Notes under the pieces: generated by a model
The model's input: only the letters and a program-made list of their open reading frames with translations
Database searches by the model: none
What the model was told of the DNA's origin: nothing
Translations under genes and position numbers: made by a program
Origin: Spirochaetia bacterium
Lineage (GTDB): Bacteria; Spirochaetota; Spirochaetia; UBA9216
NCBI GenBank assembly: GCA_963677925.2
Contig: CAXXYH010000004.1
Coordinates: 448,001 to 512,000, forward strand
Reading direction: 5' to 3'
Length of the DNA: 64,000 nucleotides
In this document: piece by piece, positions 1 through 64,000 of the stretch
Layout of the letters: each line of letters opens with the position of its first letter
Numbering within the stretch: the first letter of the stretch is position 1

Positions 1-9
1 GAATAAGTG

Positions 10-474
10 ATGCCTTTGTTTAATGATGGTTCCGTCGTATGTGATCTCTCAAGTACGGAAAAATATGCAGCTATCCATGAATTGATTACCCGCGCTGACG
101 TTTTCAAAAAAATAGTTAACCCGTCACAGTTTGAAGAAATCGTAGTTAAACGGGAGAAAAAGCTGTCTACAGGACTTGGACACGGAGTTGCCTTCGCGCA
201 TGGTAAAACAGAGACAGTTGACGGGCTCTATGTTGCGCTTGGAATCTCAAAAGATGGAATCGAGTATCAATCCTTTGATGGAAAGCCTGTTCATCTGCTT
301 TTTGTTGTAGCAAATCCGCCTGACGGCCATGCAGAATACCTGAAATTAATATCCGCTCTCAGCAAACTGATCAGAGATGATGCATTCAAGGAAAAGGTTC
401 TCGCAATTAGAAATAACGTGATGCTTGAAAAACTATTTAAAACATCACTGGAACAGTTACAGATGAAATGCTGA
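10..474 (+). CDS. PTS IIA (Ntr/fructose-type) domain protein
   Basis: REKKLSTGLGHGVAFAHG phospho-His motif and 'FDGKPVHLLF' are typical of PTS_EIIA_2. Start is GTG 7 or ATG 10. Confidence 0.85.
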   Translation: MPLFNDGSVVCDLSSTEKYAAIHELITRADVFKKIVNPSQFEEIVVKREKKLSTGLGHGVAFAHGKTETVDGLYVALGISKDGIEYQSFDGKPVHLLFVVANPPDGHAEYLKLISALSKLIRDDAFKEKVLAIRNNVMLEKLFKTSLEQLQMKC

Positions 475-488
475 GTATAAAAGAAAAC

Positions 489-511
489 AGCCCGGATGGG
501 GCTTTTTTTTT
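489..511 (+). terminator. Rho-independent terminator after PTS IIA gene
   Basis: agccc-ggatg-gggct hairpin followed by a T-run. Confidence 0.65.
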
Positions 512-551
512 ACCCTGATTCTTTTAACACTTAAGAAATAAATTTACAGGC

Positions 552-584
552 AAAAAAAAACCCTGAAAATCGAAGATTTCAGGG
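552..584 (-). terminator. Rho-independent terminator of lysA
   Basis: ccctgaaa-N8-tttcaggg stem with an A9 run on the + strand (U-tract on the minus strand). Confidence 0.75.
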
Positions 585-624
585 ATTATGACAATTGCAA
601 AACTAACAGGGTTTTGCAGAAAGC

Positions 625-1878
625 TTAGAGTCCTGGATAGTCCAGAGTGGAAAAATAATCATCGACTGTTTCAGCTCTCCTGATTTTCTGTACTGAACCG
701 TCTTCCTTAAGCAGAAGTTCCGCACTTCTAAGTTTTCCGTTGTAATTAAAGCCCATTGCATAGCCGTGAGCGCCTGTATCATGAATAACCACAATGTCAC
801 CCGGCTCCATAACCGGTAATTCACGGTCAATGGCAAACTTATCGTTGTTTTCACAGAGCGAACCTGTCACATCAACAACTTCTTTGCTGGAGGACGTTTC
901 CTTTCCGACTACAGTGATGTGATGATATGCTCCGTAAAGGGCCGGCCTCATCAGGTTGGCCATAGAGGCATCAAGTCCGATGAATTTCTTGTAGGTTTCC
1001 TTACGGTGAAGGACCTTTGTTACAAGATAGCCGTAGGGGCCTGTGATCATTCTTCCCGATTCCATTACGATTTTAAGTCCGCTGTGTCCGTTTTTAACAA
1101 TCTTTTCCTCATAGAGTGCTTTGATTCCGTCTGAAACCTTCTGCATATCAACAGCATCCTGTTCTGGTCTGTAAGGAATACCGAAACCTCCGCCAAGGTT
1201 TACAAAATCAAATTTGATTCCCAGTTCTGCGGACAGTTCAATAATCAGATCGAAGAGGATGTCGGCGGTTTCAACAAAGTATTCCCAGTTAAGTTCATTT
1301 GAAGCAACCATGGTATGAAGGCCGAAGTTTTTAACACCCTTGTCCTTCATTCTTTTGTATCCCTCAAAAAGCTGTTCACGTGTAAATCCGTACTTGGCTT
1401 CCTCCGGCTTTCCAATGATTACATTTCCTTCCTTTAGCGGACCCGGATTATATCTGAAACAGATGCCCTCGGGGATCCCTGCAGTTTTTTCAAGATAATC
1501 GATGTGGCTGATATCATCCAGATTGATTATTGCATCAAGGTTTTTTGCTTCAATGTATTCATTTGCCGGAGTATCGTTTGATGTAAACATAATTTCATTA
1601 CCGGTCATGCCGACAGCCTTTGAAAGCATAAGCTCGGGTAAGGATGAACAGTCAGCCCCCATTCCCTCATCTTTAAGTATGTCCATCAGGTAGGGGTTCG
1701 GGGCGGCTTTTACGGCGTAGTAATTCTTGAATCCGCCGGGAACCCACTCGAAAGCCTTGTACAGGGCTTTGGCATTTGCCCTTATAGCTTTTTCATCGTA
1801 GATATGAAAGGGTGTTGGATATTCTTTTGTAATTTCTTCAAGCCGTTCTTTTGAAAACGGCAGTGTTTTGTCACTCAT
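625..1878 (-). CDS. lysA: Diaminopimelate decarboxylase
   Basis: YAVKA PLP-lysine motif, NLGGGFG, GSLCENND, TGAHGYAMGFNYN. Confidence 0.93.
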   Translation of the reverse strand: MSDKTLPFSKERLEEITKEYPTPFHIYDEKAIRANAKALYKAFEWVPGGFKNYYAVKAAPNPYLMDILKDEGMGADCSSLPELMLSKAVGMTGNEIMFTSNDTPANEYIEAKNLDAIINLDDISHIDYLEKTAGIPEGICFRYNPGPLKEGNVIIGKPEEAKYGFTREQLFEGYKRMKDKGVKNFGLHTMVASNELNWEYFVETADILFDLIIELSAELGIKFDFVNLGGGFGIPYRPEQDAVDMQKVSDGIKALYEEKIVKNGHSGLKIVMESGRMITGPYGYLVTKVLHRKETYKKFIGLDASMANLMRPALYGAYHHITVVGKETSSSKEVVDVTGSLCENNDKFAIDRELPVMEPGDIVVIHDTGAHGYAMGFNYNGKLRSAELLLKEDGSVQKIRRAETVDDYFSTLDYPGL

Positions 1879-1894
1879 TCTGACTCCTTGTTAT

Positions 1895-2818
1895 TCAGCA
1901 GCTGCAGCAAAGATCAACTGCAGCAATATTTTTTTTAAGTGCAAGTCTGCCCAGGTCGCCTCCGGCGTCCTTTGCAACAATTTCGCATTTTATCCTGAAA
2001 AGAAAATATGTCAATGGCAGCACTTCACCGAACAGGGTTTCGTAGTTGCCCTGGCCCTTGCTTATAACCAGATCTGCATTATCAAGTGCTGATTTAAACT
2101 CTGCGGATGTTTTTGCAAGTACGGTTCCTGCCGCAGCACATCCGGAATTTATCACCCTGCAGAGTTCTGTTATGCCGCTTGTTTCGGCATCCTCTTCAAG
2201 CACATCGTTTAATGCCGGGCCGCCTCTAACAACAAAGGTTATCTTCTTCTCCGGAAACTCCTTCAGTATTTCTTCGATAAACAAACGGTCAAATACTATT
2301 TCGCCGGCATTATCACCAAGATACACAAGGTTTTCTGCTTCTTTCAATGAAGAATAAAAAGAATTGAACTGAAATATTTCATCATCACTGATCGTTCCGT
2401 TTTCCAGGTTTTTTAATACCGGTTTGGAAAGTATTTCATCCAGAGCATCCTTTATATTAAGGTTGGCGTTTACTCCAAAATCGATCAGATTACCTGCAAT
2501 AGCAAGGCTGAGCGCTTCCTGAAGCGGATGTTCTGATTCAGAAATTCTTTTCTTTAAATCGGGAACAAGGCCTAATGCCGCCATATTACTTTTTCGCTTT
2601 ATCTCCATATAAGGATCGCGGATTCCGGAATAGCTGTGAATAATTGAAGTCATTCTTGCGGCCATCTCTACCGGTGTGATCGGCTTGATTGCATCAGGGA
2701 TTTCTCTAATCAGCTGGTAAAAACCTTTTTCAAGAACATCCTCTTCCAGCCCGCTTAGACGGGAAATTTTAAGATACTGGGATAGAAGACATACAGTACA
2801 GTCTGGTTTTGCTTTCAT
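1895..2818 (-). CDS. DUF89/ARMT1-like damage-control phosphatase
   Basis: N-terminal CxxC, IAGNLIDFG, DNAGE, KGQGNYE motifs. Confidence 0.9.
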   Translation of the reverse strand: MKAKPDCTVCLLSQYLKISRLSGLEEDVLEKGFYQLIREIPDAIKPITPVEMAARMTSIIHSYSGIRDPYMEIKRKSNMAALGLVPDLKKRISESEHPLQEALSLAIAGNLIDFGVNANLNIKDALDEILSKPVLKNLENGTISDDEIFQFNSFYSSLKEAENLVYLGDNAGEIVFDRLFIEEILKEFPEKKITFVVRGGPALNDVLEEDAETSGITELCRVINSGCAAAGTVLAKTSAEFKSALDNADLVISKGQGNYETLFGEVLPLTYFLFRIKCEIVAKDAGGDLGRLALKKNIAAVDLCCSC

Positions 2819-2917
2819 AATAAAAGTGATGTTAGCCTATCCTAACCAAAATTTCAAGAAGGCCTGTACTTATGCGCTAATCTTGCGTTGTTTTTCTTTA
2901 TAGGTTAATCTTGATAT

Positions 2918-3664
2918 ATGATAATAATTCCCGCAATAGATTTAATAGACGGCAAATGTGTAAGACTTTATAAAGGAAATTATGACAGCTCAACTGTCTA
3001 TAATGAGGATCCTGTAGAAACCGCCAAAGAATTTGAACAGGCCGGAGCAGTCAGGATTCATATAGTCGATTTGGACGCGGCCAGAGGCGGTTCCAACAAT
3101 AGAGATATAATAAAAAGAATAAAGAAGGAAGTTTCCTGCACGGTTGAAACCGGCGGCGGAATAAGAACTGAAGATGATATCAAAGAACTGATTGACTGCG
3201 GTATAGACAGGATGATAGCCGGAACGGTTTTCGCTAAAACTCCGGAAGTTGTTGCCGGATGGATTGAAACCTACGGAAAGAAGTTCATAGCTGGTATTGA
3301 TGCTCTTGACGGTGAAGTCCGTGTTTCCGGCTGGGAAAAAGGTTCAGGAGTTTCAGACTCTGAACTGTCCAGAAAAGCCGCCGAAATAGGAATTATCAGT
3401 ATTATCTACACAAACATCGCGAAGGACGGAACCCTCAGTGGACCGGATCTTGAAAACACTATAAGAATAACAAAAGAATCCGGACTGCCTTCAATTCTTT
3501 CCGGGGGAATAAGCAGCATTGATGATCTGAAGGCAGTAGCAGAGAACTCTGAAGCTTCCGGAATCCGCGGAATTATTACAGGAAAAGCGCTTTATGAAGG
3601 GCGTCTTGATCTGGTACAGGCTATAAAAGAATACCAGGATGAGGACTCAGATACAGGATGGTAG
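2918..3664 (+). CDS. hisA: ProFAR isomerase
   Basis: IIPAIDLIDGKCVRL, HIVDLD, GGGIR, DGTLSGPD. Confidence 0.95.
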   Translation: MIIIPAIDLIDGKCVRLYKGNYDSSTVYNEDPVETAKEFEQAGAVRIHIVDLDAARGGSNNRDIIKRIKKEVSCTVETGGGIRTEDDIKELIDCGIDRMIAGTVFAKTPEVVAGWIETYGKKFIAGIDALDGEVRVSGWEKGSGVSDSELSRKAAEIGIISIIYTNIAKDGTLSGPDLENTIRITKESGLPSILSGGISSIDDLKAVAENSEASGIRGIITGKALYEGRLDLVQAIKEYQDEDSDTGW

Positions 3665-3670
3665 GAATTA

Positions 3671-4219
3671 ATGGAAGATAAGGTAAAACCATATATTATT
3701 TTAAAAAATGGCGGCGGACTGCTGACAGTCCTGCAGACAAATGAAAAGGGTTATAAAAAAAGCATAGAAAATAATCAAATCTGGGCGGTTAACCCCGAAA
3801 CAGAAAGGCTTCTGCCTGAAGATCTGGGCGGCAATCCCACGGGATTCCGGGAAAGGACCGGCTGGTATGAAGCCGACTACAGTATTGCTGCGGCCGGAGA
3901 TGCTGCTGATGCAGCTTCAGGCGGTGAGGACGGTCCTGTTGCTGCTGATGATTATTCATTTCTTGCAAGGCTTTTTACCCTGATAAGTAAGAGAAAGCAG
4001 GAACTTCCTGAAGGTTCATATACAACCCATCTCTTCACATCCGGTGAAGAAAAAATCAGAAAAAAAACCGGTGAAGAGGCAGTTGAGCTTCTTCTGGCAC
4101 GCAGCCGGGAAGAGATAATCTATGAATCAGCAGATCTCGTATACCACATGATGGTTTTTCTTGCAGAAAAAGGAATTGGTTTTAATGAAATTGTTTCCGA
4201 GCTTCAGAGCCGGGAATAG
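3671..4219 (+). CDS. hisE: Phosphoribosyl-ATP diphosphatase with degenerate HisI-like N-terminus
   Basis: C-terminal SYTTHLF...KKTGEEAVE...ESADLVYH HisE motif; the N-terminus lacks the HisI cysteines. Confidence 0.88.
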   Translation: MEDKVKPYIILKNGGGLLTVLQTNEKGYKKSIENNQIWAVNPETERLLPEDLGGNPTGFRERTGWYEADYSIAAAGDAADAASGGEDGPVAADDYSFLARLFTLISKRKQELPEGSYTTHLFTSGEEKIRKKTGEEAVELLLARSREEIIYESADLVYHMMVFLAEKGIGFNEIVSELQSRE

Positions 4220-4228
4220 GGAGGAAGG

Positions 4229-5119
4229 ATGAAATTAGGGTCGATGGAATGGGATTATAAGAACAATCCGCTCCTGGCTGACGGCGCCTGGGGTACTGAA
4301 CTTATAAAAAGAGGTCTTGAACAGGGCAACTGTCCGGAAGAATGGAATGTAATAAGGCCTGATGATGTGAAAGCGATAGCGGAAGCATATGCGAAAGCCG
4401 GCAGCAATATCGTACTGACCAATACTTTCGGCGGTAACCGCATAAAGCTGGAGCATTACGGATTTGCAGATCGTGTCCGTGAATTCAATATTGCCGGTGC
4501 GGAACTCTCAAAGGCCGGAGCAGGCGAGGGCGTCCTGATTGCCGGAGATATCAGTTCAACAGGAAAGATGCTGGTAATGGGAGAGGTTACTTCCGAGCAG
4601 CTTTATCAGGTTTATGCCGAGCAGACCCTTGCTCTTAAAGAAGGCGGAGTAGATTTGATACTCGTTGAAACGATGACTGATATGGATGAAATGGCAATTG
4701 CTGTAAAGGCCGCGGCAACCGAGACCGGACTTCCGGTAATCTCTTCAATGACTTATGAAAAAATGAAGGACGGTACATACCGTACAATTATGGGAAATAC
4801 AGCGGAAGCCTGTGTAAGGGCAGCGGCTGAAGCGGGTGCCGTTATTGCCGGAGCCAATTGCGGCAGCGGAATAAATGAGTATGTGGAACTGGCAAAGACC
4901 CTCTGCGAACTCAACATTCTTCCTGTCTGGATCAAGGCAAACGCCGGTCTGCCTGAGATGACTGAAAACGGTGTTGTTTACCGGATGAATACTGCAGATT
5001 TTGCCTCCTATATACCGGAACTATTGGATGCCGGTGTTGCGGTTGTCGGCGGATGCTGCGGAACCACTCCGGAGTTCATCAAAGAGGTTAAATCGGTACT
5101 GGAGAAACATGCAAAGTAA
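4229..5119 (+). CDS. Homocysteine S-methyltransferase family protein (stand-alone MetH Hcy-binding domain)
   Basis: DGAWGTEL, GANCG, NAGLP, GGCCGTTP zinc motif. Confidence 0.9.
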   Translation: MKLGSMEWDYKNNPLLADGAWGTELIKRGLEQGNCPEEWNVIRPDDVKAIAEAYAKAGSNIVLTNTFGGNRIKLEHYGFADRVREFNIAGAELSKAGAGEGVLIAGDISSTGKMLVMGEVTSEQLYQVYAEQTLALKEGGVDLILVETMTDMDEMAIAVKAAATETGLPVISSMTYEKMKDGTYRTIMGNTAEACVRAAAEAGAVIAGANCGSGINEYVELAKTLCELNILPVWIKANAGLPEMTENGVVYRMNTADFASYIPELLDAGVAVVGGCCGTTPEFIKEVKSVLEKHAK

Positions 5120-6986
5120 ATATCTGGAACGGCTTAAAAACGGAATGGTTCTCTTTGACAGCGCCATGGGGACCGCTCTTTATGAAAAAGGAGTTTTCAT
5201 TAACCGCTGTTTTGAAGAAATAAATGTAACAAACCCGGAAAAGGTTCTGGAAATACATCTGAATAACCTTGAAGCCGGAGCACAGCTTCTTACTGTTAAT
5301 TCCTTCGGTGCAAACTCTGTAAAACTCGGCGGCTATAACATGGCTGAAAGAACCGAGGAGTTTAACAGGGCCGCAGTCAGTATAGCAAAAGAGGCTATTG
5401 CTAAAAGCGGGATGGAGGATATCCTTATCGCCGGTTCTGTCGGCCCTCTGGGAAAGAGGATTGAACCCTTCGGAAAGATGAAGAGGGAAGACGCTTCAAA
5501 GGTTTTTATGGAGCAGATTTCTTATCTCTGCGATGCCGGAGTTGATCTTGTCCTGCTTGAAACCTTCAGGGATATGGAAGAGCTGCTGCTGGCCGCAGCT
5601 GCTGCCCGTGCTGTTTCCATGGATGTTGCTGTCGAAGCACATTACAGCATGGGCCCTCCGTCAGGACATACCTCCGGAGGTGTCCTCGAAGACTATTCAA
5701 CTGTCTATCTTAAAAAGGCGCTGGAAAAGGCGATAAGACTTGATAACTGTCCGGATGTTGATGTAATAGGAACAAACTGCGGAGTAGGTCCCGCTGATAT
5801 GCTTGAGATTCTCAATGCTGTCCGGACTCATGTCAAAAAGCCCTTTGTTGTCATGCCCAATGCAGGCTTTCCCCGTGATGTTGACGGACGGCAGATTTAC
5901 CTGGCCGACCCGGACTACTTCTCTGAATATGCGCTTAAATTCCTTGATGCCGGAGCTGCGGCTGTAGGCGGATGCTGCGGAACAACTCATGAACATATCA
6001 GAAAGATGGGAAAGGCTGTCCTGAATCTGTCCTCAGGACGAAAGGCCTTTGCTTTCCAGCAGGTTGAAGAATCTGATCATGCAGAAGAACCCACGCCCCT
6101 GGGCGAGCGTTCCAAACTTGGTGCAAAGCTTGCAGCTGGTGAATGGGTTACAACAATTGAACTGATTCCGCCTATGGGAACTGATCTTACACGGATTATT
6201 GACAGAACAAAGTCGCTGGCATTGCCTGAGGTAACCTGCGTTAACCTCCCAGACGGACCACGCGCATCATCAAGAATTTCTTCAATAATTACAGCTTTGG
6301 AAATTCTCAGGAATACAGGAGTTGAACCGATTCTTCATTACTGCTGCCGTGACAAGAACCTGATTGCAATGCAGGCGGATCTGCTTGGCTGTGAATCTGT
6401 CGGTATAAAGAATCTGCTTATTGTTACCGGAGATCCGCCAAAGGTTGGAAATTATCCTGATGTAACAGGGGTATTTGATGTTGATGCCATCGGGCTTCTG
6501 AGTCTTGCCTCACGGCTGAACACCGGAATCGATCTTGGAGGAACCCCTCTTGGCGGCAAGACTTCATTTGTGAAGGGCGCGGGAGTAAACCCTGCTGCAG
6601 TCGCTCTGGATGTTGAGATTGAACGTGCTTACAGGAAGGCTGAAGCGGGTGCGGAGTATTTTATTACCCAGCCGGTGTTTGAAACTGATCTGATTCTGAA
6701 TTTTATTGACTCGGTTAAGGATACAGGGGTTCCGGTAATTGTCGGAGTATGGCCGCTTGCGTCGTATAGAAATGCCCTTTTCCTCAATAACGAGGTCCCG
6801 GGAGTAAGTATCCCCGAATCAATTATGAAACGAATGGAAGAACGTCCTGATAAGGAAACGGCAAGAGCCGAAGGTGTTAAGATTGCAAGAGAAATTGTCG
6901 ATGCAGTCAGGGCCTCCTCAGCCGGAATTCAGGTAAGTCCTCCCTTTGGAAATATACAAACTGCTCTTGATGTAATCAGAGATTAA
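5109..6986 (+). CDS. yitJ: Bifunctional homocysteine S-methyltransferase/5,10-methylenetetrahydrofolate reductase
   Basis: N-terminal GTNCG/GGCCGT domain plus C-terminal MTHFR domain (CRDKN, TGDPP, ITQPVF). Start moved to ATG 5109, after a GGAG RBS. Confidence 0.9.
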   Translation: MQSKYLERLKNGMVLFDSAMGTALYEKGVFINRCFEEINVTNPEKVLEIHLNNLEAGAQLLTVNSFGANSVKLGGYNMAERTEEFNRAAVSIAKEAIAKSGMEDILIAGSVGPLGKRIEPFGKMKREDASKVFMEQISYLCDAGVDLVLLETFRDMEELLLAAAAARAVSMDVAVEAHYSMGPPSGHTSGGVLEDYSTVYLKKALEKAIRLDNCPDVDVIGTNCGVGPADMLEILNAVRTHVKKPFVVMPNAGFPRDVDGRQIYLADPDYFSEYALKFLDAGAAAVGGCCGTTHEHIRKMGKAVLNLSSGRKAFAFQQVEESDHAEEPTPLGERSKLGAKLAAGEWVTTIELIPPMGTDLTRIIDRTKSLALPEVTCVNLPDGPRASSRISSIITALEILRNTGVEPILHYCCRDKNLIAMQADLLGCESVGIKNLLIVTGDPPKVGNYPDVTGVFDVDAIGLLSLASRLNTGIDLGGTPLGGKTSFVKGAGVNPAAVALDVEIERAYRKAEAGAEYFITQPVFETDLILNFIDSVKDTGVPVIVGVWPLASYRNALFLNNEVPGVSIPESIMKRMEERPDKETARAEGVKIAREIVDAVRASSAGIQVSPPFGNIQTALDVIRD

Positions 6987-7002
6987 ATAATAGGAGTTGT
7001 GT

Positions 7003-7455
7003 ATGAAAACTAAGCAGAATATCAGCCTGCAGGAAATCACGGAAGATACTTTATCAGATATTCTATCACTTGAAGTAAATGAAGCTCAGCAGCATCTGAT
7101 CACAAGTAATGCTAAATCAATCGCTCAGGCTCACTTTTCCAGGTACTCATGGATGCGAGCCGTCTATGCCGGTGAAGTAGCGGTCGGCTTTATCCTGCTT
7201 TACCTTGAGCCGAATAAACCCAGATATGAAATCTGGAGGTTTATGATAGACAAGGACTATCAGGGCCTTGGTTACGGACGGATAGCAATGGAGCTGGTAA
7301 TTGAGTTTGTGAAGGATTTACCGGGCAGTACTGAAATCAATCTCTGCTATGTTCCTGAAAAGGGCAACTCCTCCGGCTTTTTCAAGAAGCTCGGTTTTGT
7401 TGATTCCGGAGAATTTCACGGAAATGAAAAAGAGATGAAGCTGGAACTTCTTTGA
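7003..7455 (+). CDS. GNAT family N-acetyltransferase (polyamine acetyltransferase-like)
   Basis: RFMIDKDYQGLGYG acetyl-CoA motif, FFKKLGF; AGGAG RBS upstream of ATG 7003. Confidence 0.85.
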   Translation: MKTKQNISLQEITEDTLSDILSLEVNEAQQHLITSNAKSIAQAHFSRYSWMRAVYAGEVAVGFILLYLEPNKPRYEIWRFMIDKDYQGLGYGRIAMELVIEFVKDLPGSTEINLCYVPEKGNSSGFFKKLGFVDSGEFHGNEKEMKLELL

Positions 7456-7934
7456 AAAAGCTTACACTCATCCGTCATGCCTCCGCTGTAGATTACAGCA
7501 ATGACGGTGATTTCGGACGGGTTCTTAAAAAAAAGGGAATAAGGCAGGCTGAAAAGCTTGCCCTGTACTTTTCGGAAAATAATATATGCTGTGACCTGTT
7601 TGTTTCCAGTAATGCAGCCAGAGCCAGGGAAACAGCAGAAATAGTTTATAATTCAATAGCCCCGGGCTGCGGGCTGCAGACTCTGCTTCTTTCAGAAGAG
7701 CTTTACCTGCCTTCCGCCGGTCAGCTTTTTGATTTTTTCAATGAACTGGACGGAAATCCTGACAGTATTTTTCTTTGTTCACATAATAACGGAATAAGTG
7801 ATTTTGCACAGATAACCTGCTCAAAGGGCGGCATTATGATGCCGACAGGATCTGCTGTAATAATAGAATGTGATATTGAAAACTGGCAGGAGCTTGAACC
7901 GGGAAAGGGCCGGCTGCTGGAATTCCTATCCTGA
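7452..7934 (+). CDS. sixA: Histidine phosphatase SixA-like
   Basis: LIRHA, SSNAARARETA, SHNNG motifs; TTG start overlapping the GNAT stop. Confidence 0.8.
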   Translation: MKKLTLIRHASAVDYSNDGDFGRVLKKKGIRQAEKLALYFSENNICCDLFVSSNAARARETAEIVYNSIAPGCGLQTLLLSEELYLPSAGQLFDFFNELDGNPDSIFLCSHNNGISDFAQITCSKGGIMMPTGSAVIIECDIENWQELEPGKGRLLEFLS

Positions 7935-8006
7935 ATCCGGCAGACTCAGCTATGCATTGTGTTAGCAATGTAAAAATATAGCTTTAAAAAGAGCCTATTA
8001 CGCAGT

Positions 8007-8915
8007 TTAAAGCTCTATTACATTACCTTCCCGGGCCAGATCAATTTCCATGCTGTAGTTCTGATATTTCTTCCTGTATAAATCAAGCAGACTTTCAAGG
8101 TTTTCATCATCCCTTTCCATAGCATGATGGAACAGGAATAGTTTTTTTACGTTATTATCACCGGCATTTTTAATTGTCCATTCAAAAGAGGAATGTCCCC
8201 AGCCTTTAAAATTCTTTATCAGTTCTTCCTGGGTGTACTGGCTGTCATGCACAAGAACGTCTGATCCGGCATAGAAGTCGCATAGTTCCTGGTTTGCCTC
8301 ATCTGCAGCCAGCCGTCCCTCTTCCGCAGCCATCTCATCATAAGAGGGGTCTTCCGGGTCTTCCGGAAAAAGATTGAAAAAGGGCTCGGTGTCATATGCT
8401 GTGGTAAAGGATTTTCCTTCATACTCAAAGCGGTAGCCGAGAGTAAGTATCGGGTGGTTGAGGTAATGAGTTTTTAAAACCAGCCCGTCGCCGAGATCCA
8501 TAACCCCCTGCTGCAGATGGTGATATTTGATTGTCGCACTCAGCTCGGAGTGCTTAACCGGAAAGTACCTGTATGAGAACTGATCAGAAATAATCTTCTC
8601 AAGACCTTCCTCTTCATAGGTAACAGGTCCGTAAATATCAATATTTATGCCTTTAATATAAATCGGAGTAAAATAGGGCAGGCCCATTATATGATCCGAA
8701 TGTGTATGTGTAAGGAAAATACGTATGTTCTTTGGACAACCGTTTTTCATAAGCTGATTTCCAAGAAGTCGAATTCCGGAGCCTGCATCGATGATTATCA
8801 GTTCATCCCTGTCTCCGTATCTGAACTCAATACAGGCGGTGTTTCCGCCGATTCTAACTGTCCCGGGGCCCGGACAGGGTGTGGAGCCTCTGACTCCCCA
8901 GAAACGGATTTTCAT
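8007..8915 (-). CDS. MBL-fold metallohydrolase (phosphodiesterase-like)
   Basis: FWGVRGS..GGNTAC, THTHSDH, WGHSS, LFHH. Confidence 0.9.
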   Translation of the reverse strand: MKIRFWGVRGSTPCPGPGTVRIGGNTACIEFRYGDRDELIIIDAGSGIRLLGNQLMKNGCPKNIRIFLTHTHSDHIMGLPYFTPIYIKGINIDIYGPVTYEEEGLEKIISDQFSYRYFPVKHSELSATIKYHHLQQGVMDLGDGLVLKTHYLNHPILTLGYRFEYEGKSFTTAYDTEPFFNLFPEDPEDPSYDEMAAEEGRLAADEANQELCDFYAGSDVLVHDSQYTQEELIKNFKGWGHSSFEWTIKNAGDNNVKKLFLFHHAMERDDENLESLLDLYRKKYQNYSMEIDLAREGNVIEL

Positions 8916-8929
8916 CTAAAACCTCCGGA

Positions 8930-9784
8930 TTATTGGGAGAGCTTAAGGAAAACTCTCGCCTTATCAATTTCCGCCTTTATTTCATCCTGAAGCGGTTCAA
9001 TCTCATCAAACTGTATCCCCAGCTGATTATATACTTCGGGTGCCGGTTCTACAGGGTGCCGGTTGCCGGCGAATCCTCGTTCGAAATACAGAGAGGCAAA
9101 ATCGGCGATAGATACAGCATATACAACCTTTTTATATTCACCTTCATATTCACCGGAATTGTGATGGTATCGGGTTGCGTCAGCAATTCCGCCCTCAATT
9201 TTCCATGCTGATGATATCATTTCACCTGTTTCCTGATGGTCAAAGCCGAAAAGACTCATCTCAATCAGATGAAGCGGTGTTTTTTCCATGTCCGATTTTG
9301 AAATGGCCGCGAGGTATTCATTAGGAAAACATCGGGTGATTGGAATCTTTCCAATATCATGCAGGAGTCCGGCAATAAAGTATTCTTCGAGGGTTTTCGG
9401 ATCTGCTTTAATCTTTTTTGCTATCAACTTGGAAATAACACCGGTACAGAGTGAATGCTCCCAAAAACCGTCCATATCAATAGGACCCTGAGGCCCTTTT
9501 GAAGACATGTTTGCAAGTATTGCCGTACTCAATGCAAGATTTTTAACCGTGTTAAGGCCCAGAAGTATAATTGCTCTTACAAGGGAGTTGATCTTGTTCG
9601 GCCGGCTGTAATAGGCTGAATTAATCAGCTGCATTACTTTGCCCATAAGAACCGGATCCATGCTGATTATTTTATTCAGATCTGCAGGTGATGCTTTGGG
9701 ATCATTGCAGACTTCCATTACCCTGGTTACTGTTGCCGGGAGGCTCGGCATTTTATTTATATAATTGGTAATTTTATTCTTCAT
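8930..9784 (-). CDS. HDOD domain protein
   Basis: MPSLP, DPVL...NSAYY, FWEHS, GLLHDIGK, RYHH. Start is probably ATG 9784, after GGGAG. Confidence 0.9.
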   Translation of the reverse strand: MKNKITNYINKMPSLPATVTRVMEVCNDPKASPADLNKIISMDPVLMGKVMQLINSAYYSRPNKINSLVRAIILLGLNTVKNLALSTAILANMSSKGPQGPIDMDGFWEHSLCTGVISKLIAKKIKADPKTLEEYFIAGLLHDIGKIPITRCFPNEYLAAISKSDMEKTPLHLIEMSLFGFDHQETGEMISSAWKIEGGIADATRYHHNSGEYEGEYKKVVYAVSIADFASLYFERGFAGNRHPVEPAPEVYNQLGIQFDEIEPLQDEIKAEIDKARVFLKLSQ

Positions 9785-12179
9785 CTTCATCTCCCTTTGC
9801 AGGTCCATTGAGTCTGCTGAGGATTGATTTCAACTTTTCACTTAATGCTGTGGCTATATTAGCATTAGGAAGCGAATTTGTTAAGTTATTTATGAAGCTG
9901 AATGTTTCACCAACCTTTTTCTTTGAAAGCGGAGGAGTATATTTTACGGGGAAGGGTCCTTCTGTCTCTTCAAGCTGCGTTTCGGTCTCTTTTTCAGAGT
10001 CTTCTGTGTTCAGTTTTTTCAGCAGACCCGGATCTCCGTGAAGTTTGGATTTAAGTGCTGCAAGTTTCAGCCGTTCCTCGCTGTACACGTATTCTTTCTG
10101 TTTATCTTTAGGAAGAAAGGAGGTAAGGCGATCCAGATAGCCGAATATATTTTCTTCCGGTTCCTCATCCTCTTCTTCTTCCTCGTCCTCAATAGGAACA
10201 AAATCTTCTGAATCGAAATTTTCATCCTCAGATTCTGGTTCTTCAGAGACGGCTGCTTCGGTTTCATTATCTGCTTCCGGTTCGGGGTCTTCTTCAGGTT
10301 CGGGGTCCGGAGGCTGCTGTTTTATAATAATAGGGGAAGTTTCCAGTTTGATTGTAAAGGGGTTGCCGAGGCCGGGAAATCCGCCAGGTTCTCTTTTTAT
10401 CTCTTCTTTGGTCTCAATCTCTTTTTTCTCCGGAATTTCATCCTCTTCCTCGGGTTCCGGGATGAACTCATCTTCATCGGTAATTGTCAGTGTTTCTGTG
10501 TCTTCATCGAAAAGGATAACCGGATCAATTCCGCCGATATCCAGAATCGGAACATATTCATTGCCTATATCTTTCAGTCCGTCAAAAAGAAAGCTTTTTT
10601 CCTCATGCCCGATTGGGTTATCATCATAGCTGCTGAAAAGCGCTTCAAGGTTTTTTTCCCACTCACGGCTGTATTTTCTTGCGTATTCGGAAGCCATTTC
10701 TTCATAGAGCTGAAGATCAAGATTCAATTTATTTAAATCCAGGTTGTCTGTATTTTCATTTCTTAGTGTCGCCAGCTTTTCAGCGGTCTTAAGTGCTGTT
10801 TCAGTGTCCCCCGTCTCTCTCGCTGTTGCTGCCGTCTGTTCAAGGATTTCAATGTTTTCGGGATCATGTTCAAGGATACCAAGGAGAACAGAGAGGGCTT
10901 TGTCATAATCTTCTTTTTCAAGATAAAGCCGGGAAAGCAGTTTCGCAGTTTCCGCATCACCCGGCTTTTTCTGATATACCTTTTCGCATTCTTCTATAGC
11001 GGCGTCCAGTTTGTTTTCGGACTTTAAAAGAAGGGCAAGCTGCATCCGGTTTTCATGCGATTCCGGGTCTATCAGAAGACCTTTCCGGTATGTATTGATT
11101 GCTTTGCTTTTTTTTCCGCTGCGGTTCATCTGCCTGGCAAGAGAAAACCATGCGCGGCTTTCCTCACTGTTACGGTCAAGAACATAACGGATATGCTGAA
11201 AGGCTTCGTTGTATTTTCCGGTATCTATAAGAATATTGCCCAGCAGCAGGCGGAGGTTCAGATTGTTTTCCTCATTTTCCAGATATGTCCGAAGCAGGTT
11301 TTCTGCCTTTTTATAATCTCTCCGCTTGAAATAAATTTCAGCAAGACTGGCCGCAGCGGGTGCATAATCAGGATGTCTGGTAATCAGATGATAGAGTTTA
11401 AGCTCCGCCTCTTTTTCGTCTCCCTTTTTTAACAGGAGTTCGGCGGAGCGGCATTCCGCCTCCCGGTTTTCCGGATCAAGTTCCAGCACCCTGCTGTAAA
11501 CTCTGTCTGCTTCTCCGGGATTCTTGTCTCTAAGTATATCACCGAGAGCTAAAAGGCATTCCTCCCACCCCGGATTTGCTTTTAAGGCATGACGATATTC
11601 CGCTTCTGCCTTTCCGGGATTTCCGGTTTTCCGGTATAGATTTCCAAGGTTAAAATGGAGTGCCGGATTGTTGGGATCTGCTGCAAGCCCGTCTTTAAGT
11701 AAGCTTTCTGCTTCCTTTCCCCGCCCTTTTTCAAGAAGCATAATAGCAAAATTATTGTACGACTGTGTAAAGCTGCTGTCCTTCTGAATTGAAAGCCGGT
11801 AAATTTGTTCTGCTTTTTCTGTATCGCCGAGGTTTCTGTGTATATTTGCAATATTGAATATTATGTCGGCGCGATCTTTTGCCAGCTGGTAGGCCTTCTG
11901 GGCTGCGTCGAGGGCTGATCGGTATTCACGGCGCTTCTGGTGAAGCAGTGCAATATTTATCCATGGTTCCGGATTTTTTGGTTCAAGTGCTATTATCCGG
12001 TCAAATGATTCGAATGCATTTGAATACCGGTTCTGTCTTGCATAGACATTACCCAGCATAAGCAGACTGCTAACATCTTCAGGATCCTCCCTGACTGCCC
12101 TTCTGCAAAGTTTTTCCGCCCGGATTAAATCTCCGGTCATGACTGCATTTCTTGCTCTTGTAAGTAACTGGCTGCTCAT
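9774..12179 (-). CDS. Multi-TPR protein with acidic low-complexity C-terminal region
   Basis: Many tandem TPR-like units in aa 1-470, then Glu/Asp/Pro-rich tract. Confidence 0.85.
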   Translation of the reverse strand: MSSQLLTRARNAVMTGDLIRAEKLCRRAVREDPEDVSSLLMLGNVYARQNRYSNAFESFDRIIALEPKNPEPWINIALLHQKRREYRSALDAAQKAYQLAKDRADIIFNIANIHRNLGDTEKAEQIYRLSIQKDSSFTQSYNNFAIMLLEKGRGKEAESLLKDGLAADPNNPALHFNLGNLYRKTGNPGKAEAEYRHALKANPGWEECLLALGDILRDKNPGEADRVYSRVLELDPENREAECRSAELLLKKGDEKEAELKLYHLITRHPDYAPAAASLAEIYFKRRDYKKAENLLRTYLENEENNLNLRLLLGNILIDTGKYNEAFQHIRYVLDRNSEESRAWFSLARQMNRSGKKSKAINTYRKGLLIDPESHENRMQLALLLKSENKLDAAIEECEKVYQKKPGDAETAKLLSRLYLEKEDYDKALSVLLGILEHDPENIEILEQTAATARETGDTETALKTAEKLATLRNENTDNLDLNKLNLDLQLYEEMASEYARKYSREWEKNLEALFSSYDDNPIGHEEKSFLFDGLKDIGNEYVPILDIGGIDPVILFDEDTETLTITDEDEFIPEPEEEDEIPEKKEIETKEEIKREPGGFPGLGNPFTIKLETSPIIIKQQPPDPEPEEDPEPEADNETEAAVSEEPESEDENFDSEDFVPIEDEEEEEDEEPEENIFGYLDRLTSFLPKDKQKEYVYSEERLKLAALKSKLHGDPGLLKKLNTEDSEKETETQLEETEGPFPVKYTPPLSKKKVGETFSFINNLTNSLPNANIATALSEKLKSILSRLNGPAKGDEDEE

Positions 12180-13678
12180 TGATTGGTCCTGAGTAAGGCG
12201 GATGGTCTGGCACTGATTTCTTTTGAAAAGCGGCTTTCCTGAGAATTTTCAGAGGAATCGTAGGATGTCACCGCAAAGTAGTATATCTGGCCGTTTTTAA
12301 GTCCGGTGAGAGTTATTTCTGTGTTATCGCCTGTGTCTACAGGAGAAGGTCCCTGAACGGAAACTGAACTGAAATAGTATCCGGGCTTCTCGCCGTAGTA
12401 GACTTTATATCCGCTGATATCGGAGTCATTTACCCGGTTCCAGCTTAACCTCACACTTCCGTTTCCGCTTTCCGCAGTTATTTGTTCGGGCGGCAGCGGC
12501 GGAAGGTTCCGTTCATACTGCAGTCTGATTTCTGAGAGCACAGGAGAATTTTTTCCTGTACCATCGGGGTAAAGATCCGCCTTAATCTGCACAAAACGTC
12601 CCCTGACAGACGGCGGAAGCAGCTGGTCGGGTTTAAACTGAACCCATGAAGGTTTGGATGAGGAGGAACTGAAGTAATCCTCCGAAATACGGTAGTAATA
12701 GAAAATATCGGTTTTACCGGGTTTTCTTGCAACAGTAGATATTCTCAGCAGTCTGCAGCCGCTGTTCTGCAGATCAAATACAGAAGTTGAGGCTGAGCCT
12801 CCGGAAGTTCCAAATATGGATATATCAGGTTCAGAAAAGGCTCTGGTTAATCTAAGTTCATCAAGATACCCGGAATAACTTTTACCCAGGATTATATTTG
12901 CCGGTTTCTGATTTCCTATAACCGCGGCGAACATTTCTCCGGTTTCACGCCCACTCGAGTTTGCGTATGTAATAACTTCAGGGATTCCATCAATCAGGTA
13001 TTCTATCAGCCCTGTTTCACTGTTATACCGGATAAGGTGATGGTGCCAGATCCCCGGGATCATAACACCGGTAGATGTAAGTTCAATCATGGTTTCTGAA
13101 AAGTCTGCCGGCAGGAAGAAATTTTCAAAAACCCAGTTCAGCCGGCGCCCGGATATAACACAAAGTATGGTCTGCTGAAGTGTCATCTCTCCGGATTTTA
13201 TGGCTCCGCTCCACTGGAATATCTTCTCACCTTCAGACAGCCGGATTGGGTACAGCCAGAACTCAATAGAGAAATCATTGATTTTCCCGTTTCCCGCGGC
13301 CAGAAGGGCGGCTCTTCCAGGCGAAAGTTCAATAAAGGCGTTATCACCGGGAAAGGCTCCGGCCTGCTCTCCTAGTTTTCTTTCCTTATCAGTCGTGAGA
13401 ATTCCCTGATTCCTGACCACATTATAATTTCCGCTTCGGTCCATTATATTTCCATTGAAGTGGATGAGCAAATCAGTGTCATCAGTAACCTGGTATTCGT
13501 TGTTCTTCAGCTGAATGTTTGACATTCCCTGAGCTGATTCCGAGTAGGTAATATTATCTCTTATACTAATCTGATCCCAGCTGCCGTTTCCGACAATAAT
13601 TTCCTGTGAGAATACGGCTGTTGCTGATACCAGAAAGATTAAAAAGACTGTTATCAGTATTTTCGGTGTTTTAAACAT
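12176..13678 (-). CDS. Secreted LamG-like jellyroll plus fibronectin type III protein
   Basis: Signal peptide; FSIEFWLYP, WHH, YLDELR (LamG); SVRLSW..GYKVYYG..GLKNGQIYYFAV (FN3). Confidence 0.85.
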   Translation of the reverse strand: MFKTPKILITVFLIFLVSATAVFSQEIIVGNGSWDQISIRDNITYSESAQGMSNIQLKNNEYQVTDDTDLLIHFNGNIMDRSGNYNVVRNQGILTTDKERKLGEQAGAFPGDNAFIELSPGRAALLAAGNGKINDFSIEFWLYPIRLSEGEKIFQWSGAIKSGEMTLQQTILCVISGRRLNWVFENFFLPADFSETMIELTSTGVMIPGIWHHHLIRYNSETGLIEYLIDGIPEVITYANSSGRETGEMFAAVIGNQKPANIILGKSYSGYLDELRLTRAFSEPDISIFGTSGGSASTSVFDLQNSGCRLLRISTVARKPGKTDIFYYYRISEDYFSSSSSKPSWVQFKPDQLLPPSVRGRFVQIKADLYPDGTGKNSPVLSEIRLQYERNLPPLPPEQITAESGNGSVRLSWNRVNDSDISGYKVYYGEKPGYYFSSVSVQGPSPVDTGDNTEITLTGLKNGQIYYFAVTSYDSSENSQESRFSKEISARPSALLRTNQ

Positions 13679-13739
13679 ATCTTCTCTTTAATAATCGGAA
13701 ATAATTTTCTATTTCTGTATTACGTATTATTATAATTAT

Positions 13740-15530
13740 ATGGATAAGCTTAAAGCTGTGGCTGCAGAATTTCCAGGACTTCCCGGTGTTTATATAATGA
13801 AAAACATTTCAGGGAAAGTAATTTATGTCGGAAAGGCTATAAATCTGAAAAAAAGGGTCAGCTCCTATTTTCTGGGAAAGAAGGATCCTAAAACCAGTGT
13901 TCTTGTAAAAAAAATCTCAACAATTGAACACATCGTCACTGATTCCGAGTATGAAGCTCTTCTCCTGGAAAACATACTGATAAAAAAATACAACCCGAGA
14001 TACAATATCCGCCTTAAAGACGGAAAGACCTATCCTGTAATCAGAATTACCAATGAAGAATTTCCACAGGTTTTCAAAACGCGCAGGATTATCCGTGACG
14101 GTTCCAAATATTTCGGACCCTTCGCTTCGGCGGGGCTGCTTAATGTTTACATAGACACAATAGAAAAGATCTTTCCGCTCAGGCGCTGCCGTGGAGCCCT
14201 GAAAAAAAGGCAGAATCCCTGTCTCTACTACCATATAGGCCGCTGTTCGGCACCCTGTGCCGGGAAAATCTCAGCCGAAGACTACGGCAGTATTATTGCC
14301 CAGGTTGAGGAACTAATATCCGGTGACAGTGAAGATCTGAAAAACTGGCTGAATGATAGGATGCAGGAAGCTTCTGAAAAGCTGGAATTTGAAAAGGCTG
14401 CCGGATTCAGGGATGCGATTATAGCTGCGGAATCAATTGAAAATGAGGCTGGTCAGAATATAATCGATTTTAATGAAATTACCCGTGATTATATTGCCTG
14501 TGACTCCTGGAATGATAAATACACATTTACTGTTCTTCAGATGAGGGGCGGAAAACTTACCGGACGTGAGTTGTTCAGGAATGATTTTCCCGGTGGAGAT
14601 GAAGAAGCCTTCGAGCAGTTTGTTGTACAGTTCTATTCAGACGGGAATGAGATTCCCCGGCAGCTTTATTTTTCAAAGCTTTTCGATACCGTGAATCTGA
14701 AGAATTTTTTCATCTCGGAACTGGAACATGACATTGAAATGTTTTTTCCGGACAAGGGCAGACATTTTTCGGTTGTAAAGATGGCTGAAGAGAATGCCCG
14801 GCAGGATATCCTCAAAAGGAAGAAGGATGCCGGTGATGTCGAAGGACTTGAAAGACTTAAGGAGACGCTGGGACTTAAGAAGGTTCCGGCAAGGATTGAG
14901 GGCTTTGATATAGCCCAGCTGTCGGGAAAATATCCGGTTGCTTCTCTGATATCATTTGTAAACGGCATCCCTGATAAAACAGGATATAGACATTTTAATC
15001 TGAAGACTCTTGATGGAAAAATTGATGACTTTGCCTCTGTTCGAGAGGCCGTAACAAGACGGTATACAAGGGTTTTAAACGAGAATCTGCCGCAGCCCGA
15101 TCTGGTTCTGATCGACGGCGGACCCGGTCAGGTAAGTGCGGCAAGAGGTGTTTTGAACGCGCTGGGTCTGGAGGATATTCCGGTTATCGGACTTGCCAAG
15201 AAAAATGAAGAAATATATCTGGATAGATTCAGCAAACCGCTGAACCTGCCGGAGGGCGATCCTGCTTTGAAAATTCTTCAGTACGTAAGGGATGAAACTC
15301 ACCGTTTTGCTACCGGTTTGAACAAGAAGCACAGGGAGAGGGATTCGAGGTTTTCATTGCTTGAAGATGTTTCAGGAATCGGTCCAGCCAAGAGCAGGAA
15401 ACTGATGGAAACTTACGGTTCACTCAAGGGTATCGCAGCAGCAGGGAGGGAAGAGGTGGCTAAAACGGCCGGGATTTCAGAGGCCGCGGCAGAGGCCCTT
15501 TTTGAAAAAATAAATAATGAAAAAATTTGA
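13740..15530 (+). CDS. uvrC: Excinuclease ABC subunit C
   Basis: PGVY..IYVGKA GIY-YIG, IEGFDIAQ, PDLVLIDGGPGQ, RDETHRFA, HhH GIGP. Confidence 0.97.
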   Translation: MDKLKAVAAEFPGLPGVYIMKNISGKVIYVGKAINLKKRVSSYFLGKKDPKTSVLVKKISTIEHIVTDSEYEALLLENILIKKYNPRYNIRLKDGKTYPVIRITNEEFPQVFKTRRIIRDGSKYFGPFASAGLLNVYIDTIEKIFPLRRCRGALKKRQNPCLYYHIGRCSAPCAGKISAEDYGSIIAQVEELISGDSEDLKNWLNDRMQEASEKLEFEKAAGFRDAIIAAESIENEAGQNIIDFNEITRDYIACDSWNDKYTFTVLQMRGGKLTGRELFRNDFPGGDEEAFEQFVVQFYSDGNEIPRQLYFSKLFDTVNLKNFFISELEHDIEMFFPDKGRHFSVVKMAEENARQDILKRKKDAGDVEGLERLKETLGLKKVPARIEGFDIAQLSGKYPVASLISFVNGIPDKTGYRHFNLKTLDGKIDDFASVREAVTRRYTRVLNENLPQPDLVLIDGGPGQVSAARGVLNALGLEDIPVIGLAKKNEEIYLDRFSKPLNLPEGDPALKILQYVRDETHRFATGLNKKHRERDSRFSLLEDVSGIGPAKSRKLMETYGSLKGIAAAGREEVAKTAGISEAAAEALFEKINNEKI

Positions 15531-15555
15531 CTTTTAGATCCAATTGGGCTAAATT
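15527..15555 (+). promoter_or_regulatory. sigma70-type promoter driving the small transcript
   Basis: TTGACT-N17-TAAATT. Confidence 0.6.
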
Positions 15556-15561
15556 TATATT

Positions 15562-15762
15562 GTAAGAGGTAATCAAGCCGAAAGGCTCTAAAATGCAGCA
15601 AGGAGGAGAAAATGACTCCACCTAAATGGAACCGCCGGCAATGAGCCGGCTCACAGCAGATGTTATAGAGAGGTCATAGACCTATAAAAGAGTGAGAATT
15701 CAGCAGTCGCATAGAGACGCCTCTGAATTTTCTAAAGCCGGTAATCAGTCCGGCTTTTTTTT
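15562..15762 (+). ncRNA. Candidate ~200-nt structured small RNA (may encode a 10-aa peptide at 15612-15644)
   Basis: Has its own promoter and terminator with several hairpins in between; family not recognised. Confidence 0.5.
15734..15762 (+). terminator. Rho-independent terminator
   Basis: aaagccgg-N8-ccggcttt followed by a T-run. Confidence 0.8.
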
Positions 15763-15823
15763 GTCCTGTTATTTCTACCGCTCTATTCAAAATCCGTCCT
15801 TTGTTAACAATTCTAAAATTTCT

Positions 15824-15852
15824 TTGATATTTTCTTTCATTCCATATATAGT
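15824..15852 (+). promoter_or_regulatory. sigma70-type promoter of EEP gene
   Basis: TTGATA-N17-TATAGT, about 20 nt before the ATG. Confidence 0.55.
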
Positions 15853-15872
15853 TTGAATATAAAGAGCTGAAA

Positions 15873-16901
15873 ATGAAAAAAAATCTGAATATTCTAATTA
15901 TTCTTTTAATTATGTCTGCTTCTGTTTTTGCGGAAGATATCAGCGTGCTTACGGTAAATGCCTGGCCCGGCCTTGATTACCGTGGGCTGATCTTTTCAGG
16001 TGAATACGAAACCGATGAAGTGCGGAACTTCAGAACTGAAATTCTTGAGAAAGAGTTTAGAGATCTCAATCCTGATATTGCAGTAATTACAGGTGCCAAT
16101 CCAGTTTCCGATTTCGCCGAACTTCTCTCGGAACCCCTTGGGATGTCTGCAGGCTACCGTATCTCGCGGAGCGGTTTCAGGATCGGCCCTGTCGGACTTC
16201 CGCTTAACCTTAAAGAAGGCGGTATAATTCTGGTTGATAATGAATATCCCAGTGAGGATATAGACTATAAAAACCTGAATCGTGGACTTTCATTTAAGAA
16301 CTTTTCTGCTTTCTCAAAGAATATGCATCAGATTTACTGCCGAAAGGCTGTCATTGATAATACAACCGTTTTTATATTTGCTGTAGAATGGAGAGAATCT
16401 ATCTTTGCAGATCGTGAAACACTTTCAATGCTGATGAATAACTACCTGTCAGGAGAACTTGAAGCCGAAGCTTATGCTGACCGTATCGATGACGCAGTTA
16501 AAGGCTCTGAAACAAGACTTAAGCAGGCGGAAGAAAGCCTGGCATTTATTAATAATATTGCAGGGGAGAATCCTGTAATCCTTATGGGCAGCCTTAACGG
16601 CCTTCCAGGAAGTCCTGAAATAAATCTGCTGAAAGACGCCGGGTTTACAGATGTCTTTGAATCTGTCGGCCGGGGAAAAGGCAATACTCTGGACAGTGAA
16701 CGAAACCCGAATATTGAAAAAGCCGGGGAAGATGCTGTACAGGGGGCATACAGAACCGACTATATCATGATCAGGGGAGACCGGCTCAAGGCGGTTTCTG
16801 CAAAGCTTGTATTTAACGAGGCTGTTTACGGTGTTTTTCCTTCGAACCGTTTTGGTGTGCAGGCAACCGTCAGATTGACAGCCGCCCCTTCTTCTCGATG
16901 A
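15873..16901 (+). CDS. Secreted endonuclease/exonuclease/phosphatase-fold protein with degenerate active site
   Basis: Signal peptide; VLTVN, ILMGSLN, GFTDVF, RTDYIM, PSNRFGV align with the EEP motif layout. Confidence 0.75.
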   Translation: MKKNLNILIILLIMSASVFAEDISVLTVNAWPGLDYRGLIFSGEYETDEVRNFRTEILEKEFRDLNPDIAVITGANPVSDFAELLSEPLGMSAGYRISRSGFRIGPVGLPLNLKEGGIILVDNEYPSEDIDYKNLNRGLSFKNFSAFSKNMHQIYCRKAVIDNTTVFIFAVEWRESIFADRETLSMLMNNYLSGELEAEAYADRIDDAVKGSETRLKQAEESLAFINNIAGENPVILMGSLNGLPGSPEINLLKDAGFTDVFESVGRGKGNTLDSERNPNIEKAGEDAVQGAYRTDYIMIRGDRLKAVSAKLVFNEAVYGVFPSNRFGVQATVRLTAAPSSR

Positions 16902-17847
16902 GACAGTAGATATACATCTGGGCGGTAATTTCTTTCTGTTCCTGCCGTGTCGTCCTGAGTTTAATATCGTATTCGGCAGTCAGTGAAATTATTCTTTCAA
17001 TATCGCTTCTTTTATAGTGTTTCAGGGCTTCCGAGTAGGTTGCCTGGGCTTTCTTTCCTTTTATACCTGATTTAAAGCATGCGCTCTGAAAGCTTTCACC
17101 CATTTCCATTTCACGGGCCAGTCTGAGAAGGTTTCTCAGCTGCCAGAGAAGGCCGCTGAGCAGCTGTACCGTATTGCTGTCGCTGCCAAGCATGATCTTC
17201 TGCAGAATGTCCACAGAGCCGGGAAAATCGGCAGCTGCAATCCTGTTAAAGAGTGAGAAAACATTTTCCTCTTTTCCGTGGTAGAAGAAGGTCTCAATCT
17301 CATCCCTGCTTATAAATGCGCCTTCACCGAAAAACAATGCAAGTTTCTCACATTCTCTTTTCATATCAGCAGTGTTGTTTTCAATGAGATTCAGAAGCAG
17401 TTCTACTGCATCAGTATCTATGGAAATTCTGCGGTTCTTAAAAAAGCCTGAAAGCCAGCCTTTTTTCTGGTTGTCAAAAAGTTCCCAGAATATCTTTGAG
17501 TTCTTTTTCGGGATGTGTTTTCCCAGACCGTTTTTAAGCGATGTTTCATCGGTCAGAAAGACTATTACCGTATCAGGAGCGGGTTTTTTAAGATAAGCTC
17601 CAAACTCATCAGCTTCTGTTTTTTTCAGCAGTTCAGCCTGCCCGATTATGAAAATTCTGGCGGCGGCAAATAGAGATCCATTCTTTATCTGCGAAAGAAT
17701 CTCCTGTACTGATGTTTCAAATGGATAGAAACGGTGTGTTTCAGGGGCTTCTCCGTTTTTATCGGCAAGTCCGGTCTTTATCTGATTGAGAAATATCTGC
17801 TTTTCTCCTTCTTCGGGCCCGGCCAGGAGCCAGCAGTGATCAGTCAT
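16870..17847 (-). CDS. holA: DNA polymerase III delta subunit
   Basis: WLLAGPEEGEK, SLFA, ECEKLALF, ENVFSL; ~325 aa. ATG 17847 overlaps the lexA end. Confidence 0.88.
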   Translation of the reverse strand: MTDHCWLLAGPEEGEKQIFLNQIKTGLADKNGEAPETHRFYPFETSVQEILSQIKNGSLFAAARIFIIGQAELLKKTEADEFGAYLKKPAPDTVIVFLTDETSLKNGLGKHIPKKNSKIFWELFDNQKKGWLSGFFKNRRISIDTDAVELLLNLIENNTADMKRECEKLALFFGEGAFISRDEIETFFYHGKEENVFSLFNRIAAADFPGSVDILQKIMLGSDSNTVQLLSGLLWQLRNLLRLAREMEMGESFQSACFKSGIKGKKAQATYSEALKHYKRSDIERIISLTAEYDIKLRTTRQEQKEITAQMYIYCLIEKKGRLSI

Positions 17848-18448
17848 AGTCCCTGACAATGCATTTTAGTTTTCCAAGAACTTTTACGTTCTGAGTATAT
17901 ATTGGAGGATAAACCGGGTTTTCGGCCTTCAGCTTGACCCTGTTTTTTTCCTTGAAGAATCTTTTTAGTGTATAGGCTTCGTCATTAACCATGGCTACGA
18001 CAATATCTCCATTTTCAGCGGTCTGTCTGTGCGTAAAGATAGCAATATCCCCGTCAAGGATACCGGCCTCCTGCATACTGTCTCCGCTGACGTGAAGTGC
18101 GAAAAATTTACCGCCTGAAAATCTTGCTGCCGGCATATTAAGCATGCCTTCATAGTTTTCCTCTGCAAAAAGAGGCAGACCCGCAGCAACCTTTCCAAGT
18201 ATTGGAATGTTTACTGTTTCAGGCTTGTTTTCATTTTCGTTATCGATAATCTCAATTGTTCTTGAGCGGTTTCCGTCACATCGAATCCGGCCCTTTTTCT
18301 CCAGAGCCTTTATATGATCGTACGCGCCTTTTACTGATATATTAAATGAGGCCGCCATCTCGCGAATAGTCGGCGGATAGCTGTGCTTATCTATATAGTA
18401 TTTGATAAAATTGAGTGTCTCTTCCTGTCTTTTTGTCAGTCCCTTCAT
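17840..18448 (-). CDS. lexA: SOS repressor LexA
   Basis: LTKRQ..YPPTIRE HTH, VAAG cleavage site, GDSM serine, TLKR lysine. Confidence 0.95.
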   Translation of the reverse strand: MKGLTKRQEETLNFIKYYIDKHSYPPTIREMAASFNISVKGAYDHIKALEKKGRIRCDGNRSRTIEIIDNENENKPETVNIPILGKVAAGLPLFAEENYEGMLNMPAARFSGGKFFALHVSGDSMQEAGILDGDIAIFTHRQTAENGDIVVAMVNDEAYTLKRFFKEKNRVKLKAENPVYPPIYTQNVKVLGKLKCIVRDYD

Positions 18449-19821
18449 TTTAATATCTCAATTCCGAATTTCTTGATTTTACCATGCAGGTTGCTTGGAT
18501 ATATTCCCAGTTTCTGAGCAGTCTTTGCTACATTATAATCATTTTCTTCAAGTTTTTGAAGTATGAACATCCGCTCAAACTCATCTCTTGCCTCGGAAAG
18601 TTTCATCATTCCGAACTTTTCCATCACAGGATTAGATTCTTTCTTCTCTTCGGCTCCGGGATACAGAAATTCCTTCGCAGATTTCTCAGAAATTACAGCT
18701 TCTCCTGTCATGATTGTAACACGCTCTACGAAGTTCTTCAGTTCGCGTACATTCCCGGGCCAGGAATAATCCATAATAATTTCCATTGCTTCATTTGAAA
18801 ACAAGCGTGGAGCGGTATTCTGAATTCCAGCCTGAAGTTTTACAAAATGTTCCACAAGAAGCGGAATATCTTCTTTTCGATCTTTAAGTGCCGGAACAAA
18901 TATCGGCACAACATTGAGCCGGAAAAAAAGGTCTTCTCTGAAATTACCTGAAGCAATCTCTTCGCGGATATCCTTGTTGGTAGCTGCTATTATCCGTACA
19001 TCAACTGTAATGGTTTTTTCACTGCCGACACGTTCAAAGCGCATTTCCTGAATGGCTCGCAGAACCTTCGCCTGTGCGTTCAGCGACATATCAGCTACCT
19101 CGTCCAGAAACAGAGTTCCGCCGTCAGCCATTTCAAATTTTCCCTTACGGTTCTCAACGGCACCCGTGAATGAGCCTTTCTCATGTCCGAAAAGTTCACT
19201 TTCGATAAGAGTATCGGGTATGGCTGCGCAGTTTACCTCAATAAAAGGCTGTTCATTTCTCATCGACCCCTGATGTATTCCGTGAGCGACCAGTTCCTTT
19301 CCGGTTCCGTTGTCTCCGGTAATCAGGACCTTTGCGTCTGATTTAGCACTCTGTTCGATGGTTTTTCGTATGGCCTGGACTGCAGGGCTTTCTCCGATAA
19401 TTTCACTCAAATTATCGGATGGTGTTTTTGCCTTGAGTTTCTTATTTTCGGTTTTAAGCGAGTTCATAGCGACCGCATTTCTGGCCAGGGTTATCAGTTT
19501 GTCGAGTGAAAGAGGCTTTTCAAGAAAATCAAAGGCGCCCAGTTTGACTGCCTTGACCGCAAGATCAATATTGGCATGTCCGGATATGATTATAACCTCA
19601 ATCTCGGGATATTCTGTTTTGATTTTCTTAAGAACATCTATACCGCCCATGTTAGGCAGCCAGACGTCAAGGATAACAAGATGGATAGGCTGGCTTGATA
19701 ATATATTCAGGCCCTCAATACCGTCACCTGCATCATATACAGTGTACTTTTCATCTTCAAAAATATCCCGGAGAACCGTCCTGATTCCATTTTCATCATC
19801 GATGACAAGAATATTTGCCAA
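18445..19821 (-). CDS. ntrX: sigma54-dependent response regulator (NtrX-like)
   Basis: Receiver domain (LDVWLP), [31 protein letters not shown], Fis HTH; TTG start. Confidence 0.88.
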
Positions 19822-19825
19822 AATT

Positions 19826-21589
19826 TTACTCCACTGGAAGGTCTATAAAAAATGTAGTGCCATGACCCTTTTCTGTTTCAAACCAGATTTGTCCACGGTG
19901 ATCGAAGATAATACGTTCAACAATAGGCAGACCAAGCCCGGATCCTTCTCTTTTGGTTGTGAAGTAAGGATTAAAAACCTGTGAATAATCCTCAACATCA
20001 ATGCCGGAGCCTGAATCCTGAACCCTGATTCTACAGTAACTTGAATCACCCTTTCTGACAAGGTCGGTTTGGACATTAATTCGGCCTTCATTCCCCTCAA
20101 TTGCCTCACAGGCATTTTTAATCAGGTTGAGAAAAACACTTTTTAGAAGATCCGCATCAGCCGGAAGGTTTATGGAATCATCAATTCCCTCAATATTGAA
20201 AATTATGCCCGGGTAGGAGCTTTTATACAATTCTGCGGATTCCTTTATAACAGCCGCTATCTGAATAGTCTGGAACACAGGAGCGGGAAGCCTTGAAAAA
20301 TCTCTGAACTCCTTCAAAAGATTATCAAGGTAGTTAACCTCTGTGATTATTGCGACTATGGAAGGTTCAATTACATTGATCAGGTTATCCGGATCAGTAT
20401 GATATTTTTTAAGAATCCGTTCGGCACTCAGTTTTATCGGAGTAAGCGGATTTCTCAGTTCATGTGCAAGCTGTCTGGCGATATCCTGCCAGGCTGTGAT
20501 TTTTTCAGTCTGAAGAATTTTCTTTCTTGAGTTTTCAAGCTCTCCGATCATCATATTAAATGAACGGATTAGATTTGATAGCTCGTCGCCGCTTCTTGTA
20601 AGAATACGGAAGGAGTAATCTCCCTCTGTGACTTTTCGTGTTGCGCCTTCAAGGCTGACTATAGGACGGATAACTTCTTCACTCAGCAGAAATGAAATCA
20701 GAAGGGAAATCAGTATAAGCGGGATTGTAAAAAAGATATAAAAAATCATCAGCAGCAGTGAGAAGTCCTGCTGATTTTTCTGGTAATTTAGAAACACCTC
20801 GCGTGCGTCTGTTAGAGCCCTGGCTGTTTCATCCAGGCTTTCTGGCAGGGCAATACTGATGATCACGGCAAACTGCCTGCCGGCACTGATAAACTGCTGC
20901 TGGTAGCGTATAAGGCTCAGGTTTTCAAGATCTTCACGGGGCAGCATACCGCTGAAACCGGCAGGTCTTGTTTCAGCGTCTATCAGTGCTGCTTCGAGTC
21001 CTCCGCTGAAAACTTCATCACCATTCTCATCAAAAATCTGTACCGCATCTATACCCGGATTAGCATTGTTAATATTATACCAGGTACGTTTCGGTGAACG
21101 AACGAAATCCGAAAGCATATCATTGAGGATTGGACTCTCCGCAAAATTCTCAAGATTTTCAAGCTGATCATTATAGTATGTAAGAGCAAGGTTAAGGCCG
21201 CCGCTTATGGCTTTCCCTATTTCCGGTGAAAACCAGGTGTTAATAGATGTGTTTACAAATTTCATCGATACGATACTCTGCGGAATTGAAGACATAAGTA
21301 CGATCAGCGAGAAAAACAGCATCAAATGGGTTTTAAGTTTTGAACCCGGAACGTTTTTCTTTCGGTCAAGAAGGAGCCTTCTGGTATTATAGATTACTGC
21401 AGCCAGCAGAAAACCGGGAAGGATTACGGCTGCAGGTATTATGATCAGGTTTGATACACCCCGGTCAGACGGCATATCAAGAAGGATCTGGCCAATGAGA
21501 ATGATTATAAGTACTATGAGTGTTAGATAAATGAGTACTACCGCGGCCAGGCCGGTGCCTGATGGGCTTCGTCTTTTTTCATTCAGCAT
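19826..21589 (-). CDS. ntrY: Sensor histidine kinase (NtrY-like)
   Basis: TM segments, HAMP, AWQDIARQLAHELRNPLTPI H-box, NLIKNA, GSGLGL. Confidence 0.88.
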   Translation of the reverse strand: MLNEKRRSPSGTGLAAVVLIYLTLIVLIIILIGQILLDMPSDRGVSNLIIIPAAVILPGFLLAAVIYNTRRLLLDRKKNVPGSKLKTHLMLFFSLIVLMSSIPQSIVSMKFVNTSINTWFSPEIGKAISGGLNLALTYYNDQLENLENFAESPILNDMLSDFVRSPKRTWYNINNANPGIDAVQIFDENGDEVFSGGLEAALIDAETRPAGFSGMLPREDLENLSLIRYQQQFISAGRQFAVIISIALPESLDETARALTDAREVFLNYQKNQQDFSLLLMIFYIFFTIPLILISLLISFLLSEEVIRPIVSLEGATRKVTEGDYSFRILTRSGDELSNLIRSFNMMIGELENSRKKILQTEKITAWQDIARQLAHELRNPLTPIKLSAERILKKYHTDPDNLINVIEPSIVAIITEVNYLDNLLKEFRDFSRLPAPVFQTIQIAAVIKESAELYKSSYPGIIFNIEGIDDSINLPADADLLKSVFLNLIKNACEAIEGNEGRINVQTDLVRKGDSSYCRIRVQDSGSGIDVEDYSQVFNPYFTTKREGSGLGLPIVERIIFDHRGQIWFETEKGHGTTFFIDLPVE

Positions 21590-22109
21590 TTACGGAAACC
21601 CAGTCGGTTCGTGATTTTTCTGAAAACAGAAAGGGATCAAGCATTGCGAGCGGCGAGGGCCGTTTAAGAACATCAACAGCAGCCATGCATTCCACCTTAA
21701 TCTGGTTTTCATCACCGCATGATAAGGGGAGAGCAACTCTGCATGAGAAAAATTTCTGTATAAATTCAGACGTTGTACTGCAGAAACTGATATCTCCGTC
21801 TCTATTAATCATATAATTACCTGAAAGCGGATCGAGCCGTCCATGGACGGTGGTTCTTATTTGTTCAGACTTATTGAAAAGAGACGAGAGAAAACTCATG
21901 TTTTCCTGATGATACCGAACTGAATAAATAATTTCTGCTCTGAAACCTTCGTTAATATTTTTTAAAATCACTTTTTCTTCTGTTGTCTGCAGGCTGATAT
22001 CGACGTAACAGCCTGTATTCATTTTAATTAAACTGCTGTTTATACTATCACAGTAAATAAAACCTGCGGATAATATAAATAATACGGCAGGAAGGAGTTT
22101 TCGGTGCGT
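21579..22109 (-). CDS. DUF4390-like periplasmic protein, possibly ACG start at 22109 (first ATG at 22022)
   Basis: Lies directly upstream of ntrY. The open frame upstream of ATG 22022 encodes a signal peptide (HRKLLPAVLFILSAGFIYC) behind a GAGGAGG RBS. Confidence 0.6.
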   Translation of the reverse strand, partial: THRKLLPAVLFILSAGFIYCDSINSSLIKMNTGCYVDISLQTTEEKVILKNINEGFRAEIIYSVRYHQENMSFLSSLFNKSEQIRTTVHGRLDPLSGNYMINRDGDISFCSTTSEFIQKFFSCRVALPLSCGDENQIKVECMAAVDVLKRPSPLAMLDPFLFSEKSRTDWVSVNAE

Positions 22110-22111
22110 TC

Positions 22112-22378
22112 TTACTCCTCCTCAAACCTGTTTTCAAAAAGTTTTACTATGGCGTCAAGCGCTTCCTGCTCATCAGAGCCTTCCGTTATAACCTTGATGA
22201 CCGAATTATATCCGGCTCCCAGTGTGATAATTCCCATAATAGATTTGGCATTTATATTGTTATTTTCCTTCTCGAGAAATATCTGACTGTCAAATTCATT
22301 TGCTTTCTGTACTATCAGAGCAGCCGGTCTGGCATGAATTCCCGCCCTGTTTTTGATTGTGACTTCCTGTGTAAGCAT
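22112..22378 (-). CDS. ptsH: Phosphocarrier protein HPr
   Basis: GIHARPA (His15), NAKSIMGI (Ser46). Confidence 0.95.
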   Translation of the reverse strand: MLTQEVTIKNRAGIHARPAALIVQKANEFDSQIFLEKENNNINAKSIMGIITLGAGYNSVIKVITEGSDEQEALDAIVKLFENRFEEE

Positions 22379-22398
22379 TCTTAACCTCTGTGTTTATT

Positions 22399-23388
22399 TT
22401 AAAGAAGATCGTTCCTGTCGTAGTATGCTGCTCTTGCGTTCTGGCCTTCAAGTCTTTTAAGAACATTCTGGTTGAACTCTTTTGCTGAATAATAGCCCAG
22501 TTTTTTAAGCCTTTCATTCATGGCAGCAGTTTCTATAATAATAGGTATATTTCTACCCGGTCTGACCGGAACCGTAATAACCGGAATCCCTACCCCAAGG
22601 TATTCGATTTCGGTTGTATTTGCACCTAAACGGTCATAAACTTTATTTGAATCCCATTCTTCAAGTTCAACTACAAGCTGTACCTGTTTGCTGTCTCTTA
22701 TAGCACCGACTCCGAAAAGATGGCTGATATTTAAAATACCGAGCCCTCTGATTTCCATGTGATGACCGGCGATATCGTTTACACCTTTGCCGAGGATAAA
22801 ATTGCCGTTTACGCAGCTCAGCTCTACGGCGTCATCGGCAATAAGCCGGTGTCCGCGCTCTATAAGCTCTAGCGCTATCTCACTTTTACCAATTCCGCTT
22901 TCACCCTTTATAAGTACTCCGATTCCGAAAACTTCAACAAGTGTTGCATGAATAACCTGCTTTTCTGCAAAAACAGACATCAGGATTCTGAGCAGCCGCC
23001 TGGTAAAATCTGAAGATGTCAGATCTGTAATCAGAATTGGAATTCCAGCCTCATCAGCTATATCAAGAAAGGCTTTTTCAGGTGAAAGGCTGTGAGTAAA
23101 GATGCAGCAGGGAATCTTGTAGTTGAAGAACTTCCTGATGTTTTCAAGATCCCCTTCACTGACCATCTTTCTGACATAGGCCGTTTCACCGTTACCGAAT
23201 ATCTGTATTCTGTTGTATTGAAAACCGTCGAAAAATCCTGAAAGGGTCAGTCCCGGACGGTTGATGTCCTGCTCTCTGATGGGAGAGGCCAGACCGGGAC
23301 GGCCGCAAAGGCATTTCAGGTCGAGATCGCTGTGTTCTTTGAGATCCAGATCCAGAAGATCCAGAACGGTGAAAACGTTTGACGGCAT
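22399..23388 (-). CDS. hprK: HPr kinase/phosphorylase
   Basis: GESGIGKSE, LIADD, MEIRGLGI, PVRPGRN. Confidence 0.96.
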   Translation of the reverse strand: MPSNVFTVLDLLDLDLKEHSDLDLKCLCGRPGLASPIREQDINRPGLTLSGFFDGFQYNRIQIFGNGETAYVRKMVSEGDLENIRKFFNYKIPCCIFTHSLSPEKAFLDIADEAGIPILITDLTSSDFTRRLLRILMSVFAEKQVIHATLVEVFGIGVLIKGESGIGKSEIALELIERGHRLIADDAVELSCVNGNFILGKGVNDIAGHHMEIRGLGILNISHLFGVGAIRDSKQVQLVVELEEWDSNKVYDRLGANTTEIEYLGVGIPVITVPVRPGRNIPIIIETAAMNERLKKLGYYSAKEFNQNVLKRLEGQNARAAYYDRNDLL

Positions 23389-23391
23389 ATT

Positions 23392-23682
23392 TTAATGATC
23401 CTGTACTCTTTCCTTTTCTTTCGAAACTTTATTATCAAGCTTATTAAAAAGATTGTCTATACCCTTAAAAAGTTCGAAGGTGTTAACCTTCATATGCACC
23501 GAAGTGCCCCATTTAAAATTGACAGTGGCTTCAATATCATACCCATTCTTATCATGGGTCAGAGTGAGCAGAAGATCTATAATGTTTTCTTCAGCATATT
23601 CAAGTCTTTTTAATTTCTTTTCGATGTGCTCCCTTGTGTTATCACTGATATCGTAATGTACACCCTTAATATCTACGTTCAT
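23392..23682 (-). CDS. raiA: Ribosome hibernation factor HPF/RaiA
   Basis: 96 aa; HIEKKLKRL...ELFKGID; position after rpoN. Confidence 0.85.
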   Translation of the reverse strand: MNVDIKGVHYDISDNTREHIEKKLKRLEYAEENIIDLLLTLTHDKNGYDIEATVNFKWGTSVHMKVNTFELFKGIDNLFNKLDNKVSKEKERVQDH

Positions 23683-23740
23683 AGAAGCCTCCTAAAAAAT
23701 ATTAAAACGGAATTGATTTAAAAAAATTTCAAAACCGCTG

Positions 23741-25120
23741 TTACCTTGTGTATGATGAATCGATCTTCAATTCATTTCTGTATTTTGCTACCGTCCTCCT
23801 TGCTATATTGATTCCCTTCTTCTGAAGCATATCTGAAATCTTCTGATCCGAGAGTTTTTTATCTCCTGTGTAGTTATCAATTATTTCCTTGATTATTTCT
23901 TTTACACCGCCCTTCGAGAACTGTGAGCCCTGTGAGCCGGAGCCTGAAATAGAATTGGAAAAAAAGTATTTCAATGGAAAGATTCCCCATTCTGTCTGAA
24001 TGTATTTAGCATTTGAAATCCTGGAGACGGTAGTTTCGTGAACGGAAACGGTTTCTGCAATATCCCTGAGTGTAAGCGGTGCCAGAAATTTCGGACCTTT
24101 AAGAAAGAAGTTCCGCTGGAAATCAATAATTGCATTAGCAATCTTTACAAGGGTCCGGCTTCGCTGGTTAACACTGCGGATAAACCATTGAGCCTCTGAT
24201 ATATTGGAATTTACAAACTGCTTAACATCCTTGTCGCTTTCATTTTTTTCCTTCATCATCTTTTTGAAAAATGAATTCACGCCGAGGACAGGAATTTCTT
24301 CATCATTGAGTACAATTACAAATTCTCCCTCAACCTGTTTTACCAGCAGGTCGGGGATAACATAACGGACTGTTGTTGTTGAATATGCCCTTCCGGGAAA
24401 GGGGTTAAAGCGTTTAAGAAAGGTTAACAGTTCATTGACCTCATCTTCACTTATGCCCATTGATTTGCTTATTTCTTTGATTTTTCCCTTTTCAAGCAGT
24501 TCAAGATGTTCAGAGATAAGGGGTTTCAGTTCTTCAGGTGCTTCAGGATCCAGATCTATCTGAACCAGGAGAGATTCCCTGTACCCTGATGTACATGTTC
24601 CGGGAGGATCAAAGCTTCTTATTATTTCAAGTACATGTTCAAGACTGCGGTGCTCATCTGCTGATACAAGCTTGAGGGGATCTTCAACATTAAATCCATT
24701 TTCATCAAGGTTCTGTATTAGAAGCTCGCCTATTTCACGTTCTCTTTCAGACAGTCTCTGTACTCTGAGCTGCCACAGCAGATTATCTGACAGTGATTCA
24801 GGTCTGGTCAGAGTTCCTTCAATAAACTTCTGCTTTGCGTCGGAGGCTTCATTATCCAGATTGCCGGATCTGGTTGAAAATCCGGGATCTGAGGAGTTTT
24901 CAAAATATTCATAAGTTTCAGCGTTCCGGCTTTCGGTATCTTCGAGAGAGACGGTCTGTTTTTCTGAGATAACTTCAAGAGCAGGGTTTTTTTCAAGTTC
25001 TTCCTGAATGCGGGCATTCAGTTCCTGTATCGGCATGGCCATCAGCTGTATCGACTGGTACATCTGAGGGCTTAATTTTAAGCGCTGTTCCTGAATTATT
25101 ACAGGTTTCTGATATTGCAA
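23741..25120 (-). CDS. rpoN: RNA polymerase sigma-54 factor
   Basis: Gln-rich region I, HETTVSR, RpoN box ARRTVAKYR; TTG start after GGAGG. Confidence 0.97.
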   Translation of the reverse strand: MQYQKPVIIQEQRLKLSPQMYQSIQLMAMPIQELNARIQEELEKNPALEVISEKQTVSLEDTESRNAETYEYFENSSDPGFSTRSGNLDNEASDAKQKFIEGTLTRPESLSDNLLWQLRVQRLSEREREIGELLIQNLDENGFNVEDPLKLVSADEHRSLEHVLEIIRSFDPPGTCTSGYRESLLVQIDLDPEAPEELKPLISEHLELLEKGKIKEISKSMGISEDEVNELLTFLKRFNPFPGRAYSTTTVRYVIPDLLVKQVEGEFVIVLNDEEIPVLGVNSFFKKMMKEKNESDKDVKQFVNSNISEAQWFIRSVNQRSRTLVKIANAIIDFQRNFFLKGPKFLAPLTLRDIAETVSVHETTVSRISNAKYIQTEWGIFPLKYFFSNSISGSGSQGSQFSKGGVKEIIKEIIDNYTGDKKLSDQKISDMLQKKGINIARRTVAKYRNELKIDSSYTR

Positions 25121-25221
25121 CCTGACCTCCGGTGTTTTAAAAGCAAAAGTAAACCTAATATAAATATGGTTTAGCGGGACTGATTTGTCAAGAAACTAAT
25201 GAAGCAACCTAATGCAGTTTC

Positions 25222-25980
25222 CTACATCCTGAAATCTTCACCGAGATAGATTTTCCGGGCTGTTTCATCTGCAAGGAGCTTGTCTCTGGAGCCGGAAACC
25301 ATTATCTCACCAAGATTTATGATATATGCACGGTCTGTGATCTCAAGAGTATCACGGACATTATGATCTGTAATTAGGATGCCAATTCCCATTTCCGAGA
25401 GGTTTTCGATTATCCGCTTTATCTCATAAACTGCGATTGGGTCGATGCCGGCAAAGGGTTCATCAAGCAGCAGAAAACGTGGCTCAATTGCAAGGGCTCT
25501 GGCAATTTCTGTACGTCGTCGTTCGCCTCCGGAGAGTGTAAAGGCTTTCTGCTTCCGTATATGAGTAATTCCCAGCTGTTCAATCAGGTAATCAAGGTGT
25601 TCTTTTTTCTGTACCTTTGAAAGGTCTTTCCTGGTCTCAAGTATGGCCCAGATATTCTGTTCAACAGAGAGTTTCCTGAAAACAGAAGCCTCCTGCGGAA
25701 GATATGAAATGCCGGCTCTGGCCCTCTTATACATCGGAGCGTGGGTGATGTCATGCTGATCAAGCTGAATCTTTCCGGCTGTAGCCCGTATAAAACCTAC
25801 TATCATATAAAACACAGTGGTTTTTCCGGCACCGTTGGGTCCGAGAAGTCCGACTATCTCTCCGTCTTTCATTGAAAAACTTACATCGAGTACCGCAGTC
25901 TTTTTTCCAAAGGTCTTTTTAAGGCCTTCGACTTCAAGAGTAGATTTATTCTTTTTCAGAGGTGATTGATCCGCTGACAT
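25222..25980 (-). CDS. lptB: LPS export ABC ATPase
   Basis: [42 protein letters not shown]. Confidence 0.95.
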
Positions 25981-26620
25981 TTCCTTCCAGTTTTATTTCA
26001 TCGGTATCGAGATCAATTACAATCCTTGTTGCAATGTAGGTATCTCCCTTCCAGTATACACGCGGATTTCCGGTAAGTTCAAGGATGTTGGCATCCCTGT
26101 CGTAACCGGCATATTCAGAACGGCAGGTCATTTCCTGATTATCTGCTATTTTCAGTATCCGGACTCCAATCTGCAGGGTTGTGAATTTCTCTTTGCTTTT
26201 TTCTTCTATATAACCGCTTTTGGCAATAAGTTCGTTTTTCCGGTCTTCCATTTCGGAATATCCGCGAACAACAATAACCTCAGTCGTTCTGTTGAATTTG
26301 AGGCTGCTGCAGGTGAGGGTTGTGTCATTTTCCATATCAATTACAACGACATTTCCTGAACATTCAGCAATTTCAAAGTCCTGACCATAAATCTCAATCA
26401 GATCGGCATGAATTTCCTTGCTGTTTGTAATTATTACAGCATTACCGGTCAATGTTGTATGTTCTCTGCCGCTTGCAAGAACAGCTTCAGTATTGTCAGC
26501 CGAGAATGAAAACGTGTCCTTTTCAGTTTCTGCCTCTGTTTCATCTGCGGGATTGTCTTCAGCAAAAGCCGGAGAGAGTATTAAAAATACGGTTAGAAGG
26601 AGTACCCATCTTTTATTCAC
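25946..26620 (-). CDS. lptA: LptA/OstA family periplasmic protein
   Basis: Signal peptide, beta-jellyroll repeats (LTGNA, CSGNV, LTGNP, LEGNV); lies between lptC and lptB. Confidence 0.8.
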
Positions 26621-27170
26621 CGTTTACCCACCTTCCGGAGACACCGCTCTCGAATTTAATGGTTCTTGTATTGCTGTCGGCATAAAATCCGGCACCTTCA
26701 ATAGCGCTGCTGTCGTCTTTTACGATCTTTACACTCTCGTCGTTTTTTCCGGTTAGTACCGACTTTTCGTTGTCCCAGAAGAGATAATCTCCCTCAAGGG
26801 TTGCGCTTTCTTCTTTTGAGTAGAAATAGAGCCCTCCCCATATTTCGACATTTTCGGTTTCGGTGAACATCAGGGCGTTTTCGGCTTTTCCATCGGTAAT
26901 TATGTCGCCGTCTTTGTCGTATTCCTGAAAGTGTATGTTTTTGAAGTGGGTTTCCTTTTTCTTGCCGAATGACCAGGACTCGGATGCTTCTATTAAAAAG
27001 GCCGGTGCTGAATCTTTTACCATTACCTGTGTGAATTCTTTCAGGATCGTATCCGGAATATCCTCTTCAATCTCTTCAGCAATCATTGTTTCATCATAAT
27101 TGAAGCGGCATCCGGTAAAGACCAGGAGGCCGTAGAGTAGAAGGAGTGTTATACCTGTCTTTTTCACCAT
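26613..27170 (-). CDS. lptC: LPS export periplasmic protein LptC (lipobox-bearing)
   Basis: LVFTGC lipobox, LEGDYLFWD, IEGAGF; synteny with lptA/lptB. Confidence 0.8.
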   Translation of the reverse strand: MVKKTGITLLLLYGLLVFTGCRFNYDETMIAEEIEEDIPDTILKEFTQVMVKDSAPAFLIEASESWSFGKKKETHFKNIHFQEYDKDGDIITDGKAENALMFTETENVEIWGGLYFYSKEESATLEGDYLFWDNEKSVLTGKNDESVKIVKDDSSAIEGAGFYADSNTRTIKFESGVSGRWVNGE

Positions 27171-27262
27171 TTCTGATGATTATCGAAGAATTAGACAAAA
27201 AGATCAATGATATGGTATTTCTAAAAACTGCAGTTTTTGGAAGTTCGTAATAATTATTTAAG

Positions 27263-27291
27263 TTGACATTGCATTCTTTGATGACTAAACT
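27263..27291 (+). promoter_or_regulatory. sigma70-type promoter of cheRB
   Basis: TTGACA-N17-TAAACT. Confidence 0.65.
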
Positions 27292-27320
27292 TTAATTATC
27301 GCTTTATAACAGGTGTATGA

Positions 27321-28136
27321 ATGAACCGCTTTCTAAGTGAAAAAGATTTTAATGATTTTAAGACAATGATTTATGATGCCAGCGGCATCTACTTCTCTGA
27401 TTCGAATGCTACTATTCTTGAAAGCCGGCTGAAGGATCGTCTCAGGAAGATGAATCTGGAAACTCCCGGTGAGTATTATCAGTATATAAAGAAGAATGAG
27501 GGAGAACTTAAGGTACTTCTAGATTCAGTTACCACAAATCTTACCAGATTTTTCCGGAATACAGCACATTTTCAGACCTTTGAAAACTATGTAATTCCCG
27601 AACTGGTAGAACATAAAAAAAAATCAGGCTCGAATACAATAAAGCTCTGGAGTGCAGGCTGTTCTACAGGTGAGGAGCCTTATTCTCTCGCAATGGCCTT
27701 CCGGGAAAATCTTCCCCCCGGATTCAAAGCGGAAATAACAGCCTCAGATTTAAGCCTTCAGTCTCTGATGACTGCGAAAGAGGGTTTCTATTCTGATAAT
27801 AAAATGAATGGTGTTCCGGAGAAATACCTTAATAAGTATTTTGAACGTAAAGACGGCGGTTACAAGGTAATTGATGATATTCGAAACAATATTAAATTTG
27901 ATTACCATAACCTGAAATTTGACAGCGGACAGAATGATCTGGATCTCATCTTCTGTAGAAATGTTATTATTTATTTTGATGAAGCAGCCCAGCAGGCAGT
28001 TATTGATAAGTTTTGGAATTCAATGAACAGACATTCCTACCTTTTTATCGGACACTCCGAGTCTCTGTTCGGGATGAAAACAGAATTTGAATTTTTAAAA
28101 ACTGACTGGGCTTGTATTTACAGAAAGTTTAAATAG
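27321..28136 (+). CDS. cheR: Chemotaxis methyltransferase
   Basis: TTNLTRFFR, WSAGCSTGEEPYS, IFCRNVIIYF, IGHSES. Confidence 0.96.
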   Translation: MNRFLSEKDFNDFKTMIYDASGIYFSDSNATILESRLKDRLRKMNLETPGEYYQYIKKNEGELKVLLDSVTTNLTRFFRNTAHFQTFENYVIPELVEHKKKSGSNTIKLWSAGCSTGEEPYSLAMAFRENLPPGFKAEITASDLSLQSLMTAKEGFYSDNKMNGVPEKYLNKYFERKDGGYKVIDDIRNNIKFDYHNLKFDSGQNDLDLIFCRNVIIYFDEAAQQAVIDKFWNSMNRHSYLFIGHSESLFGMKTEFEFLKTDWACIYRKFK

Positions 28137-28150
28137 GAAGCATCAAAGAT

Positions 28151-29299
28151 ATGTTGAACTCTGATGATATATCCGTGCTGATCTGTGATGATTCAGCACT
28201 CATGCGTAATCTAATCAGCAGAATGATAGAAAATACTGAAGGCCTTACTGTTGCCGGAAAGGCTTTTAACGGCAAATTCGCCCTTGATAAGATTCCCAAG
28301 CTGAATCCTGATATTATTGTTCTTGATCTTGAAATGCCGGAAATGAACGGTATTGAATTCCTGAAAGAAAGAAAACGCCTGAATATTGAGATTCCTGTAG
28401 TGATTCTTTCTTCGGTTGCGAAGAAGGGAGCTGAGGTGACGATGCAGGCGCTTTCTCTGGGTGCTTCAGATTTTATAATGAAGCCGACAGATACAAATAA
28501 TCAGGATCTTCATCAGATTGCCGGTCATATTGTCGATACTCTTATTGCCTACGGATCCCGGTATAAAAAAACAAAGAAAACACCATCCGCAGGCAGTTCT
28601 GTATCCATAAGTACGGGCAGTCCCATGAGATCTTCAACTATCCAGCCTCTGCCAATTAGAACGACTTCTCCTTCAGCTGTAAAAGCCCCGGTTCCACCTG
28701 CTGCAAGGAAAGTGACAGATAAGATTGAGCTTGTTGTAATCGGTATTTCTACCGGCGGACCGAATGCTCTTCGTGAAGTTTTTAAAGAGATCGATCCGAA
28801 ACTTCCGGTTCCGATTCTTGTTGTTCAGCATATGCCTGCCGGTTTTACTGAAGAATTCGCACGCAGTCTTGATAAAATATGTCCGCTTACCGTAAAGGAA
28901 GCCGCGGAAGGAGATGTTATAAGTCCGGGCCGTGTCCTTATAGCTCCTGGATCTGCCCATCTCAAGGTGGACAGGAAGCGTCTGGCCTCTGTTGCTGTTC
29001 TTGAAGATTCTGAACCTGTAAACGGACACCGTCCTTCAGCTGATATTCTTTTTGCTTCGGCAGCGGAAGCATACGGAGGGAATGTTCTTGGTGTTATTAT
29101 GACCGGAATGGGAAAGGACGGTGCAAAAGAACTTGGCACCCTTTACAATAAGGGTGCTGTAACGATTGGTCAGGATGAAGAGTCTTCTATTGTCTACGGA
29201 ATGCCCAGAGTAGCTTTTGAATCTGGATTTGTTGACTATCAGCTGCCACTTGATAAGATTGCCGGGAAGATTTCTGAAATCGTAAACGAAAAACGTTAA
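28151..29299 (+). CDS. cheB: Chemotaxis response regulator methylesterase
   Basis: Receiver domain plus ISTGGP, VQHMP, HRPSAD, MTGMGKDG. Confidence 0.96.
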   Translation: MLNSDDISVLICDDSALMRNLISRMIENTEGLTVAGKAFNGKFALDKIPKLNPDIIVLDLEMPEMNGIEFLKERKRLNIEIPVVILSSVAKKGAEVTMQALSLGASDFIMKPTDTNNQDLHQIAGHIVDTLIAYGSRYKKTKKTPSAGSSVSISTGSPMRSSTIQPLPIRTTSPSAVKAPVPPAARKVTDKIELVVIGISTGGPNALREVFKEIDPKLPVPILVVQHMPAGFTEEFARSLDKICPLTVKEAAEGDVISPGRVLIAPGSAHLKVDRKRLASVAVLEDSEPVNGHRPSADILFASAAEAYGGNVLGVIMTGMGKDGAKELGTLYNKGAVTIGQDEESSIVYGMPRVAFESGFVDYQLPLDKIAGKISEIVNEKR

Positions 29300-29703
29300 T
29301 CAAGTTTGCCGGTGATTACCGGCATAGCCTTCTTTCCTGATAATTTTCCAGTAATAAAAGTTATCCCGAATCCTGCGGCTATTCCTATCAGACCGAAGAG
29401 CACCTTAATACCTTCTGCCGGATTGCTGAATATCTTCCCTGAAAGGAAGAAAAACAGGAAAAACAGAAGAAGCGGAAAGATCATTACCATAAAGGCTGAG
29501 CCTATTGTTTTACCGGTAGGCAGTTCAACTTCTACACGAGAGCCTGGTTCAAGTTCAAAATTATTGCTGTTATGAGCTTCAAATGTCTTTTGTCCAGCAG
29601 TGCATAAACCGCTTGCTGCACATGACTTACAGCCCTCGGTATCGCTGCATGCCAGCGTAATGATGTCATTTTTTATATTAATTACTGTCGCTTTCTCCAG
29701 CAT
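29296..29703 (-). CDS. rseC: SoxR-reducing system RseC family protein
   Basis: MLEKATV, CxxC-x4-C, two TM helices, MPVIT tail; ATG 29703 after GGAGG. Confidence 0.8.
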   Translation of the reverse strand: MLEKATVINIKNDIITLACSDTEGCKSCAASGLCTAGQKTFEAHNSNNFELEPGSRVEVELPTGKTIGSAFMVMIFPLLLFFLFFFLSGKIFSNPAEGIKVLFGLIGIAAGFGITFITGKLSGKKAMPVITGKLD

Positions 29704-30499
29704 CCGGGACCTCCGCACATTCTTTTCTGATGCTTTTAATCGAAACAGCTTTATGGCTGTCATCAAACTCAATAATTACACCCTGAAGTTCAGGTTTTTT
29801 CCATGCATCTCTCGATCTTTCCGGAACCTGAGTCAGAAACTTCTGAAGTTCAATTTCCTGATCGAGGCCTCCGACAGATTCAAGGCTTCCGGTTCTTCCC
29901 GTGTCGCATATTATCGCAGTTCCGCCGGGAAGGATCTGCTCGTCCGCACTAAGTGCCTTGGTATGCGTTCCTGTTATTGCAGATATTTTGCCGTCCATGT
30001 GATGAAACATGGTGTATTTTTCAGCAGTAGTAGCTGCATGAAAGTCCATAATGACAATGTCAGCATCCTCTTTAAGCCTTGCCGCCAGATCAGGAGCATA
30101 ACTGAAGGGGTTGCTCAGGTGAATCCGGTTGAAACCTGACTGTCCAAGCATTGAAATTACACCGATTCTGGTTTCGCCGGCGGTGTAAATTCTCCATCCG
30201 CGGCCGGGATTTCCCGGTGGATAGTTTGCCGGGCGAAGGATGTATGGGGCTTTTATGATATGCTCAACCATATCCTTTTTGTAATAACCCTTCTCTCCCA
30301 GTGTCTGGCAGTCGATTCCCAGTTTCCGCATATATACAGAGTGATTTTTTCCAAGTCCGAAACCGCCGGTAACACCTTCGGTATTTGCAATAACGAAATC
30401 TATTTTTTCATCTTCCCTGATAACGGGAAGCAGTTTTTTGATGCAGAAGACACCGGCTTTTCCGACGACTTCACCAATGCACAGAACGCGAGTACTCAT
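29678..30499 (-). CDS. ymdB: YmdB/TIGR00282 metallophosphoesterase
   Basis: LRPANYP, DFHAATTAEK, TGTHT, CDTGRTG; some metal ligands altered. Confidence 0.85.
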   Translation of the reverse strand: MSTRVLCIGEVVGKAGVFCIKKLLPVIREDEKIDFVIANTEGVTGGFGLGKNHSVYMRKLGIDCQTLGEKGYYKKDMVEHIIKAPYILRPANYPPGNPGRGWRIYTAGETRIGVISMLGQSGFNRIHLSNPFSYAPDLAARLKEDADIVIMDFHAATTAEKYTMFHHMDGKISAITGTHTKALSADEQILPGGTAIICDTGRTGSLESVGGLDQEIELQKFLTQVPERSRDAWKKPELQGVIIEFDDSHKAVSIKSIRKECAEVPDAGESDSN

Positions 30500-30544
30500 A
30501 CCTTTAAGATACAGAAAACCGGGATAAAAGGAAAGAGCGCGGAA

Positions 30545-32659
30545 CTAATCCGCGCAACCTTCTGAACCTGTAACGAATTCGCTGAATTTATCGTTCAGAT
30601 CATTAATTATTGAATCAAGGTCCACTGTTATATTCTGAAGTTCTTCCATTGCCTCAACCACACCTGAAGCCTGTTTGAATATATTATTCATTCCGCCTTC
30701 AACCTCGGTTGAGTTGTCTTTTATCAAAAGAAGCGCCTTGTTCGATGTTTCAATACCGCGATGCATATCGGCAGAGCTTGTGCTGACCTCTCCGGTAACG
30801 TCGTTGATTTGTTCGGTTGACTCCATTATCTGAGTTCCGCCGATAGTCAGTTCAGAGACGGCACTTTCAATTTCCAGGAAGGCATTGACTGTTGATTCCA
30901 CTTCATTTGAGATAGAGTCGAATGTTTTAAGGGTATGACTCATGTTCTCAGAAGTATTTCTAATGCCGCTTGTTATCTCTTTTATAAGTGAACTGATTGA
31001 ACTTGACGACGCTCCTGCTGTTTCGGCCAGTTTTCTGATTTCTTCAGCTACTACTGCGAAACCTCTTCCTGACTCACCGGCATGTGCAGCCTCAATTGCC
31101 GCATTCATTGAAAGCAGGTTAGTCTGGGATGCTATGTTGTTGATGGTCTCGGTCATTTCCTGAATATTTGAGATTTTTTCAACAACAGCAGAGAAGACTG
31201 ATGATGTGTTGTCGATCTGAAGCTTACCTTCTTCTGCAATTTTTTTAAGCGAGCCGGTTGAATCTTTCTTAACACGGGTAATGTTTCCGACGTTATTCAG
31301 TGACGCGATCATCTGGGTTATTGCTGCCGATGATTCTTCCACCAGAGAGCTCTGGTTTGAAATTACCTTGTCAAATGATTCGGTATTTGTTGTAATCTGG
31401 GTCATTGCAGATGCGTTATCATTGATTCTTGTGTTCATCTCGGTAAGCCTGAACTCTACATTACGTATACTTTCATTTATATTCTGAATTGATGCTGCCG
31501 CAGATTCTGTTCGGGTGATGATCTTGTCTTTTATAACATCAGTCTGGGCTACAGCGTTCTGGATTTCAGAAACAAGTTCACACTGTTTTTCCATGAATAT
31601 ATTGAAGTTACGTGCAACATCTCCAACCTCATCCTTACTGTTAATATCAAGCCGTTTTGTAAGATCAGCTTTACCCTCTGCAATGTTTTTTAATGATATA
31701 TTTACTTTCCGCAGAGGTGATATGATTCTGTTTATCAGAAGCGCTGTAATGGTCAGCAGGATAATAAGGGCAATAACTGAAGTAACAATAAACGACGTAA
31801 GAATAGGTTGAAGCCGGTTTTTATACACAGAGGTTGGAACCGCCGCCACCAGGAGCCCTGCCGCTGTTTTTCGAAAAGAAGTGAATATTTCATTTTCCTT
31901 CCATATATAAGTAAAGCTTCCTTCTCCCATCTCAAAGATCTTCATTGCAAAATCAAGGGTGGTCATGTCGTAGCCAATCAGATCTGTATTTACATGGTGT
32001 GTGCAGAGCCTGGTTTCCGGGTCAAGGATGTAGGCGTAGCCGCCTTCAGTGTATTTATAATTAGAGATAATCTTCTGAAGGTCCGATGCATCAAGTACTG
32101 TCTGCAGCTCTTCCGGTTTCACTCCTATCTGGATAAAACCCTTACCGCCTTCACGGGCAACACCAATATACTGAAAAAGAACATTATCGATGGCCCTTCT
32201 CTGGGGTTCCTGTGCTATTTCAAGGTCCGGATCCTGCAGCAGCCTCATAAAGGGGCGGCTCTGATCTCCGGAATTAAAATCGAACCCATAGAATCCCGGG
32301 GTTGTTCCGGCATAAAGTATTCCGTTTGAATCGGCAACATGTATTTCTTCGATTCCGACCTGCTCTGCCAGTTTCATCATGGCAGCGGTTCCGGGTGTTT
32401 CCGGAACGGCATCAATATAGCGGGATACACTTCGGGCTATTCTTATGAAATTCCGGTCCATTGATTCTTTCATTATGTCTGTAATGTTAAGCATTGTATT
32501 TTCCTGGAACTCAATATCGTCCAGGGTACCAAGTGTTGAAACCTCCATAACATTGTCTATCTCGTCGGATATGTTGGTATACCCGATAAAAGATATGATT
32601 GCTTCGGCCGCTAACAGGATTACGGCGATGGGCAAAATGAGTTTGTAAATAATTTTCAC
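30545..32659 (-). CDS. Methyl-accepting chemotaxis protein (Cache sensor, HAMP)
   Basis: Two TM segments, HAMP ([11 protein letters not shown]), [34 protein letters not shown]; GTG start after GGAGG. Confidence 0.95.
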
Positions 32660-32741
32660 GCAATCTCCTCCTGTTTCTTATATCGACTTCAGGCTAGTGC
32701 AGGTTTATTTTTTTCAGCGTGAAATATACAACTGCCTTATA

Positions 32742-32770
32742 TTGACAATCGTGAAACTGTAGAGTAACAT
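32742..32770 (+). promoter_or_regulatory. sigma70-type promoter of tRNA-Leu
   Basis: TTGACA-N17-TAACAT. Confidence 0.6.
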
Positions 32771-32782
32771 GTCATCCACAAT

Positions 32783-32866
32783 GCCCAGGTGGTGAAATTG
32801 GTAGACACGCTAGGTTCAGGGTCTAGTGTCCGTGCGGACATGCTGGTTCGAGTCCAGTTCTGGGCA
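32783..32866 (+). tRNA. tRNA-Leu (CAG)
   Basis: Acceptor GCCCAGG/TCTGGGC-A, D-loop TTGGTAGA, anticodon arm CTAGG-TTCAGGG-TCTAG, long variable arm, GGTTCGAGTCC; CCA not encoded. Confidence 0.96.
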
Positions 32867-32868
32867 GC

Positions 32869-32900
32869 TAACTCCTTACTTTGTAAGGAGTTATTTTTTT
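32869..32900 (+). terminator. Terminator hairpin after tRNA-Leu
   Basis: taactccttac-ttt-gtaaggagtta followed by T7. Confidence 0.8.
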
Positions 32901-32939
32901 ATAAAATCAGTATTCTTTTAAAAGCTGATTTTTATGTAA

Positions 32940-32960
32940 AAAAGTGCCTGAAAAGTGCCT
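32940..32960 (+). repeat. Tandem direct repeat AAAAGTGCCT x2 (candidate integrase arm-type sites)
   Basis: aaaagtgcct-g-aaaagtgcct between the tRNA and the integrase. Confidence 0.55.
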
Positions 32961-33019
32961 CAAATTCAAAACTTCAAAATTCCTACTAATTATACATATG
33001 CAAATGATTAGGAGGAAAC

Positions 33020-34159
33020 ATGAAAAGTCCATATTGTTTAAAAAAAAGAAAGCCTCAGAATGTCTGGTATTACAAACTGCAGTATGAAGATACCTATCAT
33101 TCAACCGGAGAAAAAACGAAAGCTGGAGCTGATAAATATGTCATATCCATACTCACGGGAGAAAGATCTCAACGTGTGAATGTAACTGTAAATGAGTTTA
33201 CAAAATCGTTTTTTATCCGGGGAGAGTGTTCATGGATAGAAAATAAGGAATTAAAAGGCAAGACAATTACACCTGAAATGGAAAAGATGAGACGTGGACA
33301 TCTTTTAAATCACTTTCAACCTAAATTCGGAAAACGTAAGATTGAATCAATTACTTCATTTGAAATCGAACAATGGTTAATCAAGCTTGATTTGAGTAAT
33401 ATTACGAAGAATCACATTCTGGATACTGTAAAGATTGTCTGGGCTGAAGCAAAGAAGAGAGGAGAAATAAAAGATAATATAGTTGCAGAATTGGAAAAAT
33501 TCAGCAAGCAAACTGTTGAACGTGATCCCTTCAGTAAAGAAGAGCTGCATTTACTATTTCCAGAAAATCAAAAAGAACTAATTCGTATCTGGGGTAATGA
33601 AATGTTTGCCGGATTATTCTTACTTCTTGCTACTACAGGTTTGAGATTGGGAGAGGCTCTTGCTTTGACATGGAAAGACATAATCTATGAAAAGACATCT
33701 ACGAAATATGTTTTGGATGTGAATAAATCAGTTAAAAATGATAGAAGAATTGGAAATACCAAGAATGGAGAAAACAGAATAGCTTTTATTCTCCCTCAAC
33801 TGTATTCAATACTAGAAGAATGGAAAAAGAAAACGGATTTTAATTCAGAAGAAGATTTTATTTTTCCCAACTATGAAAACAAACCGCTTCAAAGAAAAAG
33901 ATGTCTTGTGATATTCCGTAAGGCTTTGGAACAGACAGAAATTGGTACAGAAAAGAATCTTGTACCTCATAGTTTCAGGCATACTTTTAATACCATGTAT
34001 CGTAATGTGCTTGAAGATGAAGTTCTGAGAAAATTTACAGGGCATTCAGATCAGAAAATGACCGATCATTATGATCATCAAACGGCCGAATCCACGGCTA
34101 TGTTTCTTGCGAAATATGAAGATGATCTTGAGAAGGTCTGGAATAGCATATCCGCATAA
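33020..34159 (+). CDS. Tyrosine recombinase/integrase
   Basis: TGLRLGE (R), TKNG (K), HSFRHT, TGHSD, TDHY catalytic residues; SAM-like core-binding region. Confidence 0.95.
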   Translation: MKSPYCLKKRKPQNVWYYKLQYEDTYHSTGEKTKAGADKYVISILTGERSQRVNVTVNEFTKSFFIRGECSWIENKELKGKTITPEMEKMRRGHLLNHFQPKFGKRKIESITSFEIEQWLIKLDLSNITKNHILDTVKIVWAEAKKRGEIKDNIVAELEKFSKQTVERDPFSKEELHLLFPENQKELIRIWGNEMFAGLFLLLATTGLRLGEALALTWKDIIYEKTSTKYVLDVNKSVKNDRRIGNTKNGENRIAFILPQLYSILEEWKKKTDFNSEEDFIFPNYENKPLQRKRCLVIFRKALEQTEIGTEKNLVPHSFRHTFNTMYRNVLEDEVLRKFTGHSDQKMTDHYDHQTAESTAMFLAKYEDDLEKVWNSISA

Positions 34160-34167
34160 ATGTCTAA

Positions 34168-34195
34168 AGACGTACAGATTGTTTTCTGTACGTCT
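34168..34195. repeat. Perfect 11-bp inverted repeat between convergent int and rep
   Basis: agacgtacaga-ttgttt-tctgtacgtct. Confidence 0.7.
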
Positions 34196-34365
34196 GAGAT
34201 ATCATTATCTCTCTGTTATATATATACTCTTTTCTTAATTATTTTATAATCTACTAATTATGTATAAATATATGATAAATGCCATTATATAGTTATGTAA
34301 ATTACTATAAACCTAAAATATGTATTATATATTTGTTGTAAAACTAAAATCATAACCGATTATAA

Positions 34366-36327
34366 CTATTTATTATCCCAATTTATTTTGATCTTATTTG
34401 TTAAAATACCCTCAACTTTTTCTTCACCAACTACCTTCCCAAATAAAGATATGTACCTACCTGATAGATATTCAAATAGACCTTTTTTCATATTAAGCAG
34501 AGAATATAGGTTTGGATTTTTAGCAAATGCATATTGAGCAATAGCAGGAGTTCCACGTAATCTTACTTCAACCTTCAATGTATATTTTATATGTATTTTG
34601 TTTTCATTCTCTTTCTCTGCAGCATCATACATAACCATAGTTAGAGAATTATATTTGTTTGCATGATGGTTAATGTATGTTGACCCTTCAGTACCATCTT
34701 TCAAAGCATATGGACAGACCTTGTATTTGTTATGATTACTCTTTAAGTCCTTTAGCCTCTTTTCCTCAAAACCCTCTAATACCTTTAGTTGTTTAAGTAT
34801 TTCTTGCTTGAAAGCCTCTCTTTCCGCTTCGTTATTGAATTTGAAGGTATGCTGTAAATCAATTCTATGTATAAATATTTTCTTTATATTAACCCTGTAA
34901 TCAAAGAATTCTATTATTTTATTACGGATTAACTTTAGCATTTCATAATCATCGTATCGATTCTTCTTTAGAAAGTTCAAATCATAGAATTCAAAGAAGA
35001 ATGATTTATCTTTCTTAAATAAGCTTATCTGGTATGAGAATCCATCCTCAGTCTTTTTGCTGATAGCTTTAGGCTGATCTTCGCTATCAGTTTTATAGTT
35101 ACTGATTAGAGGTCTGAAAAATGGTAGATCCTTAAAAGCTATTTTGAATGTTATTGTGTCCATCATACTCATATTGATTTTATTCAATGTGAAATTACGG
35201 TTATCTTTTAGCTCTTTAAATTGTTTGTATGGCTGTAGTTTTTTTCTCTGATTAACAACGAGATCACAGACATCTTTGATATAGAATTTCCTTTCATCTT
35301 CACTGATAGGTGCTGTTTCATATAGGTGTAATTGCTTTTTTACATTAGAAACTGCAGTGAAAAATAAGTTCTTTTCCTCTTCATCTGCATAGAATAGATG
35401 CTTTATACCGTAGAAGAATAAAATATCGCATTCAGGTAATTTATGGATTGTGCAGATTTCTATTCTTTCAATCACCTTTTCCGGAAAAAACAGTTTAATA
35501 AGTTCATAGTCCGATTTATGACGCCCGACTAAACATAATTTATAGGTTGAAGGTATGAGTTTGACTTTCTTGACAATATCTTTTGCAACATGCAATGGCC
35601 CCTGTAAGAAGCTTACTTTTGGTTTATCCCCATTGTCAACAGTATCATCATAAAGTGACGAACTTGGGAATAATTGTCCTATGCAATGATTTAAGAATTT
35701 TATTATTCGTCCATCAGCTCTGTCATTTTTAGTCAGTTCCTCTCTGCTATATGATTCTGCGATATATTCTTCTCTAATCTTATCAAAATTATCTTCTATT
35801 ACAATTTTCCGTTTAATAGTATTAAGGAATCCGTATATTGCTGATAAAGTGCAGCCCGTTATAATTAGATCAGTCGTTTTTCTTATTGGAAGTATATGGA
35901 CAATTTCTTTCTGAAAAATAGTGAAATTTTGATATTCATTAAGGATTATTATATCAATATCCCCGATATACTTTCTTCTTTCAAAATCAGTTAATTTCTT
36001 ATATCCGGTATATAGCTTATCAAATGCTTCCGGGGGTAGATTCTCCTCTTCTTCTTCGAAATTATACTTATTTACAATATCAAGGAATTCTGGTGGTAAA
36101 AGATCATTTGTTTTTAACCCATGATAGCACAAACTTGTAACTGTATGACAAAGCACTTCGTTCGGTAATTCGTTAATCGCTTTCGTTCTTGAAGCCTTTT
36201 TAAAACTTAGATGAAGTATATTGAGATTAGAAGTCTCCTGTAATCTATTACTGATGATCTCAAATATTTGCCAATTTATTCCGGTTCCATTTTTTCCATG
36301 AACTTCTAATAGGTTTCTAACTATCAT
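34366..36327 (-). CDS. Degenerate UvrD/SF1 helicase-like domain fused to putative rolling-circle (Rep_trans-like) initiator domain
   Basis: SF1 motifs are recognisable in order but mutated; C-terminus carries RIDL / TY / YD / KVEVRLR. Start is probably ATG 36327, after a G-run RBS. Confidence 0.6.
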   Translation of the reverse strand: MIVRNLLEVHGKNGTGINWQIFEIISNRLQETSNLNILHLSFKKASRTKAINELPNEVLCHTVTSLCYHGLKTNDLLPPEFLDIVNKYNFEEEEENLPPEAFDKLYTGYKKLTDFERRKYIGDIDIIILNEYQNFTIFQKEIVHILPIRKTTDLIITGCTLSAIYGFLNTIKRKIVIEDNFDKIREEYIAESYSREELTKNDRADGRIIKFLNHCIGQLFPSSSLYDDTVDNGDKPKVSFLQGPLHVAKDIVKKVKLIPSTYKLCLVGRHKSDYELIKLFFPEKVIERIEICTIHKLPECDILFFYGIKHLFYADEEEKNLFFTAVSNVKKQLHLYETAPISEDERKFYIKDVCDLVVNQRKKLQPYKQFKELKDNRNFTLNKINMSMMDTITFKIAFKDLPFFRPLISNYKTDSEDQPKAISKKTEDGFSYQISLFKKDKSFFFEFYDLNFLKKNRYDDYEMLKLIRNKIIEFFDYRVNIKKIFIHRIDLQHTFKFNNEAEREAFKQEILKQLKVLEGFEEKRLKDLKSNHNKYKVCPYALKDGTEGSTYINHHANKYNSLTMVMYDAAEKENENKIHIKYTLKVEVRLRGTPAIAQYAFAKNPNLYSLLNMKKGLFEYLSGRYISLFGKVVGEEKVEGILTNKIKINWDNK

Positions 36328-36592
36328 AAGACCCCCCGTTTTGAAGGTCCTCATCTGTCTGTAACAACCAATTTAATACTGTATCTCGTCTCCACCTTTT
36401 ATTTCGACCACCAATATTGCCATCGCTTTTTCCGTTATTAGGTTGGAGATATGTACGATTACAAGCTGTTTTGTAACATATTCCCTTGGCTTCACAAGCC
36501 TCTTTAAGCGATAACCAAGCTTTTTTGGGCAGGATGTCTGCTAAAAAGCCATTTTCATTGTTTTGTTCATTTTGATTTTTAATTTTTTCCAT
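36317..36592 (-). CDS. Excisionase/AlpA-like HTH DNA-binding protein
   Basis: WLSLKEACEAKGICYKT...KRWRRDTVLNWL; coupled to the rep gene. Confidence 0.7.
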   Translation of the reverse strand: MEKIKNQNEQNNENGFLADILPKKAWLSLKEACEAKGICYKTACNRTYLQPNNGKSDGNIGGRNKRWRRDTVLNWLLQTDEDLQNGGSYDS

Positions 36593-36750
36593 TTATAGCC
36601 TCTTTATGTTTTTGATATTTAATTAGTAAAGGTTCATGAGTGGTCTGGAGTTGATTGGCATTTAGGGGCATATGAGTGAATAGGAAAATATTTAATTATT
36701 CTGTAAGGAAATAATCTCAAATAATGAAAAGATTGCTTGATCAATTTCCA

Positions 36751-36777
36751 TTCATGTCCCCATAATGGGGATATGAA
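36751..36777. promoter_or_regulatory. 27-bp near-perfect palindrome covering RBS and ATG
   Basis: ttcatgtccccat-a-atggggatatgaa (1 mismatch). Confidence 0.55.
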
Positions 36778-37594
36778 AAAATCATATAAAATTAAGGATA
36801 AGAGAGAATCTGGAATTTATCTATATGAGCGCTTGTATGAATATGACCCAGAAACTAAAAGGACTAAGCATGGAAAGAAGAGATACATTGGGAAGCTTGA
36901 TGAGAACGGTGAGATTATCAAGAAAGATACTTTGTTAAGTGTTCGGAAGTATCGATTTAATGATTTCATAGGTATAGACGAGAAATTTCCATTGTTAGAT
37001 AAAATACTTTTAAATATTGATATTGATATGACCCATATATCATCAAGTCATCCTATACCCGATAGTACAGTTTATGACTATGTTCTGGAACAACCCTCAA
37101 AAGTAGGGAAATACTATATCGCTATTCATTGGGATAATGGTTTTAAGAATTTTACGATTTCTGCAACTGAAGTTTATAAAGCATCTAATGCGACAGTAAC
37201 CATCAAGAATTCTACAAGACAGAATACTCCAACCAAAAAATTATGGTATATTAAGAATTTTAATAGTTCTTCAATAGAAGATATTTTTAATCGAACGGAT
37301 AATCACAGATTAGGTAGTAATGGACTATTAAAAGCTCCCTATGCAAAAGACACTGATATTCAAGAAATCGGTAAAATGTATAAACTATTATTGTTTCTTG
37401 TAGAATCATTTAAACTGAAAACGCAATGTGCAGAAGTTGGTTTCAGAGAAGCCCTTGATGAACTTTCCATCTTTCTCTGGTATTATCTAAAAAATCATCA
37501 AATAGATTCCTTATTTGATGATATTAGTTATATTTCTAATTGTTGTATCTGTATTTTCCCCGAAAGAGAAGAGATAAGGAAAATGCAGTATTAA
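36773..37594 (+). CDS. Hypothetical protein with transposase-like N-terminal DNA-binding segment
   Basis: YLYERLYEYDPETKRTKHGKKRYIGKLD resembles the N-termini of some IS transposases; the rest is unrecognised and no DDE core is seen. Confidence 0.55.
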   Translation: MKKSYKIKDKRESGIYLYERLYEYDPETKRTKHGKKRYIGKLDENGEIIKKDTLLSVRKYRFNDFIGIDEKFPLLDKILLNIDIDMTHISSSHPIPDSTVYDYVLEQPSKVGKYYIAIHWDNGFKNFTISATEVYKASNATVTIKNSTRQNTPTKKLWYIKNFNSSSIEDIFNRTDNHRLGSNGLLKAPYAKDTDIQEIGKMYKLLLFLVESFKLKTQCAEVGFREALDELSIFLWYYLKNHQIDSLFDDISYISNCCICIFPEREEIRKMQY

Positions 37595-37650
37595 ATTGAT
37601 GAATTAAAAAAGCTTGTGAAGATATTCTCAATACTAATTGTGTTTAATTA

Positions 37651-37989
37651 TTATTTTGCTGCAAGAATACTAACACTCCAGCCTTTTTTGTCTGCAACAT
37701 TAAGTTTATAATGGGATCCATCTTTTAGGTAGACTTTAAGGCATTTTAATATTGGTAATATCATTAATAACATTGAGTAATGGCCTATAGTAACATCCGC
37801 AATATTTGATATTGGTATTTCAAGTGTTTTTCTTTTAACATGATTCTCATGAATTATTCTCTGATTAGTAAGGTATAGATGACCTCCTTTAGCTCCAGTG
37901 ATAAACTTGATAGGACCTCCTCCACTACGACGAATCAGTTCTTCATTTTCATTTAATTTGGTTTTTGGAAGTTTGATTTTTGTGTTCAT
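37651..37989 (-). CDS. GRAM/PH-like domain protein
   Basis: GGHLYLTNQRIIH..TLEIPISNIADV; GGAG RBS. Confidence 0.7.
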   Translation of the reverse strand: MNTKIKLPKTKLNENEELIRRSGGGPIKFITGAKGGHLYLTNQRIIHENHVKRKTLEIPISNIADVTIGHYSMLLMILPILKCLKVYLKDGSHYKLNVADKKGWSVSILAAK

Positions 37990-38007
37990 TTTTGATCTCC
38001 ATTAATA

Positions 38008-38060
38008 GCTGCAAATATGCAGCAATTAAATAATATAATAATCTGCTGCATATTTCAAGC
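38008..38060. promoter_or_regulatory. Paired operator-like boxes flanking a TATAAT in the divergent GRAM/XRE spacer
   Basis: GCTGCA-aata-TGCAGC palindrome (38008-38023), inverted near-copy TGCTGCATATTTcaAGC (38044-38060), TATAAT at 38034-38039. Confidence 0.6.
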
Positions 38061-38273
38061 ATGGATATAGGGAAAGCCATAGTTAGTATTCGAAAATCAA
38101 AAAAGATATCACAGAATAAAATAGCAACATTAACAAATCTAAATAGGGGTTATATCTATCGCTTAGAAAATGATCATATCAGTCCAAGTATAAATACATT
38201 AGAGATCATAGCTGAAGCAATGAATATTAAAGTTTCGGATATAATTATTTATGCTGAAACATGTAATGGATAA
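38061..38273 (+). CDS. XRE-family HTH regulator (controller C-protein-like)
   Basis: IGKAIVSIRKSKKISQNKIA..YIYRLEND..PSINTLEIIAEAM. Confidence 0.9.
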   Translation: MDIGKAIVSIRKSKKISQNKIATLTNLNRGYIYRLENDHISPSINTLEIIAEAMNIKVSDIIIYAETCNG

Positions 38274-38409
38274 ATATCAATTATTGCTGCTTTATTCACG
38301 TTTTTAAAACTTGAAATTGAATTCCAGAGAGATTAAATTATAAATATAGACGTGATTTGTTAACCGGATTGCAGGCGTCTTAAAATATAATGCTAAAAGG
38401 AACCTAATA

Positions 38410-38853
38410 ATGAATAATTCAAATAAAGAACGGCTTCCCTCATATGAATGTATGTTTTGTAAAAGAACATTGAAACAAGTCGGTGGCCAAAGAATTATCT
38501 CACAGCACAATTTGAAAATCTGCTTATCTAATAGATTTCTTGGAGGTGGTAATCCTGATAATTTTGATGTTTCAATAAAAATAGAAGAAGATTTGTACAT
38601 AAATTTTCGTGGTCCAAAAGATGAATGGAATAATAATATTAAAGAGTATATAAAAAAAGAATTTTTAAATGATCTACTACCATGGTTCTGTCAGGAGTGT
38701 GGGAAAAGAATGTGTCAAGATTGTGGCTCTCCGACTCAATATTTAGGTGGTTGTGATATTCTAAATGATAACGGTTCTTCTTCACATTCTGGAATATTTG
38801 GAATACCTTCGGGATGTATTAATCCTAAATGTAAGAAGCATCTTAAATCATGA
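38410..38853 (+). CDS. Cys-rich putative zinc-binding protein
   Basis: CMFC, CQEC, CQDC and C-x4-C motifs; AAAGGA RBS. Confidence 0.65.
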   Translation: MNNSNKERLPSYECMFCKRTLKQVGGQRIISQHNLKICLSNRFLGGGNPDNFDVSIKIEEDLYINFRGPKDEWNNNIKEYIKKEFLNDLLPWFCQECGKRMCQDCGSPTQYLGGCDILNDNGSSSHSGIFGIPSGCINPKCKKHLKS

Positions 38854-39466
38854 TATTTCAATGCAATTTTTAGATGAATAAGTGAGTAATATTCATCATT
38901 GTATATTAACTTTATACTTATTTCTTTTCTATTCTCATGCATTGAGGCGCCCTGAGGAGGGATTTCGTTTTGTTCAAAGGATTCAAACTTGGATTGATCC
39001 GAAGTAATTTCATTTAAAATTTCACGATCAATTATAAAAGAATTAAGAATAGCAATTCTCCGAATTTCCTTTACTGTGGTATTAATTTTATGGATTGCTG
39101 AAGCATAGGAGCGCCAATCACCATCTTCTATGCAAGAAATAAGTAATTGTGATTCCTCTTCAATCTCAATCGGCATTTTGAAAATAGTTTTATAGGCTTT
39201 ATAACTGTCATCAAAAACAACTGAAAACCGTCTCATCCTATCTTTTATAATATAGAAATATTGCCACATAAATTGCTCTGAGGGGATTAAATTTAAATTT
39301 CTGGAATTGTTTTTATACCGCATAACGGATTGAAGATGAACAACAAAATATCACTTATATTGTACTCCCATTTGAAAGCTGAGAGCTTGGACCGGATTCT
39401 TGTGATACTGTTGGATATGCCTTTTGGTGTTTTGGGGATGGTCATTTCCATCTTGTATTCATTCAT
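38736..39466 (-). pseudogene. Probable broken gene(s): 57-aa ORF 39293-39466 plus overlapping 195-aa frame 38736-39323
   Basis: AGGAG RBS before ATG 39466, but that frame stops after 57 codons. The second frame has no RBS and runs into the opposite-strand gene. Confidence 0.4.
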
Positions 39467-39692
39467 ATATGGCTCCTGTCTATGAAATGATGAAATTTTA
39501 CGTCATTACAGATTGAGGAGTAACCCTGGGTGTTCTACCAGTAGGATTGAATAGGAAAAAATTACCACATTCCAGCTTGTCATGAGGTGTAATGTAACTC
39601 TGAAAGATTTAATACATGACTTTTTGCTTATTTTACCCGATAATAGCAGCATAAACTGACAATTTTGGAAAAAGGATTCTGATAAAAATATA

Positions 39693-40925
39693 ATGATGAT
39701 AAATCGAGATGCTGGTGATAAATTTAAAGGTCTAACACTTCAAAAAGTACGAGCTGTGTATTCTGTTCTAAAAGCCCTTAACACATCTCAGAAAAAAGTC
39801 GACCTGATTTATTTTGCGATTGAAGCAGATGACGACATACAAATTGTAGAAAGTACAGAAGGAAAACTCAATCTAACCTTTGAGCAAAACAAAGATCTCC
39901 AGAGTAAAGGTGTGCTTACAATAAACAGTACTGATGTATATAAGAGCCTTATCAACTTTATTGACATTTGGATTCGACAGCGTGAAAGTGACTCGATAAA
40001 ATTCGTTTTTTATACAACATGTAATATTGGAAAAGAACAAACTTCCAAAGTCATTACTGAGTTAGAACTATCACTACCCGAAGAACCGGTTATCAATATA
40101 ATAAAGAGCTCAGAAATCGATGACGGGTTTCTTGAAGACTTTTTTGTTCCATATATGAGTGAGGTTTATCGTAAAGCATACGAATCACATGACAAGTCAT
40201 ATATAGGAATTATTTCCGAATGGGATTTGGAAAAGTGGAAATCTTTTTTGAATCGAATTGAATGGGTGTTTCTTGGCCGTTCTGTTGATAAAATTGATGA
40301 AGAAATTATCTCTGAGATAACAAAGTGTGATTTCTATAATGTATCCTTGGTAGGAAAAGAAAAAGCTATTAGTGCTCGTATAGAGCAGGAACTGGAACGA
40401 CGTATGGCAAATGATGACTATGTTTCACGATTCTTGCATTTATCGGATATTAAGCTAATCTTCAAAGAAGCAGAATCAGATGACATTGATTTTGATGATA
40501 TTACTGGCGAAATCTTAGACCAGATAGATGTTACGGATACAAGAGATGTTCAGCAAAAAATCAATTCGGTTTGCCCCTCTGCAAGTGGTAGAGTTCTTAA
40601 CCATTATAAAATATTAGCCAGTGAAGCTTTACTCGTAGAACGATCTCAGAAATTTCCACACCCTTTTAAAAGTCAAAAGTACCAGATTTATACTGCTGTA
40701 CAGGATTACATCATTCGTAATTCAGAGGATTTACTGGAATTGAATGAGAAAGCTCTTATAGGTGTTCTTGATTCTATGTGTGACTTGGCCATCCAGAGGG
40801 TTAAGGTTGATAAGGCAGACTTCCGGTATCCAGTAAATGATGATCAATCAATAAGAAATATGGTCTTTGGGCTTTTAGACCAATGTTACATAGCATTTGA
40901 TGGGGAGGTTAGTATTGAATCCTAA
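39693..40925 (+). CDS. lmuA: Lamassu LmuA-type effector: Cap4/DUF4297-like PD-(D/E)xK endonuclease plus ABC-3C C-terminal domain
   Basis: RDAGDKFKGLTLQK..AIEADDDI..FEQNK nuclease pattern; first gene of a three-gene overlapping operon. Confidence 0.75.
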   Translation: MMINRDAGDKFKGLTLQKVRAVYSVLKALNTSQKKVDLIYFAIEADDDIQIVESTEGKLNLTFEQNKDLQSKGVLTINSTDVYKSLINFIDIWIRQRESDSIKFVFYTTCNIGKEQTSKVITELELSLPEEPVINIIKSSEIDDGFLEDFFVPYMSEVYRKAYESHDKSYIGIISEWDLEKWKSFLNRIEWVFLGRSVDKIDEEIISEITKCDFYNVSLVGKEKAISARIEQELERRMANDDYVSRFLHLSDIKLIFKEAESDDIDFDDITGEILDQIDVTDTRDVQQKINSVCPSASGRVLNHYKILASEALLVERSQKFPHPFKSQKYQIYTAVQDYIIRNSEDLLELNEKALIGVLDSMCDLAIQRVKVDKADFRYPVNDDQSIRNMVFGLLDQCYIAFDGEVSIES

Positions 40926-41430
40926 AAAGCGAATGATGTTCATTGCATCTGAGGATTACTATTTTATCACTTATTCAATTCTACTAATTCTCAAGCATCT
41001 TGATTGTTATACTGAAGAGAAAGCCTTGGCTGATAAGCAAAAATTAAATATGCTCTCAGAATTAGTATCAGACAGAAAATTACTAATCATTCTTGAGCGA
41101 TCTAAAAACCTACAAATTATTATTTCTCGGCCGGATATTAATTACCTTGAAGGTGCGTATGATGTAGTCCAAACGAGGACCGCATTGATAAATAGAGTTC
41201 TTTTTATATTAAATCATCATGACTATATAAGGTTTGGAGAAAAACAGAACGTTTATTTGAATGTAGAAAAAATTGACCATTCGTTCTTTGATGATGACGT
41301 TTTCCAGGATGAAATTGAGAATATAAGGAGAATAAAAAAGCTTTTTTCGCGTGTTAGAACAATGAGGTATGAGAGCCTTAAAGAAAGCGTGTTCTTAAGT
41401 AATGGAGTATTAGCATGGCCGGCCTTATAA
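40915..41430 (+). CDS. lmuC: Lamassu LmuC / ABC-3C middle component
   Basis: Small helical protein overlapping both neighbours; TTG 40915 after GGAGG. Confidence 0.65.
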   Translation: MNPKKRMMFIASEDYYFITYSILLILKHLDCYTEEKALADKQKLNMLSELVSDRKLLIILERSKNLQIIISRPDINYLEGAYDVVQTRTALINRVLFILNHHDYIRFGEKQNVYLNVEKIDHSFFDDDVFQDEIENIRRIKKLFSRVRTMRYESLKESVFLSNGVLAWPAL

Positions 41431-43340
41431 TAAAGAACGTTATCTATGAAGGTGAAAATTATCGGTTTAAATCACCTGATTTGACAACAGGATTAAATAT
41501 AATCGAAGGTCCTAATGGAACTGGAAAAACCACATTTATTCAGCTTATCTACTTTGCATTGGGTGGGAAAGTAAAACGATTTGATGATAATAATGAGGAT
41601 TTTCATAAAGAGATTATAGAGGACAAGAATAATCGAGTCAAACTTATCATTGATATAGATTTAACTGAATACACATTGATTCGAGACTTTAGTAAGAATG
41701 AAGTCATGGTTGTTTATAGTGATGGAGAAATAGAAGTATTTCCAATTACACGAAGGCAAAACAGAATCTTTTCAGATTGGTTATTGGATAAGCTAAATAT
41801 TAAAAATTTCGAACTTTACCAGGGTAGTTATCATGGAGTTATCAACATTACAGATTTGATGAGATTGGTGTACTATGACCAGACGTCTAAGACTGATAAC
41901 ATTTATAAAGATATTGATAATGATAGTTTTGTGACTAACTCTACTGAATTTAGAAAAGCAATATTTGAAATTTTAATTGGGGGTAATTATCAAGAATATT
42001 ACTCTTTATATTCAAAATTCAAGAAACTTGAAAAGAACCTTTCAGAAGAACGTGTTGCATTAAAACAATATAAGAATTTCTTAAGTGAAGTAAGTGAAGG
42101 TCGTGAACAGAAGAACTCCACAGCGCTTAAGAAAGAGATAGATGAACTTAATAAACAGAAAGAGAAATTATTAATACACCGTGAAAGGATTTCCTCAGAA
42201 AATGTATCAAAACAAGATGCTCAAGAACAATATGATGAACTTAAAACTGAACTTTCAACTTTGCGTATAGAGATTGATAATAATTATGAAGAAATGATTT
42301 CACTCAGTAATAAGAAAAAAACATTTTTAGAAGCTATAGGTGAATTTGAGCAAGAAATTAAAAAGATAAAGAAAATAATCCACACGAATGAAACGATTGG
42401 TCTATTTGAACCTGATATATGTCCAATATGTTTACGAGAAGTATCAAGGGATGCTGATCACTGTATATGTGGAAAAGAAATTAAAGAAGATGAGTATGAA
42501 AGATTTTTCTATGATACAAGAGAGTATAAAGAATTACTAAAAGAAAAGAAGCGCAACATTCTTACCCTTCACGAAAGTATTGATATTATCAATCAGGATT
42601 TAACAAGATATAAAACTCATTATGATGCTTTATTAGAAACAGAAAACAACCTGAAAGGGGATTTGAAATCCTTTGTAGATAAGATTAGAAATACAGATAT
42701 TGTTAATGAAATCAGTAAGATTGATTCCAATGTATTTGTAATTAATTCTCAAGTCTCAAATCTAACTAACTATTATAAGTTTGAACAAAAAAGACAGAAG
42801 AAAGAAAAAGATGTTGATAGTGCTCAAAAAAAGTATGACAAGGTTAAACGTAGTTTAGATAAAGCCCTAATTGAAGCACAGGAAGATTTGGAGTTGAAGG
42901 TACAAGAATTCAATAAGATTTATGAGGATTTGATGGTTGCAAATGTTGATTTATGTCGAACTGTCCGATTAAGCACCAGCTATCAACCAATTATTAATAA
43001 TGGCGAAGCTATGCCCGCAAGTATCAATGTTCATAAGAGGTTTTTGTTTTTTTCAACTTTGCTGTCTTTATCATTAAATCATGATATACCCTTTCCTCGG
43101 ATTTTATTAATAGATACACCACAAAATCTTGGTATTGATCCCGAGCACCTTAATGAGCTTATTACGTCACTCTATACGATCCTCACTACAGGTAAGAAAA
43201 CAGGTCAGGTGATTATGACGACAGGCCGAGGGCGATATCCTGACAGCTTAAGTGAACTTAGTCTGTTAAAGTTGAGTGAAGAAAATCGTTTATTAAAAAG
43301 TTCCGAACCAGTAGAACCCGACGAAAAAAATGGAGATTAA
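41415..43340 (+). CDS. lmuB: Lamassu LmuB SMC/Rad50-like ABC ATPase
   Basis: Walker A GPNGTGKTT, Q-loop YYDQ, long coiled coils with central CPIC..CIC zinc hook, Walker B LLIDTP. Confidence 0.82.
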   Translation: MAGLIIKNVIYEGENYRFKSPDLTTGLNIIEGPNGTGKTTFIQLIYFALGGKVKRFDDNNEDFHKEIIEDKNNRVKLIIDIDLTEYTLIRDFSKNEVMVVYSDGEIEVFPITRRQNRIFSDWLLDKLNIKNFELYQGSYHGVINITDLMRLVYYDQTSKTDNIYKDIDNDSFVTNSTEFRKAIFEILIGGNYQEYYSLYSKFKKLEKNLSEERVALKQYKNFLSEVSEGREQKNSTALKKEIDELNKQKEKLLIHRERISSENVSKQDAQEQYDELKTELSTLRIEIDNNYEEMISLSNKKKTFLEAIGEFEQEIKKIKKIIHTNETIGLFEPDICPICLREVSRDADHCICGKEIKEDEYERFFYDTREYKELLKEKKRNILTLHESIDIINQDLTRYKTHYDALLETENNLKGDLKSFVDKIRNTDIVNEISKIDSNVFVINSQVSNLTNYYKFEQKRQKKEKDVDSAQKKYDKVKRSLDKALIEAQEDLELKVQEFNKIYEDLMVANVDLCRTVRLSTSYQPIINNGEAMPASINVHKRFLFFSTLLSLSLNHDIPFPRILLIDTPQNLGIDPEHLNELITSLYTILTTGKKTGQVIMTTGRGRYPDSLSELSLLKLSEENRLLKSSEPVEPDEKNGD

Positions 43341-43640
43341 TTTTCACATTCATAAAAATAACTAAATCTGCTAAGTCGACAAACAGTTCTAACGGAAGAC
43401 TGTAGACTGATATTGGAACAGGATGGCAATCAATATATGTATAACATAATTGATATTATGCTATATGAAAGCTTAGGTTTTATGTCGTACATATAGATAC
43501 TTTTTTCTAATCAAAATACAGAAAAATTTTGTCATTTGAGTTCATAGAGAAAAAACTACACAACAAGGAAGGGCTACCAAATTTAATTGTAGAAATATTT
43601 CTCAATTCAATTTCAAAGACATAGAGTGTAGTTATACAAA

Positions 43641-44138
43641 TTATTTAATATTGACTTTATATTTTTTTGTATCACTATCAAGTAATAAAAATTGTTCTTC
43701 GATATTGTCTTCTATTAGCTTTATACCATTTGAAATTTCATTGATGCTAATTGGAAAGATGAATTCAAACTGGTTGTCCTTCAGCATGTACTGTTGTTTG
43801 CCATTGGTGGAGATAGTTCCCAGATATGAAAAACGGGAAGTATCGTAGATTGTGACTGCCTGCTGTGGTACGAGTTCTTTGGTTTCTGCTGGTTGTAAAT
43901 TGACTACCTTATAAAACATCTTCTCCAAATAACTTGTAGAGATCTCTTTTTTTGGGGATATCTCTGTTGTTTTGGGTTCAATTTTGGAAGATATTAATTG
44001 AGAGGTAGTGACATTTTCAGTTTTTGTTGAATTGATAAATACCTCTGATGGAAAGATAAACAGAAATACAAGATATACAGCCGCCAACACAATCGCAGCA
44101 ATTAGGATTGTTTTTATTATAATTGTAAACCTTTTCAT
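43641..44138 (-). CDS. Single-TM T2SS-associated protein (GspC/PilP-like position)
   Basis: N-terminal TM, linker, beta-rich C-terminus FSYLGTI..YMLKD; last gene of the gsp operon. Confidence 0.5.
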   Translation of the reverse strand: MKRFTIIIKTILIAAIVLAAVYLVFLFIFPSEVFINSTKTENVTTSQLISSKIEPKTTEISPKKEISTSYLEKMFYKVVNLQPAETKELVPQQAVTIYDTSRFSYLGTISTNGKQQYMLKDNQFEFIFPISINEISNGIKLIEDNIEEQFLLLDSDTKKYKVNIK

Positions 44139-45220
44139 TCAAGTTCCTCTTCATAACGGATATTGCTGATTATCTGTATGATTCTTTGGCCCGAATTGCT
44201 TTCAGAACTGCTGCCCCCTGGGCGGTATGAAAGCTTTATGTCGGGAATTTCTGCGATGATGATTTCGTGCCTCTGATTATTAGTTCTTATTGTTATCTTC
44301 CAGAACCAGGTTTTTGTTCCAAGATAATCGAAGATGATATGGGGTTCATCCTTAACTGAAAAAATGGATTCAAGCTCACTTGTGTCCATTTCGCTTCCGG
44401 TTCTTCGCTGGATAATCGTGTTATAGGTCCTGTCAGGATAGGGCAGGGGATTATCCCCGAAATCATAGGATAGTATTTCTTTAAGAAGTTCCTCCGGGAT
44501 GAAATGGATGTTCATGACAGATCCCGCACAAATGAATGGATATAGTTTCCTTGTCGATGTCCCGAGTATGCTTTCAATCTCGTTGTTCGGGATGACGGTA
44601 TCGTTAATCCTTGCCGTTTGTATTTTCCGTCTGAAGGATTCGGCTTCGAAGTCCCTGCCGGTTCTTGCCTCAAAAAGCCCGGTAAGCGCAAGCTCGTCTG
44701 CAATGTTGATGTTCATGTAGCTGTGGATTGTGATGAAGTCTTCAAGCCCTTTGTCGGAGAAGTATTCCTCCGACAGTATTTGCGGATTTGATATCAGACC
44801 GAGATCATGTCGTAACTGTTCAATCTCAGCCATCGTATGGCTGTCTTTAAAGATAAGTTTACCGATGCCGGTTTCATCCGTAAGCTCATCACGAAAGAAG
44901 TTTGGATTGAACCTGCTTGAAATATCGTTAAGCTCAATTGAAAGCTCTTCTGTAATTAGTGAGCCGACGGTTTCCCATACCGGATCTGTTGGTGAATCGG
45001 ACCCGGGGGTATCATCGTAAAGAAGGCTTTCAATAATATCTTCAGTGATGTCCCGGATGAGCTTCTCCGTTTCGGTATCGGGAAGCCGGGTGACACTCCT
45101 TTTCGAGGATGCAATGAGGTATGACAGTCCGATAAAAAGGATTGAAAGAAAGATTATCAGCATGAACGCGTATGGGGTGGCAAAGCCTTCCCGGAATGAA
45201 TCAGCAGGCCTTCTATTCAT
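44135..45220 (-). CDS. gspK: T2SS minor pseudopilin GspK-like
   Basis: G|FATPYAFMLII prepilin-like start, DISSRFNPN, MNINIA. Confidence 0.75.
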   Translation of the reverse strand: MNRRPADSFREGFATPYAFMLIIFLSILFIGLSYLIASSKRSVTRLPDTETEKLIRDITEDIIESLLYDDTPGSDSPTDPVWETVGSLITEELSIELNDISSRFNPNFFRDELTDETGIGKLIFKDSHTMAEIEQLRHDLGLISNPQILSEEYFSDKGLEDFITIHSYMNINIADELALTGLFEARTGRDFEAESFRRKIQTARINDTVIPNNEIESILGTSTRKLYPFICAGSVMNIHFIPEELLKEILSYDFGDNPLPYPDRTYNTIIQRRTGSEMDTSELESIFSVKDEPHIIFDYLGTKTWFWKITIRTNNQRHEIIIAEIPDIKLSYRPGGSSSESNSGQRIIQIISNIRYEEELE

Positions 45221-45728
45221 TATCATCCCCGTACCGAAGGGAATGGCTTCCAAAAAGAAGCTTGTACTCGTATGCATTACCGTGGGCATCAAAGAAGACG
45301 ATATTTATCCCAGCAGTTATTTCATCGACCATGACCGGTTCAAACTGTCCGTTTTTCAGGTTTTTATAAACGATCTGCAGCTCATCATTTCTTTCAACGG
45401 ATAATCCATCTTCACCGAATGAAAGCCTTAGAAACGAATCCCTGTTACCGTTTAGATAAGGGAGTTCAAGCAGTTTATTACTGCTGCCTGATTCAGGGTA
45501 CTCTTCCCAGAAGGGGATCTGAATCTCATTGAATGAGTCTTTTAAAAGCATGCCCGCCTGCATGGATTCGCGCAGGAAGATCTGCTTCTCTCTGACAGCA
45601 TTGAAACTTGAAAAAAGCTTCTGGCCGCCTATGAACAGCAGGAGCGAACCAAGCGATAGAATAAACACTGCAATAACGGTTTCTGTAAGGGTAAAGCCTT
45701 CTTCAAGCCGGGAGTACTTATTCATCAT
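45213..45728 (-). CDS. Minor pseudopilin (GspJ-like)
   Basis: EEG|FTLTETVIAV class III signal. Confidence 0.75.
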   Translation of the reverse strand: MMNKYSRLEEGFTLTETVIAVFILSLGSLLLFIGGQKLFSSFNAVREKQIFLRESMQAGMLLKDSFNEIQIPFWEEYPESGSSNKLLELPYLNGNRDSFLRLSFGEDGLSVERNDELQIVYKNLKNGQFEPVMVDEITAGINIVFFDAHGNAYEYKLLFGSHSLRYGDDNE

Positions 45729-45936
45729 AGTAAATAAACTTCTCCGTATCGATGAGTTCATTGTTTGCCGCAAGGTACTCAAGGTATGCCGCTTCCTGCC
45801 TGACTGATAAGCGGATTATCGATGAATACAGACCCGCGAACGAGATGATGAAGGCCGAAATTATTAAAACGGCGATGAGGGAATCAAGCAGGATGTAGCC
45901 ATGTGTAAGGCTATTGTGAAGGTTCTTTTTCTTCAA
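45718..45936 (-). CDS. Very short minor pseudopilin (GspI-like)
   Basis: KKKN..HG|YILLDSLIAVLII class III-like signal; TTG start inferred. Confidence 0.6.
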   Translation of the reverse strand: MKKKNLHNSLTHGYILLDSLIAVLIISAFIISFAGLYSSIIRLSVRQEAAYLEYLAANNELIDTEKFIYYDE

Positions 45937-46480
45937 TTTTCTGTTCCAGTTTCGTAATGGCATCGATCGAATATCCAGATTTTCTCAAAACTGCAATATA
46001 TTCCTTGCTTTCGGAATATCTGCCCTCATAGTAGCTGCACACAGCAGCCAGGTAGTATAGCACTGGATCATCTTCATCTATCTTGAAAGCCCTGGAAAGC
46101 AGCTTCTCAGCTTTTTCATAATCACGTTTTTTGATATTTGATTCAATCTCATTCCTGAAATAGGCCATCGATGACATCTTAAGGTACAGCACCTGTTTGG
46201 GATCGAAAAAATCAATCTCAGTTTCTATTGTTTCGAAACCCGGCTTTGTGATGCTTATCTGGTATTGCCCCTCTTTCAGCTCCGGGATTATGAACCTCCC
46301 ATCTATGTCAGTTGTGTATTCCTTATCGGAGTCGACCGTCACTGTTGCTCCGGCGATGGGGCTGCTGTAATTGTCGAATATGATTCCGGCAAGATTGGCC
46401 GGGAAGAAGTTTTCCGGTGTTGATGCACAGCCTGAAAAGATTAGCGCCAATACGGAAAAGATAATGTATCTCTTTTTCAT
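45911..46480 (-). CDS. Lipoprotein with carboxypeptidase-regulatory-like domain and TPR (candidate pilotin)
   Basis: LIFSGC lipobox, PIAGATV..TTDIDGRF..ITKPGF, C-terminal TPR. Confidence 0.75.
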   Translation of the reverse strand: MKKRYIIFSVLALIFSGCASTPENFFPANLAGIIFDNYSSPIAGATVTVDSDKEYTTDIDGRFIIPELKEGQYQISITKPGFETIETEIDFFDPKQVLYLKMSSMAYFRNEIESNIKKRDYEKAEKLLSRAFKIDEDDPVLYYLAAVCSYYEGRYSESKEYIAVLRKSGYSIDAITKLEQKIEEKEPSQ

Positions 46481-47007
46481 GGGTTTTCCTTAGTAAAAGA
46501 TTGAACGGTTACAAAATTGATCATCAAAGACAGGTTGTAGATGTTCTTTGCAGAATTATAGCTTAATGAAACTTGGTCGACATCGATCTTCTTTTTATAA
46601 TTGTACAGGAACTGAAGGTATTCGAGGATGGACCTGATTTCGCCATCGGCCGAAATATTGATGCGCTTTGGATCTGATGATTCGTTTGTGCTGTAATTGC
46701 TTACCGTAACTCGCCTGTTCTTTGCAGCATCGATAACAAGATCGCAGAACTCGTAAAACTTGATCTCATCCTCCGAGAAGAGGGAGGATGCAAGCTTATC
46801 ATAGTTCTGCTGAGACTGCTCGTGTTCTTTTGATAGATCTATATACCCGGTTTGTACCGATGCAAGACTGATATTTTCATTGCCGAGCCTTGATAATTTT
46901 TCCTTATTGCTGTTTATGCTGTTAAGGTTCCAGCTGATAAAGAGTATTATGGGAACGAGCAGGGTGAGCATCAGAATCTTCAACATGAGCAGTCTTTGTC
47001 TATCCAT
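46477..47007 (-). CDS. GspM/PilO-like inner membrane platform protein
   Basis: TM, coiled coil, ferredoxin-like C-terminus (ISADG..ILEYLQFL..VDQVSL). Confidence 0.6.
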   Translation of the reverse strand: MDRQRLLMLKILMLTLLVPIILFISWNLNSINSNKEKLSRLGNENISLASVQTGYIDLSKEHEQSQQNYDKLASSLFSEDEIKFYEFCDLVIDAAKNRRVTVSNYSTNESSDPKRINISADGEIRSILEYLQFLYNYKKKIDVDQVSLSYNSAKNIYNLSLMINFVTVQSFTKENP

Positions 47008-47968
47008 TGAACCGCCCCGATAGTGAGAAACGAAACCCCTCATCATCGTCCTGAATCCTCTGAATGCTTACATCGGAGAACATACCGTTTTTCGAAAGGC
47101 TGTCCGAAACATCGATTGGATTTCTGCTGACAGCTTCCATAGAGAAGGATTTGTTCTGTACCGATATCCTTCTAATCTTGATATCGCCCCCGACAATACT
47201 GTACAGCTCTGTTAAAAGTACATACGGACTGTTTATTTCTTCAGACTCAAATGCATCAATGCTGGATGTGATTTTTGAGATCTCTTTTTCAAGCTCGGTG
47301 TTCTGGGCCTGATACTGGACAATGCGGTTTTGCATTGAGATTCGTTTTGAAACCTCCGTATCTAAAAGTGCCGAGTACTTAAAACTGATGCCGCCAGCCA
47401 GCAGAAGCAGGCTTCCGGCAAGAATATAGAACTCAATGAAGCTGAACGCCCTGCTGTTTCTGATTCTTTTAAAACGGTGGAAATCTGTGAACCGGGGAGT
47501 TTTTAAAATCAGACTTTGATCTAATTGCAGCGGGCTGTCCTCGGGCTTATCCAGGAATATCCATCTTGTGTTGATATCCGGAACTGATAATTCGGAAGCC
47601 CTCAGATCGCTCAACTGGGAACGCTGCGGTATTCCATCTTTTATGAAGATCCTCTCGATAAGTTTTCCATGGGAAATACAGAGGCATTCAATTTCATCAA
47701 GTTTTCCCGAAAGCCCCGGAAGTATGAATGCCGGAATCACCGGTTTTCTTTTTCCAAAATCAGCCGAAGCCGCCTTTGTGATAAAAACGATTACAGCGGT
47801 ATTGGTTCCGAATATCCGGTAGATATATTCATATGCACCGTTGTTTCCAGGATATATGGAATGAATCTTTGAGTCTACGTAATCATCAAGAGATTGAGTT
47901 TCCTTGTCTTTGGGTATATCCAGAAAGCGGACATCGTAATGCTCCCTGGATAAGATATAATCAGACAT
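47000..47968 (-). CDS. GspL/PilN-like protein
   Basis: Cytoplasmic N-domain, single TM, coiled coil, PilN-like C-terminus (FSDVSI..FRFSLSG). Confidence 0.6.
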   Translation of the reverse strand: MSDYILSREHYDVRFLDIPKDKETQSLDDYVDSKIHSIYPGNNGAYEYIYRIFGTNTAVIVFITKAASADFGKRKPVIPAFILPGLSGKLDEIECLCISHGKLIERIFIKDGIPQRSQLSDLRASELSVPDINTRWIFLDKPEDSPLQLDQSLILKTPRFTDFHRFKRIRNSRAFSFIEFYILAGSLLLLAGGISFKYSALLDTEVSKRISMQNRIVQYQAQNTELEKEISKITSSIDAFESEEINSPYVLLTELYSIVGGDIKIRRISVQNKSFSMEAVSRNPIDVSDSLSKNGMFSDVSIQRIQDDDEGFRFSLSGRFNG

Positions 47969-48408
47969 CAGTTATCCCAGGAGGTAATATCCTTGTTCAG
48001 ATCTTCCCCGCCTTCAAGCCCGTCGGCTCCAAATGATCTTATCCCGAAGGGCAGTCCATTCGGGCCGGGAACCGTGTACTCAAACTCGTTTCCCCACGGA
48101 TCTGCAGGCACTTCCTTTTCAAGGTAGGGGCCGTTCCAGTCCTCGGGAACCGGTGAGATATTCGTCTTCTTCCACAGGGCATCGAGGCCCTGATCCTGTG
48201 AAGGAAACTGCTTGTTGTCAAAGAAGTAGGAGTTAAGTGCCAGACTCAGGTTTTCGATCTGGGTCCTGGCCGTAACTACCTTTGCCTTGTCTATGTATTT
48301 GAAGGCCATAAATCCTACAGAGCTTGTGAGTATTAAAACGATTGCAATGACAATCAATGTTTCAACGAAAGTCCAGCCTTCTTCAAGTTTCTTCTTTATC
48401 TCTTTCAT
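47968..48408 (-). CDS. gspG: T2SS major pseudopilin
   Basis: G|WTFVETLIV, FPSQDQGLDAL, WNGPYL..VPADPWGN, SFGADG. Confidence 0.93.
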   Translation of the reverse strand: MKEIKKKLEEGWTFVETLIVIAIVLILTSSVGFMAFKYIDKAKVVTARTQIENLSLALNSYFFDNKQFPSQDQGLDALWKKTNISPVPEDWNGPYLEKEVPADPWGNEFEYTVPGPNGLPFGIRSFGADGLEGGEDLNKDITSWDN

Positions 48409-48423
48409 AAAATCTCCAAATTT

Positions 48424-49476
48424 CTATGCTATCGTACCGAAGAGCGAAAACAGCGGCACAATAAAATTGAGGATGAGGTATATAATTATCGCTCCCACAA
48501 GGATGGTGAGCAGAGGTTCGATTACTCCAAGCAGTCTGGTCGTAAGGTTTTCAATCTCGGATTCGTAGTAGATTCTAAGCTGGGCGAATACAAGCTCCGT
48601 CTGTCCCGTATTCTCCCCGATGCCAGTCCACTGTATCATCCGCGAAGGAATTTCCTTATGGACCGAGAATGCCTTGTGAAGGCCTCGGCCAGAAACGAGA
48701 TCTCGGTTTACCGATGTGAATATCTCCTTAAGCCTTGCGTTGCTGCAAACCTCCTTTGCCTCAAGGACAGCGGAGGATAACGGGATGCCGTGCTTTGTGA
48801 GGGTTTCAACCGCAAAGGTAAAATTGAATATGTCTATTGTCTTAACAATATCAGAGACAAAAGGAAGCCTCAGTATCAGTTTATCCGTTGCCGATTTTAC
48901 ACGCTCAGCTCTCCGTCTGATAACCGCGGTTGCTGCAAACAGCAGGATTAGAAGGATCAACCCAAGGCCAGTAAGCTTTAGCCCGGTTATTCTTGCCTGA
49001 AAGGATTCGAGCTGAGAACCATTTCCAGCAATCTCGCTAAACAGCTCCTCTATCTTTGGGATTCCGAAGAGCATCAGAAAGAAGAGCCCTGTAAAAAGCA
49101 TTACAAGCACCATCAACGGATAGATGGAAGCGTTTATGAACTTGTCACGGACCTTTTTATTCCTTTCAAGGTAGGTCTTAAGTGTAGGCAGGATTGTGGA
49201 TAATGAGCCTATCCGATCGCCGATGTTTACAAGCCCGCTGTACAATGGCGGAAGGCTGTAATTGCCCTTTTCGAAGAGGCTTGAAAGTGAGTTTCCCTTC
49301 TTTAGTCCCTGTTGGAGGTACTCAGTCAGTTCCCTAAGCCTCTTCCCTGATGTGAAGCTGTTAATCATCTGAATCGAGTTGTATACCGAAAGCCCCGAGT
49401 TAAGCAGAAGCGAGAGGTTTGAAGTGAAATCAAGCAGCTCGCGTGTTTTAAGGCGTTTTGCTTTATTATTACTCAT
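48424..49476 (-). CDS. gspF: T2SS inner membrane protein F
   Basis: LLNSGL, SIYP, GENTG, IEPLL duplicated T2SSF domains. Confidence 0.9.
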   Translation of the reverse strand: MSNNKAKRLKTRELLDFTSNLSLLLNSGLSVYNSIQMINSFTSGKRLRELTEYLQQGLKKGNSLSSLFEKGNYSLPPLYSGLVNIGDRIGSLSTILPTLKTYLERNKKVRDKFINASIYPLMVLVMLFTGLFFLMLFGIPKIEELFSEIAGNGSQLESFQARITGLKLTGLGLILLILLFAATAVIRRRAERVKSATDKLILRLPFVSDIVKTIDIFNFTFAVETLTKHGIPLSSAVLEAKEVCSNARLKEIFTSVNRDLVSGRGLHKAFSVHKEIPSRMIQWTGIGENTGQTELVFAQLRIYYESEIENLTTRLLGVIEPLLTILVGAIIIYLILNFIVPLFSLFGTIA

Positions 49477-50942
49477 ATCACCCTCTCTATTTCAGATAAG
49501 TCGGTGATGCCTTCCATGGTTTTTTGAAGCCCGTTTTTAAAAAGTACTGAAAACTCTTCTTTTTCAAGTTGTGCAGAAAGGGTGTTGTTGGGCGAGTTTC
49601 TGACTATCAGCTCTTCGAGCTCTGGTGATGTTACAAAGCATTCTGCAACCGTAGTTCGTCCCGAATAACCTGTATAGTTACATTTGAGGCAGCCCTGATG
49701 GTGAAAGCTTGAATCGGTCTCGAGTCCGTATTTTGCATAGATGGACCTTTGGGCGTTTGAGAGTTTCTTTTCTGTTTTACAATCAGGGCAGAGAACCCTG
49801 ACCAGCCTCTGGGCAACCGCGCCCCGAAGAACCGCCGCAAGCAGGTATGATTCGACCCCCATATTGATGAGCCTGTGAACGGATGATACTGAATCATTGG
49901 TATGAAGTGATGAAAGAACAAGATGTCCCGTTAGGGCGGCCCGGACAGCAAGTTGTGCGGTATCGGAATCTCTTATTTCTCCGACCATAATGATATTCGG
50001 ATCCTGCCTTAGAACACGGCGAAGAAGTGAATGGAACGTAAGTCCTATTTCATCATTCGTCTGAATCTGGTTGATCCCATCTATTCTGTATTCGACAGGA
50101 TCTTCAATTGTCACGATCTTGTTTGACTTATGATCAAGGTTTCTGATTATGGCATTCAGGCTTGTGGTTTTTCCCGAACCCGTAGGTCCGGTAAACAGAA
50201 CAAGACCATGCGGCTGATTATACAGATGGGTAATACTGGCTTTCACGGAATCGGAAAAACCAAGATCCTCAATCCCGAGAAGCGAGCCCTTCCTGTTGAA
50301 AAGCCGGAGTACTATTGATTCACCTCCGGTAATAGGAACGATGGAAAGCCGCATGTCAAGTTCTACACCGGCAATGCCAACCGAAATACGGCCGTCCTGC
50401 GGCAGCCTTCTTTCCATAATATTGAGGTCTGCCATAATCTTGATTCGGCTTGATACAGGTGAAAAGTATGATGCATCGTATTCCATTACCGGCACTAGCA
50501 CACCGTCAATACGGTAGCGTATAGTAAGTTTGTCTGAACGGCCTTCGATATGAATATCCGATACTTTTTTCTGGATGGCCTCGATGAAGATCGAGTTGAC
50601 TAGGTTGATTATAGGCGCGTCATCTGCAAAGGTGTCGATCTCTATATGGTTGTTTACGCCCGCAGAAGATTCGTAGCCCGAAGCCCCTGATAACGCCCTT
50701 CCGAGGTAAATTGTAAAATCCTCCGGTTCAATCTCTACAAACTCGACCTTTCCTCGATGAAAATCTTCTATCTCATCGATCAGTTCCCGGCTATACGGTT
50801 GGCATATACCGATTATCGATAGTCCTTCGTTGTTTACTCCGAGCTGAAGCACCTTGTTTTTCTCCATGAACTTAATGGCATATTGTTCATGAAGCGGGGG
50901 AAGAGGCTCAAATTCCTTTATGGATGACTTTCTGATATTCAT
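49473..50942 (-). CDS. gspE: T2SS ATPase
   Basis: SDIHIE, RLPQDGR, GPTGSGKTT, TIEDPVE, LRQDPNIIMVGEIRD, two CxxC. Confidence 0.95.
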   Translation of the reverse strand: MNIRKSSIKEFEPLPPLHEQYAIKFMEKNKVLQLGVNNEGLSIIGICQPYSRELIDEIEDFHRGKVEFVEIEPEDFTIYLGRALSGASGYESSAGVNNHIEIDTFADDAPIINLVNSIFIEAIQKKVSDIHIEGRSDKLTIRYRIDGVLVPVMEYDASYFSPVSSRIKIMADLNIMERRLPQDGRISVGIAGVELDMRLSIVPITGGESIVLRLFNRKGSLLGIEDLGFSDSVKASITHLYNQPHGLVLFTGPTGSGKTTSLNAIIRNLDHKSNKIVTIEDPVEYRIDGINQIQTNDEIGLTFHSLLRRVLRQDPNIIMVGEIRDSDTAQLAVRAALTGHLVLSSLHTNDSVSSVHRLINMGVESYLLAAVLRGAVAQRLVRVLCPDCKTEKKLSNAQRSIYAKYGLETDSSFHHQGCLKCNYTGYSGRTTVAECFVTSPELEELIVRNSPNNTLSAQLEKEEFSVLFKNGLQKTMEGITDLSEIERVI

Positions 50943-50944
50943 GA

Positions 50945-53116
50945 TTACGGGAAAAACTCTTCTGACAATCTTAATATTTCATCCTCCGGTGACAGCTGCG
51001 AATCGCCGGAAGCCTCTTCAACAAGGTAGGGAACAAGATAAACAACAAATTCGGTATTTTCTTCAGTATTACTGATTTTTCTGAACAGAAAACCAATCAG
51101 TGGAATATCACCGAGAATTGGAACCTTGGATACTGATTCGGTCACTTCCTTCTGCATCAGTCCGCCGATCACTATGGGTTTTCCTGATGGAGTCCGAAGG
51201 TGGGTATTAATTATTCTTTCTGTTGTAGGAGGCAGCTCGTCTTCACTACTTTCACTGTCACTTTCCTTGGAAATAGTCGATTCGACCTCCATTGTGATCA
51301 TGTTGTCTCCAGAAACCCAGCCGGTTATCTCCATGAACAGACCTGTTGAAATCTCGCTTGTAACGCCGGTATAGGTGATATCACCATTTTCATCGACTTC
51401 AGGTTCACGGTAGCGATATGTTGAACTGTTCTGGAAACTTACTGTTTGCCCCGAAAGCCCATGCAATGTAGTATCGGCCATTACCTCAGCTGTGCTGTTG
51501 CTTAAGGCGGTATTCAGCTCGATTGCAAACAGGTATCCGAATGTGGAGAGAATATCGAAATCAAGCGAGAGTAGATTTCCTATGGTTCCAAGGAAAGATG
51601 ATTCGCTATTGTCATCAGATGCTGAGTTTGATACGCTGATGTCGAAATCGAGTCCTTTGCTTTTCTGATACTGGATTATCATAAGCTTGTATCTAAGCTG
51701 TGGGGCTGGTACGTCGATTTCGGCAACAAGTTTTTTAAGATATTCAAGCCTCGAAATACTGCCAATAAAGTAAACGGATGATAGGCTACCTGTATCTTTA
51801 AAATCGTCTGATGTAAACGGCGGCGGTGGATTCCCCAGAAAATCCTCGGCTTTAAGGTATTTGAATGTCAGTACGTGTGATTCCCTTGGGACATCCATTG
51901 CAGCAAGCAGGCTTTCAACTTCGGTTTGCTGTTCGGCAGAGTAAAATCCCAGAAACGAATGTGCGTCTTTCAATACTATGGGTTGAGGAGCCTTAAGCCT
52001 CTGCGGGAATGCTTCAATCGCAGTCGACGGCTCAATGAAATCGAGTGTGAATGTGTAGTATTTTTTATCAGTCTGGGGTCTGTCTATGGCCTTCAGATAA
52101 TCTTTAAGCGGTCTGAGTTCTTCAAGACTTCCGCTTAAAATCAGCGAATTCCTGTCCTTATCAATTTTATAAAAACTGCTGGAACTTAAAAGGTTAGGCA
52201 GAAGAGACGGAACATCTTCGGCGGATATATAGTAGAGGGTATAGTATTCAGAAAGCTTGTACTGTTTCAGGATGTCCTGCCGGTTGATGTCGAAAAGGTA
52301 ATATATGCCGTTGTTTACGGTATAATCACCGCTGGTCTGGACAAGAAGAAGACGAAGAAGTTCGTCAAAACTTTTATCTGTGTATGCAATGTCTTTCAAT
52401 GAGGCCGAAGATTTAAAAAGCAGAACGTATTCCTTGTCAGCCTTCTTGAATAGTTCGTCGATGACCGAAAGCAGATCTCCGCGTTCGATATTAAGGTTGT
52501 AGTTGTTTTCACCGGCAATTTTTATGGAGTCCTTTTCAGCTTTTCCTGTTCCAGTGTTCTGTGGTGTTAGTTCTCGTTTTATATAATAGTAATCATTATC
52601 AATAAATAGGGAATATTCAGGAAATCTGGCTGTAATCATTGACAGAAAGTTTTCCGGGGTTATTCCCATACTATTGAGGGTTAACCTGTCAGAGGGTAGG
52701 GGATCGAAGAGAATGGTCTTTCCGATAACCTTGGATGTTTCTTGCAGAATATTGAAAAGACCGGCATCATTGGTTTTTATTGAAAAGAGTCCGTTTTCGG
52801 GATTTAAAAAGGCATCGATTCTCGATATTGAATAGATCCGCTCACCCGTTTTTTTGTAGAAAAACCCATATTTTTTACTGAGACTGTCCATAGCTTCTTC
52901 AAATGTAGTATTTGAAAAACGGTAAGTGACTGTTCCAGTTACTGTTTCATCTGGAAGTATTGAATTTCCGGTTGCAGAACCAAGTGCTATTAGCACATCT
53001 GAGAGAGGTTTGTTTCTGAATTCAATATCATTAATCGGCTGTTGCGCTGAAACTGAAAAAATCAAAAAAAAGAAAAAAAATACTAATAAAATGCTGATAA
53101 GCCGGGATTTTTGCAT
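50945..53116 (-). CDS. gspD: Secretin
   Basis: Signal peptide, repeated N-domains, IVIGGL..KVPILGDIPLIGFLFR secretin signature. Confidence 0.93.
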   Translation of the reverse strand: MQKSRLISILLVFFFFFLIFSVSAQQPINDIEFRNKPLSDVLIALGSATGNSILPDETVTGTVTYRFSNTTFEEAMDSLSKKYGFFYKKTGERIYSISRIDAFLNPENGLFSIKTNDAGLFNILQETSKVIGKTILFDPLPSDRLTLNSMGITPENFLSMITARFPEYSLFIDNDYYYIKRELTPQNTGTGKAEKDSIKIAGENNYNLNIERGDLLSVIDELFKKADKEYVLLFKSSASLKDIAYTDKSFDELLRLLLVQTSGDYTVNNGIYYLFDINRQDILKQYKLSEYYTLYYISAEDVPSLLPNLLSSSSFYKIDKDRNSLILSGSLEELRPLKDYLKAIDRPQTDKKYYTFTLDFIEPSTAIEAFPQRLKAPQPIVLKDAHSFLGFYSAEQQTEVESLLAAMDVPRESHVLTFKYLKAEDFLGNPPPPFTSDDFKDTGSLSSVYFIGSISRLEYLKKLVAEIDVPAPQLRYKLMIIQYQKSKGLDFDISVSNSASDDNSESSFLGTIGNLLSLDFDILSTFGYLFAIELNTALSNSTAEVMADTTLHGLSGQTVSFQNSSTYRYREPEVDENGDITYTGVTSEISTGLFMEITGWVSGDNMITMEVESTISKESDSESSEDELPPTTERIINTHLRTPSGKPIVIGGLMQKEVTESVSKVPILGDIPLIGFLFRKISNTEENTEFVVYLVPYLVEEASGDSQLSPEDEILRLSEEFFP

Positions 53117-53331
53117 TTATAGATTTACCTTGTTAAATTAGTCTACAAATTATTTTATAGGTAGTCTCTTTGTCTGTCAATTTCTATGGAAATAAAAGGA
53201 ATTATTAAAATATTCAAAATCAAGATTTTTGAGAAAATTATTGATCGAAGGTAAAACATGTGCTAATGTTCTGAGCAAATTCATTAATAATAAAGTTAAT
53301 TTAAAATAGAAAGGAAAAAAATGACATCTTC

Positions 53332-53760
53332 TTATCTACCATTTAGTAGAAAGAGTATAATCGCACCAATAGTCATAAAAGGTGCAAAAGGTATTTTTAA
53401 TTTTTTAATCTCAAAATTTAATACTACTTTTAGAGTTATCAGATACAAAATCGCGATTATACTTGCTGAAGTAATTGCAAATAACCAATTCCAGATTCCT
53501 AATAACACTGAGACAGATGCGGAAAGTATGGCATCTCCAAGACCCATTCCTCCTTTTGTAAGCAATCGAATAAAGAATAAGAATAAGAAACCTACAAAAA
53601 TACGAATTAAAATTTGTAACAAATTTGAATTGTTAATCCAAGAATTAATACTCACAAGTATAAGTATTGCACAGTTTAGGGCAATTGGGATTTTGAGTGA
53701 TTTAAGATCGAAAATTGCAACGATAATTAGGAGTAATATTACTATTGTCGATAATGTCAT
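53332..53760 (-). CDS. Minimal A24 prepilin peptidase (no methyltransferase/Zn domain)
   Basis: AIFDLK and GMGLGD catalytic aspartates, IPFAPF tail; only 142 aa. Confidence 0.88.
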   Translation of the reverse strand: MTLSTIVILLLIIVAIFDLKSLKIPIALNCAILILVSINSWINNSNLLQILIRIFVGFLFLFFIRLLTKGGMGLGDAILSASVSVLLGIWNWLFAITSASIIAILYLITLKVVLNFEIKKLKIPFAPFMTIGAIILFLLNGR

Positions 53761-53862
53761 AATTTAATTTCCAAATATGTGGAATATATTGAATTATTTA
53801 AAATTATTAAAGTCTTGTTTTAAATGTTTATAAAATTATTGATTTTAAAAATGGAGATTTAA

Positions 53863-56800
53863 ATGAAGAAAATTATATTACTATTTATTTTTGTACTATC
53901 AACTATATCAGGAATCTATGCCGGTATATTTTATGAAACTCGTAATTATGATTTCACAATTTCTCATAGTAAAAATTCATGTATTTCAGGTACTTCCAAC
54001 TCACCAACTAATGCATGGGTACGATTAACTCTCTCTTCAACTGCAGTAGAAGTAGATGGATATGATGTAGGAACAGCTTTTACAATAACTGTTGATGGAA
54101 AGTCAACTCTAGAATCCATAAATTGGGAGGGTGGTAGTAAAATAATTGATATAATTATTCCAAAAGGGAAATATGTTAACATAAAAGCTAAAACAACTTA
54201 CTTCAGTAATCAGTATTTGACTTTACGTCCAACTGCTAATGTGACAGCAGCTTTTAAAAAAGAATTAGTAGATGACAATAGACCCAAAGATGGTGCAGAA
54301 ATACAAATCCCTGGCGGTTCTATTTATAATAAAACTGATTTTTATATATCTGCTGAGGCTGTAGATATAGGAACATCCTTATACTATTACTTCCCATACA
54401 AGTCTTCTGGATTCGAGGAAAAATCTGGAATAGGAAAATATATTTTTAATGTAGAAAAATATATTAGTGATACTCAATCTATTATGATATTGGAAAATAT
54501 TGAGGAGGTTATGAAGAAGGTAGATCACCTATCTATACTAAATGATGATTTAATAGGAAGTGGGAAATATAAAATAAGTGGAGTTGTCTACGATGCTTAT
54601 GGGAATGGACCAACACCTTTGAATTCTAAGACTGTACTCATTGACGCGGATGCCCCCTCTGCTCCTGAATTGATTTCCGTAAGCTATGATGGCGGTACAG
54701 ATTCTGAGGATGTCGTTCTTTCAGACCTAGGTAGCGAAAAGAATATTGGTTTCTATAGATCTCCTTTATATTTAAGTGCTTCTATTCCAACAGATAATCC
54801 TAATGACGCAGATTGTAGAAGTGGGATTGATTCTTATTCACAAACAATGAGAATAAATGAGACAGAATATGAAAAAGTATCAGTAGTGAATTTTTCTACA
54901 GCAGAAGAAGGTGGAAAATATGATGCAAGTGCCTATTATTTTGATAATGTAGGAAATAAAGGTGAGGAAGCTACTTTTAGTTTCTACATTGATAATAAAT
55001 CCCCTGATTCTCCAGAATTTCAAACTACTCCCAATTGTATTCCTGGTCCAAATGATAAAAGCTTAATCTTTGTCCCTGTAGATAATCAGGGATATTTAGC
55101 ATGGGAACCTTCTGTGGATGGTACTGAGGAATGGCAAAGTGGAACGGATGAATACTCTTATAAACTTGAAATGATTGATTCATCAGGTGACCCTGCTTTT
55201 TCTGCATTCATAGTGGAAGATTCAGCAGAGGAAAGTAAGATTGGGATTAATTCAGATGGATTATATCAGACTATACCAGATGAGCTTTCTATGGGCTCTT
55301 ATACACTGACTCTTAACGTCTCAGATAAAGTTGGGAATCAAATTGATATAAACACTAATAAATTTACTGTAAATGTTTCTTATGCTCCTAAACCAGTTGA
55401 TATTAATACAATAAATCTTGTTGATCAGGGAGATGGAGAATTTTCTCTTGAGTGGAATTATGACGACAATGATGGAGCTGAAGGTTATTATTTTGATGTA
55501 AAGGTCTATAAAACAAGTTCTCCAAAGGATTCTTATGAAATCTGGAATTATGATGATGATACAACTCCTATTACATGGGGTGAAGGAATAACTTACAGTT
55601 GTTCCTTACCTGTAGATGAGCTTCGAACCAAGGTTAATTATACAGCACGTGTATATGTCATGAACGCTGATGGTTTTCCAATGTATACAGATTTAGTCTT
55701 TAACCTTCCAAATAAACCAGCCCAGCTAACTTCAGATATGTTTGAAATACCAGAGAATATGCAAATGTTCGGCAAAGGTTTTCCCGATTTTCAACTTAAC
55801 AGTATTGATGAGACTGTTCTGCAAGATGATGAAGGGGATTTATTAGGTTTAAAATTGTTCTATAAAAACCAAGTCTCAAGTATTTTCAAAGAAATAAATG
55901 CCGGTGTTTTAGGGGATAGCCCAGTACTAGAAATTAATGCTGATACGGATGGAACCCCCGAATTAAGTACTGGTGTATATGACTATTATATAAATGTGGT
56001 TGAATACTATGAAGATTGGGATGGGGAGCTAAAATCCTGGAATGAATTTGAAAGATGGCCGATAGCTGTTAATAATTCATTTGTCGTGGATGGAAATGCT
56101 CCGAAAGGAACTCTTCTTGCGATGAGTAAGACAGATAACTATCTAACAATAAAGGCTACATCACTTAGTGATGGAAGTGGAGATACAGTCTCAGGTGTGT
56201 CTGAAATTGTTTTGTGGAATGATGGAACGGGATATACAGGTGAAATAGTTGATTATAATTCTACTACTTTCGCTACTAACGTTGCTTCAGGTAAAGGGAT
56301 AAGAGTTGCTATAGCCGATGGAGATGAAATTACAATTGAAGGCTGGCCGTTTGAAACAGAAGATGGTCGAGTAACAGCCAGTATGGTTGTAATAGATGAT
56401 GTTGGTAATGAATCTGAAACGGTAAAGATTATTGAAGAAGGCACTAATCAAGCTCCAAGCATTGATGTTTATGTATCTGAAAAGACATTACGAGTTGGCG
56501 AAGTATGGGAATGCCCGGATAGTCCAGCTTTTTATGATGCTATCGATGGTGAAGGAGATGATCTCTCTTGGTATTGGGATTTCGGAGATGGGACAAGTAG
56601 TGAGGAAGAATATCCAATAAAGACATATACAGAAAGAGGGGAATATACTGTAGTCCTTACAGTTAGTGACTGGTGGGAGCAAAGTGATTCTGCCGAGTTC
56701 ACTTTTTATGCTGAAAATACAACTGAAGGTACACTTTTAATAAGCGAGAACTGGAGTGGCGAGCACACGCTAACCGGGGAGGTAGTAATTCCGACCGGGT

Positions 56801-57285
56801 TAAGTTTGACTATTACTGAAGGTACGACAGTCATAACACCTCAGAATACCGGGATTGTAGTATCTGCTGGTGCAAGCCTAACTATTAGCGGAAGTGCAGA
56901 TAATAAAGTGAATATTGGTCCAGTACTGACAGTTGAGCCATATCCCTTTTGGAATGGTTTAGTTATAAATGGAATGTCGAATATTACCTTTACAAACTTG
57001 AAAAATGGAGTAAGAGCTATCGCCGCAGGTCCTGGTTCTACAGTTACTCTAGATGATTGTAATTTCATTGACAACAAAATCGGTCTGCACATTGTCGGGA
57101 CGTCAGTAATCCTGTCAGGAGAAAATAGTTTTATCGGTAATTTATGGTATGGCATCAAGGAAGATTCAGTTATAGAACATCCGGATCTTAGTGGATGTCT
57201 ATTTAATGATAATAAAAATGATTACTACCATCAAGACTTACTGATCCTAAATGGTGATGATCTTATTGAATATATTGGAAATTAA
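53863..57285 (+). CDS. Large secreted protein: Ig-like repeats, PKD domain, C-terminal right-handed beta-helix
   Basis: Signal peptide MKKIILL..GIYA; DxVGN repeats; YWDFGDG..YTVVLTV (PKD); WSGEHTLTGEVVIP..FIDNKIG..YGIKED. Confidence 0.85.
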   Translation: MKKIILLFIFVLSTISGIYAGIFYETRNYDFTISHSKNSCISGTSNSPTNAWVRLTLSSTAVEVDGYDVGTAFTITVDGKSTLESINWEGGSKIIDIIIPKGKYVNIKAKTTYFSNQYLTLRPTANVTAAFKKELVDDNRPKDGAEIQIPGGSIYNKTDFYISAEAVDIGTSLYYYFPYKSSGFEEKSGIGKYIFNVEKYISDTQSIMILENIEEVMKKVDHLSILNDDLIGSGKYKISGVVYDAYGNGPTPLNSKTVLIDADAPSAPELISVSYDGGTDSEDVVLSDLGSEKNIGFYRSPLYLSASIPTDNPNDADCRSGIDSYSQTMRINETEYEKVSVVNFSTAEEGGKYDASAYYFDNVGNKGEEATFSFYIDNKSPDSPEFQTTPNCIPGPNDKSLIFVPVDNQGYLAWEPSVDGTEEWQSGTDEYSYKLEMIDSSGDPAFSAFIVEDSAEESKIGINSDGLYQTIPDELSMGSYTLTLNVSDKVGNQIDINTNKFTVNVSYAPKPVDINTINLVDQGDGEFSLEWNYDDNDGAEGYYFDVKVYKTSSPKDSYEIWNYDDDTTPITWGEGITYSCSLPVDELRTKVNYTARVYVMNADGFPMYTDLVFNLPNKPAQLTSDMFEIPENMQMFGKGFPDFQLNSIDETVLQDDEGDLLGLKLFYKNQVSSIFKEINAGVLGDSPVLEINADTDGTPELSTGVYDYYINVVEYYEDWDGELKSWNEFERWPIAVNNSFVVDGNAPKGTLLAMSKTDNYLTIKATSLSDGSGDTVSGVSEIVLWNDGTGYTGEIVDYNSTTFATNVASGKGIRVAIADGDEITIEGWPFETEDGRVTASMVVIDDVGNESETVKIIEEGTNQAPSIDVYVSEKTLRVGEVWECPDSPAFYDAIDGEGDDLSWYWDFGDGTSSEEEYPIKTYTERGEYTVVLTVSDWWEQSDSAEFTFYAENTTEGTLLISENWSGEHTLTGEVVIPTGLSLTITEGTTVITPQNTGIVVSAGASLTISGSADNKVNIGPVLTVEPYPFWNGLVINGMSNITFTNLKNGVRAIAAGPGSTVTLDDCNFIDNKIGLHIVGTSVILSGENSFIGNLWYGIKEDSVIEHPDLSGCLFNDNKNDYYHQDLLILNGDDLIEYIGN

Positions 57286-57302
57286 AAAAGGTGAGAGTAA
57301 AA

Positions 57303-60300
57303 ATGAAAATGACAAGAAAAATATCAATTATTATAGTTTTATTATTTATATCACTGTTTAATGTCCATGCTTCGGCAGGAAATCTTGAGTTGAGTATAAT
57401 TGGATCCTCCAATAATACTGATGTGTTGAATCCTGCTGAATATGCAGCAGATGATAATATACTGACTTATTGGGCGCTTGACCCTGAAGAAACTGATGGC
57501 TGGTTTGAAGTCAGCCTGGATGAATTATCATGTATTTATGCAATAGAGCTTTCCGGAACACTTGATACCGAAAATGTTATCAACTTTGAATACGATTCAG
57601 ATGGAATCTGGAAAAGTTTTATCAATACTGAACTTACTTCTATTGGCTCAAGTGGCGAATATATTGATCTATCTGGTTATAAAATAGTAACCGATAAAAT
57701 CAGGGTTTATCTGCAAGGTGAAGATACGAGTTATAGTTTCATTGAAGAGTTTAGTATTTTTGGTGAAAGTTATTCTGACACATATCATAAATTGGGGATT
57801 AGTAATGTTAGCGGAGAGGAAAACATTTTTTACCCGTTATCAAATCTTACGGATGAGAATACAAAAACTTACTGGGAGACTGAAAGTATAGGTACCTGGA
57901 TAGTAAGTATACTTCAGGGGGCTAAAAACTGGATAACTGACTGTTTTGAGACTGGTAACTTTAATTTTAGAAAAAGAAGCAATTTATGGGAAGATGAAAA
58001 CGGGGCAGTTATAAGTTTAGCGGAAACTTCGACAATCTATCGAATAAAAGCTTATCTTTCGCAAGATTATTCAGGAAAGATAATACTCAATAAATTGGAT
58101 GATGATGAGTGGACTGAAATTTCAGTAATAGAAGAAGGAACTGAACCGGGCTGGTATATTATTGATTTACCCGATGGGCTTAATACTGATTCTATTCAAA
58201 TAATATCTGAGGATACGGACTGGTGGTCATTGCTCTTGGGTCTCGATACCGCAGAAATTACAGGACTTTGTGAAATAGAGTTCTGGGGAAAATCAGATTT
58301 ACCTTCGAGTAAAGAGCTAACGTTTTATACTGAAGATACTAACATAGTTGAAGGATTAAACAGTGTTTTTTCTACCTCTGAATCAGAAAAGTATGAAGTG
58401 GAACTTGTTGTTGATGCAGACGCAGGTGATTTTACATGTATCGAACTAAATGGTACTCAAGTACAAATCCCTTTTATTCAGGAAATCGAGGGAGCTTTTT
58501 ATTATCAGAGCATAATTGATAACGATTTACTCTGGAACGGAGACAACTTCTTAAGATTAGAATCCTCTGATTATCACCTACTAAGTGGTTCGATAGTTGG
58601 TCTTTCTAAAGATGGAAGCCTTTCTTTCAGCGATGGCATAAAAGATTATTTTACAGCAGATTCAACCGGATATAATGAGATAGAATTTGATTCAGAAATT
58701 TCACTTGAAGAAGTCCTATTGACAACTAATGATGTTTCCAATGAAAGAGTTTATTACAGATCAGAAAATCAATGGTTTGAATTGGCCTGGAGTGGAGTAA
58801 CTGAGCATTCAGAAATATATTCAATTTTTCTTTCAGAATCAGGAAATAATACTAATCTGGTGGCTGATTGTATACGAATTGAAGGCTTGACATCAGGAGC
58901 GCAATACGGGGTTACTGTTAAAGGCAGTAGAATATCAGATAGTGCACCGCAGATTCAGATGTACTGGCCAAAAAATGGTGAAGTTATTGAACAAAGCGGA
59001 CTGGGTACAATGTTCGCGGTAGGTTATGTTGATGATGAGAATGCTGTTATCACTGTTAATGATGAAGAGGCACAGAATATCGGTAACCTTTTCTGGATTT
59101 CAAATATGCCTGGTGATGTTATCACAGATGGAGAATATGCACTTCATATAGCTGCAACAGATTCAGAGGGAAGGACAACTGAGAAAACAATATACTGGTC
59201 TAATATTGACAGTAATGTCTACAATTGTGATCTCGGTGAAGATATTATTTATACTCTTGATGACAGTATCACAGTAGAAGGGGGTACAAATCCTTCTGCG
59301 ACTGTTTATATAAATGATGAAATAGTTGACGGCAGTAGCCAGCGATATTCCAAAGATATTGAACTTGCTCCGGGACTTAATATTATTACGATTAAATTTG
59401 TTCATCGGACACAGGGGGTATTCGCACTTCTTCAAAGACGTATTTTTCTTGTCACAACAGAACCCGTTCTTGAAATTAGCCAGCCTAACGATATTGATTA
59501 TACCTCAGCACAGCAAATTGATGTGTCAGGAACTTTGTCAGTATCTGGAGCCTACGAAATTGAATGCGAAGGTTATGAAGTGCAAGACGATGGAACTTTG
59601 TTTACTGTTCCTTCAGTGACTCTTGTAAGTGGAGCCTACAATGATATTAAAGTAACTTTAACCGATCAGTTTGGAAGAACATCAACCGATAGCGTCTCTG
59701 TTTTCTGCGATATAAATGCTCCGGTGTTAACAGGTATAACACCAGAAAGCGGGTCAATATTATCTGAGAGTGTAAATACTTTTGTAATCACAACCTCAGA
59801 TGAAAGTGAGCTTTCAGTTTTTATGGATGGACTGGTAGTCCCTGGAGGAAGCGGAATATTTGAAAAGACTATTTCGCTTTTAGATGGGTTTTATTCTCTT
59901 TCTCTGGTTTTAAAAGATAAGGCTGGAAATACTACACAGGTTTATCTTGATTACACAGTGGATACTGTACCTCCGGTTGATTTTACAGTCGATGTAACCC
60001 CTGCAGGTTGGACCTCTGATAATCAGCCTATAATCAGTTTTGAAACAACAGATGCCACTTCCGGTGTTGATTGTTATGAGTTGTCAATTGATGAAGGCAG
60101 TTTCTATGTAATTGAAAGTCCATACCAGCTGCCAGTTCAGAGTGAAGGTGAGCATACAATTGCTGTGAGAGCTGTAGATAACGCAGGACATATGACATAT
60201 TCATATGCAGAAACAAAAACAGATACAATTCCGCCTGATATTTTGACAGATATTGAGATTGTCCCAGGCAATGGTCAACTTGTCTTAAAATGGGAAGATG

Positions 60301-63300
60301 GAAATGATGATGTAATTGCATATGAAATCGTGCGTACTCCTGCCTGGGATTTAGATGAACAAATCAGAGTTGATCGAGCAGATGAGATACAGGAGTATCT
60401 TGATACAGAAGTTATAGACGGGAATACATATTCATATATTATCAGATCTGTAGATAGAGCGGAGAATAAAGGTGTATTTTCAACTGCAAATAGCGTGATA
60501 CCTGGTATTGAGACTGAATTATTAATTGAAGATGGTATTACAAAGGTAGAGTATGAGACGGCTACTTTATATTTAAAGAAGGAAGGATTACCAGGGGATG
60601 CTGTTAGTGTAAGAATTGCTGAAGCAGATCCAGAGTGGCAAACTGAAGCTGATGAAGATTTTGAACATGATTTTGTTGGTGCAGTATATAATTTTTCACT
60701 TCTTGACAGTAATGGAGAAGATGTTTCATCCGGAGATGTTTTTTCTCAACCATACATTGGAATAATTGACTATAATCCCGAATTACTTCCAGAAGGCTTT
60801 AATGAACAAAACTTAAGTGTATATACTTTTGATGGACGATGGGGTCGCTGGGAACGCATTGAGGATTGCTCAGTAGTTCCTGAGAATAATCAGATTGTAT
60901 TTACTTCAATGCATTTTTCAATGTATGCACCAGTAGCAACTTCAGTTCAGGATCTATCACCTGAGGAAATTGCTGATGCAGGATATTCTCCATTTGGCAC
61001 TTATGTTAACCATGAAGGGTTTACTGTAAGTCCACAAGGAGGAAATGCTCACACAAGTATGACCGAACTTGTGCTAACCGGGCCAAGTGGTTTTGATTTT
61101 GAATTAAAACGATATTATGATTTGACCGTTGCCAAAATGGATACCAGAGCAGATATTCCTTCATGGGCAATAAAATATTTAGAAAACCAGGGTGATTATG
61201 CATACTCTATGGGTAAAGGTTGGAGGTTGAACCTTCCGTATATTAAAAATGCATCTTCACAACAGTATCTTGTGATGCCGGATGGAAGTATGTATGGATT
61301 TGAATCCCTTGAATTAGAAGATTCATCAATAATCTCTACTAATAGAACACTTTATCTTGAAGGTCATACCGGAGAACATTTTAGTTTGATGGTTAAGCAA
61401 TCAAAAAAGGAAGAAGAAGTATATTTTATTGGAGCAGAAGGTGTTGTTGAACATACATGGACTTCGCTTTATTACATCCTGACTTTAAATGATGGTACAA
61501 GATATGTAATGGATTCAAAAGGAAGAACAAAGAAGATATTGAGCCCTGAAAGTATTGAACAAACAGGCTTTCTGGGATTCCTAAATCTTAGTTCTGGATT
61601 TGAAGTTAATATAAGTTATGTAGACGATGGATATGAAATTTCACAGATTGAAGATTCAATTGGCAGGAAGATCAATTTTGAATACGCTGGGATAAGTGAT
61701 TCACTCGCAGTCCCATATATCACAAAAATTAGTTTAGATTCAAATGATCCTTATGGAAGAAGTATTAGTTATACCCAAAATGATGGTTATTTAACTTCAT
61801 GTACAGATGTAGGTGGAAGAACTTGGACATACAGCTATGATAATGCGTATTATCTCGGAGGTGCATCAAATCCGATACCTTTTAATCTTACCGATGCTCT
61901 TGATGATTATTCAGATGATTCGGAACTTAATGATTTAATCGATAAATTATCAGAACCAACTTCAAATTATACTTATAAACCACTATATGCTATAGAAGGC
62001 TCTGGTAAAGGACGTATTGAAGTAACTTATGACACAGATAGTCAAAGTTTGGATGGTGAAGATTATTTAAAGGTAGTTACAAGACAAGTTGCTGTATTCA
62101 ACGATCATGCAGCGGGAAGTGATGAAAGCGTCCGAGCAACTTGGTATGATTACAATTTTACTTACAATGATGATATTGAAGGGTATTATCTTTCTAAAAC
62201 TATAGTAAATGAATTAAATGATAACAGGTACACAGTTTATAATTATGAATACAGAAAACTTGTAGAAACATATTGGAATGAAACAGATGACGGAGAGATT
62301 GATGAAGTAACTGTTTATGCATCAGAGGATGCAGGAAATAGAATAAGTAGTACTATATTTTATGAGAAGATAAATAATGACATAGACAACCTTAGTCTTT
62401 TGAAAGATAAAAGCATAGAATATCTTGCAGACACTGATATTAATCCTTCTGCTGAAACTATAAAGCATGGTAGTGGCAGTGATTACCTAACTATGAGCTA
62501 TAGCTATGATGGATGGGGTAACAAGGAAACAGTCACAGAAGAAAATCACTCTAGTGGAAGAATACGGAAAAATATTACATATAGAACATTCTCAAGTGGA
62601 AATCAGGTGGTTGGGGCTTCTTTTAAAGACTATTCAAATAGCGGTTTAACTAATGGTAGTATCCCAGCGAGAATAAAGAGTCTTATTATCAAAGAGGAAA
62701 TTGACAATTATTCACCGAGTATTGTCTCAAATGGAACGGCTTCGAATGATGTTGGAACAGCAAAGAAGGAATATATATATTACTCTTATAACGACGATGG
62801 AAGGATAACTGGCAAAGCGATCTGGGATTCTTCAAATAATAAGTGGCAAAAAACTGACTATGTTTGGAATTCTGTTGGTGATATGACTCAGGTAACTAAT
62901 CCTGATGGGCATATAATCGCATATACTTATGATGATGACCATTATCTGTCTGGTAAAACAGAGAAAGCAATTAAGGATGTAGATGGAAATTCATCTGATC
63001 TTATTTGGCTATATGATTATGATTGGACGGGATGGAAAGTTAGTGAAACTGACCCAAAGAATCAAGTAATCACACTGACATATGACAAACTTGGAAGAAT
63101 TACTAGTAAGAGTGAACCAGGTGATGCAGGTGGGATCTATAAAACCTCTGTAAGTTATAATGATAGTCTCGGAAGTTTAAGTTCTGTTATGACTGACACA
63201 TTAGGTAGAGAGGTAAAAAGAGAATATAATGATCTTGGTCAGATGGTAAAACAAAGTAGCAATCTTGATTCTGACAAAGCTGCAATTGTAGAGTTATCAT

Positions 63301-64000
63301 ATGATCGCTGGGGAAATGTTGTAGAAATGATAAATCCGAATATGCGGATGGATGATTCTGGCGATAAAAATGAGTATATAACCTATTATAGCTACAACGC
63401 CCTTGGTCGCCTGGACAAGATATCTTACCCATATGACTCTGATACCGGATCTGTATATAAGTCGATGGATTATAATTATAATACCAATACACTCACAATT
63501 ACCGATGAAGAAGGTAATCAAACCGTAGAACTTTATGATATGAAAGGAAATATCCTAAAAAGAACTCAAAGTGTAGATGGTGAATCAATAATTACATCAT
63601 TCTGGTATGATGGTTTAGGTAATATGATTGCACAACAGGGACCTATTTCTGATGCAGTAATTACTAACCAGTTTAACAGTTTAAATCAGTTGGTAAATGT
63701 AAAGCAACCCTCTGAAACATTTTATGAAAATGGTGTGTTAACTACCTTAAGGCCAGAAGTCTCTTATTATTATGATGAAAATGGAGATGTAGTTAAAGAA
63801 TCAAAAATTGTATCGGATGGGGAGAGAATTACACTAACTGAATATGATGAGCTTGGAAGAACCATTGCAGTAGAGTATAAAGACGGAGATGAAGTTCTTG
63901 CGAGTGAAAAATATTATTATGATGAGCTAAACAACCTTGTGAAGAAAATAGATCCTAACAATCTTGTTACAAATTACACATACACACCAAGAAACAATAT
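57303..64000 (+). CDS. Giant secreted Rhs/YD-repeat protein, >2232 aa, truncated by the window end
   Basis: Frame from ATG 57303 checked at multiple points and absent from the stop-requiring ORF track. Contains a signal peptide, two discoidin-like units, Ig/FN3, an HFS motif, DUF6531-like VSPQGG..ELKRYYD..MGKGWRLNLP, and YD repeats (YDKLGR, YDRWGN, YNALGR, YDGLGN, YDELGR). Confidence 0.9.
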   Translation, partial: MKMTRKISIIIVLLFISLFNVHASAGNLELSIIGSSNNTDVLNPAEYAADDNILTYWALDPEETDGWFEVSLDELSCIYAIELSGTLDTENVINFEYDSDGIWKSFINTELTSIGSSGEYIDLSGYKIVTDKIRVYLQGEDTSYSFIEEFSIFGESYSDTYHKLGISNVSGEENIFYPLSNLTDENTKTYWETESIGTWIVSILQGAKNWITDCFETGNFNFRKRSNLWEDENGAVISLAETSTIYRIKAYLSQDYSGKIILNKLDDDEWTEISVIEEGTEPGWYIIDLPDGLNTDSIQIISEDTDWWSLLLGLDTAEITGLCEIEFWGKSDLPSSKELTFYTEDTNIVEGLNSVFSTSESEKYEVELVVDADAGDFTCIELNGTQVQIPFIQEIEGAFYYQSIIDNDLLWNGDNFLRLESSDYHLLSGSIVGLSKDGSLSFSDGIKDYFTADSTGYNEIEFDSEISLEEVLLTTNDVSNERVYYRSENQWFELAWSGVTEHSEIYSIFLSESGNNTNLVADCIRIEGLTSGAQYGVTVKGSRISDSAPQIQMYWPKNGEVIEQSGLGTMFAVGYVDDENAVITVNDEEAQNIGNLFWISNMPGDVITDGEYALHIAATDSEGRTTEKTIYWSNIDSNVYNCDLGEDIIYTLDDSITVEGGTNPSATVYINDEIVDGSSQRYSKDIELAPGLNIITIKFVHRTQGVFALLQRRIFLVTTEPVLEISQPNDIDYTSAQQIDVSGTLSVSGAYEIECEGYEVQDDGTLFTVPSVTLVSGAYNDIKVTLTDQFGRTSTDSVSVFCDINAPVLTGITPESGSILSESVNTFVITTSDESELSVFMDGLVVPGGSGIFEKTISLLDGFYSLSLVLKDKAGNTTQVYLDYTVDTVPPVDFTVDVTPAGWTSDNQPIISFETTDATSGVDCYELSIDEGSFYVIESPYQLPVQSEGEHTIAVRAVDNAGHMTYSYAETKTDTIPPDILTDIEIVPGNGQLVLKWEDGNDDVIAYEIVRTPAWDLDEQIRVDRADEIQEYLDTEVIDGNTYSYIIRSVDRAENKGVFSTANSVIPGIETELLIEDGITKVEYETATLYLKKEGLPGDAVSVRIAEADPEWQTEADEDFEHDFVGAVYNFSLLDSNGEDVSSGDVFSQPYIGIIDYNPELLPEGFNEQNLSVYTFDGRWGRWERIEDCSVVPENNQIVFTSMHFSMYAPVATSVQDLSPEEIADAGYSPFGTYVNHEGFTVSPQGGNAHTSMTELVLTGPSGFDFELKRYYDLTVAKMDTRADIPSWAIKYLENQGDYAYSMGKGWRLNLPYIKNASSQQYLVMPDGSMYGFESLELEDSSIISTNRTLYLEGHTGEHFSLMVKQSKKEEEVYFIGAEGVVEHTWTSLYYILTLNDGTRYVMDSKGRTKKILSPESIEQTGFLGFLNLSSGFEVNISYVDDGYEISQIEDSIGRKINFEYAGISDSLAVPYITKISLDSNDPYGRSISYTQNDGYLTSCTDVGGRTWTYSYDNAYYLGGASNPIPFNLTDALDDYSDDSELNDLIDKLSEPTSNYTYKPLYAIEGSGKGRIEVTYDTDSQSLDGEDYLKVVTRQVAVFNDHAAGSDESVRATWYDYNFTYNDDIEGYYLSKTIVNELNDNRYTVYNYEYRKLVETYWNETDDGEIDEVTVYASEDAGNRISSTIFYEKINNDIDNLSLLKDKSIEYLADTDINPSAETIKHGSGSDYLTMSYSYDGWGNKETVTEENHSSGRIRKNITYRTFSSGNQVVGASFKDYSNSGLTNGSIPARIKSLIIKEEIDNYSPSIVSNGTASNDVGTAKKEYIYYSYNDDGRITGKAIWDSSNNKWQKTDYVWNSVGDMTQVTNPDGHIIAYTYDDDHYLSGKTEKAIKDVDGNSSDLIWLYDYDWTGWKVSETDPKNQVITLTYDKLGRITSKSEPGDAGGIYKTSVSYNDSLGSLSSVMTDTLGREVKREYNDLGQMVKQSSNLDSDKAAIVELSYDRWGNVVEMINPNMRMDDSGDKNEYITYYSYNALGRLDKISYPYDSDTGSVYKSMDYNYNTNTLTITDEEGNQTVELYDMKGNILKRTQSVDGESIITSFWYDGLGNMIAQQGPISDAVITNQFNSLNQLVNVKQPSETFYENGVLTTLRPEVSYYYDENGDVVKESKIVSDGERITLTEYDELGRTIAVEYKDGDEVLASEKYYYDELNNLVKKIDPNNLVTNYTYTPRNN

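Follow-up and report, generated by a model that had tools for sequence, protein, structure and literature searches.

The locus described here raises the question of whether a bacterium of the Spirochaetia has joined a type II secretion system (T2SS)-like machine to a giant Rhs protein as its cargo, and whether this cargo serves as a weapon. The window, i.e. the whole analyzed stretch of 64,000 nucleotides, contains a T2SS-like gene set on the minus strand at 43641-53760, recognized by Pfam and NCBIfam matches, fold and topology. An ORF check bore out the positions that an earlier note, made from the sequence alone, had given for this operon and for the cargo genes. From the divergent spacer outwards the gene set comprises:

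53332..53760, minus: short A24 prepilin peptidase, 142 aa (Pfam Peptidase_A24 7.5e-12, 46.1 bits, cut-off 26.5)
50945..53116, minus: GspD-type secretin with signal peptide, 723 aa (Pfam Secretin 1.8e-31, 109.4 bits, cut-off 27.5; Secretin_N 2.2e-11, 44.2 bits)
49473..50942, minus: GspE-type assembly ATPase, 489 aa (Pfam T2SSE 3e-126)
48424..49476, minus: GspF-type inner-membrane platform protein, 350 aa (Pfam T2SSF 8e-40)
47968..48408, minus: GspG major pseudopilin, 146 aa (Pfam T2SSG 6.2e-35; TIGR01710 125.1 bits, cut-off 88.85)
47000..47968, minus: GspL-like candidate, 322 aa (topology by eye: a single transmembrane segment between a cytoplasmic and a periplasmic domain)
46477..47046, minus: bitopic GspM/PilO-like candidate, 189 aa (topology by eye)
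45911..46480, minus: lipoprotein with CarboxypepD_reg and TPR, candidate secretin pilotin (Pfam CarboxypepD_reg 1.1e-11)
45718..45963, minus: small prepilin-type protein, 81 aa, minor pseudopilin candidate (N-terminus by eye; weak ComGE match, E 0.0043)
45213..45782, minus: ORF of 189 aa, minor pseudopilin candidate (Pfam N_methyl 5.7e-4, under cut-off; G|FTLTE cleavage motif read by eye)
44135..45292, minus: GspK-like tip pseudopilin, 385 aa (AlphaFold2 fold and Foldseek)
43641..44138, minus: bitopic GspC-like candidate, 165 aa, final gene of the operon (position and topology)

Judged by these matches, the minus-strand operon would be a type II secretion-like machine. GspG was the sole Gsp protein of the operon to pass its NCBIfam equivalog cut-off, and by eye its sequence contains a cleavage motif of prepilin type with Glu+5. 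GspD (112.7 bits against TIGR02517, cut-off 351.35), GspE (496.9 bits, cut-off 630.25) and GspF (183.9 bits, cut-off 424) stayed under theirs, so that T2SS membership of GspE and GspF holds at superfamily level; GspE displays Walker A and two CxxC motifs (tetracysteine motif). The peptidase, whose gene is the one of the operon closest to the spacer, consists of the A24 domain only, without a methyltransferase domain, and its short homologues adjoin gspD in 12 of 20 mapped loci. The lipoprotein, in which a lipobox was read and which gave a TPR_19 match under the cut-off (8.1e-5) and a weak PilW match (E 0.0023), was found in all 20. The labels D, E, F, G, K-like and prepilin peptidase assigned in the earlier note stood, while its 'L, M, I, J, C-like' proteins match no family model: GspC, H, I, J, L and M were not recognized by family models anywhere in the operon. 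This applies to the GspM/PilO-like and GspC-like candidates (no match in Pfam or NCBIfam) and to the two ORFs at 45213-45782 and 45718-45963, which have prepilin-type N-termini by eye and no GspH, I or J family match. The GspL-like candidate is kept in related loci, and the GspC-like one shares 29% (tblastn) or 31% (MAFFT) identity with its paralogue elsewhere in the genome. The 385-aa protein is, on its modelled fold, a GspK-like tip pseudopilin: an AlphaFold2 model from 12 homologues (mean pLDDT 84.4) found GspK/XcpX chains as all of its best six Foldseek matches in the PDB (prob 0.82-0.99, with low TM-scores of 0.27-0.43), among them 9a1f_T (E 2.7e-4, prob 0.99), 6utu_I and 3ci0_K, the next unrelated match having an E of 0.9.

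Such a set could also be read as a type IV or competence pilus instead of a secretion system, with the Rhs protein unrelated or merely displayed on the pilus. GspE, GspF and GspD, besides missing the T2SS equivalog cut-offs, also match the NCBIfam models of PilB, PilC and PilQ, and the GspL-like candidate yields faint PilN hints only (Pfam E 0.076, PDB profile search E 0.79). However, GspG exceeds the equivalog cut-off for the T2SS major pseudopilin, the tip protein folds like GspK/XcpX, and no PilT-type second ATPase accompanies the operon; the two PF00437 matches of the genome fall one to each of its two modules (see below), so that there is no third GspE/PilT-type ATPase available for retraction or for another pilus. 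A pilus is therefore considered highly improbable, and the operon is treated here as a T2SS-like machine.

Across the spacer the following features were recognized, Rhs running out of the window and the small ORF lying beyond it:

53761..53862, no strand: divergent AT-rich spacer of 102 bp, separating the peptidase gene from the PKD/Rhs genes
53863..57285, plus: Sec-signal protein with Ig-like and PKD domains, 1140 aa (Pfam PKD_4 4.6e-12, Big_13 1.6e-8)
57291..64000, plus, on to window-equivalent 67328: giant protein of the Rhs polymorphic toxin type, 3345 aa (RHS_repeat, RHS core)
window-equivalent 67348-67812, directly downstream of Rhs: small membrane ORF, 154 aa, with transmembrane start

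The spacer had been put at about 100 bp, in agreement with the length and AT-richness read here, and promoter-like matches within it were no more frequent than in the shuffled expectation. Two large Sec-signal proteins had been claimed on its far side, and both the PKD protein and Rhs have signal-peptide-like N-termini when read by eye; the Rhs/YD protein, called at more than 2232 aa, has 2236 aa within the window. The PKD protein stops 5 nt ahead of the Rhs start. Full-length relatives of it were found only in the same genus and in one other spirochaete, and a large PKD-type protein also lies upstream of Rhs in three further genomes (G095, G168, G178). The PKD/Rhs genes have a GC content of 36% versus 41-48% for gspD-G, which could indicate a separate origin. 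In Rhs a stretch of about 1300 aa after the signal peptide carries Ig-like domains and an F5/8 type C (discoidin-type) match under the Pfam cut-off, and Rhs repeats come after it (Pfam RHS_repeat 1.3e-72 over 15 stretches); all 18 repeat matches of the genome lie within its two Rhs ORFs. The core was recognized by PF03527 (32.2 bits) and by TIGR03696 (90.1 and 93.4 bits in the two Rhs, cut-off 32.5). Of the features expected in a TcB/TcC protein of Tc (ABC) toxins, a full-length Pfam scan gave no SpvB or TcdB mid domain and, under the cut-off, a faint TcaA_3rd_4th match only (E 0.0037). Reading on downstream, as the earlier note had suggested, disclosed a DPxG core end (DPxGL at aa 3146-3150), a unique tip of 195 aa and the small ORF of 154 aa, which is a candidate antidote (immunity) gene.

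A second, paralogous copy of the whole module is situated on another contig (C1) of the same genome. Secretins, GspE-type ATPases and Rhs ORFs each number exactly two in the genome, and they form two trios of adjacent genes. Both modules are intact despite saturation of synonymous sites between the copies, from which an old duplication follows. Over aa 1-3189 the Rhs proteins of the two modules share 64% identity (47-87% per 100-column block until the core end), which falls to about 20% after the common core end, and their downstream ORFs are unrelated to each other, the one behind the C1-module Rhs having 176 aa and a signal-peptide-like start. No known toxin or immunity family was matched by either tip or by either of these ORFs. 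Relatives of the tip of the C1-module Rhs (tip 2) are found behind the Rhs core ends of other proteins, and in this family Gln, Cys and Asp are invariant and His is present in eight of nine sequences (alignment read by eye); tip 2 is probably a papain-fold cysteine peptidase.

It is conceivable that Rhs and the PKD protein, exported by the machine, do not serve as a toxin but mainly form a giant adhesin or surface structure with which the cells attach or aggregate. The approximately 1300 N-terminal residues, with their Ig-like and discoidin-type matches, would suit such a role, as would tips that match no known toxin family. A parallel is offered by Omnitrophota, for which a preprint (10.1101/2023.11.21.568195), in the portion available, describes a conserved gspD/E/F locus with genes for class III signal peptides directly before giant secreted or surface proteins of adhesion type, with a proposed role in predation; these loci likewise pair T2SS-like genes with giant proteins, but belong to another phylum and, as far as that portion goes, do not concern tip-bearing Rhs toxins and their immunity genes. 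On the other hand, the paralogues combine the same Rhs body with unrelated tips straight after the core end and with unrelated small ORFs, in relatives the main Rhs is followed by arrays of orphan cassettes of core plus tip, and the conserved residues of tip 2 recur behind other Rhs core ends. A mainly adhesive function is hence judged improbable, and a polymorphic toxin remains the preferred reading of the Rhs protein.

A tRNA-integrated island upstream of the operon had been reported, and its tRNA-Leu (32782-32868), integrase (33020-34159) and low-GC stretch are present; the DNA common to a close relative starts only at window position 43446, so that the island ends before the operon and is separate from the T2SS-Rhs module. 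The C1 copy is surrounded by housekeeping genes such as smpB, and no integrase or transposase was found in its flanks. With the island stopping short, the C1 copy free of such genes and the duplication old, the suggestion of a possibly mobile module was not upheld. The absence of PAAR, VgrG, Hcp and WXG genes, earlier remarked for positions 43,641 to 64,000, extends to the whole genome (99.6% complete), in which no PAAR, Hcp, TssC, VgrG or WXG100 was detected (T6SS marker models PF05488, TIGR03361, PF05638 and PF05943, zero matches).

Whether the pairing recurs was examined in a class sample of 301 genomes, linkage being defined as an Rhs core at most 25 kb from a secretin on the same contig. 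A secretin and Rhs were linked in 25 of the 72 secretin-bearing genomes, from 13 families, as compared with a chance expectation of 3.75 of 55 genomes; the sampled genomes are kin, and the counts therefore overstate independence, and several of the linkages involve an Rhs fragment or an orphan tip (G046, G115, G207, G234, G293) or, in G181, a piece of a secretin at the edge of a contig. Among assemblies of at most 10 contigs, 14 of 20 secretin loci were linked (hand count). An Rhs core occurs in 55 of the 72 genomes with a secretin versus 37 of the 229 without (raw counts, uncorrected for phylogeny), and is missing from 17 of the 72. At least five gene orders were seen in linked loci, including pilD-D-E-F-G-Rhs on one strand, and in 16 of 17 mapped linked loci, which were picked for linkage, an Rhs of 1681-3495 aa lies beside the same gene set. 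The earlier note had proposed a survey of GspD/GspE neighbourhoods and held its idea to fail if the closest gsp homologues were unlinked to Rhs; linkage proved recurrent, and it is seen in the C1 paralogue, at each of the two loci of a sister genome and in one more family, whose GspE is 80% identical. The conserved T2SS-Rhs module is real. Linkage is not obligatory, and Rhs persists without the machine, which counts against the reading as a weapon module.

These distributions also bear on the possibility that the machine is a general T2SS for many exoproteins, that Rhs and PKD genes are adjacent through inherited synteny or shared regulation, and that Rhs exits by another route, for instance in vesicles, through lysis or along some unrecognized path across the outer membrane. 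In three genomes (G009, G036, G232) the same T2SS-like operon is present and no Rhs lies within 40 kb of it, and gene order is commonly shared among kin. Moreover, Rhs without a secretin in 37 genomes, together with ten of ten tested Rhs-bearing genomes without a GspE-type ATPase above the cut-off, implies that some spirochaete Rhs exit otherwise, or not at all. Yet a general exporter needs no co-duplication with Rhs and PKD genes that is kept through saturating divergence, and the adjacency has outlasted at least five rearrangements in 13 families. Nearly all T2SS-flanking Rhs have a signal-peptide-like start (two of them Tat-like), whereas the two Rhs examined from T2SS-less genomes have none. 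Outside the class, where canonical T2SS and Rhs coexist, adjacency is rare: it was found within 25 kb in one of 37 genomes with both families, with one more at 27 kb, and both exceptions are the same kind of cluster; in outside-class genomes with a canonical GspD of about 600 aa it is absent. Taken together, a general exporter with incidental neighbours seems rather unlikely.

On the observed gene content, duplication, conserved linkage, polymorphic tips and absence of a T6SS, we consider it reasonably probable that the locus is a two-operon antibacterial weapon module of T2SS-like machine and Rhs/PKD cargo, in which export, toxicity and immunity are inferred. The minus-strand operon would build the machine, with the A24 peptidase, GspD and its TPR-lipoprotein pilotin, GspE/F/L/M-like parts and a GspG pseudopilus with GspK-like cap, and the divergent operon would encode the main cargo, the PKD/Ig accessory protein and the 3345-aa Rhs. 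Both would enter the periplasm via Sec, where the Rhs shell might fold round the C-terminal tip, which would be cut at the conserved core end, before the machine carried both proteins out through the outer membrane, onto the cell surface or into the medium. The N-terminal discoidin/Ig array may then bind neighbouring cells and the variable tip kill them, while a small envelope-located immunity protein, encoded immediately downstream, would shield the producer. The C1 module would act alike with its own tip and a different immunity gene. A point against export is that a folded Rhs shell would be very bulky in relation to the channel of a secretin.

Compared with classical Gsp/Xcp/Pul systems, the machine shares the secretin, tetracysteine GspE, GspF, GspG, GspK-like tip pseudopilin and prepilin peptidase, but differs in core proteins under the equivalog cut-offs, in GspC, H, I, J, L and M beyond the reach of family models, in the 142-aa A24-only peptidase and in a CarboxypepD_reg-TPR lipoprotein within the operon; the Pfam Secretin score is about 113 bits here and about 180 bits for canonical GspD of sister classes. 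Rhs effectors of T6SS, associated with PAAR or VgrG, resemble the present protein in the Rhs shell, in the conserved end of the core, in the variable tip and in an adjacent immunity gene (here a candidate), but the present genome is devoid of PAAR, VgrG, Hcp and TssC, and its Rhs starts with a signal peptide and about 1300 aa of Ig-like and weak discoidin-type sequence.

WapA of Bacillus subtilis, as outlined in the accessible part of PMC7259588, has a signal peptide, a long YD/Rhs body, a polymorphic C-terminal toxin and an immunity gene immediately downstream, an arrangement resembling the signal peptide, YD/Rhs repeats, variable tip and directly following small ORF seen here; WapA, however, belongs to a monoderm and has no outer-membrane step, whereas the spirochaete Rhs must cross an outer membrane and is secretin-linked. 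The earlier assumption that Sec-exported Rhs come from monoderms was overstated. According to the same part of PMC7259588, the Rhs bacteriocin Bcn-A of Xanthomonas perforans loses its activity in a mutant of the T2SS secretin xpsD, and a 2025 preprint (10.1101/2025.05.08.652813), in the portion available, links two Rhs families, Xanthomonas XRhs F VIII and Ralstonia RRhs F II, to a gspG gene. As far as these portions go, Rhs toxins linked to a T2SS have been proposed before, for Xanthomonas and Ralstonia, and these cases have in common with the present one a diderm Rhs toxin with an immunity gene (here a candidate) and a proposed exit by T2SS, not T6SS. For the T2SS-Rhs pattern in Spirochaetota no description was found in the literature searched, and the pairing suggests an export path for these bacterial weapons that has received little study. 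In the same portions, Bcn-A has 1398 aa and uses the general Xps system encoded elsewhere, and the linkage in the preprint is to gspG alone, whereas here a 3345-aa Rhs lies beside a full machine set of secretin, ATPase, platform, pseudopilin and peptidase that was duplicated together with it.

The pairing of a T2SS-like operon with a giant Rhs gene, which an earlier note had observed, was confirmed and extended. Judging from sequence features, it is somewhat probable that the PKD and Rhs proteins encoded alongside this T2SS-like machine would be exported or displayed by it, forming a toxin module that carries its own immunity gene. ORF listing and family scans placed the operon on the minus strand, from 53760 down to 43641.

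Genes of the T2SS-like operon in the window, in operon order
First gene, minus strand: A24 prepilin peptidase, 142 aa
After a 215-bp gap from the peptidase gene, minus strand: GspD secretin, 723 aa
After GspD, minus strand: GspE ATPase, 489 aa, with a Walker A motif and two CxxC motifs
After GspE, minus strand: GspF, 350 aa
After GspF, minus strand: GspG, 146 aa
After GspG, minus strand: two bitopic proteins, 322 aa and 189 aa
After the 189-aa bitopic protein, minus strand: lipoprotein with CarboxypepD_reg and TPR domains
After the lipoprotein, minus strand: two small proteins with prepilin-type N-termini
End of the operon, minus strand: 385-aa ORF, then a 165-aa bitopic protein

The NCBIfam equivalog cut-off was exceeded solely by GspG, at 125.1 against 88.85 bits; for GspE, GspF and GspD the T2SS models were the best match, yet remained under the NCBIfam cut-offs. 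The labels L, M, I, J and C, assigned in the earlier note, were not backed by any family model. The profile of the L-like protein gave a faint PilN hint in the family scan and PDB profile search, and comparison of the L-like and K-like profiles with PDB sequences returned nothing useful. For the 385-aa protein an alignment was built from 12 homologues and used for AlphaFold2 (mean pLDDT 84.4), and the top six Foldseek matches of this model in the PDB were GspK/XcpX chains, with E from 2.7e-4 to 1.7e-2 and prob 0.82-0.99, the next, unrelated match being at E 0.9. Since the six best matches are all of this kind, the operon includes a GspK-like T2SS tip pseudopilin. The strongest sigma-70-like match in this region (11/12, 53180-53152, minus strand, upstream of gspD) falls in the 215-bp gap between the peptidase gene and gspD (53117-53331), so that gspD may have a promoter of its own; neither the promoter scan (50 vs 40.6 +/- 5.2) nor the terminator scan (13 vs 10.5 +/- 3.2) rose above shuffles. 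A look-up of RNA runs covering window 50000-59000 returned none. GC content is 30-37% in the peptidase, PKD and Rhs genes (window 52000-64000) as against 41-48% from gspD to the K-like gene (44000-52000); either amino-acid composition or a separate history may account for the difference.

An AT-rich spacer of 102 bp divides the operon from two plus-strand genes. The first encodes a protein of 1140 aa that begins with a signal-peptide-like segment, carries Big_13 and PKD domains and at its C-terminus resembles parallel beta-helix repeats by eye; a beta-helix was not detected in the Pfam scan. Five bases past it begins the Rhs gene, with 3345 aa in the genome assembly; its Pfam matches are Glucodextran_B, Big_13, the RHS core and RHS_repeat in 15 stretches (E 1.3e-72), besides a weak match to F5/8 type C (discoidin) under the cut-off. 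It had been proposed to look downstream for a core end, a toxin tip and an immunity gene, and the outcome was positive in form: the canonical end motif of the core lies at aa 3146-3150 and is followed by a tip of 195 aa (tip 1), and 20 bases past the Rhs stop there is an ORF of 154 aa with one N-terminal membrane segment. Neither tip 1 nor this ORF had a match in families, in the Atlas or in proteins of 343-2000 aa; the best Atlas score of tip 1 (0.90) was to clusters without names and is uninformative. That tip 1 is rich in glycine and is followed by a membrane-anchored ORF would lead to the guess that it may act on membranes.

When all proteins of the window were searched against the genome by tblastn, a whole second module, i.e., operon and divergent PKD and Rhs genes in identical gene order, was found on contig C1 at 118317-142956.

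Identity between the second module (C1) and the window copy
Rhs (3391 aa in C1): 64% over 3209 aligned positions
PKD protein: 42%
A24 peptidase: 37-38%
GspD: 84%
GspE: 84%
GspF: 78%
GspG: 94%
Other components: 29-65%

Whole-genome family searches returned exactly two secretins and two PF00437 ATPases, and all 18 RHS_repeat matches of the genome fall within the two Rhs ORFs. TssC, Hcp, PAAR, VgrG and WXG100 were not found by family searches in this genome, which is 99.6% complete; a genome search with PF03865 (two-partner secretion) gave no match either, a result that is uninformative because its control gave none. Compared in blocks of 100 columns, the Rhs proteins of the two modules are 47-87% identical as far as the core end and about 20% past it, and the ORFs behind them are unrelated (154 aa vs 176 aa, the latter with a signal-peptide-like start). 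Synonymous sites are saturated in each gene pair (pS 0.59-0.85) and all genes are intact; from this the duplication is judged to be old, with both copies maintained. Recent gene conversion between the modules was ruled out, as synonymous sites are saturated in every pair. The accessory T2SS genes of the second module are likewise low in GC (33-38%), and an ORF of 103 aa for a ParE-family toxin lies between its prepilin peptidase gene and gspD (G000:C1:132905-133216, L016:7906-8217; G000 is the genome under study, other G numbers are sampled Spirochaetota genomes, and L numbers are DNA segments of these).

The description of the module as possibly mobile found no support. Upstream of it lies an island with a tRNA-Leu (32782-32868), a tyrosine integrase (33020-34159) and a stretch of 30-33% GC, but the segment L003, from a relative whose T2SS proteins are 94-100% identical, matches the window only from 43446 on and carries unrelated DNA beyond that point, so the island is a variable insertion adjoining the module and not part of it. 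The C1 module is flanked by smpB and metabolic genes, with no integrase or transposase beside it, and therefore lies in chromosomal DNA and not in an obvious mobile element; by the same flanking genes a plasmid location of the second copy was ruled out. Mobility of the module is thus not supported. The island itself (32782-43446) comprises about 10 kb of low-GC DNA with ORFs without family match, and an AAA_23/SMC-like ATPase of 641 aa (41415-43340) with ORFs of 410 and 177 aa ahead of it; it may be a defence island.

The arrangement extends beyond this genome. A sister genome among the nearest public GspE relatives carries both modules, with PKD and Rhs proteins 93-98% identical at one locus and a PKD protein of 41% at the other. 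In a sample of 301 genomes of the class, secretins (over the Pfam cut-off) occurred in 72 and Rhs cores (TIGR03696) in 92; 55 genomes held both, 17 a secretin only, 37 an Rhs core only and 192 neither (odds ratio 16.8, kinship ignored). By comparison of coordinates, 25 of the 72 genomes with a secretin have an Rhs core on the secretin's contig at a distance of at most 25 kb; they belong to 13 families (f1, f8, f9, f22, f30, f33, f34, f35, f40, f42, f47, f50, f57). Many of the other genomes are fragmented; in assemblies of at most 10 contigs, 14 of 20 secretin loci were linked by hand count. Random placement of Rhs would make 3.75 of the 55 genomes adjacent, and none of 200,000 simulations exceeded 13. 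The accompanying GspE tree, a quick version with rows picked for linkage, shows breadth and not frequency.

With the window proteins, 40 kb around 20 secretins were mapped, 17 picked as linked and three as unlinked, and a common gene set was present at all 20. An Rhs of 1681-3495 aa occurred at 16 of the 17 linked loci (split into two ORFs in G178), and G046 showed fragments only. Gene orders vary: Rhs is divergent as in the window, or downstream on the same strand; G264 has pilD-D-E-F-G-Rhs, G178 is convergent, and in G273 Rhs lies upstream on the same strand. A large PKD-type protein stands ahead of Rhs in three genomes (G095, G168, G178), and in four (G168, G264, G096, G286) orphan cassettes of core plus tip lie behind the main Rhs. 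Nearly all T2SS-flanking Rhs proteins have signal-peptide-like starts, two of them Tat-like (by eye). These two, of about 2030 aa (L047 of G118 and L049 of G096), start in a twin-arginine-like and not Sec-type manner (RREFL / RKEFL), which suggests folded export to the periplasm ahead of an outer-membrane step.

It might be argued that such adjacency is a by-product of owning both systems. In the phylum sample of 151 genomes, 37 outside the class hold secretin and Rhs families, and among the matches listed only G353 had them within 25 kb (1/37), with G341 at 27 kb; genomes with a canonical GspD of ~600 aa (about 180 bits) carry their several Rhs genes of ~2300-2500 aa hundreds of kb away or on other contigs. 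Adjacency is accordingly no such by-product and goes with this spirochaete machine type. At the G353 and G341 loci gspD/E/F adjoin Rhs proteins of 2853 and 3667 aa. The G341 locus (G341:C5:5793-37083, L065-L066) is co-directional, with a TPR lipoprotein, gspD, E, F, G, proteins of 1723 and 1031 aa and the signal-peptide Rhs of 3667 aa. Conserved over at least 13 families of Spirochaetia, the pattern has its natural negative control in the sister classes.

Several results speak against strict dependence. In G009, G036 and G232 the operon is present with no Rhs within 40 kb, and 37 of the 301 genomes have Rhs cores without a secretin. None of the five genomes of genus g38 has a GspE-type ATPase over the cut-off, and in two of them, in a secretin-only arrangement, the gene for a secretin of 400-405 aa, with lipoprotein genes on its flanks, lies directly upstream of an Rhs of 3227-3283 aa (L028:12514-27356 of G240, and G286:C1:751342-794833; genomes of the genus measure 2.8-2.9 Mb). 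In G286, about a dozen more Rhs cassettes follow the secretin-flanked Rhs. GspE was also absent from five more Rhs-rich, secretin-free genomes, and in the secretin-free G160 and G237 the Rhs of ~2000 aa starts without a signal peptide (by eye). That the signal peptide tracks T2SS linkage, as seen in 2 unlinked vs about 20 linked Rhs proteins, fits two putative classes of spirochaete Rhs, the numbers being small.

Rhs toxins of diderms have been studied almost solely as T6SS cargo, and this locus bears on how diderms without a T6SS deploy them. Full-text literature searches turned up no description of spirochaetes with a T2SS-Rhs cluster. According to PMC7259588, the activity of Bcn-A, an RHS bacteriocin of 1398 aa, is lost in an xpsD mutant. 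A preprint links Rhs families of Xanthomonas and Ralstonia to gspG and calls their T2SS secretion functionally unconfirmed (10.1101/2025.05.08.652813). The case for T2SS dependence of Rhs so far comprises one Xanthomonas mutant and this gspG linkage. A table in PMC3482391 gives 'T2SS' as export mode for many RHS toxin domains, including those of spirochaetes, and another preprint describes giant genes of Omnitrophota that are preceded by T2SS-like loci (10.1101/2023.11.21.568195). To this the present locus adds the physical pairing of a whole secretion machine with an Rhs of 370 kDa; the concept has a precedent in Xanthomonas, and the complete, duplicated, class-wide machine-cargo pairing of spirochaetes appears to be undescribed. 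If export were confirmed, the substrate range of secretins would be wider, and the many Rhs/YD genes of spirochaetes would be explained, including those of host-associated treponemes, for which PMC8049484 reports RHS/YD repeats (T. denticola, T. pedis) and a table entry of 'complete secretion systems: 0'.

Two diverged machine-cargo pairs in one cell form an internal replicate and render specificity directly testable. It is possible, if rather doubtful, that the giant Rhs toxins of spirochaetes leave by an old secretin-based pathway dedicated to them, each T2SS-like machine serving its particular cargo. This is proposed because GspD/E/F/G are kept at 78-94% between the modules and the putative cargo-facing parts are more diverged (K-like 51%, C-like 31%, peptidase 37%, PKD protein 42%). 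In such a dedicated pathway the secretin would matter most, since in g38 it still lies directly upstream of Rhs without GspE. Were it true, a distinct route of Rhs delivery would exist for diderms without a T6SS, and the known size limit of secretin cargo would be stretched.

The tip of the C1 Rhs (tip 2; 242 aa, G000:C1:118320-119045, L015:13321-14046) has nine relatives among 1.84 billion representatives, several of them preceded by an Rhs core end. In their alignment Gln, Cys and Asp are invariant, and His is present in eight of nine sequences. Its model is confident (mean pLDDT 86.3); in Foldseek nothing reached E <= 0.001, and the weak rows included ComA C39, LapG, Tae4, a papain-like toxin and staphopain. 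By VIA, residues 91-242 align over 109 residues with the peptidase domain of PCAT1 (Z 7.1), one row among many helical-hairpin rows. From the conserved residues, the weak Foldseek rows and this VIA row, tip 2 is probably a papain-fold cysteine peptidase toxin, and from the signal-peptide-bearing ORF behind it we infer that it would act in the envelope of the target. All nine members were scanned without a hit to any Pfam family, and tip 2 defines a small family of putative toxin domains without annotation.
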